Source: Patescibacteria group bacterium (lineage in GTDB: Bacteria > Patescibacteriota > Minisyncoccia > Phycocordibacterales > JACOZG01). Taken from it: a stretch of DNA of 37,257 nt. Below, one piece after another: positions 1-37,257 of the stretch. The stretch lies in NCBI GenBank assembly GCA_038065495.1, contig JBBTQW010000001.1:1-37257 (forward strand), written 5' to 3'. The notes beneath the pieces were generated by a model. The model did not search any database and was not told the origin of the DNA. It saw only the letters and a list, made by a program, of their open reading frames with translations. The position numbers were made by a program, and so were the translations under genes. The first letter of the stretch is position 1; each line of letters begins with the position of its first letter.

Positions 1-56
1 GAACCGAGGACCTTCGCTTTACAAAAGCGTTGCTCTACCAACTGAGCTAAGGCGGC
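1..56 (-). tRNA. tRNA-Thr(UGU), 3' end cut by the window edge
   Basis: Reverse complement GCCGCCTTAGCTCAGTTGGTAGAGCAACGCTTTTGTAAAGCGAAGGTCCTCGGTTC shows a canonical D arm, anticodon loop TT-TGT-AA and the start of the T loop GGTTC. Confidence 0.95.
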
Positions 57-76
57 AAGATTTTACTTTATCACAA

Positions 77-198
77 TTACAAAAGCGTTACTCCCCGCCT
101 GACTGAACGGCGTCAGTCGTTCGGGCGGGTACCAACCTGAGCCCCGACGCTTCGATCGGGATCCTCGATTTTGTAAACAAAATCGGGACTAAGACGGC
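77..198 (-). pseudogene. Degenerate partial copy of the tRNA-Thr 5' half, interrupted by two palindromic inserts
   Basis: 77-93, 130-142 and 190-198 align in order with tRNA positions 19-35, 36-47 and 48-56 (2 substitutions plus single-base indels). Inserts at 94-129 and 143-188/189. Confidence 0.8.
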
Positions 199-204
199 GA
201 GAAA

Positions 205-597
205 TTAACGATCAACTCTCAAGCTTGTCTCACTACCCGAGAGTGAAGAGAGGAAGAGCGAGGCCGAACCACGCTTGCCGATCACGCCCTTGCCGCGCAC
301 ACTCTCGATAAGGTGAGAAAACTTGCGCTCGAAGAGCGTGAGAATGATTCGCGAAATCACGACTAATTTGCGCATCACGAGCAGCCAGTAGAAATAGATA
401 TAATGACCGAGTTGTTTGAAGAAAAACGAGAATTGGTGAGAGAACTGATTGATTCTGGTCTCAAAAATACTGGTCAACGAAACTGATTCTGATTCTAGGG
501 CAACAACATTAACATTGAGCTTATACCGCCGCGACAAGATCGCGCTAGCAGCTAGTACAGAGAGTGCGATCAGGATAATTGGTAAAAAGATTAGCAT
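205..597 (-). CDS. Hypothetical membrane protein
   Basis: 130-aa ORF with an N-terminal hydrophobic helix, co-oriented 23 bp downstream of tsf. Confidence 0.7.
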   Translation of the reverse strand: MLIFLPIILIALSVLAASAILSRRYKLNVNVVALESESVSLTSIFETRINQFSHQFSFFFKQLGHYIYFYWLLVMRKLVVISRIILTLFERKFSHLIESVRGKGVIGKRGSASLFLSSLSGSETSLRVDR

Positions 598-620
598 GTT
601 AATTTATTTCTTAGTTTATT

Positions 621-1085
621 TTAAGCACCACCAACGGCGAGTGTGGTAAAACGCATCACCTCCAGTCGCTCGCCAAATTTCTGCGTGTAATCTTTTAATA
701 TTTCAGTCACCGTGCGAGTTTGATCTTTTACAAAAGTCTGTTCGAGCAAAGTGGCAACGTCTGATGGCTGGAAAGCCGCCACATGCATAGCTAGATCAGC
801 GGCCAACTGCTGGAACTCGGCCGTCTTGGCCACAAAGTCCGTCTCACAATCCAGCTCTACCAGCGCACCCAATGAGCCACCGGTGTGTACATATTGGCCA
901 ATCACGCCGGCACCCAGAGTGCGACCCGACTTCTTGGCTACAATGTCGGCCCCAGCAGCGCGGAGCGAGGCTAGCGCTTGCCCAGAATCACCACTAGCCG
1001 CTTCTAGCGCTTTTTTACACTGAGCAATGGAGATGCCGGTTTGATCCCGGAGCGCTTTGATTTGTTCTACAGTGATAGCAGACAT
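621..1085 (-). CDS. tsf: Elongation factor Ts, short form
   Basis: IKALRDQTG..CKKAL N-domain and ELDCETDFVAK motif; directly follows rpsB. Confidence 0.95.
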   Translation of the reverse strand: MSAITVEQIKALRDQTGISIAQCKKALEAASGDSGQALASLRAAGADIVAKKSGRTLGAGVIGQYVHTGGSLGALVELDCETDFVAKTAEFQQLAADLAMHVAAFQPSDVATLLEQTFVKDQTRTVTEILKDYTQKFGERLEVMRFTTLAVGGA

Positions 1086-1129
1086 GTGAAAGAAAATTTA
1101 AAAAATTAAAGATTAAAATAAAAACCAGA

Positions 1130-1870
1130 CTAAACTGTGGCGCTAACTGCTGCAGGAGCTGCCACTTGAGCCAACTTCTGACCAGCGCTGTAGGCCTCGG
1201 CTAATTGCTCGGTGAAGAACTTGATACTCTGGATACTAGCGTCATTGGCCACCACCGGATAAGTGATGCCAGCAATATCGCAATCCGAGCCAATCAGCGC
1301 AATCACCGGGATTTTCATCTGTCTGGCTTCGCGGACCACAATCATTTCTTGCTGTGGATCAATTACCACCACAGCCGCTGGCAACTTGGCCATGCCAGAG
1401 AGGCTCTCCAAGTAGCGCTCCAGCCGGGCAATCTCGCGGTCAATCAATAAGCGCTCTTTTTTGGTATAGATAGAAAGCTCACCTTTCTCCCGCTTTTGCT
1501 TGAGATCTTTGAGGCGCTCGATGCGGCCCTTGATTTGCGTCCAGTTGGTAAAGGTCCCGCCGAGCCAACGAGAAGCCACATAGGGCGCGCTCAAGCTCTC
1601 GGCCACGCGGCGGACGGCCTCGCGCGCTTCGTCTTTATTACCCACCCACAGCACTTCTTTGCCCTCTTGGGCGAGTTGTTTGACGAAATCACTAGCCCGA
1701 GCGAGTTGGCTAGCCGTCTGCTCCAGATCAATGACCGCATGACGGTTCTTAAAGCCAAAGATAAACGAGCGCAACGATGGATGACTGCGCGACTTGGAGT
1801 AGCCAAACTGCGCCCCTACGGCGAAGAGTTGCTTAACTAGGCCCTCATTGCTTGATTTCTGATTTACCAT
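1130..1870 (-). CDS. rpsB: 30S ribosomal protein S2
   Basis: GAQFGY, RWLGGTFTNW, PAAVVVIDP and VANDASIQSI motifs; rpsB-tsf synteny. Confidence 0.97.
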   Translation of the reverse strand: MVNQKSSNEGLVKQLFAVGAQFGYSKSRSHPSLRSFIFGFKNRHAVIDLEQTASQLARASDFVKQLAQEGKEVLWVGNKDEAREAVRRVAESLSAPYVASRWLGGTFTNWTQIKGRIERLKDLKQKREKGELSIYTKKERLLIDREIARLERYLESLSGMAKLPAAVVVIDPQQEMIVVREARQMKIPVIALIGSDCDIAGITYPVVANDASIQSIKFFTEQLAEAYSAGQKLAQVAAPAAVSATV

Positions 1871-1882
1871 AAAGCGGAGATA

Positions 1883-1911
1883 AGTATAACAAAAGTCGTC
1901 TAGACTGGCAA
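1883..1911 (-). promoter_or_regulatory. Sigma70 promoter of rpsB-tsf
   Basis: TTGCCA-N17-TATACT with extended TG, 12 nt before the ATG. Confidence 0.7.
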
Positions 1912-1921
1912 CTAGCGGTGC

Positions 1922-3019
1922 CTAGATGGGATTAACCGTGCCCACGCGGTAGTCGAAGGTCGCAGTATCACTACAACTATTTGGTGCCGAGCAATCATCA
2001 ACGGAAATGGTTACAGCGTAAGGATTATTGTCATTCAACACCTGAACAGGACGGGCCACGCGAGTAGTAAGATAAAGCGTTAGGTTGCTACCGCCCTCGT
2101 TAATTGTTATTGGATCAGCACAAGAGCTAAATTGCGAGGTGCTGCCGGCATATGGCGTTCTGGCTAATCGGCAGGTCACGTCGGCTCCAGACAAACCAGC
2201 CGCAGGATGATTGATCCGCAGAGTCGCGGAACCAACCGAGAGAGGAACGGATAATCTGAACTGTGCCGAAGAAGAAACAGCCGGAGAAGAAAGCGGCTGA
2301 CTGTTAATCTCCATCCGATCTTTGCCAATCACCTTCTCAATTGTTGGCTCAGAATCATCAGGCGGATTACCATACCCAGTGTTGCAAACATTGCTCTGTA
2401 AACCGGCACTATCCTCTACATAAACAGAGGCAACATAACTAATCCCCTCGTCGTAATTAGCAAACTGATAAGGATTATTGGCAGTCGGCGCAATTGGGGT
2501 GCCATTTATCGTCCAGTGATAAGTATAGCCAGGCGTGCCGCCAGAGACCGAAGCAGAAAAATCTAGATCTGGACCAACAGCAATAGCGTTACAAGCAGTA
2601 ACCGAGAGTCCGTTGTCTACTCTAACTCTTTTGAAATCCACCCAACCCACCACCTCGTCACCCCAGGCAAAGCCGGTCAAATTATTACCAGATTTAGTGA
2701 CGCCATAACTCGTGCCATTGCCCAGCTTGATCTGGCCGTCCCAACCGCTTGAGCCATTAGCATTAGGCGAGATAGCCCGCGCAAAACCGGTAAAATTAAT
2801 GTTGTTGAAATTTACCCAGCCGATATTACTGGACCAAGCGTAGCCGGATAAATTGTTGCCGTTTAGCTCAACGCCGTAATTCTGGCCATTATTGCCCATG
2901 CTAATCCAGCCGATATTACTGGACCAAGCGTAGCCAGTGAGATCCGCTGCTTGAGTGGTAAGTGCAAAAGAAAAAGTAGCGAGAATTAATAAACTAATTT
3001 GTAATAATTTTTTTAGCAT
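1922..3019 (-). CDS. Secreted/surface protein with GYAW..IGW repeats and a PKD/Ig-like segment (paralog 1)
   Basis: Signal peptide ending TQA-A; three G[YF]AWxxxxGW repeats; SVSGGTPGYTYHW; C-terminus YRVGTVNPI. Confidence 0.85.
   Translation of the reverse strand: MLKKLLQISLLILATFSFALTTQAADLTGYAWSSNIGWISMGNNGQNYGVELNGNNLSGYAWSSNIGWVNFNNINFTGFARAISPNANGSSGWDGQIKLGNGTSYGVTKSGNNLTGFAWGDEVVGWVDFKRVRVDNGLSVTACNAIAVGPDLDFSASVSGGTPGYTYHWTINGTPIAPTANNPYQFANYDEGISYVASVYVEDSAGLQSNVCNTGYGNPPDDSEPTIEKVIGKDRMEINSQPLSSPAVSSSAQFRLSVPLSVGSATLRINHPAAGLSGADVTCRLARTPYAGSTSQFSSCADPITINEGGSNLTLYLTTRVARPVQVLNDNNPYAVTISVDDCSAPNSCSDTATFDYRVGTVNPI
2816..2935. repeat. Perfect 30-bp direct repeat inside the CDS (2816-2845 and 2906-2935)
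   Basis: CCAGCCGATATTACTGGACCAAGCGTAGCC occurs twice with a 90-bp period; it encodes GYAWSSNIGW on the minus strand. Confidence 0.95.
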
Positions 3020-3033
3020 AATTATTTTTTATA

Positions 3034-4542
3034 TTATAACGGATTAACCGTGCCAACGGAATAGTTGAAGAGGAAGGAAACATCGTTATCGGTATTCTCG
3101 GGATCGCCAATGGTGACGCGGTACGGACTGCCCTTGGTGAGATTGGACGATAGTGGCGGCGAGACTTGGATATTAAAGTACGCATTGCTATTTGGCGGCA
3201 AAGTCATGGACGTGCTGGCACAGGCACTGAAGCCTGATTGCACGCCGGGATCATCACCACCAGCATTGCCTGCGCGCAACTGGCACTGGACTGACGCTTG
3301 ATAAGAACCGTCTAATAAATTAATCGACGAATTAGAGAGCGAAATAATTGACTTGACCGCAATGGCGACATCGGCATCCGGAGCCGTCGCGAGATTGCTC
3401 AACTTCTTGGCAGAAGAAATCGCTCGGGAGGAAATTGGCTGGCTGGTAATGGTGATATTCTTGCCATCGCCATCTAGATCCCCTTCGCCATCACCGGTTG
3501 GCTCTTGTTGCCCATCGCAAAAGACGGTCGTAGCCGCGGCGCAAGAAGAAGCACTGCCAGCCGCGTCGATGACATTGAAAGTAGCTAACTGATCACCGTA
3601 ATCCACATCCGTCTCACCCGGACAACTGTAAGAGACTGGTGCATCGAGCGAAGTCTCGTAGCTGCCAGGCGGGACGAAACTCGGATCGTAAACAACGTTG
3701 GCTACACCACTCCACTCCATATAATATGGTTCCGTGCCACCAGCGACTTGAGCATGCCAAACCAGATCATCACCATCGCCAACAGTCGTCACGCCATTAC
3801 TATCCTCCGCTGGACCAAGAATCTGACAGCTGGAAGTGACATTGGCAAAAGAAACGCAATACTCGCCCAAGTAAGGCGGATAAGCCTCGTCATTGCCGCA
3901 CATGCTGATCCAGCCCAAAATGTCGGCGCCCCAAGCATCGCGATGGCCGCCGATAAAGTGTTGCGGATTGGTGTCGCTATCCACTGCCGCGCCATAGGCC
4001 ACGCCACTATCACTGCTCCTAAACTTAATCCAACCATCCCAGCCGCCACGCTCGGTATGATCCTTAAGCGCGCCTGTGCAGTTACTCGCAAAAACAACAC
4101 AAGCTCGCGCCCAGCCGGAGAATCGGCCACCGTTTAGCGAGGAGTCGAGTCGCGCGCCCCAAGGACTATCAAGCGTTGGTGGAGCTGATTCAGAACTCGC
4201 ATATAAATTAGCAATCACCGGGTCAAACTTGATCCAGCCGATGTAGGGATTCCAAGCAAAGCCACTAAGTGGTCGCGAGCCTGTGCCATCTGGTGCTTCT
4301 AGAATCACTCCATAATCAACACCGCCCGCCTGACCGTTGTTATCGAAGCTGATCCAACCAATGCTCGGCGACCAAGCGTAGCCAGAGGCGACTTTGGGAC
4401 TATAGTCTGGCGGATTAAGTGGGTCAATGATCCGCGCCTGGCCGGAGCTGCCCCAACTAAATGTGACGATAAAAAATAAAACTGCCAGCAAGATCAAGAA
4501 AAACTCTCGCTTAGACTTAGGCGCTATTTGAGCTTTTGACAC
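3034..4542 (-). CDS. Secreted/surface protein with GYAW..IGW repeats (paralog 2); start probably GTG 4542 (ORF track 4548)
   Basis: N-terminal hydrophobic helix; SGYAWSPSIGWI, SGFAWNPYIGWI, GGWDGWIKF; C-terminus YSVGTVNPL. TGGTATAAT at 4549-4557 lies 6 nt before GTG 4542. Confidence 0.85.
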   Translation of the reverse strand: MSKAQIAPKSKREFFLILLAVLFFIVTFSWGSSGQARIIDPLNPPDYSPKVASGYAWSPSIGWISFDNNGQAGGVDYGVILEAPDGTGSRPLSGFAWNPYIGWIKFDPVIANLYASSESAPPTLDSPWGARLDSSLNGGRFSGWARACVVFASNCTGALKDHTERGGWDGWIKFRSSDSGVAYGAAVDSDTNPQHFIGGHRDAWGADILGWISMCGNDEAYPPYLGEYCVSFANVTSSCQILGPAEDSNGVTTVGDGDDLVWHAQVAGGTEPYYMEWSGVANVVYDPSFVPPGSYETSLDAPVSYSCPGETDVDYGDQLATFNVIDAAGSASSCAAATTVFCDGQQEPTGDGEGDLDGDGKNITITSQPISSRAISSAKKLSNLATAPDADVAIAVKSIISLSNSSINLLDGSYQASVQCQLRAGNAGGDDPGVQSGFSACASTSMTLPPNSNAYFNIQVSPPLSSNLTKGSPYRVTIGDPENTDNDVSFLFNYSVGTVNPL

Positions 4543-4588
4543 CACCAAATTATACCACGAGTAGCCAGCAAGAACTGTGGATTACTAA

Positions 4589-5563
4589 TTATTTTGCTTC
4601 TTGAGCAGTTTTCGCAGCTTCTTCCAAAGCCCCGATTATCGCCTCCAGGCCACCAGCAAAAATTTTCTCCAAGTTATGCCAAGACTCTTTTAATCTGTGA
4701 TCCGTCACGCGATCTTGAGCAACATTGTAAGTCCGGATTTTTTCCGAGCGATCGCCGGTACCGATCTGCGCACGGCGTGCCGAAGCACTGTTTTTGCTCT
4801 CTTTTTCTTCTTGTTGCGCTTCCAGTTTGGCCGTCAGGATTTGTAGCGCTTTATTTTTATTAGTCGCCTGGCTACGCTCGCTCGTGCTCCGGACCATCAA
4901 GCCAGACGGTTTGTGGATAATTCGCACGGCCGTTTCCACTTTGTTTACATTTTGCCCGCCCTTGCCACCAGCTCGTGAGAAAGTTATTTCCAGATCAGCC
5001 GGATTAAGCACCAGTTTAGAGTGTTGCGAAAGTGGCATAATCGCCACCGATGCTGTAGAAGTGTGGATTCTCCCCTGCTTCTCTGTGGCCGGAATGCGCT
5101 GGATCCGATGGACGCCTGTTTCCCAACGTAGCGCCTCATAAGCGCCTTTGCCAGTGACCTCAAACGAGGCTTCTTTATAACCGCCCAAATCGCTCTGCGA
5201 GTCATCCACGAGCACAAAGCGCCAACCTTGATTCTCGGCAAAGCGCCGATACATTTCTGCCAATTCTCTGGCAAAGAGCGAGGACTCATCACCACCAGCG
5301 CCAGCGCGCACTTCCAAGATCATGCCCATCGGCGCTTCAGCATTCTCGCTATCACCAGAGTTTTTCTCCAGAATATTCTGCGCTTCAGTCTCTAGTGATG
5401 ATTTTAGAGTCTCTAGTTGCTTAATTTCTTCACTCGCTAATTCTGCCATGCTCGGCTCGCTGGTAATTAATACTTGCAGTTCTGTAATTTTTTTCTGCAC
5501 GCGCTCAAACTCGGCCCAAAGATAAGCCGTCTGGGGATTCTGGCGCCACTGTTCGGGATTCAT
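4589..5563 (-). CDS. prfA: Peptide chain release factor 1
   Basis: [25 protein letters not shown] (PxT stop-recognition motif), [21 protein letters not shown]. Confidence 0.96.
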
Positions 5564-5866
5564 CTAAGCTTCTTTACTCGCTACTTCACTCTCTTCTTTG
5601 CTATTCTCTTTCTTCGCTTTCTTTTCTAGCTTTTTAGTCTGTTTATTTTTTGTGGGAACGGTAGAAGCCTTAGCGCGACGCGTCTTGAACTTCTCTACCC
5701 GACCAGCCGTGTCCATCACCTTTTCTTGACCGGTAAAAAACGGATGACAAGCGGCACAAATTTCCACCGAGATTTTCTCTAGTGTCGAGCCCACTTTATA
5801 CTTAGCACCACAAGCACAGGTCACCTGCGCCTCGTCGTGATAAACCGGATGTAATTCTTTTTGCAT
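5564..5866 (-). CDS. rpmE: 50S ribosomal protein L31 (Zn-binding type, Lys/Glu-rich C-terminal tail)
   Basis: HPVY..VTCACG..EICAACHPFFTG..DTAGRVEKF. Confidence 0.96.
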   Translation of the reverse strand: MQKELHPVYHDEAQVTCACGAKYKVGSTLEKISVEICAACHPFFTGQEKVMDTAGRVEKFKTRRAKASTVPTKNKQTKKLEKKAKKENSKEESEVASKEA

Positions 5867-5897
5867 AATTTTTAGTTCACCGTACAGTAGCAGACTA

Positions 5898-7268
5898 TTA
5901 GTTATTTTGCAATGGATCGATCATATTAAGCTGGATATCCTGCGCTTTGGCCATCACGCTATCACCATAGCTCGCATTGGGCGGTTTTCGTCCCACTTTG
6001 CAGGCCGCGCCAGAATAATACTTACACGCCGCGTTTCGCTCTGCCGTATAAGAACCAGAGGTCGCGCCAAGATCGCTCATGTAGATACCAGTAGCCATAA
6101 AGGCATGCGCCGGATCCCACGGATTGGTGCTATCGGCCGGTAAATTCAACAAACTACCCAATCTGGTTTTAAATATTTCCCACGTTGAGGGGATAAACTG
6201 CGATGGACCCATGCCGCCGCCATAGCCACGATTGGCCGTCCACTTGGCCCCTGGTGGGCACGAGACTGGCGTCATTTTCCAGTCCAAGCCCAGTCTAGCG
6301 GTGATATTCCGGAACGGCGCCGTGTCGCGTGGCGCCTTCATTACTTTCTCAAAAGGCGTGCCCGTGTTCTTGCCCACACCATCGCCAGTATCTAAACTAG
6401 AAAGCAAGCACGAGCCCTGATTTTGCCCCAAATTAGATTCTTGCGTGAGAATAGCCAGAATTAAGGCCGGCCGCACACCCGTCTTAGCACTCGCCAGCGT
6501 GGCATATTCTAAAGCTTTACCAAAGGGAATCGCCGCGGTGTCACGCAAGGCAAATAGCGCAGCCCGGATCTGCGCGGCGCGCTTCTGCCGTTCTTGCAAC
6601 ACTTGTTTGTAAGCCGCCGCTTGGTTCTGATTAATCTTGAGCACCACGCTTCGTTCAGATTCTTTTTTCTCAATTACCTTCTTCTGTGATTCAATCTCTT
6701 CTTGCGCGTCTATTTCCGCATTCTTTTTTTCTTCGAGAACTAACTGCTCTTGATGCGCCTGTTGCTGGAGCGAACGCATATTCTTGAAAGCCTCGTGCAG
6801 AGCTTCCTCAACTTGTGTAAAACTGTCGACATTGCTAAAAACTTCGGTTAATTCCCCATCCGAGAGCATTATCTCCACAAACGAGAGCGACTCCAGATCG
6901 CGTGTATGTCTGATCAGCTCACTTAGCGCGCTCTGTTGCCGTTTGATTTTTTCTGCCAGCGTCTCGATCTTGCCCTGTTGCTTGCCAATATCCGCCTGCA
7001 AGCCAGAAATCGCGGCTTTCTTGGCTTTAATCCGCGCCTGCGCCTGGCTAATCTGACTCTTGAGCAAGTTCACTTCGCCCGCAACTGTCGCCGTATCTTT
7101 CTGTTTGGCCGCAAGTAAGGCTGTTTGGATAGCAATCGCTTGTTCTTCTTTTTCTAATTCCGCCTGCAATTGCGCCCGGCGCGCCTCTACCTCGCCCGGA
7201 TTCTGCGCCAGAGCAAAAGTGGGAAGAGAGAAAAATAGCAAAATGAAGAATACCGCAATTACTCGCAT
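5898..7268 (-). CDS. Secreted coiled-coil protein with a C-terminal lytic murein transglycosylase (MltB/SLT_2-like) domain
   Basis: Signal peptide, long coiled coil, ILAILTQESNLG (catalytic Glu) and GGMGPSQFIPSTW. Confidence 0.85.
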   Translation of the reverse strand: MRVIAVFFILLFFSLPTFALAQNPGEVEARRAQLQAELEKEEQAIAIQTALLAAKQKDTATVAGEVNLLKSQISQAQARIKAKKAAISGLQADIGKQQGKIETLAEKIKRQQSALSELIRHTRDLESLSFVEIMLSDGELTEVFSNVDSFTQVEEALHEAFKNMRSLQQQAHQEQLVLEEKKNAEIDAQEEIESQKKVIEKKESERSVVLKINQNQAAAYKQVLQERQKRAAQIRAALFALRDTAAIPFGKALEYATLASAKTGVRPALILAILTQESNLGQNQGSCLLSSLDTGDGVGKNTGTPFEKVMKAPRDTAPFRNITARLGLDWKMTPVSCPPGAKWTANRGYGGGMGPSQFIPSTWEIFKTRLGSLLNLPADSTNPWDPAHAFMATGIYMSDLGATSGSYTAERNAACKYYSGAACKVGRKPPNASYGDSVMAKAQDIQLNMIDPLQNN

Positions 7269-7296
7269 TGCTGACTATTTTAACACATTTTTACAC

Positions 7297-7335
7297 AAAA
7301 AAAATTGGGCTTCGGTGTGATTAACCAAAGCCCAA
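7297..7335 (-). terminator. Intrinsic terminator of ORFan cassette A
   Basis: Minus strand TTGGGCTTTGGT-loop-ACCGAAGCCCAA followed by T8. Confidence 0.8.
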
Positions 7336-7361
7336 GTGGACACAAATCCAGATCGTGGGTG

Positions 7362-7748
7362 CTATTCGTCAGATCCAATCTTAGTGAAAAAGAGAATCTG
7401 ATCTCCTTTCCCCAATTTCGCTCCCCTGACTTGGGTAGTGGAAAATTCCAAATGATCGTCTCTACGCCAAACCGAGTACATGATCACCATGTTCCGCGAA
7501 AAAGAAACAATCCTTACACCTCGAGGAATCGCCTCGAGGAACTCAACAGACACCGATAGCAAACCCTTCCTGCCAAAAAATCTCGCGCCCGTCTCTTTGA
7601 AGATCTTCATCAGACACTTCCTAGCATCGAGACTATTGAGTTTACGCCGATTCACTAACCAAACCACACACTCGTCACCAACTTTCGGATCCGTAATAGA
7701 CCCAATACCTCTTGAGTTTCTCAAAATATCGGACAAGAAATCTGCCAT
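7362..7748 (-). CDS. Hypothetical protein (ORFan cassette A)
   Basis: 128-aa ORF preceded by GAAAGGAAAGG 2 nt before the ATG and followed by a terminator; no recognisable family. Confidence 0.65.
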   Translation of the reverse strand: MADFLSDILRNSRGIGSITDPKVGDECVVWLVNRRKLNSLDARKCLMKIFKETGARFFGRKGLLSVSVEFLEAIPRGVRIVSFSRNMVIMYSVWRRDDHLEFSTTQVRGAKLGKGDQILFFTKIGSDE

Positions 7749-7851
7749 TGCCTTTCCTTTCTACAAAGAGCTTTCCTGTTTAGTAGCTCAGAACTTTCCG
7801 AACCACCCCAATTTCACTGTCTATCAAAACACTTTTCCTGTTAAGGAGAAA

Positions 7852-8526
7852 CTAAGCCTTAGCCTCGTCAGTTTTTTCTTCACCAGCTGGAGCTTCGACA
7901 CCAGCTTCGTCCTCTTTCTTGCCTTTCTTCTCTACTTCAATACTCGAGAGATCAACTGGCGCGGCTTCCACCACTTCCTCCTTCGCCACCGAGATAGCCG
8001 CCACCACATCATCCGGATTATTGAGCACTTTAACTTCTTTATTCACTTTCAAATCTTTTACCAAAATCTGACTGTCTAAATTAATCAGTTTAGAAATATC
8101 CACTTCGATCTCATGCGGGATATCCATCGGCAACACCTCCACGTGCAGTTCGTGAATAACCTTCACGAGAATACCAGCCAAATCCTTAACCGCCGGCGAA
8201 ACGCCAGAGAAGTTGAGGGGCACGTTAATCTTGAGCACTTTCGTCTTATCCACAATATAGAAATCCGCGTGGAGCGGCTCGCCCGTCACCGGATGCCAAG
8301 CCACTTCTTGCACCAACACGTCTTTGTCACCAGATTCAGTTTTTACCGTTACAACAGTAGACTCACCAGCTTTGGCTAGTAGTTTCTTAAATTCGCCGGT
8401 CTGGACGAAGAGTGGCGTGGCATCTTTTTTGTCGCCATACACGATCACCGGCATTTTGCCGGCCTGCCGCTCACTCTTGAGCTCTTTGCCAAAAATAGAC
8501 CGCTTCTCGGCCGTAATACTTAACAT
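7852..8526 (-). CDS. rplY: 50S ribosomal protein L25 / general stress protein Ctc
   Basis: GKMPVIVYG, QEVAWHPVTGEPLHADFY, TL5 C-domain, acidic tail. Confidence 0.95.
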   Translation of the reverse strand: MLSITAEKRSIFGKELKSERQAGKMPVIVYGDKKDATPLFVQTGEFKKLLAKAGESTVVTVKTESGDKDVLVQEVAWHPVTGEPLHADFYIVDKTKVLKINVPLNFSGVSPAVKDLAGILVKVIHELHVEVLPMDIPHEIEVDISKLINLDSQILVKDLKVNKEVKVLNNPDDVVAAISVAKEEVVEAAPVDLSSIEVEKKGKKEDEAGVEAPAGEEKTDEAKA

Positions 8527-8575
8527 AAAACTGATTATAGCAATTTCGCCAAATTAAGCAAATCCAAGCCCCAAA

Positions 8576-9541
8576 CTAAGCCACCTCGCTCAGCGCTTTC
8601 TCACCCTTCAAAACTGCTAGAATATTCTTCGCGACTAGTTCGCTCATCGCAGCGCGCGCTTCTTCCGTCGCGCTGGCCGTGTGGGGCGTGATTACCACGT
8701 TCGGCAAATCAGCTAAACCAGCTGCGAGTTTTGGCTCGTTCTCAAAGACATCCAGACCAGCTCCCCTAATAGTTTTATTTTTCAGCGCTTCTACCAGAGC
8801 ACTTTCATCAATCACCGGACCGCGGGAAGTGTTGATGAGGATAGCGTGAGGTTTCATTAATTTTAGCCTGTCAGCATTGATCAAGTGTTTCGTGCTTGGC
8901 AAGAGTGGCACGTGTATTGAGACAAAATCTGACACTTTTAATAACTCATCCACATTCGCCATAAACTTAGCGCCAGTCATTTTTTCGAAATCACTATTAG
9001 CCGTGATATCGTAATAAACCACGCGCAAATCAAACGCTCTAGCGTACTGCGCCAGCCGCGAACCAATCCGACCCAAGCCCACAATCCCCAGCGTCTTGCC
9101 CGTCAGTTCTGTACCGAGCAAGAGTAGCGGCGCCCAGCCGTCGTATTTCCCTTCGCGCAAGAAAGTATCAGATTCCACCAAACGTTTAGAAACAGCCAGA
9201 AGTAAAGCAAAAGCGTGTTCGGCGACAGCGTTGGTGAGCACCCCGGGCGTATTAGTGATAATTATTCCTCTTTTCTTCGCTTCCGGCACATCTACATTGT
9301 CATAACCCACCGCGTAATTCGCAAAAATCTTCGTGCTAGGCGAAGCGTCAAAAATTTCGGCATCAATTTTGTCAGTCAATAGAGAAATCACAGCGTCATA
9401 ATTCTGATCTTTCAGACTCGCGACCAATTCTGCCTTAGTCAGCACGCCAGCCTTCTCACTCACCACCACTTTGTGATTATTATTTCTTAATAACTCAATC
9501 CCCGCTTCTGGAATCCGCCTCGTCACAAAAATTTTCGCCAT
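8576..9541 (-). CDS. D-2-hydroxyacid dehydrogenase (glyoxylate reductase / D-glycerate dehydrogenase family)
   Basis: AVGYDNVD, NTPGVLT, GIVGLGRIG, INTSRGPVIDE, LDVFENEP, TPHTASAT. Confidence 0.93.
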   Translation of the reverse strand: MAKIFVTRRIPEAGIELLRNNNHKVVVSEKAGVLTKAELVASLKDQNYDAVISLLTDKIDAEIFDASPSTKIFANYAVGYDNVDVPEAKKRGIIITNTPGVLTNAVAEHAFALLLAVSKRLVESDTFLREGKYDGWAPLLLLGTELTGKTLGIVGLGRIGSRLAQYARAFDLRVVYYDITANSDFEKMTGAKFMANVDELLKVSDFVSIHVPLLPSTKHLINADRLKLMKPHAILINTSRGPVIDESALVEALKNKTIRGAGLDVFENEPKLAAGLADLPNVVITPHTASATEEARAAMSELVAKNILAVLKGEKALSEVA

Positions 9542-9564
9542 GGTTTTTTAGGTTTTTATTTAGT

Positions 9565-9593
9565 TTGACAATCCTTATTATCAGGTATAGGGT
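9565..9593 (+). promoter_or_regulatory. Putative sigma70 promoter of ORFan cassette B
   Basis: TTGACA-N17-TAGGGT; perfect -35, weak -10 that keeps T-12, A-11 and T-7. Confidence 0.55.
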
Positions 9594-9640
9594 AAAAAGT
9601 GGCAAGTTTTACAGCTCTTTGAGAGCAGGAAAGGACAGAA

Positions 9641-9844
9641 ATGGTCACAAAAAAGATTACTTCCCGGTCTTCACGGATACGACCAGTTGATGAGATCGAA
9701 AGAATCATGAGAATGATGTACGACCCAACAGCATTCGCGCCACTTCCCAAACCACCTCACAATTTAGGTAACGGTCGACTCGACATCACCAGACTTGAGC
9801 AAGTTGTGGGGGAAAAAATCTCCTCCCGGAGCAAGCGTCGGTAG
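9641..9844 (+). CDS. Small hypothetical protein (ORFan cassette B)
   Basis: 67-aa ORF with AGGAAAGGA 5 nt before the ATG, its own promoter and a terminator; fills the intergenic gap. Confidence 0.6.
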   Translation: MVTKKITSRSSRIRPVDEIERIMRMMYDPTAFAPLPKPPHNLGNGRLDITRLEQVVGEKISSRSKRR

Positions 9845-9862
9845 ATGCCAACCACACGTACG

Positions 9863-9888
9863 ACCCGCCACCGTAGGCGGGTTTTTTT
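9863..9888 (+). terminator. Intrinsic terminator of cassette B
   Basis: ACCCGCC-accgta-GGCGGGT followed by a T tract. Confidence 0.85.
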
Positions 9889-9891
9889 ATT

Positions 9892-10770
9892 TTACAGGTT
9901 AGAAAACAACCTCAACTTTTTCTCTACCACTTTCTGCATTGCCGTCACGGCTGGTTTTAAGATTTTATATGGCGCAACTTCGTCGGGGTTTTCTTGGAGC
10001 GTTAGACGGAGCGCATCGCGATAAGCCACGCGCAATTCCGTATTGATATGCACGATTCGCACGCCGGCAGTGATGGCGTCGCGGAAATCCTGCTCGTTGT
10101 TACCCGAGCCGCCATGGAGCACGAGGGGCACGCCGGCCGCTTCACTGATTTCTCCCACTCGCGCAATGTTCAGTGCTGGATCCGCGCCACTTTTCAACAT
10201 CCCATGAATATTCCCCACCGCTGGCGCGAGCAAATCCACACCAGTTTCGGCCACAAATCGCTTCGCTTCGTCTGGTTTCGTCAGATCTTCCAATCCCAAC
10301 TTCACGCCTTCCGGAATCGCATCAAGAAGCTTACTCGAAGTGCCAATGTAGCCAAGTTCGCCTTCGACAATAATATCTCTATTCTGAACTTTAGCTTGCT
10401 CGCGAGCATAATCCACGCACTGTTTCGTGATTCTAATATTTTCTTCTAGATCCAGCTTACTGCCGTCGAAAATTACGGCGTCAAAGCCCGCATCTACTGC
10501 TTCTTTCACTCTATCAAAACTGTAAGTGTGATCGGCATTAAGAAATATCGGGTAAGAAAATTCTTCACGCAAACTTTTTACCAACGCCACCGCTTGCCGC
10601 ACACCCACGAAATCTCTTTCGCCTTCTGAGACGCCAATAATCACCGGCAGATTTAGCTCTTTCGCCGCATAGAAAATCGCCCACAAAGCTTCTAAATTAG
10701 AAATATTAAAATGGCCGATGGCGGTTTTATTAGCTTCAGCTTGTTTCAAGCACTCGCGTAAAGTTAGCAT
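9892..10770 (-). CDS. fba: Class II fructose-bisphosphate aldolase
   Basis: NADHT, GFDAVIFDGS, VEGELGYIG, AVGNIHG, LVLHGGSG, HINTEL. Confidence 0.95.
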   Translation of the reverse strand: MLTLRECLKQAEANKTAIGHFNISNLEALWAIFYAAKELNLPVIIGVSEGERDFVGVRQAVALVKSLREEFSYPIFLNADHTYSFDRVKEAVDAGFDAVIFDGSKLDLEENIRITKQCVDYAREQAKVQNRDIIVEGELGYIGTSSKLLDAIPEGVKLGLEDLTKPDEAKRFVAETGVDLLAPAVGNIHGMLKSGADPALNIARVGEISEAAGVPLVLHGGSGNNEQDFRDAITAGVRIVHINTELRVAYRDALRLTLQENPDEVAPYKILKPAVTAMQKVVEKKLRLFSNL

Positions 10771-10789
10771 TATGCTTATAATTATAGCA
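10771..10789. promoter_or_regulatory. Overlapping divergent -10 elements between fba and the kinase
   Basis: TATAAT on + (10777-10782), 6 nt before ATG 10789; TGCTATAAT on - (10781-10789), 10 nt before ATG 10770. Confidence 0.7.
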
Positions 10790-11811
10790 TGGAAAATAAC
10801 TCAAGTTCTAGCTTCGACTTCATCGCGCTTGGCGATATCACTACGGACGCTTTTATTAGATTAAAAGACGCCAAAACAAGTTGTGATCTAGATCACGAGA
10901 ACTGCCAGCTCTGCTTGCGCTTCGGTGACAAAGTGCCTTATGAGAGCGTCACGATTGTGCCGGCCGTCGGCAACAGTCCAAACGCGAGTGTGGCTGCAGC
11001 CCGGCTTGGCTTGAAGTCTGCGCTCGTGACTAATTTGGGAGATGACCGGAATGGCGATGAGGCGATAAAAGCGCTGGAGAAAAACGGCGTGAGTACAAAA
11101 TTAGTGAGAAGACATCAGAATCAGAAAACGAATTATCATTATGTCTTATGGTACGAAGATGATCGCACTATTTTAATTAAACACGAAGATTATAATTACG
11201 CTCTGCCAAGTTTAGATACAAAATGGCTGTACTTGAGCTCGCTCGGTGAGAATTCACTGGCGCTTCATGATACGCTCGCCGCTTATTTACAAAATAATCC
11301 GGAGATCAAACTCGCCTTCCAGCCCGGAACCTTCCAGATGAAACTGGGTGTCGAAAAGTTAAAAAAGATTTATGCGCGAACTGAAATATTTTTCTGCAAT
11401 GTGGAAGAAGCGAAGAGGATTACTGGCCAGAACCAAGCCAGTCCGGAGAGTTTGCTCGGTTATATTCGTCAGTTAGGACCAAAAATTGTCGTCATCACCG
11501 ACGGCAAGAACGGCGCTTATGCTTGCGCTCCCAGCAGTCACGACAGCAAGAGCGTCGAACACTGGTTCATGCCGCCTTATCCGGATCCGAAACCACCGCT
11601 CGAGCGCACCGGCGCCGGCGACAGCTTTGCCAGCACCATAGTTTCAGCACTAGCGCTAGGCAAAGATTTGCCCGAAGCTTTGCGCTGGGGGCCAATCAAC
11701 TCGATGTCCGTGGTCCAACAAATCGGCGCCCAAGCCGGCTTGCTCACGCGTCCGCAACTAGAGAAATTCCTCGCCGAAGCGCCACTGGATTACAAAGTGA
11801 AAAGGATTTAG
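10789..11811 (+). CDS. PfkB/ribokinase-family carbohydrate kinase
   Basis: GNSPNASVAAARLG..LGDD..G signature, CNVEEA, VITDGKNGA, ERTGAGDSF. Confidence 0.93.
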   Translation: MENNSSSSFDFIALGDITTDAFIRLKDAKTSCDLDHENCQLCLRFGDKVPYESVTIVPAVGNSPNASVAAARLGLKSALVTNLGDDRNGDEAIKALEKNGVSTKLVRRHQNQKTNYHYVLWYEDDRTILIKHEDYNYALPSLDTKWLYLSSLGENSLALHDTLAAYLQNNPEIKLAFQPGTFQMKLGVEKLKKIYARTEIFFCNVEEAKRITGQNQASPESLLGYIRQLGPKIVVITDGKNGAYACAPSSHDSKSVEHWFMPPYPDPKPPLERTGAGDSFASTIVSALALGKDLPEALRWGPINSMSVVQQIGAQAGLLTRPQLEKFLAEAPLDYKVKRI

Positions 11812-11822
11812 AAAACTACAAT

Positions 11823-12476
11823 TTATTTTAATCCGGATAGCTTGACTTTAAGTTCTTGCCTATAACCGTCTATTACTCTGTGAAAAAATGGATATTGGTC
11901 AATGGGTGCAAACGAGAATAATCCTGATCCCTTCGTTATGGCCCCAGGAATGCTATCTGCATTGAATAACCTTGCTCCTTCTATAGTTTTGGCATTATTA
12001 AGGGCTTCCAGAACGAATTCTGGCTTATAGTTATCGATTTGATGATCAAGTTGATCTAGTTCTGCAAGTTTAACATTAATTGCCCGTATTTTTTCAAGAT
12101 TGTTATTTAAAGCACCGCTATTGACTGTCAAAGATGAGAGTCTTACTTGAAGATCGGCAATTTCCTTTTTAAGTCTCGCGTTTTCTTCAACTAAAATATT
12201 TAGACGCGCCTGTAAAGCTGGATCCTGGACAGTTTTGGTGATTGTTTTCACTTCAGGCTCTTGTTTAAGAATTTCTTTTTCAACCTTGGGAGTATTATTA
12301 ATTTTACTTTCGAGTTCTTGGATTCTTTTTAAAAGATCGTTATCAATAGTCTTAGGCAAAGATGGAACTTCTGTCTTTCCCCAAGTCAATGGATTCCACC
12401 AAGCCGCCTGAACTTGTTGCAATAAAGTGGAAAAACAGATTAATGTCAAAACAAAAACCAAAATTAATCTTTTCAT
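11823..12476 (-). CDS. Secreted hypothetical protein with WWNPxTW motif and coiled coil
   Basis: Signal peptide VQA-AWWNPLTW, heptad-rich middle; visibly AT-richer than its neighbours. Confidence 0.8.
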   Translation of the reverse strand: MKRLILVFVLTLICFSTLLQQVQAAWWNPLTWGKTEVPSLPKTIDNDLLKRIQELESKINNTPKVEKEILKQEPEVKTITKTVQDPALQARLNILVEENARLKKEIADLQVRLSSLTVNSGALNNNLEKIRAINVKLAELDQLDHQIDNYKPEFVLEALNNAKTIEGARLFNADSIPGAITKGSGLFSFAPIDQYPFFHRVIDGYRQELKVKLSGLK

Positions 12477-12498
12477 AATTATTATAATATTATAACTT

Positions 12499-13497
12499 TT
12501 ACTTCTTCCGCGCTAGCACTCTCTGTACAGCGAGACGAATGTGCGAAACACCAAGACCGTAATGCTCCAGCAATTCTTGTGGTGTTCCCGATTGACCGAA
12601 CTGGTCATCCACACCCATTAGCTCCATCGGTACCGGATAATGCTCGGCGAGGAACTCGGCCACGGCGCTACCCATGCCACCGCGCTTCTGATGTTCTTCT
12701 ACAGTCACCACCGCGCCAGCTTGAGATGCCACTCTCAAAATTGTCTCTTCATCAAGTGGCTTGATCGTGTGGAGATTAATCACACTCACTTCCAAGCCTT
12801 GATTAGCTAGGTCGTTGGCGGCGATGAGCGCATTGTAGACCATCTGCCCGCAAGCGATAATCGCCACTTGCGGTTTGTCGGGCTGGCGGAGAATATTCGC
12901 TTTGCCGATTTCGAAGAATGATTCTTCTGTTGTTACCACGGGCGACTTTTCCCGCGCGAGGCGGAGATAAGCTGGTCCAGTCCAGCGGGCAATCTGCCAA
13001 GTCGCCTTCTTCGCTTCAATCGCGTCACAAGGCACAATCACGGCCAAGCGTGGGATGACGCGCGTGATGGCAATATCCTCGATCGCCTGATGCGTGCCAC
13101 CGTCTGGTCCGACAGAGACGCCAGCGTGCGAGCCGATGATCTTCACGTTTCGATCGTTATAACAAATCGTCGTCCGGATCTGCTCCCAATTCCGACCCGG
13201 ACTGAACATGGCATAGGAAGTGAGGAACGGAATCTTACCCATCGCGGCCATGCCGCTCGCTACGCTCGCGAGATTCTGCTCGGCCACGCCCACTTGGATA
13301 AAGCGCTCGGGGAACTGCTTCGCAAACAAGTGCATCTGCGTGGATTCTGTGAGATCAGCGCACAAGCCCACCACGTTCTGATCTTCTGCCCCAACGCCGA
13401 GCAAGCCCTCGCCGAAGCCTTTGCGAATTGGCACTTGCTCCACATCAAGTTTGAAAAGTTTCGGATTTAATTTTTGTGATTCGACAAGATTATTCAT
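12499..13497 (-). CDS. Transketolase, C-terminal section (ATG 13497; ORF track 13503)
   Basis: ADLTEST, GVAEQN, GPDGGTHQAIED, VTVEEHQ..GGMGSAV. Confidence 0.95.
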   Translation of the reverse strand: MNNLVESQKLNPKLFKLDVEQVPIRKGFGEGLLGVGAEDQNVVGLCADLTESTQMHLFAKQFPERFIQVGVAEQNLASVASGMAAMGKIPFLTSYAMFSPGRNWEQIRTTICYNDRNVKIIGSHAGVSVGPDGGTHQAIEDIAITRVIPRLAVIVPCDAIEAKKATWQIARWTGPAYLRLAREKSPVVTTEESFFEIGKANILRQPDKPQVAIIACGQMVYNALIAANDLANQGLEVSVINLHTIKPLDEETILRVASQAGAVVTVEEHQKRGGMGSAVAEFLAEHYPVPMELMGVDDQFGQSGTPQELLEHYGLGVSHIRLAVQRVLARKK

Positions 13498-14356
13498 GAT
13501 CACTCTTATTTATTCTACCACCTAAAGTTCTCAATTCTTTCAGTGCTAGCTCCCCTTCGGCTTTGTTTGGCGGTTTGCCATGCCACTGGTATTGACGCTC
13601 GAATTCCGGCACGCCTTTGCTCGGAATCGTATGTGCAATGATCACGCTCGGCTGGCTGAAGATCGCCTTGGCTTGATTGACCGCTTCGTCTATTGCCTCG
13701 AAATTGTGACCATCAATCTCTTGCACATGCCAGTTGAAGGCGCGCCACTTATCGGCCAGTGGCTCGAGTGGCAAGACATCTTCCGTAAAGCCGTCTATTT
13801 GAATATTATTGCGGTCAACGATCGCAATCAAGTTATGCAGTTTCTCGCGACCGGCCAGCATGATTGCCTCCCAGTTCTGGCCTTCGTCGAGCTCGCCATC
13901 ACCCAATAAACAATAGAAAAATTTATTAGACGCTTTGCCGGCGTCTATCCTCTCGGCCAGAGCCATGCCAACAGCTTGTGATAAGCCCGAACCCAGTGGC
14001 CCGGAGCTAGTTTCGGTAAATGGCAGGAACTCGCGATGCGGATGACCCTGCAGGCGCGAGCCGAAGTGCCGCAAAGTTTTCAACTCTTCAACCGGGAAGT
14101 AACCAGCATGCGCGAGTGTGGCGTAATAAACCGGACAAATGTGGCCGTTTGAGAGAATTAATCTATCGCGCTCTGGCCAGTCAGGCTTCGCTGGATCATG
14201 CTTGAGCAAGTGAAAATATAAAGCCGCGAAGATATCCGCCATGCCGAGTGGTCCAGCCGTGTGACCCGAGCCAGCCGAAAGTAACGCATCAATAATGGAG
14301 ATTCTGATGTCATTGGCCTTGCGTTCGAGCAGTTTAATTTTGTCGTCGTAGAGCAT
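13490..14356 (-). CDS. Transketolase, N-terminal (TPP-binding) section
   Basis: GSGHTAG, RDRLILSNGH, LQGHP, GDGELDEGQNWEA..N TPP motif. Confidence 0.95.
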   Translation of the reverse strand: MLYDDKIKLLERKANDIRISIIDALLSAGSGHTAGPLGMADIFAALYFHLLKHDPAKPDWPERDRLILSNGHICPVYYATLAHAGYFPVEELKTLRHFGSRLQGHPHREFLPFTETSSGPLGSGLSQAVGMALAERIDAGKASNKFFYCLLGDGELDEGQNWEAIMLAGREKLHNLIAIVDRNNIQIDGFTEDVLPLEPLADKWRAFNWHVQEIDGHNFEAIDEAVNQAKAIFSQPSVIIAHTIPSKGVPEFERQYQWHGKPPNKAEGELALKELRTLGGRINKSDHE

Positions 14357-14993
14357 TAAAAGTTTGTATCGCTTTAGAAATATCTTTACTTTTCCAAATC
14401 GCCGAGCCGATTACTAATCTATCTGCGCCAGCTTTAATTAATTTTTCCGCGTTCTTGAGAGTGACACCACCGTCCACACTAATTTTAACATCTGGATACT
14501 CTTTACGCAAAAAACTTATCCTCTCATAAACTTTCTTATCCAACGGCTCGCCGTGATGACCAATCGTGGCAATGCTCATGAGCTGGATATTTTTTATTTT
14601 TCCCATCAACGGCGCTAGTTTCGCCAAATCAGTTTGTAATAAAACAGCTACAGCCAATCTCTTCTCTAACTGATTTAGTTTATCTAATTTATCAATAATT
14701 TCTGTCAGTTTATTAGTCGCTTCTAGGTGCACAATCACGCGGTCGCAAGTGCCGAGCCAATCATCCAACACATTTTCTGGCTCTTCCAGCATCAAGTGTG
14801 CCTCTAGTTTGAGCTTTCCATCTAGTTGCTCCAGCTCTGCGGGACTCTGCCAACTATATTCGGGCACGAAGAGGCCATCCATCACATCAATCTGCGCCCA
14901 CTCTACCGAGCCGTCTAGTTTCTCTAACTGATTAATTTTCTTACTGACTTCCAGAAAATTTTCGCCAATTATGGCCGGCACAATTTCTGTCAT
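14334..14993 (-). CDS. rpe: Ribulose-phosphate 3-epimerase family protein (start at MTEIVPA)
   Basis: IVPAI, QIDVMDGLFVP, EAHLM, SVDGGV, GADRLVIGSAI; lies between rpiB and transketolase. Confidence 0.88.
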   Translation of the reverse strand: MTEIVPAIIGENFLEVSKKINQLEKLDGSVEWAQIDVMDGLFVPEYSWQSPAELEQLDGKLKLEAHLMLEEPENVLDDWLGTCDRVIVHLEATNKLTEIIDKLDKLNQLEKRLAVAVLLQTDLAKLAPLMGKIKNIQLMSIATIGHHGEPLDKKVYERISFLRKEYPDVKISVDGGVTLKNAEKLIKAGADRLVIGSAIWKSKDISKAIQTFNALRRQN

Positions 14994-15018
14994 GTTACTT
15001 GTTATTTTAACTATTTTT

Positions 15019-15486
15019 TTAAAACTCGTTAGTCCCCGGCACTGGCGTATCAATCTTCGGCAAGCGCCTGATATGCCGTTCTTCGCCCGTGAATTCGGTA
15101 TCCAGCCACAGTTTAATCACCTCTTTCGCGCGTTCTAAGTTCACAAATCTGGCGCCAATAGACAAGATATTAGCATTATTGTGTTCGCGAGATAATCTGA
15201 CAATCTGCTCGTCACCGCCATAGTAGACCGCCGCGCGCACGTTCCGGAAGCGATTGGCCGTGATCGCCTCGCCTTGCCCGGAACCGCCAAAGATTATGCC
15301 GCGATCTTCTTCCGGATTGGCCGAGACTTGCTTGGCCACAATCTGCACAAATTCCGGATAATCATCTTCCGCCTCCAGGACAAAAGCTCCTTCGTCCGAG
15401 ACCAAATAACCTAGCGTGTGCAGCCAGACTTTGATCTCCTCTTTGAGAGCGAAGCCGGCGTGATCAGTGGCAAGATGGATTCTCAT
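15019..15486 (-). CDS. rpiB: Ribose-5-phosphate isomerase B (RpiB/LacA/LacB family)
   Basis: ATDHAGFALKE, DDYP, GGSGQGEAITANR, SREHNNANILSIGAR, RHIRR; TGGTATAAT 7 nt before ATG 15486. Confidence 0.93.
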   Translation of the reverse strand: MRIHLATDHAGFALKEEIKVWLHTLGYLVSDEGAFVLEAEDDYPEFVQIVAKQVSANPEEDRGIIFGGSGQGEAITANRFRNVRAAVYYGGDEQIVRLSREHNNANILSIGARFVNLERAKEVIKLWLDTEFTGEERHIRRLPKIDTPVPGTNEF

Positions 15487-15534
15487 GTCCAAAATTATAC
15501 CACAGACGCTATTTTATTCTGTGTTTAACCAGAC

Positions 15535-15564
15535 TTGACAAAATGGGACTACTTGTGCTAAAAT
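15535..15564 (+). promoter_or_regulatory. Sigma70 promoter of ORFan cassette C
   Basis: TTGACA-N18-TAAAAT with extended TG. Confidence 0.7.
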
Positions 15565-15640
15565 AGACGAGACTAGTAAAGATTTGGCGTGTGGCCAATA
15601 TCTGTTGAAAAATAAGGCTTTTTTAGGAAAGGAGCCAAAA

Positions 15641-16015
15641 ATGGTCCAATATCATGTGACTTCTGTAATGCCAGATCGAGACACAAAATTCTGGAAAAAG
15701 TACTTTGCCAAGATTGATGTGCCAGACAAAGGACCCAGATTGTTGTCCAAAAGATTGAACGGTGAGATGACTTTCTCGGGAATGCAGGCCAAGTTTGGGC
15801 CATCCACCGTAAGCGGATCCGATGTGCTTCGTGCCATTAACGGTGGTGACCTAAGTAAGGAACGAGCTATCCACTTTTTCTTTTTGGACGAAGGAGCGGT
15901 GGCTAATGTTTTCTTCGAAGACAATGATTGGGCAATTCTGATGGATTCAGTAGAGCGGCCCGATATCTGGGTGGATCATCACTGTGTCTGGTCTACGGGA
16001 TTCAGAGAAACGTGA
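15641..16015 (+). CDS. Hypothetical protein (ORFan cassette C), start at MVQYHV
   Basis: AGGAAAGGAG 6 nt before ATG 15641; own promoter and terminator; 124 aa. Confidence 0.7.
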   Translation: MVQYHVTSVMPDRDTKFWKKYFAKIDVPDKGPRLLSKRLNGEMTFSGMQAKFGPSTVSGSDVLRAINGGDLSKERAIHFFFLDEGAVANVFFEDNDWAILMDSVERPDIWVDHHCVWSTGFRET

Positions 16016-16048
16016 TTCCTTTCAAATGGGAAAACAGCTCGCCACTCT

Positions 16049-16077
16049 CGCGCTCAGTTACACTGGGCGCGTTTTTT
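16049..16077 (+). terminator. Intrinsic terminator of cassette C
   Basis: CGCGCTCAGT-tac-ACTGGGCGCG followed by T6. Confidence 0.8.
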
Positions 16078-16083
16078 ATTTTT

Positions 16084-16809
16084 CTAAACACTCCCCGCTT
16101 TCATCGCCTCTATAACCAAAAAAGACGGAATTTCTTGTTGGAAATCAATGTAATCTTTTTCTCGTTTTTCTTCTACGGGTGGGATTGTTTTAATCTCTCG
16201 CAAGGTTGTCACCACAAATCTGCTAGATTTTAGTTTAGCGAAATAATAGTCTAACGGCCGATGATACATTATTATTCCCTTGTCGCCGTATAGACCATTA
16301 GGCATCGTCGCGATTTGTCCGTATTTTTTCACTTTGCGATAGTAACCAGTTTCGTCTACTTGCGTTGTGCTCAGATCACGCATTGGATGAGGAATGGCAA
16401 AAATCAATTTGCCTCTCGGTTTCAACAAGCGCGAAAATTCGGCCATACACGGGTCTAAGTCTTCGATCAAATGCAGCGCCATGGTGGAAACAATCCAATC
16501 TTGAGAATAATCTTCAATACTCTTTAGAGCTGTAATATCGCCAACCAAAAATCTAATCGCCGGATCACTGTTTTCTCTCTTAGCTATCTCGATTAATTTT
16601 TCCGAAACATCGACAGCGATCACAGACGCACCCAACTTTGCCAAGATTCGCGAAAAATAACCATTACCGCAAGCAAAATCAACAACCTCACAATTTTTTA
16701 TATCGCCTAATAATTCCAGAATGACCGGATTAACAAAATTATTGTGATAGTAATCCCCACTATCACCTACGCGCTCATGATATTCCTCCGCGACAGAATC
16801 CCAGTTCAT
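16084..16809 (-). CDS. Class I SAM-dependent methyltransferase
   Basis: VVDFACGNG motif I, AVDVS, RLLKPRGKLIF; ATGA overlap with the gap stop. Confidence 0.9.
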   Translation of the reverse strand: MNWDSVAEEYHERVGDSGDYYHNNFVNPVILELLGDIKNCEVVDFACGNGYFSRILAKLGASVIAVDVSEKLIEIAKRENSDPAIRFLVGDITALKSIEDYSQDWIVSTMALHLIEDLDPCMAEFSRLLKPRGKLIFAIPHPMRDLSTTQVDETGYYRKVKKYGQIATMPNGLYGDKGIIMYHRPLDYYFAKLKSSRFVVTTLREIKTIPPVEEKREKDYIDFQQEIPSFLVIEAMKAGSV

Positions 16810-17834
16810 GCGTTGCCAGCCTTCACCACATGCTCAAGCAGAGAATTAGTGTACCCCATCTCATTATCGTACCAAGCAAGGATTTTTACCAAGTTACCAC
16901 CGACGACTTTCGTCATCGTGAGGTCAGCCAGCGAGGCAAACGGGCAACCCACAATATCCGTAGAAACTAGTTGTTCGTCCGTGGTGGAGAAAACTTTCTG
17001 CCAGCGGGGCAACTTAGCCGCTTCGCGCAAGATATTATTTACTTCTTCTACTGTCGTAGCGCGCTTACTAATAAAAGTGATGTCGGCAATCGAGCCAGCG
17101 ATCACCGGCACGCGAAGCGCAATGCCATCGAAAAGATTTTTCAAAGCCGGCACCGCCTCAGTGACCGCAATCGCCGCGCCAGTGGTGGAAGGAATGATAT
17201 TCTGCGCCGCCGCTCGTCCGCGCCGATAATCGCCCTTCTTATCCGGCGCATCCACCAGCGACTGCGTAGCCGTGTAAGCGTGGACGGTGTTTAAGATTGC
17301 TTTTTCTACACCAATGCTTTCCAACATGATTTGAATAACCGGCGAAGCGGAATTAGTCGTGCACGAAGCGTTGCTGGAAATCTGGCAAGTCGCGAGCTTA
17401 TCATCGTTAATGCCCATCAGCACGGTGGCACCGACCACGCCCGGCACTGGTTCGTCTTTCATCGGCGCACTCACCACCACTTTCTGCGCGCCGGCTTCTA
17501 GATGCGCCTTCGCCTTCTGATAAGTTTCGAAAAATCCAGTTGATTCCACCACCACCTTCACGTTCAAATCGCGCCACGGTAGTTTGCCTGGCTCTTTCTC
17601 TTGCAGAAATTTAATTCTTTGATTATTTACAACCAGTTCGCCATTTCCCGTTTTAATATCTAAACCAGAACGCCCATAAGCGCTATCGTAACGCAATAAA
17701 TAAGCGAGATTCTCGAGATCGCCTAAATCATTCACGGCCACAATTTCCAATTCTTCCGGCCGTTTTACCGCCAACTTGAGAAAAGCGCGACCGATCCGAC
17801 CAAGACCATTAATCGCTACCCGGACTTTTGCCAT
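16806..17834 (-). CDS. gap: Glyceraldehyde-3-phosphate dehydrogenase (type I)
   Basis: INGLGRIGR, VESTG, SNASCTTN, NIIPSTTGAA, RVP, WYDNE. Confidence 0.97.
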   Translation of the reverse strand: MAKVRVAINGLGRIGRAFLKLAVKRPEELEIVAVNDLGDLENLAYLLRYDSAYGRSGLDIKTGNGELVVNNQRIKFLQEKEPGKLPWRDLNVKVVVESTGFFETYQKAKAHLEAGAQKVVVSAPMKDEPVPGVVGATVLMGINDDKLATCQISSNASCTTNSASPVIQIMLESIGVEKAILNTVHAYTATQSLVDAPDKKGDYRRGRAAAQNIIPSTTGAAIAVTEAVPALKNLFDGIALRVPVIAGSIADITFISKRATTVEEVNNILREAAKLPRWQKVFSTTDEQLVSTDIVGCPFASLADLTMTKVVGGNLVKILAWYDNEMGYTNSLLEHVVKAGNA

Positions 17835-17855
17835 GATTACTAAAAAATAATTAAC

Positions 17856-18365
17856 CTAGCCTTTGTGTTCTAATAAAGTGCGCGTGACGGTAAAAGTGGC
17901 CAGCACTGGTTGATTGTTGGCATCGCGATAAACCAAGTCAGTCTTGAGATCAAAGTTGAAATCGCCATTGTCGTGGTAGAGCACCGCGTAATATTTCTCG
18001 CCTTCGGCGCTCATCTTTGAGAGATTAACTTCGCCAGTTAGGACATCCGCGCCAAAGTAGCCAGCACCCGCGATCTCGCCCGGCGCGCCGGCATTATCCC
18101 GATGGATCACCACCCAGCCACCCTTAGGCAATTCCACACTGGAGACGAACACCACCGTGCCCGGGAACTGATCCTCCACCGTTAGCGCCACTTTCTCGGT
18201 TGTGGGAGCAACTAGAGCGGCGTTGTTATTACCCAGTTGACCAACCGCGCCAAGCTGATTGAGGTCGCGATCGGACTCTTGCTTCCAGAGCCAAACACCG
18301 CCCACCACCAATATTGCCAAAACAACGACGACCAAGATAATCCGCTTGCTTAATTGAGTAGTCAT
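17856..18365 (-). CDS. Membrane-anchored hypothetical protein with an extracellular beta-rich domain
   Basis: N-terminal TM helix; VEDQ..GGWVVIH..YYAVLYHDNGD..FD pattern. Confidence 0.8.
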   Translation of the reverse strand: MTTQLSKRIILVVVVLAILVVGGVWLWKQESDRDLNQLGAVGQLGNNNAALVAPTTEKVALTVEDQFPGTVVFVSSVELPKGGWVVIHRDNAGAPGEIAGAGYFGADVLTGEVNLSKMSAEGEKYYAVLYHDNGDFNFDLKTDLVYRDANNQPVLATFTVTRTLLEHKG

Positions 18366-18464
18366 GAGTAAAAAATTAATCGCTATTTATTTATACTATC
18401 ACTATACTATGACGTTTATTATAGCCTAAAATTACCAGTCAAGCACGCCGCTCTTCTCCCGCAA

Positions 18465-18815
18465 CTAGCTCAAGCGCAAGCCGTTTGCCACCGCCACAGC
18501 TGGTTTGATCACTTTTGCCTCTGGCGCGCCCACCGCCAAGATCATCCCGGCGCTCTCCAAGCCCATCAGCTTTCTCGGCTCGAGATTAGCGACGAAAACT
18601 ACTTGCTCACCCACCAATTCTCCCGCCTCGTAACTCTTGCCCAAACCAGCGATAATCTGCCGCTTATTTTCCAAACCTTCATCAATCATCAGTTTCAGCA
18701 ATTTATCAGAACCCTCGACTCTTTCGGCCGAAATTACTTGCCCCACGCGCAAGTCCACTTTTGCAAAATCAGCAAAATTAATTACCGGACTGATGGGAAT
18801 AATCGGATTTGTCAT
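18465..18815 (-). CDS. Stand-alone tRNA-binding OB-fold protein (MetRS C-terminal / Trbp111 / CsaA-like)
   Basis: FADFAKVDLRVG, GSDKLL, RQIIAG, ANLEPRKLMGLESAGMIL. Confidence 0.9.
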   Translation of the reverse strand: MTNPIIPISPVINFADFAKVDLRVGQVISAERVEGSDKLLKLMIDEGLENKRQIIAGLGKSYEAGELVGEQVVFVANLEPRKLMGLESAGMILAVGAPEAKVIKPAVAVANGLRLS

Positions 18816-19213
18816 TACGACTCTGTGGTTTTACCATCAAACTCGTCGCCCGTGTCCGCTTCGGCGTCTTTTTTCGTCTCATGGATCACACCATCGCGGT
18901 GATGCGGCGGCATGTAGAGCGTGTAGAGTTTCATCAAATCTGAACCAGAATTAACGAGATTATGCTTGGTTCCCGCTGGCACAATAATCACACTACCATC
19001 TGAGATGTCTTGCGATAAATCGTTAAGAATAGCCTGGCCCAAACCGCGCTCCACGCGCAAGAACTGGTCAACATCATGCACTTCTTCACCAATTTCTTCG
19101 CCGGCCTGCAATGACATCAACACTAGTTGACTCTTCTGATCCGTATAGAGCACTTTCCGGAAATTCTCGTTTTCTAGCGTCAGTTTCTCAATATTCGCAA
19201 TATAGCCTTTCAT
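18815..19213 (-). CDS. Cupin domain protein
   Basis: ENFRKVLYT, EEIGEEVH..DQFLRVE, VPAGTKHN, PPHH. Confidence 0.9.
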   Translation of the reverse strand: MKGYIANIEKLTLENENFRKVLYTDQKSQLVLMSLQAGEEIGEEVHDVDQFLRVERGLGQAILNDLSQDISDGSVIIVPAGTKHNLVNSGSDLMKLYTLYMPPHHRDGVIHETKKDAEADTGDEFDGKTTES

Positions 19214-19243
19214 GTTTATTATTATAGCAAAGTTTCCGCTTTT

Positions 19244-20182
19244 TTAGTTCCGGTAAAATTCCACCGTTTTTGCCAAGCCTTCGTCAAAGCTGATAAACGG
19301 CGCATAATTTAGTAACTTTTTAGCTTTAGTAATATCCGCCAGAGAGTGCTTTACATCACCAACCCTTTCTGCCTCATATCTTGGCTGGATATTAGTACCC
19401 AAAATTTTGTTAATTCTCTCTACCAGTTCATTTAGCGAGATCTCATAACCGCAAGCAATGTTGATTACTTCGCCAGCGCACTCATTGCCAGCCACACAAG
19501 CCAGTAAATTTGCCTCAACATTATTAGCAACGTAAGTAAAATCGCGCGAGGTACTACCATCGCCATAGATCACCGGCCGCTCACCACGCAACATTTGCTT
19601 GATAAACACCGGAATCACCGCCGAATAAGCCGAACTGGGATCTTGATTGGGTCCAAAGACATTAAAGTATCTCAAGCAAACTGTTTCTAATTTGTGAAGC
19701 GTGTAGAAATTCTGACAGTAATATTCGCCAGTCAACTTCTGCACCGCATAAGGCGACTTGGGCGCGACTGGCATCGCCTCCTCTTTTGGCATCACTGGCG
19801 AGTCGCCATAAGCCGCCGAAGAAGCGGCGTAGATAAATCTCTTTACTCCCGCCTCGCGCGCCGCGATCAGCATGTTTAGCGTGCCGAGAATATTGGCATT
19901 ATTGGTAAGCACCGGATCCTCCACCGAGCGTGGCACCGAGGCGACTGCGCCATGATGTAGCACATAATCAACATTTTCTGTCGCCTTTTTCGCCACTTCT
20001 AGATTAGTAAAATCACCTTGAACAAACTCAATCTTTTTGGCTTCAATAAACTGCTCAATGTTGGCCAGTTTACCAGTCGCCAGATTATCCAGCACACGCA
20101 CGCTCTCGCCTTGCTCCACTAATTTCTTAACAATATTTGAGCCAATAAAGCCCGCTCCACCGGTGACTAAATACTTGGCCAT
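19244..20182 (-). CDS. NAD-dependent nucleotide-sugar epimerase (extended SDR, WbpP/GalE-like)
   Basis: TGGAGFIGS, SVPRSVEDP, YAVQK (YxxxK), LRYFNVFGP. Confidence 0.93.
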   Translation of the reverse strand: MAKYLVTGGAGFIGSNIVKKLVEQGESVRVLDNLATGKLANIEQFIEAKKIEFVQGDFTNLEVAKKATENVDYVLHHGAVASVPRSVEDPVLTNNANILGTLNMLIAAREAGVKRFIYAASSAAYGDSPVMPKEEAMPVAPKSPYAVQKLTGEYYCQNFYTLHKLETVCLRYFNVFGPNQDPSSAYSAVIPVFIKQMLRGERPVIYGDGSTSRDFTYVANNVEANLLACVAGNECAGEVINIACGYEISLNELVERINKILGTNIQPRYEAERVGDVKHSLADITKAKKLLNYAPFISFDEGLAKTVEFYRN

Positions 20183-20205
20183 GGGCTATTTGTACTATTT
20201 TATTT

Positions 20206-20607
20206 TTATTTATTAGACTTGAACAATGGCGCATAGTGCTCTCTCTGTTGCCATAGAAAATAGATATTAAGCGCCAAGAGAACATCAGCCATAATCGCCC
20301 CAGTAGTGAATAATCCACCATCAAGCACGAGGTGGAAAGCCACGATATTAACAGTGATCGGCAAGATCAAGAGCGCGGCTAGGGCAACTCTCTTGGTCCA
20401 GAGTAGGATAACCGCCAAGGCAAAGACAATGGCCATAATAATGTTGATATATTGGACCGCCATCAGGATTTCGATAAATTGAAAAGCTTTAGTACTCTGG
20501 TACAAGTCAGCCGTCGGCGCTGGGAATATGCCTAGTGTTCCCAAGATAGGCATTACTAAAATCAGACTGAGAATTACTTTCAAAATTACATTAATTATTT
20601 TCTGCAT
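20206..20607 (-). CDS. Membrane protein, DoxX-like
   Basis: About four hydrophobic helices; LPITVNIVAFH motif. Confidence 0.75.
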   Translation of the reverse strand: MQKIINVILKVILSLILVMPILGTLGIFPAPTADLYQSTKAFQFIEILMAVQYINIIMAIVFALAVILLWTKRVALAALLILPITVNIVAFHLVLDGGLFTTGAIMADVLLALNIYFLWQQREHYAPLFKSNK

Positions 20608-20624
20608 GTGTTTATTTTTATTTT

Positions 20625-21008
20625 TTAATTACTGACTATTACTTTGAAGCCCCCATAAGCCATGCGCTTCATGTCAAACGGCATTGGCATATTCTTGTAC
20701 TTATCGGCTTGCTTATCCATTTCTGCCATCACCTTTTTATTAACCTGATCGCGGTGGGCGCGAGATTTGAAAGTAATATAAGAGAACCAGACCATTTCGT
20801 CTTTTTTTAACTTTACCATCTTGGGGAAAGTCAGTCCGGACATTCCTCCCATGTTGGGACTGAGATCATCGCCCACACACTCCCGATACTCAAGTGCACC
20901 ACACTTCAGCCAGACCTTAGCTCCCCACTGCGCCATCTTGCGATACGCGGCCAGATTCTTCTGCGGAATCGCCAACACGAAGCCGTCTACATATTTTGTT
21001 TTTGTCAT
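20625..21008 (-). CDS. DUF1428 (YbaA-like) family protein
   Basis: YVDGFVL, GALEYRECVGDD, SRAHRDQVN, MPFDMKRMAYGGF. Confidence 0.9.
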   Translation of the reverse strand: MTKTKYVDGFVLAIPQKNLAAYRKMAQWGAKVWLKCGALEYRECVGDDLSPNMGGMSGLTFPKMVKLKKDEMVWFSYITFKSRAHRDQVNKKVMAEMDKQADKYKNMPMPFDMKRMAYGGFKVIVSN

Positions 21009-21026
21009 GATTTTTACATTATAACA

Positions 21027-21662
21027 CTAAAAATCTTTTGCTGATCCCAGTTCAAGCGTCACCATTTTTATCCCATCTTTCTCAAATATCGGCCCAGCGA
21101 GACGCTCGGCTAAGCCAGTATCTTTCAAGATTCCATCGTGGACAGAGAAACAAGTTTTAGGCTTGAGTTCTAGAGTGTAATCAACTGCTTCGGAAAATTT
21201 CAGCCACGGCCCAGCCACCGGAAGAGCGAGAATTTCCACTTTTTTACCCGGATTCGTTAGCGCGTCACCAGGATAAAATAGACGACTAGCGATGAAGTAA
21301 CCCGTATTCTGCACCGGCGTGAGTAAGGGATGCATCAAGGCATGCAATTTCCCAAAACCCTCAAACAGCACACCACTCTCGGTCAGACTTTGCCCATCTT
21401 CGAGAATAGTAAAAGCGATTCCCTCTTTCTCCAGAATTTTACTGACCGCCGTATTCGTAATCACTTTTGCTTCTGGATTATTCTTCAGAACGATCTTGAG
21501 TGAATCAACGTGCAGATGATCTTGATGCTCGTGAGTAATTAAAACCAAATCAATATTCTTGATCTCATTCTGCGCGGACGAATAAACTCCCGGATCAGTG
21601 AGAATCCGCAAACCACCTTCTTCTACCAACAAACAACAATGCCCAAATTTCGTGATTTTCAT
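21027..21662 (-). CDS. Metallo-beta-lactamase-fold hydrolase
   Basis: GHCCLL, TDPG, THEHQDH, YPGD, SVHD. Confidence 0.9.
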   Translation of the reverse strand: MKITKFGHCCLLVEEGGLRILTDPGVYSSAQNEIKNIDLVLITHEHQDHLHVDSLKIVLKNNPEAKVITNTAVSKILEKEGIAFTILEDGQSLTESGVLFEGFGKLHALMHPLLTPVQNTGYFIASRLFYPGDALTNPGKKVEILALPVAGPWLKFSEAVDYTLELKPKTCFSVHDGILKDTGLAERLAGPIFEKDGIKMVTLELGSAKDF

Positions 21663-21706
21663 GGGGTGATTATAACATTAAAATCCGCCAAGTTAGCCTC
21701 GCCATT

Positions 21707-21976
21707 TCACCGATGAGTACAGCCCGCCCAGCAACAAGGCCGGCGCATTCCGCCTTTTAGTTTAGAGAGTGCTTTCTTGATTCTGATATCTCTCGTCTCC
21801 GCTTTCTGACCAGAAGTCACCCAGCAGATCCACTCATTGCGCGCGAGTGGCGTGATATCTTCCCAAACGGCTCGGGCCGACGGCACGGAAACAAGCGCCT
21901 GACGGAAATCAGCCGGAAGTTTGTGGATTGTGCCACTAAGAAGTGTTTTGTTTTTAGTCATTTTGGCGATATTCAT
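21707..21976 (-). CDS. YdeI/OmpD-associated family protein (start may be ATG 21961)
   Basis: LPADFRQAL, WEDITPLARNEWICWV, KAETR, RRPCCWAGC. Confidence 0.8.
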   Translation of the reverse strand: MNIAKMTKNKTLLSGTIHKLPADFRQALVSVPSARAVWEDITPLARNEWICWVTSGQKAETRDIRIKKALSKLKGGMRRPCCWAGCTHR

Positions 21977-22174
21977 TGTACAAAATTCGGAGCTTTTTTA
22001 AAACTAATCTCGACAACCAATGATGCGCGCACAAACAATTTTGCCCCTTTATTTAAACCAAGAAAAAACCTTACTTGTTTTAGTTTTCGGGCTTACAGTT
22101 TCTTTTTCAAATAATTTTCTTGGAAAATCTTTATTGTATGCAGTATTCATAGAATTCTAGTAATCCAGCTTTAT

Positions 22175-22266
22175 TGCTTCTAATTGCTTCTAACGATTTT
22201 TGACTAAAATCTGCCCAAAACCCCTGTTTCCCAGTGGGAGAATTGACTGCTTCTAATTGCTTCTAA
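22175..22266. repeat. Two copies of TGCTTCTAATTGCTTCTAA (22175-22193 and 22248-22266), each a tandem 10-mer
   Basis: Exact 19-bp match read directly from the sequence; 73-bp offset. Confidence 0.9.
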
Positions 22267-22267
22267 T

Positions 22268-23695
22268 TTAGAAATTGGGCTCATAGTAGGTATTCATGGA
22301 CGCTCCACCAGAATGGATCAATCCCAGCTCTTGCATTTTACTTAAATCATTGTTAATTGTAGGTCTAGAAACATCAGGAAAAAGCTCGACACACATTGTT
22401 GCCGTAATTCTTTTCTGCTCAACAAGGAAATCCCAGATGCGAAATTGTCGCTCATTCAATTTACTTAATTTGTCACCAGGCAAAATTACCTTAAAACTGT
22501 TTGTCGTATTTTTAAAAATTGGCTGAAGTAATTTCCAGTTTTCCATTTCTGTAAAAACAATATTTATACCCCTACCATATTCCTCTAAATAATCGAGATC
22601 TTTTAGACGTGCCGCAATAACCTCATTACGACTCACCTGGGCATCACGAATATTTTCTACAGTAACCCCGGGCGGTAAACAGCCAGGATTAAATACTTCA
22701 AGTCTGTCTTCAAAAAGATTTACCTGTCCGTATGTCTCAGTGATTCTATAGTCACGGTGGATAATAGCATTTGCAACAATCTCACGAATGGCCTTTTCAG
22801 GATATTCATAGCGTTCAACTCGTTTCGTGCCAATAATTTGGGCGCTTGTTCGTATATTTCTTAGTATAAACTTTTGTATAGCGTCAATTTGTTCGTTTAA
22901 CGTCCCATCAATATCTGCTTTATCTATGATGTCCGTTGCAACGTTTGATCCTTTATATTTTACGCAACGGATAATATAACGATTAAACGATCTCTTGAGT
23001 TGAGGTTTTTCTTTTGCAAAAATAAGGAAACCTGCCACCGTTGGAAATTTATCATTTTCAAACTTGTCCGCTATGCCGAGATTTTTGAGTAAATCAAAAT
23101 ATATTTGCTCAATATGAGCATCTCGATTTGTTCTTTGTCCCATTCGGGCAAGAAGGTCGTATATTTTATTTTCTGATAAATCGCTGAGTTTGGTGTCTAA
23201 CGCTTGAGTACTGTCAAATTTTGATAGCTTGGCATTTTCAAGAAATCGTATCATTTCTTCGTGCGTGATTTTTCTATCGGTATTGCCATCTCGTATGTAG
23301 GCACCATTGGGCATACCTGTATCCTTGTAATAGCAAGGTTTATGCTGATCGGGACATTCGGGAATATAAACAGCGAGTAATGTTTTTCCTTCCATGGTTA
23401 CTGGAAAATATTCTGGGCGGACAACAATACTCATTTGACCACTTACAACATTACTCATTTTTTCTTGCAAAACCGCAAGCTCAGTAATTCCAGTAATTTC
23501 AATGGAGTTTTTTGACCTGTCTTCTGTCACACCAAATACAATGAGACCACCTCCAGGGTTATGAGAAAAGGCAGAAATAGTTTTCCATGTGTCACGTGGA
23601 AATCCGCCGCGAGCATCTTTAAACTCAAGAATGGAAGTCTCTGAACTTATTTTTATTGATTCTTCAATTATGTGTCTAACCTTGGATTCATCCAT
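22268..23695 (-). CDS. Schlafen/AlbA_2 domain + RecG-C-like ATPase (HATPase_c_4) + C-terminal wHTH protein
   Basis: ETSILEFK, TISAFSHNPGGGLIVFGV, YPEKAIREIVANAIIHRDY, NPG, SRN, EEYGRGI, VSRPTINNDL; AT-rich, next to tRNA-Ser. Confidence 0.88.
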   Translation of the reverse strand: MDESKVRHIIEESIKISSETSILEFKDARGGFPRDTWKTISAFSHNPGGGLIVFGVTEDRSKNSIEITGITELAVLQEKMSNVVSGQMSIVVRPEYFPVTMEGKTLLAVYIPECPDQHKPCYYKDTGMPNGAYIRDGNTDRKITHEEMIRFLENAKLSKFDSTQALDTKLSDLSENKIYDLLARMGQRTNRDAHIEQIYFDLLKNLGIADKFENDKFPTVAGFLIFAKEKPQLKRSFNRYIIRCVKYKGSNVATDIIDKADIDGTLNEQIDAIQKFILRNIRTSAQIIGTKRVERYEYPEKAIREIVANAIIHRDYRITETYGQVNLFEDRLEVFNPGCLPPGVTVENIRDAQVSRNEVIAARLKDLDYLEEYGRGINIVFTEMENWKLLQPIFKNTTNSFKVILPGDKLSKLNERQFRIWDFLVEQKRITATMCVELFPDVSRPTINNDLSKMQELGLIHSGGASMNTYYEPNF

Positions 23696-23796
23696 AAAAT
23701 GATTTTAGCAAAGATTAAAGATCTTTAACATAAGCGATTTTTATAAAATCAGTACAAAACCCTTCATTTTGCTCCGGTTCGAACTTTCCTATCTAG

Positions 23797-23881
23797 CGGA
23801 GGGTATGAGATTCGAACTCATGGTGGGTTGCCCCACACACGCTTTCCAAGCGTGCGCACTAGACCGCTATGCGAACCCTCC
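23797..23881 (-). tRNA. tRNA-Ser(GGA), CCA not encoded
   Basis: GGAGGGT acceptor stem, anticodon arm CACGC-TT-GGA-AA-GCGTG, long variable arm, GTTCGAATC T loop. Confidence 0.95.
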
Positions 23882-23883
23882 TT

Positions 23884-24328
23884 CTAACAGATAACTTTTA
23901 ACTTTATAACACATGACGAGCACTTGAGCTATCTTTTTAGACTTTTTTTGAAACCGCCAAGCTGCTTAGAAATACTGACCAGCTCAGCAAAAGTCTTCTC
24001 AAACTGCTCGCGAGTGATAAAATTATTGTCTCGCAAAAAATCTAAATTAGCAACCGTTTCATTAACCGATCCAATCGAGATATCAAAAAAGCGATTAAGT
24101 TCACGATCGGAACTTTTGCCACTTCCCTCGGCGATATTTAGTAAAATTGAAGTCGACGAACGAATAATCTGATTACCTAAACTGTATCTGATCTCATTCG
24201 GCAATTTACCGGCCAAACTTAGAATACTCTTGCAAACATTTCTGGCGCTGATGTAGACCGCCCAGTTTAAGAAACGAAACATTTTTATTTTTCCGTTATC
24301 GGTCATCGGTTATCTTGTCATCTGTTAG
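23884..24328. repeat. Inverted arrays of degenerate heptamers (23885-23920 and 24292-24327) flanking the four-helix-bundle gene
   Basis: Left: taacaga taacttt taacttta taacaca tgacgag. Right (reverse complement): taacaga tgacaaga taaccga tgaccga taacgga. The outer 12 bp match 11/12. Confidence 0.7.
23929..24282 (-). CDS. Four-helix-bundle protein (23S rRNA intervening-sequence protein family); start at MFRFL
   Basis: LPNEIRYSLGNQIIRSSTSILLNIAEGSG..RFFDISIGSVNE motif. Confidence 0.9.
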   Translation of the reverse strand: MFRFLNWAVYISARNVCKSILSLAGKLPNEIRYSLGNQIIRSSTSILLNIAEGSGKSSDRELNRFFDISIGSVNETVANLDFLRDNNFITREQFEKTFAELVSISKQLGGFKKSLKR

Positions 24329-25227
24329 TTCCCCATTTCTCTTAGGATCCTAATTCTCTCCTCCGCCGGCGGATGGGTGAGAAAAAGCTTTTTTAGATTA
24401 CTGCCCAAACTTTTCTGACCAAACGGATTAGCGATAAAGAGATGCGCCGTGCTGGTGCTCGCGCGCTTCATTGGCGCCGGATATTGGCTGATTTTTTCTA
24501 GCGCCGAGGCTAAACCATCCGGATAGCGCGTAAGTAGCGCGCCAGAAGCGTCAGCCAAGAACTCGCGCTTCCGTGAGATTGCCAGCTGGATGAGTGTCGC
24601 CACGATTGGCGATAAGATAGCCGCAATAATGCCTAGAACTAGAAACAAGCTATTCGCGTTATTATCTCTATCGCCACTTCTCCGTCCGCCCCAGAAGGCC
24701 GAGCGCAAGAAAATGTCTGACACCATGGCAACTAAGCCAACCAGCACGACCACAACCGTTGAGAGCAAAATATCTCTATTGCCGATATGCGAGAGCTCGT
24801 GGGCGATCACGCCTTCTAATTCTGTCCTCGTCAGCATCGCGAGCAAGCCAGTGGTAACTGCCACCGCGGCGTGATCTTTGTCCCGGCCAGTGGCAAAGGC
24901 ATTGGGCGCGTCGTCGTTTATTAAATAAATCCGCGGCAGCGGCAAGCCAGCCGTGATCGCGAGATTTTCCACTACATTATACAGCTCCGGTGCCTCACTT
25001 TTCTCGACAAATTTGGCACCAGAGAGCGAGAGCGCAATTTTGTCTGACTGCCAATAAGCGAGAATGTTTAGAAAAATAGAAAAGCCGGCGAAAATATAAA
25101 GTATCGCTGGATTGCCATACGCTTGAGAAAAAATCCAGCCAAGCGCGATTAAGAGCGCAAAGAAAACGCTCATCAAAGCCCAGGTCCGACGGACGTTGCT
25201 TGCCGCTTGCGTGTACAGCGTAGCCAT
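24325..25227 (-). CDS. htpX: M48 family zinc metalloprotease HtpX
   Basis: PNAFATG, AHELSH, SRKREFLADA, THPP; downstream of lemA. Confidence 0.95.
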   Translation of the reverse strand: MATLYTQAASNVRRTWALMSVFFALLIALGWIFSQAYGNPAILYIFAGFSIFLNILAYWQSDKIALSLSGAKFVEKSEAPELYNVVENLAITAGLPLPRIYLINDDAPNAFATGRDKDHAAVAVTTGLLAMLTRTELEGVIAHELSHIGNRDILLSTVVVVLVGLVAMVSDIFLRSAFWGGRRSGDRDNNANSLFLVLGIIAAILSPIVATLIQLAISRKREFLADASGALLTRYPDGLASALEKISQYPAPMKRASTSTAHLFIANPFGQKSLGSNLKKLFLTHPPAEERIRILREMGN

Positions 25228-25243
25228 CAGAATTTAAGTAAAA

Positions 25244-25795
25244 CTAGAACTTCACTTCCACCGGTTGCTTGGCGGCTTGTTCGCCGGCTTCGAGCTGGAA
25301 GAATTCTTTTTTCACAAAGTGTCCCATTTTCGCCACCAAGTTAGAGGGGAAACTATCAATCCGGATATTGTAATCACGCGTATTGCCATTGTAGAAGCGC
25401 CGGGCCGCTTGGATTTTATTTTCTGTGTCCGATAATTCCGTTTGTAGCGCGAGAAAGTTCTGATTCGCCTTCAAGTCCGGATAAGCCTCAGCAATCGCAA
25501 ACACGCTCTTGAGCGCGCTGGTCAGCATATTTTCCGCTGCGCCCTTCTGCGCCAGCGTGCCGGCTCCCATCGCTTGCGCCCGAGCCTGTGTGACCTTCTC
25601 AAACGCTCCACTCTCATGCGCCGCATAACCTTGGACAGTCTTGACCAGATTGGGAATCAAGTCATAACGCCGCTTCATCTGCACCTCAATATCGCTCCAG
25701 GCTTCGTCACTGCGGGTGCGGAGTGTTACCAAGCCGTTGTAACTAAAGACTAGCCACAAGACGACAATCGCGATAATCAATAATGGAATAAACAT
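25244..25795 (-). CDS. lemA: LemA family protein
   Basis: AWSDIEVQMKRRYDLIPNLV, EAYPDLKAN, ENKIQAARRFYN. Confidence 0.96.
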   Translation of the reverse strand: MFIPLLIIAIVVLWLVFSYNGLVTLRTRSDEAWSDIEVQMKRRYDLIPNLVKTVQGYAAHESGAFEKVTQARAQAMGAGTLAQKGAAENMLTSALKSVFAIAEAYPDLKANQNFLALQTELSDTENKIQAARRFYNGNTRDYNIRIDSFPSNLVAKMGHFVKKEFFQLEAGEQAAKQPVEVKF

Positions 25796-25819
25796 AGTTT
25801 TGTTTTTATTTTTTAGAGT

Positions 25820-26956
25820 TTAGTTAGTAATCGTGACTGGCTCGCCATTCTTAACTTGCTTAACCAGATAAGGTTTAGTAAATGCTCTTTGGCCATCAGA
25901 GACTAATTCGCCCGAAGCGCCACTGTAATTGGTGATTTTGTTGAGATAATCTTTCACAATCACCGGATCAGTCGATTTTGTTTCGCGGAAAGCTTGCGCC
26001 AACATCATCACTGCGTCGTAGGCCGAATCAGCCCCGATCTCCACTTCTCGATTGTAAGTGGTTTTGTATTTTTGCTCAAAATCGGTCGTTGGTGTTAAGA
26101 AGGTGAGAAAAATGAGATTTTCACAAGCCCCTTCGCAATTTTTGATTATCTGGCGGTCGATGGTAATTGAATAAGCTGGTAACTTAATGCCAAATTCTTT
26201 GATTCTCTTAGCAACAATATCTGTTAAACCGTAACCATCAATTGTCATCACGATTGCATCAATATTTTTATCATTCTTTACTTTTGCCACTTCTGTTCTC
26301 ATGTCAGTTTCTGTCACCAACGGTTCGGAGAGAAAAGTAATTTTGCCACCTAAACTGGTAAATTTCTCTGTAAATGCCTTAGTTTGATCTTTAATCCAGA
26401 CGTCATTGCCGCCAAACAAAGCAACATTTCTGTGGCCCTTATCATAAACATATTGTGCTAAATTTTGCGACAACAAATAGTCGTGTGGCCAGGTGTTAAA
26501 GATAAAATCGCTTGACTCGTTAAAATCTTTTAGACCGAGAGATGGAGAAATGGCTACAACACCTTTTTGCTTAATCGGCTCGATCAAAGCAATCCCAGTG
26601 TTTGACCAACTTGAGCCAATGATAAATTTAATCTTATCAAAACTGGTGAGTTTATTTAGCGCACTAATGGCTTTTTGTGGCTCACTGCCATCATCTTCGT
26701 GGACAGCTTCCAACATTCGCCCATCAACTCCGCCTTTTTCATTAATTTCTTTCACCGCCAAATCAATGCCATTTCTGGCCGCTTCGCCCCAGCTCGCACC
26801 TTCGCCGCTCAAGATCAAAATACTGCCAATTTTAATATTTTCTTGATTGCCTGGAGTAACTGGCGTTGTTGTATCTGACTTTTTGCTCACCCACACGCCG
26901 CCAATTACCAAAACCAGAATAAAAATTACGCCCCAAATGGTTGATTGTTTTGTCAT
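25820..26956 (-). CDS. Branched-chain amino-acid-type (LivJ-like) ABC substrate-binding protein, TM-anchored; start at MTKQ (ORF track 27007)
   Basis: IKIG..LSG..A.WG, AVKEINEKGGVDG, EDD, AYDAV, YSGASG; N-terminal TM helix. Confidence 0.9.
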   Translation of the reverse strand: MTKQSTIWGVIFILVLVIGGVWVSKKSDTTTPVTPGNQENIKIGSILILSGEGASWGEAARNGIDLAVKEINEKGGVDGRMLEAVHEDDGSEPQKAISALNKLTSFDKIKFIIGSSWSNTGIALIEPIKQKGVVAISPSLGLKDFNESSDFIFNTWPHDYLLSQNLAQYVYDKGHRNVALFGGNDVWIKDQTKAFTEKFTSLGGKITFLSEPLVTETDMRTEVAKVKNDKNIDAIVMTIDGYGLTDIVAKRIKEFGIKLPAYSITIDRQIIKNCEGACENLIFLTFLTPTTDFEQKYKTTYNREVEIGADSAYDAVMMLAQAFRETKSTDPVIVKDYLNKITNYSGASGELVSDGQRAFTKPYLVKQVKNGEPVTITN

Positions 26957-27034
26957 CCCGTTAGAAGTTAGATTAATATATTTTGATAAAATCTGCCTTC
27001 CCGTCACAAGTCATGCTTCGAGACTTCTAACGGG
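26957..27034. mobile_element. 78-bp MITE-like inverted-repeat element flanked by AT on both sides
   Basis: ATCCCGTTAGAAGT (26955-26968) and ACTTCTAACGGGAT (27023-27036) are perfect inverted repeats. Removing the element restores TGCTATAAT-N9-ATG ATG ACA in frame. Confidence 0.7.
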
Positions 27035-27070
27035 ATCATGATTTTTCGATTATAGCACAGGCCGGGAAAC

Positions 27071-29641
27071 TCACAACCAGAGACGGATGACCACGCTCAC
27101 CAGCACGGCCAGAGTGATGAAAAAGGTGGGGATGAGCACCGAGAGCGCCTGGCTCTGCGCCTCGGTGAGATTGAGATTGAGGTTGAGCGAGAGTGCGGAC
27201 TTGGCCTCACTGGCTGGGATAGTCTCGCCACTGGCCGTGATCGAGCAAGCGCGCTCCACTGGTGGCCGGCGCAAGGTGGTGCCACAATTGCTGCGCTCGG
27301 TACATTCTCGCGTTTGGCGGCCATCTACGCACTCGCTCCAGCTCTCGCGGCAGAGCCAGCGCTCTTGGCAACCCGTTTGCGCTGGCAGAGTTGGCGCGGG
27401 TTCTGATGTTTTAGGCGTGGTAGGTTTTTTCGTCACTGGAGTAACTGGCGGTGTGACTTTCGGCGGTTTGAGCACGAGTGGCGGCACGACCGGAACAACT
27501 GGCAACTTGAGCGTGGTCGTCGCGATTGGAATAGTAGTCGTCGCGAGCGGATTAACGAGACACTGACTGGTGCTATAACGACACTGGCTGGTGCAAGATA
27601 GTGTGCCGGAGAGAAAGCCGAGATTAGAGCAACTAGCGCCAGCGAGGTTAGAACTATCACATTGCTCGCCAGCTTCTACCTGACCATTGCCACAAACTGG
27701 CACGACGAGCGGCGCCACGGCGCCAGCGACAGATTCGAAAGCGCCGATATCACAGCCAGAGCTGGGTCGGGAATTGCCGGTGTAGTCGCCATTCACTTCA
27801 CCCTGACACAAGCCAGCATTGCCAGCCGGGCTATTAGATGAGAGCGGGAAACTAGAACCAGTGCTGGCAAATTGCGGATCGGAATTGAGATTGTTCGCCG
27901 CAAAAGTTTGCGTATTGAGATTAGCCGCCGTGTAGGAGAAGCGCAACGCGGCATTGGCGCCACGAGATTTCACAACTGTGGCATCGCCAGCGATTAATAA
28001 ATTATTTTTGATTTCATTACCGTAGCCATTATTTTCTTCAAAAGCCGGAAAATTGAGAACGACTGGCGCATTTCTGTTACTACTATTATCGGTGTTTACA
28101 ATTATATTGTTATAAATTTTATTGCCAGTCACACCATTACTGCTGCCAGAACTACCAAAGTTACCGATATCAATCCCCCGTCCGCCGGTTTGATAAAAAG
28201 TATTGTTATAAACTTTATTATTATTGCTCTGGCCAATACTAGAATCCGCAGCGATTGTTAACCCGGTCGCGCTATTCGCGCCGGCCGTGAAAATATTATT
28301 GTAAACCGAATTATTACTCGCGTAGAGAATCTCCAAACCAATACCAGGCAAGCTTGGCTCTGATGGATTGGTGTTGAAGTTTCTGACTAAGTTCTGCCGA
28401 AAAATGTTGCCAGACGAACTGCCCGGATTGCCCGGAATATTGATGATCGCGGCGCTGGTGTGCAGGCGATTCTCAATCGTGTTTCTCTCGATTATATTAT
28501 TGCCAGAATTACGCAAGTTCAAGCTCACGTGACCACAATTGCCGAAGCGATTATTTCTAATCACACTGTTCTGCACATTGTCCCAGATCAAGCCATCACC
28601 GCCAGCCGGACCGGAACTGCCACTCGTGCAGAAGATGTCATTGTTCTCAAATAAAACAGCACTGTGACCACCAGAAAGCCTGATCAAACTAGCACCAGAA
28701 CGGCCGGGGCCGAATCGAGCATTCCTCACCGTCAGGCCAGAACTTTGATTAACGTCAAAAAGTAGATTAGCCGAGCTGTCAGTAAAGTTTAAACCATCTA
28801 TCGTCCAGTAATTAGCGCCAGCCATCAGAGTGATCAGCGCTGTGCTCGCGCCTGTCCCCCGGATCGTTACGCTGTCGCCTGGGTACGGCTTCCAGTTTAT
28901 CGCCGAGCCCGAACTGCCCGCGCTGTAGAGCGCAAGTGGCGCAATGCTGTAATCACCAGCTTTAACATAAATAGTGTCACCGGCCTGGAATTTGCGACCA
29001 TTATTCTCGTTCATCCCAGTTGGAGTGCACCACGGCGTATTGGGATTAAGCGCCGCACTTCGTCCTCCACTATCGCTACAGCTCGCATTATTTTTATCAA
29101 TAAATAAAACACGTGTGCCATCAGCCAAATTATTTAGATCAGTGTTAGAATTCCCAGCCGGCGGATTAGGGTTGGGATTAGTCGGTGGATTGCTCTGGTT
29201 ACTCACGCTCACACTAATCGCGCCACTCGTCGTCTGATTATTAGCACCGTCGCTCGCTCGCGCCGTGAGCGAGTAGCTACCATTACCCACTACACTCGTG
29301 TCCCAACTCACGCTGTATGGTAGAGACGTGTCTGTGCTAATTAAATTGCCATTTTGGTAAAAATCAACAGAGGCAACAGCCACATCGTCGCTCGCATCGG
29401 CCAAAATTGTGACCGTACCACTCAAGCTAGCGCCAGCGCTGGGTGAGGTGATGGAAACGCTAGGTGGTGCAGTATCCTTATCGATTAAACCAGGATCAAC
29501 TGGGGAAGCAATCTGTTGCACTGGATAAACCCGCCGACCCCCATCGCGATCCAGCGAATAATAAAGCAAGCCAATGACCGGCAAGAGCGCCACGGCCACC
29601 ACCATCCAGCTGAAGAAACTTGGGACAAACTTTTTCGACAT
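27071..29641 (-). CDS. Large surface protein: Ig-like domain, right-handed beta-helix, Cys-rich modules, Pro/Thr linker, TM helices at both ends
   Basis: DTAPPSVSITSP..PYSVSWDT Ig domain; Asn-rich NN-x repeats; CDIGAFE; CGNGQVEAGEQCD; WSECVDGRQTREC; C-terminal TM. ATG 29641 preferred over TTG 29656. Confidence 0.88.
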   Translation of the reverse strand: MSKKFVPSFFSWMVVAVALLPVIGLLYYSLDRDGGRRVYPVQQIASPVDPGLIDKDTAPPSVSITSPSAGASLSGTVTILADASDDVAVASVDFYQNGNLISTDTSLPYSVSWDTSVVGNGSYSLTARASDGANNQTTSGAISVSVSNQSNPPTNPNPNPPAGNSNTDLNNLADGTRVLFIDKNNASCSDSGGRSAALNPNTPWCTPTGMNENNGRKFQAGDTIYVKAGDYSIAPLALYSAGSSGSAINWKPYPGDSVTIRGTGASTALITLMAGANYWTIDGLNFTDSSANLLFDVNQSSGLTVRNARFGPGRSGASLIRLSGGHSAVLFENNDIFCTSGSSGPAGGDGLIWDNVQNSVIRNNRFGNCGHVSLNLRNSGNNIIERNTIENRLHTSAAIINIPGNPGSSSGNIFRQNLVRNFNTNPSEPSLPGIGLEILYASNNSVYNNIFTAGANSATGLTIAADSSIGQSNNNKVYNNTFYQTGGRGIDIGNFGSSGSSNGVTGNKIYNNIIVNTDNSSNRNAPVVLNFPAFEENNGYGNEIKNNLLIAGDATVVKSRGANAALRFSYTAANLNTQTFAANNLNSDPQFASTGSSFPLSSNSPAGNAGLCQGEVNGDYTGNSRPSSGCDIGAFESVAGAVAPLVVPVCGNGQVEAGEQCDSSNLAGASCSNLGFLSGTLSCTSQCRYSTSQCLVNPLATTTIPIATTTLKLPVVPVVPPLVLKPPKVTPPVTPVTKKPTTPKTSEPAPTLPAQTGCQERWLCRESWSECVDGRQTRECTERSNCGTTLRRPPVERACSITASGETIPASEAKSALSLNLNLNLTEAQSQALSVLIPTFFITLAVLVSVVIRLWL

Positions 29642-29670
29642 TTTAATCTGGCTCAAAACTGTTTAAGTAT

Positions 29671-32600
29671 TTATTTAAATAAACCACCAAAGGCTCCCCA
29701 AACATTCGCCAACCAATTGGACGGGCTGATGAAAGCATGCGGCGCATTACCGCAGACTAATCTTCCTTGCACATCAGTCCCGACTGGAACTTTATTCGGC
29801 CGACAAACACATTGATTGGTGGCCGAATTTGGTTGGGTGTTATTGGAATTACCACAACTCCACTGGCAGTTGTTATGACTATCAAGCTGACGATAAGGAG
29901 CGGGGCAGGAATTAACGATTGGCGGAACGACAACTGGTGGAACGACCGGTGGCGGTGTGGTAGCTGGAGGTGGAACAGTTGGAGACGGAGTAGTGGGATT
30001 AGTGGCGGGAGGATTAGTAGAAGCTGGAGGAGTAGCAGGAGTAGGCACTGTAGAATTATTGCTTGAAGCTGGGACAGTTGGACTTGCCGGAGTCGTTGGC
30101 CCACCACCAGTGTTACCACCAGAGGGGCCAGAATTATTGGCAGGACTAACTACGTTCTTGAAGCTAAATTCCAAGCGATTAGTAAAGTGGAGTAAATAAT
30201 TATTTTCGCTACCAAAAGATGTCGCTAAATAATACGCTCGATGAGGCATATTTTGCGCCTGAGCATAGAGTGTGCCAGACATGATTGTGGGATTAGCTAA
30301 TGGCGACTTGATAGAACTACAGCCCAAGTAAACCTTCTCCACTTGTTGCTTCCATTGATTGGGATCATTTGAGCTAGAGAGATAGAAGCAAGCGTAAGGT
30401 GGATATAAGTTAGCAGAAACATTACGCAGTGTTAGCTGGTAAGGCAAAGTAATCTGACCACTCTTATCAGCCTCGACTACCTTGGCTACCTTGAGCGACA
30501 CGACTAAAGATGCAGAATCAGGTAAGTTTACAGATTTTATTGTCAGTCTAGCATCACCACGCGGACCAAGATCTCGCCAACCGTAACCTGGAGAATATGA
30601 CCTCTCCACACAAGTAACCTTCACATCCGCCTTCTCTCCCGCAGACAGGAGCCAGGGGGCGTAAAAAGTTCCAGAGCTAGCTTGATCTTGTAATGTCCAC
30701 GGGCGATTAGAAGAGTCGTTCCAAGTAACAGAACAAGAATTAGCATATTTTGCCGCCCAGTTTATCTGTAAACTTTCGTTCGGCCCAACTTCCACGGAAC
30801 CAGCTTTGCCTTTAGCTGTAATCTCCACCACTGGTACCGGCCGAGAGAGGTAGAAAAAGTTACTGTCCGTTATCACACCACCAGATCTGATTTCTATTTT
30901 ATAAGTCCCCAGCGCGGCATCAATGGGCAATAAAACACTCTCCAACCCGTCATTCGGTCCAGAGGCTAATAGTGTCCCAGAAATTCCTTGCTGTTCCGAC
31001 TTAAAGAGATAAATGGAGACAGAATCAGTAGCTCGACCACCAGACCAGCGCACCGTCTGCCTTGATCCAGCTGGCCAACTCTCGTAACCAGCGGGCGAAG
31101 TAATAGATAGCTCACTAGTCGCTAAGACATTTAACTGTATGGCCTGACCAGCCTCGCCAGAACTATTTCTACAAGTGAGACCAAGATCATAAGCACCAGG
31201 TGTGGTGAAAGTGAAAGGCTTCTGCCCGGCTGGCGGCAGATCAGCATAAGCCTGTGACCAAGCTCCGATAGCCTTGCAACCTGTTGCTTGATTGGCCGCT
31301 GACCAAGTGACATTGATTGTCTCGCCAGAAGTCAAATTAGCGCCGTTCTGTAATTCTTGATTATCTGCAGAACGTCTGGCGTGCAGAATGATATAAGGCA
31401 ATGCCCCTCTCCCGACTTGCACAAGAGAGTTCCCATTTGCCGAAGGTGAAATCTTTATCACGACATCTGATTTGGGAAGATAAATGTTCTGATTAATTGG
31501 CAAAAAGGCATCCTGGACCGAAGGAGTTTGGGGATGGCCGTCAAATAACCATGATCGTCCAGGTTCTTCAGCTTCGGTTGTCAATAACACGTTAGAAAGA
31601 TTTTGGCTGTCACCAATATTTTCCAGCAAACGACTTTCTAAGAAGTAGGCTCCCGATCCAAAACCAGAAGAATAGGGAATTTTGATGGCATTTGTCGTAG
31701 ACTTCCTCTCTATGGGTGACAGAGTGATCAGAACTGCGCCAGAAATACTATCTAACCTTTTAATACTCGCGCCAAACCAGCCCAAATAATCCTTGCCCAT
31801 AGCGTTAAAATCAGCCAGATTATAACCAGTGCCCATCACATCAAAGACGTTGCCATATTCTGCACCCCTATTACAAATTCCGCTAACCGTGGTCGGTTGA
31901 CCGTTCTCCGAACACACCGCGTTGCTAGCGTGATGCAAACCAAGATTGTGACCAAACTCATGTGCGAAAACATAAGAAACTGGGCTGATTATCGAGCTTC
32001 TGGCCGGGGTAAAGGATAATCCAACACTTCCTCTGCCAGCCCACTCACAGGTAGGATTCCCCGGAAAGACAACTGACACCATATCGTAATTAGAAGGGAC
32101 AAAACCATCAGCCCTTGCCCCATCTTGAGCAAGGTCATGCGAAGTTAAATACTGAGAATAATCACAGCCGGTAGGACTGTTTTGGTCAAGAGTGTACCAA
32201 CCGAAAATATCACCGTCCACGCGCAGACTCCCCACGAGAGAAAGCTGTCCATAGGAACTATCTTGATAGTATTTGTTGACACTGGGGAAACTTTGACTGC
32301 CCGTAAAAACCCGTTGTCTGACTTCTTCTACGGTAACTGACTGAGTTTGATTATCAAGAAAATTAACCAAAATTATTGCCACTTTTTTGGCACCGGTAAC
32401 AGACAGGCGAGTATCTGGTTCCAACTGAGTAAATTCTCGACTCTGGTTACTACCATTGAGAAGCAGGTTATTCGCTAGCTTAAGACCAGTGGTAGAAATT
32501 TTCCTACCTGATTGAGTACGTGGAGTTTGATTATCAAGAAAATGTAATCTTGTTTCCTTTCCATCAGTTGTGCGGATACTATATTCGGTTTGATAATCCT

Positions 32601-33036
32601 TAAAGTTAACGCCATCAATATAAGAGACTATTAAGTTGCCAGTTAGACTCGCGTCGTCTTCGACATATTCTCTGGCTTCTACTGGCAAACGCGCTCGATC
32701 TTGTTTGGAAATGCGATTCTCGAGCACAGCCTTCGGATTTTTCTCTAACAACTTGAGCATCGTCTTCTGACGATCCTTGGCTGTTTCTACTAGATCTAGC
32801 TTAAGCTTTACTTTCTCGGAAACAGAAGCCTTCTCATGGTCAACCAAGACCCGCAAGACTTTGGCGTTCTTTTCTTTTACCAGAGCTACTTCGGTCGCGA
32901 CATTATTTGTAGCAACTTGCCCCACCGCCGCCAGATTTAGATTCTTAGTCTGTGTGGTTAAAACAGGATTATTTAGAACCCCAAACAAACCAACTAGTAG
33001 CGCCAATACAGACAAGCCGGCAAATTGTTTAATCAT
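29671..33036 (-). CDS. Large secreted metzincin metallopeptidase (M11 gametolysin/M6-like) with Ig-like, Pro-rich and Cys-rich regions
   Basis: KVAIILVNF, FAHEFGHNLGLHHA (HExxHxxGxxH), EYGNVFDVMG Met-turn. Confidence 0.88.
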   Translation of the reverse strand: MIKQFAGLSVLALLVGLFGVLNNPVLTTQTKNLNLAAVGQVATNNVATEVALVKEKNAKVLRVLVDHEKASVSEKVKLKLDLVETAKDRQKTMLKLLEKNPKAVLENRISKQDRARLPVEAREYVEDDASLTGNLIVSYIDGVNFKDYQTEYSIRTTDGKETRLHFLDNQTPRTQSGRKISTTGLKLANNLLLNGSNQSREFTQLEPDTRLSVTGAKKVAIILVNFLDNQTQSVTVEEVRQRVFTGSQSFPSVNKYYQDSSYGQLSLVGSLRVDGDIFGWYTLDQNSPTGCDYSQYLTSHDLAQDGARADGFVPSNYDMVSVVFPGNPTCEWAGRGSVGLSFTPARSSIISPVSYVFAHEFGHNLGLHHASNAVCSENGQPTTVSGICNRGAEYGNVFDVMGTGYNLADFNAMGKDYLGWFGASIKRLDSISGAVLITLSPIERKSTTNAIKIPYSSGFGSGAYFLESRLLENIGDSQNLSNVLLTTEAEEPGRSWLFDGHPQTPSVQDAFLPINQNIYLPKSDVVIKISPSANGNSLVQVGRGALPYIILHARRSADNQELQNGANLTSGETINVTWSAANQATGCKAIGAWSQAYADLPPAGQKPFTFTTPGAYDLGLTCRNSSGEAGQAIQLNVLATSELSITSPAGYESWPAGSRQTVRWSGGRATDSVSIYLFKSEQQGISGTLLASGPNDGLESVLLPIDAALGTYKIEIRSGGVITDSNFFYLSRPVPVVEITAKGKAGSVEVGPNESLQINWAAKYANSCSVTWNDSSNRPWTLQDQASSGTFYAPWLLSAGEKADVKVTCVERSYSPGYGWRDLGPRGDARLTIKSVNLPDSASLVVSLKVAKVVEADKSGQITLPYQLTLRNVSANLYPPYACFYLSSSNDPNQWKQQVEKVYLGCSSIKSPLANPTIMSGTLYAQAQNMPHRAYYLATSFGSENNYLLHFTNRLEFSFKNVVSPANNSGPSGGNTGGGPTTPASPTVPASSNNSTVPTPATPPASTNPPATNPTTPSPTVPPPATTPPPVVPPVVVPPIVNSCPAPYRQLDSHNNCQWSCGNSNNTQPNSATNQCVCRPNKVPVGTDVQGRLVCGNAPHAFISPSNWLANVWGAFGGLFK

Positions 33037-33051
33037 GCTTTAATCTTAACA

Positions 33052-33088
33052 AAAATTCGCCTCCGGTTTATCCCCAGAGGCGAATTTT
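33052..33088 (-). terminator. Hairpin terminator after the 33109-33723 gene, possibly bidirectional
   Basis: AAAATTCGCCTC-N13-GAGGCGAATTTT perfect inverted repeat with A/T tails. Confidence 0.75.
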
Positions 33089-33108
33089 CGCAAACTAAAC
33101 ACTATATA

Positions 33109-33723
33109 TTATCTCATGAAGCGGAAGGTGGAGATAATCTTCCTGAACCAGTCAATGTGGTAGTCTAAATTATCTTGAGGCAAATGAGCTTTCCAAACAA
33201 ACTTATCATTTTTGTGGTTAAAAGATGCTTCAACTAACTGACGATCGCTTGCCTCTTCTCCTTCTGTTTCCATATCTGGGCTAACCCATTTTTCTTCGCT
33301 TACGATGAGAGAAGTATTTTTACTGACAGTCAGTTGCCAACGCAAATATTTGGCCGTATAGAAAAGACCATCAAAGGTTGTGTTCACATAGAGAGTTGCG
33401 GAAGGATTATTTATATTTCCACCCGATATTGTAATTCCATAGACAGACGGTTGAGATGGTGAGTTCTCCGTGATCTTGAAATTTTCCGGGTATTTGAAAC
33501 TAAACCCATATTTCTCATTTTTGTAAGTTTTCCAATCTTTTGTTTCATCTGTTTCATCTACAACTGTCGCTGGTCTGGTGACAAAAGAATTATCTGGCGT
33601 GTTGAGAACTGGCGCAGTGGCGCTGGGTTGATAAGAATAATCTGGTTGGGCTTGATTGTAGAAAGTGTAACCAGCGAAACCGAGAACAATGAGAACTAAA
33701 ATTGTGATTACGATGTTTTTCAT
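33109..33723 (-). CDS. Membrane-anchored PsbP-like protein
   Basis: N-terminal TM helix; TKDWKTYKNEKYGFSFKYP and terminal FRKIISTFRF patterns. Confidence 0.75.
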   Translation of the reverse strand: MKNIVITILVLIVLGFAGYTFYNQAQPDYSYQPSATAPVLNTPDNSFVTRPATVVDETDETKDWKTYKNEKYGFSFKYPENFKITENSPSQPSVYGITISGGNINNPSATLYVNTTFDGLFYTAKYLRWQLTVSKNTSLIVSEEKWVSPDMETEGEEASDRQLVEASFNHKNDKFVWKAHLPQDNLDYHIDWFRKIISTFRFMR

Positions 33724-33746
33724 CTGTTTATCTTAACACGAGTAGT

Positions 33747-35408
33747 TTAGTAATCCATTCCGCCCGGCATACCGCCACCCATGCCACCGCCGGCTGGAGA
33801 GGTTTCTTCTTTCGGCTCGTCAGTCACTGCCACTTCGGTCGTTAGGAGAATAGCCGCCGCGGAAGCCGCGCGCTCTAGGCCGGTGCGCGTCACCTTCACT
33901 GGATCAATAATCCCGGCCGCGAACATGTCGCTGACGATCTTATCCGCATTGGCGTCGTAACCTTCATTGCCTTTGCTATGTTTGATTTTATCTACAATTA
34001 CTTCGCCATCATCTTTGCCAGCGTTAATCGCAATCTGGCGCAGTGGCGCGTCCAGCGACTTGAGCAAAATCTTCACGCCTACCTCAAACTCATGCGCGAT
34101 ATCGGCCGAGGGCGACTTGATATTTTTACTGCCCGCCTTGGCGCCCGCGCGGATTAGCGCCGTGCCACCACCAGCCACAATCCCTTCCTCAATCGCCGCT
34201 TTCGTCGCCTCCACCGCGTCTTCAATCTTCAGTTTGAGATATTTCATTTCGGCTTCCGTACTCGCACCCACTTTGATCACCGCCACACCACCAGCTAGCT
34301 TGCCAATGCGCTCTTGCAGTTTCTCTTTATCATATTTCGAGTCACTCAGCTCGATTTGTTTCTTAATCTGCGTCATCCGTTCATCTATATCAGACTTTTT
34401 ACCCGCGCCGCCCACAATCGTCGTATTATCTTTGGTTGAAATAATCTTTTTCGCGCGACCCAGCATCTTGATTTCCGCATTTTCTAGTTTAATTCCGCGT
34501 TCTTCGCTAATCACTTGCGCGCCAGTCATCACCGCAATATCTTCTAGCATTTCCTTCTTCCTGTCGCCAAAGCCCGGCGATTTTATCGCTAATGTGTTAA
34601 AAGTACCACGGAGTTTATTCACGACCAGAGTCGTCAGTGCTTCGCCATCCACATCATCAGCGATAATTACCAAATCTTTCTTCCCACTTTGCGCGAGCTT
34701 CTCGAGCAATGGCAAAATATCTTTGATACTCGAAATCTTTTTATCTGTTAATAGAATTAAAGGCTCACGATAAACGGCTTCCATCCGCTCACTATCCGTA
34801 ATCATGTACGGCGAGCTGTAACCTTTCTCAAACTGCATGCCTTCCACCAATTCTGATTCGACACCAAAAGTCTGCGATTCTTCTACTGTGACCACGCCAT
34901 TCTTACCCACTTTCTCAATCGCCTCCGCAATAATCCCACCAAATTCTTCTGACTCTGCAGAAATAGTGGCAACTTGTTTAATTTCTTCTTTATTCTTTAT
35001 AGGCTTAGCGAGATCGCGTAAAGCCTGCACGACTTCGCGCGTCGCGTGCTCGATCCCCAGCTTAATCCCCATCGCGTTCACGCCCAGCGTCGTTTTCTTA
35101 AAACCTTCACTCATAATCGCTTGCGCGAGCACCACAGCAGTTGTAGTGCCATCGCCAGCCGTGTCATTCGTCTTCTGCGCCACGTCTTTGATAATCTCCG
35201 CACCCATGTTCTCCACTTTATCTTTCAAAGTTATCTCTTTCGCAATACTCACACCGTCATTCGTGATAGTCGGCGTGCCATAGCCTTTGTCTAAGATTAC
35301 ATTTCTTCCCTTTGGTCCAATCGTAATCCGCACTGCATCAGCGACTTGATCAATTCCCCTTTTCAACGCTTTTCTTGCACTGTCACCAAAAATAATTTGT
35401 TTACTCAT
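33747..35408 (-). CDS. groL: Chaperonin GroEL
   Basis: GPKGRNV, ITNDGV, AGDGTTTA, GGM tail. Confidence 0.99.
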   Translation of the reverse strand: MSKQIIFGDSARKALKRGIDQVADAVRITIGPKGRNVILDKGYGTPTITNDGVSIAKEITLKDKVENMGAEIIKDVAQKTNDTAGDGTTTAVVLAQAIMSEGFKKTTLGVNAMGIKLGIEHATREVVQALRDLAKPIKNKEEIKQVATISAESEEFGGIIAEAIEKVGKNGVVTVEESQTFGVESELVEGMQFEKGYSSPYMITDSERMEAVYREPLILLTDKKISSIKDILPLLEKLAQSGKKDLVIIADDVDGEALTTLVVNKLRGTFNTLAIKSPGFGDRKKEMLEDIAVMTGAQVISEERGIKLENAEIKMLGRAKKIISTKDNTTIVGGAGKKSDIDERMTQIKKQIELSDSKYDKEKLQERIGKLAGGVAVIKVGASTEAEMKYLKLKIEDAVEATKAAIEEGIVAGGGTALIRAGAKAGSKNIKSPSADIAHEFEVGVKILLKSLDAPLRQIAINAGKDDGEVIVDKIKHSKGNEGYDANADKIVSDMFAAGIIDPVKVTRTGLERAASAAAILLTTEVAVTDEPKEETSPAGGGMGGGMPGGMDY

Positions 35409-35411
35409 ATT

Positions 35412-35717
35412 TTATTCTAAAATAGCTAAGATATTACTTTCGCTAATAATAAAATATTCTTTGCCATCCACTTTCACTTCGTCCGGACCATATTTCGAGA
35501 ATAATATTTTCTGACCTTTTTTTACCGACATTGGGATTAATTTCCCGTCATCAGTTCTTTTCCCTTCGCCCACCGCAATTATTTTCCCCTGCTCGCTTTT
35601 TTCCTTACTAACAGTGTCCGGAATAATAATTCCTGATTTCGTTTTCTCGCTATTCTCGAGATCAATCGCTTCCACCAGCACGCGATCGCCTAATGGTTTG
35701 ATGCTTATTTTACTCAT
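35412..35717 (-). CDS. groS: Co-chaperonin GroES
   Basis: IKPLGDRVLV, TKSGIIIPD, AVGEG; 3 bp upstream of groL. Confidence 0.98.
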   Translation of the reverse strand: MSKISIKPLGDRVLVEAIDLENSEKTKSGIIIPDTVSKEKSEQGKIIAVGEGKRTDDGKLIPMSVKKGQKILFSKYGPDEVKVDGKEYFIISESNILAILE

Positions 35718-35754
35718 GTTTTTATTAAAAAATTAAGCGACTAATAACGCGAGC

Positions 35755-35782
35755 ATTATACTCGGAAAAACTCTTTTTGCAA
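35755..35782 (-). promoter_or_regulatory. Sigma70 promoter of groES-groEL
   Basis: TTGCAA-N16-TATAAT, 37 nt before the ATG; no CIRCE seen. Confidence 0.65.
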
Positions 35783-35798
35783 GCACTTTTTAAGCAAG

Positions 35799-35827
35799 AA
35801 AAAAGCCGCGTCCCGAGAGGGCGCGGC
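35799..35827 (-). terminator. Intrinsic terminator of ORFan cassette D
   Basis: Minus strand GCCGCGCCC-tctcg-GGACGCGGC followed by T6. Confidence 0.8.
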
Positions 35828-35832
35828 GGATG

Positions 35833-36063
35833 TCAGTGGGTCTCCAGCATGGGGAGGTATTTGCGAAGTCTTTCTGGAGACACAAGATCCCAAGGCCGGT
35901 AGAAACTATCCTCGCCATGGTATTCACAGGTCAGATAGAATTCACCATTAGAACCAGACCAAAGCTGGTACCCACTACCACCCATTTCCGTTCCGAGCCT
36001 AAAGGTTCCCAAACTTGTGACTTCGCATGACGGCTTCCCCGGCTCCTGCTTAAGATAAGCCAT
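35833..36063 (-). CDS. Small hypothetical protein (ORFan cassette D), start at MAYLKQ
   Basis: AAAAGGAG 7 nt before ATG 36063; own promoter and terminator; 76 aa. Confidence 0.7.
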   Translation of the reverse strand: MAYLKQEPGKPSCEVTSLGTFRLGTEMGGSGYQLWSGSNGEFYLTCEYHGEDSFYRPWDLVSPERLRKYLPMLETH

Positions 36064-36095
36064 AGCAAATCTCCTTTTAAAAAACAGCCAAATAA

Positions 36096-36158
36096 AGTAT
36101 ACAAAAAAACCCACTTTCTGTCAATCTATTTGCGCTAGTTTCCCCTTTCTGCTACACT
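36096..36158. promoter_or_regulatory. Back-to-back promoters for cassette D (-) and secG (+)
   Basis: Minus: TTGACA-N17-TATACT (36124-36096). Plus: TTGCGC-N17-TACACT (36130-36158) with extended TG. Confidence 0.7.
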
Positions 36159-36169
36159 ATTCCCTAACG

Positions 36170-36400
36170 ATGTCAGTTCTCGCTAATATCTTGCCCTGGA
36201 TCCAGGTAATCTTGGCCGTATTGTTGGTCATTTTCATCTTGCTTCAGCAGAGTCAGGAGGGACTTGGTAGCGCCTTTGGCGGCGGTGCTAGTGGTGGCGT
36301 CTTCCATGCCAAACGCGGCGCAGAGCGAGTTATCTTCATCAGTACAATTGTTTTAGCGGGCTTATTTATTATCGCTAACATTCTTAATCTTTTTGTCTAA
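36170..36400 (+). CDS. secG: Preprotein translocase subunit SecG
   Basis: Two TM helices, ILLQQ..GLGSAFGG loop, KRGAE. Confidence 0.92.
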   Translation: MSVLANILPWIQVILAVLLVIFILLQQSQEGLGSAFGGGASGGVFHAKRGAERVIFISTIVLAGLFIIANILNLFV

Positions 36401-37257
36401 ACGAGCTAATCTGGCGCGCGCTCTGCGCGCGCTCCCGCCACGAGAGTGGCGCTGGCTAGTAGTTTCTCTCGCGCTTGGCCTCATCGGCTTTTTTTGGCTA
36501 GTCGCGGCGGTGGATAATTATTTTGCTGTTACTATTTCTACCCCCGGCGGGCAAATTACGGAGGGAATTATTGGCCCACCAAGATTTATTAATCCCCTGC
36601 TCGCCACGTCTGACGCTGATCGCGATTTAACCGCTCTCGTTTATTCCGGCTTAATGCGCTTAGACGAAACCGGTGAGCCGCAACCAGACTTGGCCGAAAG
36701 TGTAGAAGTCTCTGACGATAAATTAACTTACACTTTTCATCTCAAACCTAATCTGACTTGGCACGACGGCGAGGCAATCACGAGTGACGATGTAGAATTT
36801 ACCGTCCTCGCGGCCCAAGATCCGAGTGTTAAGAGCCAGAAGCGCGCGGCTTGGGAGGGCGTGAAGGTGGAGAAACTAGACGCGCAAACTGTCACCTTTA
36901 AACTCAAACAGAGTTATCCCACTTTCCTCGAAGCCGCCACGATGGGCTTGTTGCCAAAACATATTTGGGGACGGCTAGATCGCGAAGCTTTCCCACTTAA
37001 TCAGTTCAACACCGAGAGCATTGGCTCCGGACCGTATCAAATTCAGGATATCAAAAAAGATAATTTGGGTATTCCGGAATATTATGATTTAGCGCCGTTT
37101 AAGAATTTCGCCCTTGGCGCGGCCAAGATTAGTCTGCTCCGTTTACGCTTCTACAGTAGCGAGGCAGAACTCTTGAGCGCTTATCAGAATGGAGAAATAG
37201 AAGCCGGTAGTGCGCTCTCGGCCGAGAGCGCGGCCGCCCAGGAGGCGGCCCGGGGGG
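36393..37257 (+). CDS. Peptide/nickel ABC transporter substrate-binding protein (family 5), runs off the window end; not in the ORF track
   Basis: Manual translation from TTG 36393: MSKRANL..TM..GGQITEGIIGPPRFINPLLA..LVYSGLMR..PDLAES..YTFHLKPNLTWHDGEAITSDDVEFT..IGSGPY. Start codon uncertain. Confidence 0.88.
   Translation, partial: MSKRANLARALRALPPREWRWLVVSLALGLIGFFWLVAAVDNYFAVTISTPGGQITEGIIGPPRFINPLLATSDADRDLTALVYSGLMRLDETGEPQPDLAESVEVSDDKLTYTFHLKPNLTWHDGEAITSDDVEFTVLAAQDPSVKSQKRAAWEGVKVEKLDAQTVTFKLKQSYPTFLEAATMGLLPKHIWGRLDREAFPLNQFNTESIGSGPYQIQDIKKDNLGIPEYYDLAPFKNFALGAAKISLLRLRFYSSEAELLSAYQNGEIEAGSALSAESAAAQEAARG

Follow-up and report, generated by a model that had tools for sequence, protein, structure and literature searches.

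The question raised by this locus is why four small genes should each stand, as self-contained units, between core genes of a groundwater bacterium with a genome of 0.62 Mb. The initial annotation of the window (the whole stretch of 37,257 nucleotides analysed here) had described them as cassettes A to D, either spread by an insertion mechanism or forming a co-regulated regulon, and all four were found at the positions it gave. We favor, at a probability of roughly one half, the reading that they are recently gained, moron-like foreign genes which kept the expression signals of their donors. The flanking genes, identified by Pfam as rplY, a 2-hydroxyacid dehydrogenase gene, fba, rpiB, a methyltransferase gene, groES and secG, are not phage or prophage genes, and the GC content of A-D (0.45-0.51) was near the genome mean. 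The genome is of the Paceibacteria-like CPR type, 97.6% complete and about 80 kb larger than those of two sister species. These three genomes (G000, the present one, with G001 and G002) formed the comparison set.

Each cassette had been credited with a promoter of its own. Judged by consensus matches, this holds for B, C and D, but not for A, whose promoter is unsupported. Cassette D, on the reverse strand at the groES/secG site, has a promoter listed by the promoter scan (TTGACA-N17-TATACT, 11/12; 36096..36124), an SD-type tract AAGGAG 7 nt 5' of the ATG (36071..36076) and a 76-aa ORFan (35833..36063), for which a protein-library search returned only the protein itself. Its terminator, a GC hairpin followed by T6 (35799..35829, reverse strand), was read directly and found in a separate custom scan; the terminator tool did not detect it because the hairpin is bulged. 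Cassette C, on the forward strand at the rpiB/methyltransferase site, has a scanned promoter (TTGACA-N18-TAAAAT with TG, 11/12; 15535..15564), a purine tract AGGAAAGGAG 6 nt 5' of the ATG (15625..15634), a 124-aa ORF (15641..16015) and a scanned terminator with a 10-bp stem and T6 (16049..16077). It does not sit alone between housekeeping genes, as had been thought, since it adjoins a species-specific methyltransferase gene. ORF C matched only itself in a search of 5.8e9 proteins, and its ESM model reached a pLDDT of 0.32. It has, however, a paralogue in the same genome (G000:C2:8962-9345; 65/123 residues identical, 53%), in whose leader the purine tract is partly conserved, and the pair shows coding constraint on C (pN 0.29, pS 0.71, dN/dS about 0.16).

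At the dehydrogenase/fba site, the promoter of cassette B (TTGACA-N17-TAGGGT; 9565..9593, forward strand) was read directly and is one of nine such sites in the genome; the scan tool did not list it because just 3/6 positions of the -10 box match. A purine tract AGGAAAGGA lies 5 nt 5' of the ATG (9627..9635), followed by a basic 67-aa ORF (9641..9844) and a scanned terminator (9862..9890), all on the forward strand. ORF B scored below the threshold of the gene caller. It has a single homologue, P0004, of equal length (67 aa) and 79% identity, and nothing was found for it in JGI metagenome contigs.

Cassette A, on the reverse strand at the rplY site, is the exception with respect to its promoter. 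The proposed sequence (TTAACA-N17-GACAGT; 7816..7844), read directly and unlisted by the promoter scan, is weak and doubtful. In run X9, from a related strain (contig record 26), positions 7772-7833, which comprise the -10 box and most of the spacer of this promoter and leave the -35 box at 7839-7844 just outside, are missing, whereas ORF A itself remains, at about 96.7% identity. This suggests that A would more likely be transcribed by read-through from rplY. The leader ends in a pyrimidine tract GCTCTTTG and a purine tract AGAAAGGAAAGG (7751..7771), 2-3 nt 5' of the ATG of a 128-aa ORFan (7362..7748), and the scanned terminator has a 12-bp stem and T8 (7297..7335), again on the reverse strand. 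Among 1.84 billion (1.84e9) representatives ORF A matched only itself; in run X3 it was present at 100% identity. A single-sequence AlphaFold model was poor (pLDDT 52), and the ESM Atlas model had a pTM of 0.76, with hypothetical proteins of Minisyncoccota as closest clusters. DUF5701 (PF18959) was tried as a family for ORF A and rejected, with 0 Pfam families matched; a structural likeness to it (TM 0.61-0.68, both being predicted models) is a lead only.

Taken together, all four cassettes have terminators of their own, those of C, A and B being the top three terminator-like hairpins in the interval 5000-17000. The purine tracts were confirmed as well: cassettes A, B and C have AGGAAAGG 3-8 nt 5' of the ATG, and D has AAGGAG. 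The former occurs only 9 times genome-wide, 4/9 of them followed by an ATG and set in promoter-like surroundings. Counted as a match of at least 5 nt to AAGGAGG, 3-12 nt from the start, the SD is AAGGA in A and B and AAGGAG in C and D. The four cassettes have three different -10 boxes. An ATGG start, taken earlier as a hallmark, is none, since G at +4 has a frequency of 0.24-0.29 in every gene class. As had been claimed, the four proteins are mutually unlike and belong to no recognisable family (0/4 with a Pfam match, 0/4 with a PHROG match). The term ORFan fits A, C and D, which have no library homologue and none in 60 relatives; it has to be qualified for B with its one homologue and for C with its paralogue.

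The tracts are conspicuous in view of the host ribosome. The tail of its 16S rRNA, GGAAUUAUUUAAGG, lacks the CCUCC anti-SD, and so do the tails of 29/29 relatives, within the family and order, whose 3' end could be recovered; a search of the three genomes for a canonical 16S tail in other places detected none. Nor was uL1 found in the host genome. A Parcubacteria subgroup without anti-SD and uL1, with losses in rRNA and proteins, has been described (Tsurumaki et al. 2022, RNA 28:1041, PMC9297842). Going by the available parts of that paper, subgroup and host share the tail without CCUCC and the missing uL1, and the host thus is a member of this subgroup. Its core genes either lack a leader or have one rich in A/U: upstream regions are G-poor and A-rich, with a G frequency of 0.12-0.16 at -13..-1 (528 confident genes, genome-wide), and roughly half of the core genes have A at -3. 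Bacteroidetes-type SD-independent initiation likewise involves A-rich leaders and A at -3. Bacteroidetes retain the anti-SD in their 16S rRNA, however, whereas the order of our host has lost it and many operon-first genes of the host appear leaderless. Since the host 16S rRNA has no anti-SD, the SD-type tracts cannot act in the textbook way, and they look like a mark of foreign origin or of another mechanism. A CsrA/RsmA regulon, with GGA motifs in the leaders, was ruled against as CsrA (PF02599) was not found in this 97.6%-complete genome; positive controls were detected in all three genomes.

Cassettes A-D belong to a larger class. With an SD defined as a canonical tract of at least 5 nt at a spacing of 3-12 nt, and a complete unit as promoter plus SD plus terminator, complete units made up 11/164, 5/122 and 7/127 of the species-specific genes in the three genomes and 0/399, 0/387 and 0/404 of the core genes (about 1,190 in total). 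The proposal of a distinct class of self-contained single-gene modules is thereby supported in all three genomes, with complete units confined to species-specific genes. SDs of at least 5 nt were not equally common before core genes: they preceded 17.2, 20.5 and 16.5% of the species-specific genes, 6.7, 5.8 and 8.6% of the genes common to one sister and 0.8, 1.8 and 2.0% of the core genes (odds ratios 10-27 by Fisher tests), as compared to 2.2-3.8% of all ATGs. With 3/399 core genes so preceded in the present genome, the earlier statement that core genes have no SD is true genome-wide. The class comprises about 30-40 genes per genome in the genus, and species-specific genes (122-164 per genome) are about a quarter of the genes here. 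The spacing from SD to start peaked at 5-8 nt, and the SD-bearing genes lacked the A at -3 typical of the host (0.30 against 0.48). SD-bearing genes were richer in GC than other species-specific genes in two genomes (0.507 vs 0.457 and 0.500 vs 0.451; p about 1e-5 and 1e-4); the difference was not significant in G002. Just 3/38 class proteins matched PHROG families. An IS110-family transposase belongs to the class and is also preceded by AAGGAG.

Comparison of the insertion sites showed that all four units are indels. In one sister or both, no more than 0-183 bp separate the flanking core genes, sites A and D being empty in both, and B and C in G001 only. Site A measures 691 bp here, whereas the two sisters have 149 and 183 bp; for site D the lengths are 406 bp here and 61 and 102 bp in the sisters. 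In G001, site B measures about 0 bp (345 bp here) and site C 103 bp, compared with 1.3 kb here including the methyltransferase gene. At site D the change was a gain: the stretch separating the Cpn10 domain match from that of SecG has a length of 121-198 nt in 7/10 family genomes keeping the divergent pair, from 5 genera, and of 488 nt here. Both empty sites and swapped cargo were seen, in sister species and in other genera. Site B in G002 holds a 241-aa methyltransferase gene instead, and site D in G008 a 55-aa ORF of its own with TTGACA-N17-TATAAA, AAAGGAGG and a terminator; the X9 and X3 contigs differ at sites B and C.

On the preferred reading of recent foreign gain, a unit would consist of a sigma-70-type promoter (A probably excepted), a 45-75-nt leader with a canonical Shine-Dalgarno (SD) type tract at its end, a 67-128-aa ORF and an intrinsic terminator. 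It would derive from an SD-using gene pool, be it phage, plasmid or other bacteria, and would have entered as a 0.33-0.6-kb insertion into a short intergenic space between core genes, possibly by illegitimate recombination following, for instance, the uptake of DNA. Survivors would be only those units whose own start and stop signals spare the neighbouring operons. The SD tract is most simply a signal inherited from such a pool, because the host order has no anti-SD and its own genes are leaderless or A/U-rich. A sibling unit at C1:50225-50521 (98 aa, TTGACA-N16-TATAAT, GAAGGAG, terminator) may illustrate the route. It has homologues in 784 phage records and in 2/400 other Patescibacteria genomes sampled, none of them in the same order or class; both of these homologues have an SD, and the one of the two genomes with a 16S end found has a canonical GGATCACCTCCTT tail. 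For A-D themselves we infer foreign origin by class membership, since neither a donor nor a homologue beyond the lineage of this genome was found for A, C or D, and B has one homologue. The nearest structural and feature neighbours of A, which are hypothetical proteins of the same phylum, speak against it, as do the GC content of A-D close to the genome mean and the low number of PHROG matches in the class.

As the main alternative, the units may form a native accessory regulon, with many units of this genome co-regulated through a private promoter TTGACA-N17-TAGG(G/C)T and with a purine tract that functions without an anti-SD, being read, for instance, by an RNA-binding protein or elsewhere on the ribosome. 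We regard this as possible, though rather unlikely. This genome has 9 copies of TTGAC[AT]-N17-TAGGGT where 0.02 would be expected, and each sister has 0. The nine sites all lie at edges of species-specific segments, with a purine tract and start codon 40-85 nt downstream; -35 box and spacing are conserved, and the spacer sequences are unrelated. The shared TAGGGT looks like functional constraint in this genome, or a single source, rather than many donors. The genome also has a third sigma-70-family gene, of ECF type, without counterpart in the sisters. Yet ECF sigma factors are not known to recognise TTGACA/TAnnnT promoters, and the nine units include cassette B, whereas A, C and D are without TAGGGT. 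Also in favor of the regulon, TCTTT is enriched in the leaders (24/74 class leaders vs 115/1184 core leaders), and purine tract and preceding T tract are conserved between C and its paralogue and in the pair C2:330628 / C2:310652, the synonymous sites of both pairs being saturated; a G001/G002 gene pair of 33% identity retains CCCTTTTT-N2-GGAGG. If these duplications took place inside the lineage, the purine tract is under selection here. In contrast, of 766 orthologue pairs whose starts could be compared, only 2 had the SD in both members and 15 had it in one. The tract is, moreover, a canonical SD in sequence and spacing, as an SD-using origin predicts, its pairing with the upstream leader was not above that of shuffled leaders (0.447 vs 0.408, p = 0.16), and CsrA, as stated, was not found. 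Of the earlier dichotomy between insertion and regulon, the regulon gained a shared promoter as unexpected support and lost CsrA as a candidate mechanism, and no insertion machinery was found. A related and more doubtful idea is that SD-type tracts are kept because they are functional, through a reader other than the 16S tail, as a separate expression channel for accessory genes that here would be coupled to the TAGGGT promoters; tract conservation between saturated paralogues would then reflect selection inside the lineage.

Compared with recent gain, ancestral cassettes lost differentially from the sisters are improbable. The lineage is genome-reduced, the present genome exceeds its sisters in size, and only two sisters bear on whether sites A, B and C saw gain or loss; but the short state at site D includes outgroups, each of the three genomes has species-specific genes of its own, A, C and D are without homologues in relatives or large libraries, and a canonical SD would hardly persist for long in an order without anti-SD. 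Even less credible is a dedicated insertion system, integron-like or based on a new recombinase. In its favor, different cargo recurs at the same intergenic sites, and species-specific segments start no more than a few tens of nt from the -35 box. Against it, blastn of the cassettes vs the three genomes revealed no common terminal repeats or attC-like ends, no target duplication was visible at site D, the units differ in orientation, and no integrase domain was found with Pfam in the 25 non-cassette ORFs scanned in the window. Integron cassettes resemble the units in that each consists of one small ORF, often an ORFan, and that strains differ in them. They are promoterless, attC-ended and arrayed by intI, however, whereas the units here have their own promoter and terminator, are dispersed and have no common repeat, so that identity with integron cassettes was rejected. 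That the ORFs are spurious and their common features due to chance is barely conceivable: hexamer coding scores per codon are low (class median 0.28 vs 0.51 in core genes), B fell below the caller threshold and the models of A (AlphaFold) and C (ESM) are poor, but the dN/dS of C and its paralogue, the equally long homologue of B, the ESM model of A and class statistics far off chance all contradict it.

The closest known parallel to recently gained foreign units is the moron of lambdoid phages. Morons are autonomous promoter-gene-terminator units inserted where related phages have two genes side by side. Like them, the units here have a predicted promoter of their own, one small ORF of unknown function and a terminator, their flanks are adjacent in relatives, cargo varies per site, and the expression signals are unlike those of the neighbours. 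Unlike morons, they lie among core genes of a cellular chromosome (rplY, fba, rpiB, gap, groES and secG), with few PHROG matches, and their translation signal is one to which the host ribosome is unable to pair. A literature search that included the available parts of PMC9297842 returned no paper reporting canonical SDs on accessory but not core genes of genomes without anti-SD.

The genus therefore offers a natural experiment on the fate of SD-led genes under ribosomes unable to pair with the SD. If the tracts are relics, they would provide a sequence-only marker of recent gene gain in CPR bacteria, and tiny, highly syntenic genomes would have a high rate of uptake, at the boundaries of operons, of self-contained single-gene units. 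If they are functional, translation initiation would have a purine-tract reader independent of the 16S tail.

Direct reading of the sequence bore out the layout of four single-gene cassettes proposed in the initial annotation: A (7297-7844, − strand), B (9565-9888, + strand), C (15535-16077, + strand) and D (35799-36124, − strand). Contig C1 of G000, a genome of 618,632 bp in 3 contigs and 97.6% complete, begins with the 37 kb of the window, and relatives of the L25 protein encoded by G000 were titled Candidatus Paceibacterota, Patescibacteria or Minisyncoccia. The cassettes are flanked by rplY, a 2-hydroxyacid dehydrogenase gene, fba, pfkB, rpiB, a SAM methyltransferase gene, groES and secG. 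A promoter of its own, also attributed to each of them, could be retained for three. The promoter scan found TTGACA-N18-TAAAAT for C and TTGACA-N17-TATACT for D, both matching the consensus at 11/12 positions, and TTGACA-N17-TAGGGT was read directly for B; for A, none appeared in the scan listing. Cassettes C, A and B provided the top three terminator-like hairpins in the scan of 5000-17000, and the bulged hairpin of D was read directly and recovered by a separate scan of our own. Rfam detected two tRNAs in the window and nothing else. The four proteins, as had been claimed, showed no similarity when compared with each other, and none matched Pfam or PHROG. ORF A retrieved only itself among 1.84 billion representatives and had no tblastn match in 60 relatives, the two congeners included; ORFs C and D retrieved only themselves in a search of 5.8 billion proteins, and ORF B had a single homologue, of equal length and 79% identity. 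With the peptide patterns used, zero relatives of the B and C families were found in JGI metagenome contigs, and zero of the C family in IMG/VR.

That these are spurious ORFs with features shared by chance is scarcely conceivable. ORF C has a paralogue at C2:8962-9345 with 65 of 123 aligned residues identical, and the pN of 0.29, being lower than the pS of 0.71, indicates purifying selection. The paralogue has the architecture of a cassette, with TTGACT-N17-TAGGGT, GGGAG and a terminator. For ORF A, the ESM Atlas holds a model with a pTM of 0.76, the nearest clusters being Minisyncoccota hypothetical proteins, and DUF5701 may serve as a weak structural lead. An AlphaFold2 model of ORF A made with no alignment was poor (pLDDT 52), a sequence search of the PDB gave nothing (E = 0.27), and the Atlas offered no usable lead for ORF C. 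For ORF D it is its signals alone that would argue for a gene.

To place the cassettes in their genomic context, both congeners, the sister species G001 and G002, were taken whole, genes were called crudely and conservation was scored by tblastn; the greedy caller, based on a hexamer score, missed B and secG and set wrong starts for A and C. Stretches of 250 bp or more with no protein-level conservation in the sisters numbered 150 in G000 and made up 23% of its sequence. An SD, defined as 5 nt or more matching the canonical Shine-Dalgarno sequence at 3-12 nt before the start, preceded 28/163 species-specific genes in G000, 25/122 in G001 and 21/127 in G002. Among genes shared with one sister the proportions were 6.7%, 5.8% and 8.6%, among core genes shared with both 3/399, 7/387 and 8/404, and among all ATGs, taken as background, 2.2%, 3.8% and 3.4%. 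The lack of SD in core genes, noticed before in the window, therefore holds genome-wide in G000. Spacing between SD and start peaked at 5-8 nt, with odds ratios of 10-27. Consensus promoters accompanied 24-43% of the SD-bearing species-specific genes versus 8-12% of core genes, and terminators 25-52% versus 4-6%. The genome-wide scan for units combining promoter, SD and terminator gave 11/164, 5/122 and 7/127 species-specific genes in G000, G001 and G002, the 11 of G000 resting on hand-set starts for A, B, C and the C paralogue and being 8 otherwise; among core genes it gave 0/399, 0/387 and 0/404. The host-type preference for A at −3 was missing from the SD-bearing species-specific genes. In two of the three genomes they also had a higher GC content than the remaining species-specific genes, and 5 of 37 scanned proteins of this class had a Pfam match, one of them an IS110-family transposase. 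We found no report in the literature of SD-bearing accessory genes in Parcubacteria lacking the anti-SD.

Several further observations concern the species-specific genes. The IS110-family transposase (G000:C2:22879-24324, + strand) is species-specific and carries AAAGGAG 8 nt before its ATG. TCTTT, CTTTGA and GTTCTT were enriched 3-7 fold in the leaders (−70 to −13) of SD-bearing species-specific genes in the three genomes, TCTTT occurring in 24/74 of these leaders versus 115/1184 core leaders. A hairpin between SD and upstream pyrimidine tract was not supported as a real element (pairing 0.447 versus 0.408 in shuffled leaders, p = 0.16); the count of 53/74 minimum-free-energy structures had no control. 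Window segments without sister conservation and without SD (11823-12476, 20206-21008, 22268-23695, 23929-24306 and 29671-33036) encode a 217-aa ORFan, a 133-aa ORF with no Pfam match, a DUF1428 protein, and Schlafen AlbA_2/HATPase_c_4, 23S-rRNA-IVS (bAvd-like) and 1121-aa metallopeptidase-like proteins. A 204-aa ORF at 33109-33723 (− strand) shares a 211-nt stretch, 82% identical, with part of a 416-aa ORF elsewhere in the genome (G000:C2:293418-293618) and a 74-nt stretch, 87% identical, with G001:C7:21833-21906; the shared part is perhaps an N-terminal or leader module conserved within a variable family of proteins.

The 16S rRNA of G000 ends in GGAAUUAUUUAAGG, where the consensus would be GGAUCACCUCCUUU, and CCUCC is absent (sequence reading of L002:5199-5231, near 164.2 kb of C1, − strand). 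All 29 relatives in the family and order for which the 3' end was recovered (L163-L191) had a tail of the same type (GGAWUWAUUYMA). uL1 (PF00687) was not found, and this, together with the tail, matches a Parcubacteria subgroup described by Tsurumaki et al. 2022 (PMC9297842). A displaced anti-SD, GAUCUUUCC, about 30 nt beyond the tail and complementary to GGAAAG, was rejected since it is not conserved in G002; when CACCUCCUU was sought in a second rRNA tail or on some other carrier, the only matches were coding or antisense-SD. Upstream of 528 confident G000 genes, the fraction of G was 0.12-0.16 and that of A 0.40-0.53. In several operon-first genes (window 8526, rplY; 10789, pfkB; 15492, rpiB; 19213; 21008) the ATG is preceded by TATAAT at a distance of 1-8 nt, in several cases 6-8 nt, which suggests that their mRNAs are leaderless. 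AAATAA(T)-like motifs, complementary to AUUAUUU of the 16S tail, peaked at the SD position (−14 to −6) of core genes in G000, G001 and G002, most strongly in operon-internal genes. Matches to the tail of at least 6 nt were found in 19.7% of genes versus 11.2 ± 4.3% for AT-only tail shuffles, 7 of 500 of which reached 19.7%. A replacement pairing rich in AU is one possible reading of the motif; general A-richness together with TATAAT boxes and stop codons upstream is another.

The sites were compared with those of the two congeners, which share about 70% nucleotide identity and a conserved gene order with G000. Site A measures 691 bp in G000, 149 bp in G002 and 183 bp in G001, and site D 406, 61 and 102 bp, respectively. 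Site B, 345 bp in G000 and about 0 bp in G001, holds a 241-aa methyltransferase gene on the opposite strand in G002; site C plus methyltransferase spans 1.3 kb in G000 and 103 bp in G001 and meets a contig break in G002. On these alignments the cassettes are indels relative to the congeners. We rejected a move of the methyltransferase between sites B and C, the G002 site-B enzyme not being an orthologue of that at window 16084-16809, whose best G002 match is 33% identical and lies elsewhere. The site D insertion falls between the groES and secG promoters. In 7 of the 10 family genomes keeping this divergent pair, representing 5 genera, the Cpn10 and SecG domain matches are separated by 121-198 nt; the distance is 488 nt in G000 and 387, 424 and 1103 nt in three others. 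The short gap across the outgroups resolves the polarity at site D. For the cassettes as a whole, differential loss in the sister species, the alternative to a gain in G000, is quite improbable. In other genera the same intergenic site was filled independently: G008, one of these three genomes with a longer gap, carries there its own 55-aa ORF (L230, G008:C16:11410-11870) with TTGACA-N17-TATAAA, an 11-bp terminator and, 6 nt upstream of the ATG, AAAGGAGG. The site also holds a 224-aa ORF in G013 (L231), and in G017 (L229) about 250 nt where no gene could be clearly made out. For a dedicated insertion system one would look to such repeated filling; no terminal repeat was visible at site D, and we consider such a system highly improbable.

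Contigs from independent sequencing runs (X3, X6 and X9) hold related strains at 87-100% identity, and those of X3 and X9 showed variation at the same places. An X3 contig confirmed the placement of cassette A with 0 differences across 6948-7779, and an X3 contig diverged from the window past 15504. One X9 contig kept ORF A at about 96.7% identity, lacked 7772-7833, most of the proposed promoter of A, and carried an additional 1.1 kb separating rplY from the dehydrogenase gene; in another, 385 nt replaced 15514-16827. X9 contigs matched the window at about 95.6-96.7% identity from the transglycosylase-like gene through cassette A to rplY (5738-8526) and at about 86-87% over the following genes (8586-17900) on the same or neighbouring contigs, a mosaic that suggests recent recombinational exchange of 5738-8526 between lineages.

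The units could instead form a native regulon whose purine element acts independently of an anti-SD, a reading we regard as tentative and rather unlikely. TTGAC[AT]-N17-TAGGGT occurs nine times in G000 (C1:9565; C2:8865, 139226, 194672, 307872, 310652, 330628, 336954 and 391335) versus 0.02 expected, and zero times in the sisters. All nine, among them those of cassette B and the C paralogue, border a species-specific segment and head SD-bearing species-specific ORFs, with a purine tract and start codon downstream; hexamers and spacing are conserved and spacer sequences are not. TGn often precedes the −10 box, TAGGCT (6 copies) and TAAGCT (4 copies) are likewise over-represented in G000, and an Rfam scan of the sequence that follows the conserved TAAGCT promoter at C2:303487 gave no match. 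The sigma-70 family further has a third member in G000, an ECF-type gene (r2, r4_2; C1:91482-92066, + strand, L196:11482-12066) for which neither G001 nor G002 has a counterpart; the accessory islet in which it sits also encodes an RrnaAD-like methyltransferase and an SPFH/Band 7 protein. Although their synonymous divergence is saturated, paralogue pairs (C with C2:8962-9345, and C2:330628 with C2:310652) retained the purine tract. However, CsrA was not found in G000 and a CsrA regulon was rejected, the SD-leader hairpin idea failed its shuffled-leader control, and SD was seldom kept between orthologues (both members in 2 pairs, one in 15, neither in 749). The promoters, the extra sigma factor and the retained tracts keep a functional, regulon-type reading alive and complicate that of foreign relics.

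A sibling unit at C1:50225-50521 may serve as a worked example of foreign origin. Its lipoprotein-like product of 98 aa has homologues in 784 phage records; among 400 other Patescibacteria genomes just 2 have one, and neither belongs to the order or class of G000. Both Patescibacteria homologues have an SD, and the one of these two genomes with its 16S end found has the canonical anti-SD. All in all, the observation made on four cassettes was confirmed and generalised to a genome-wide class. With a probability of about 0.5, the cassettes would be recently gained accessory units resembling phage morons, autonomous promoter-gene-terminator units, which would have carried their signals with them from an SD-using gene pool.
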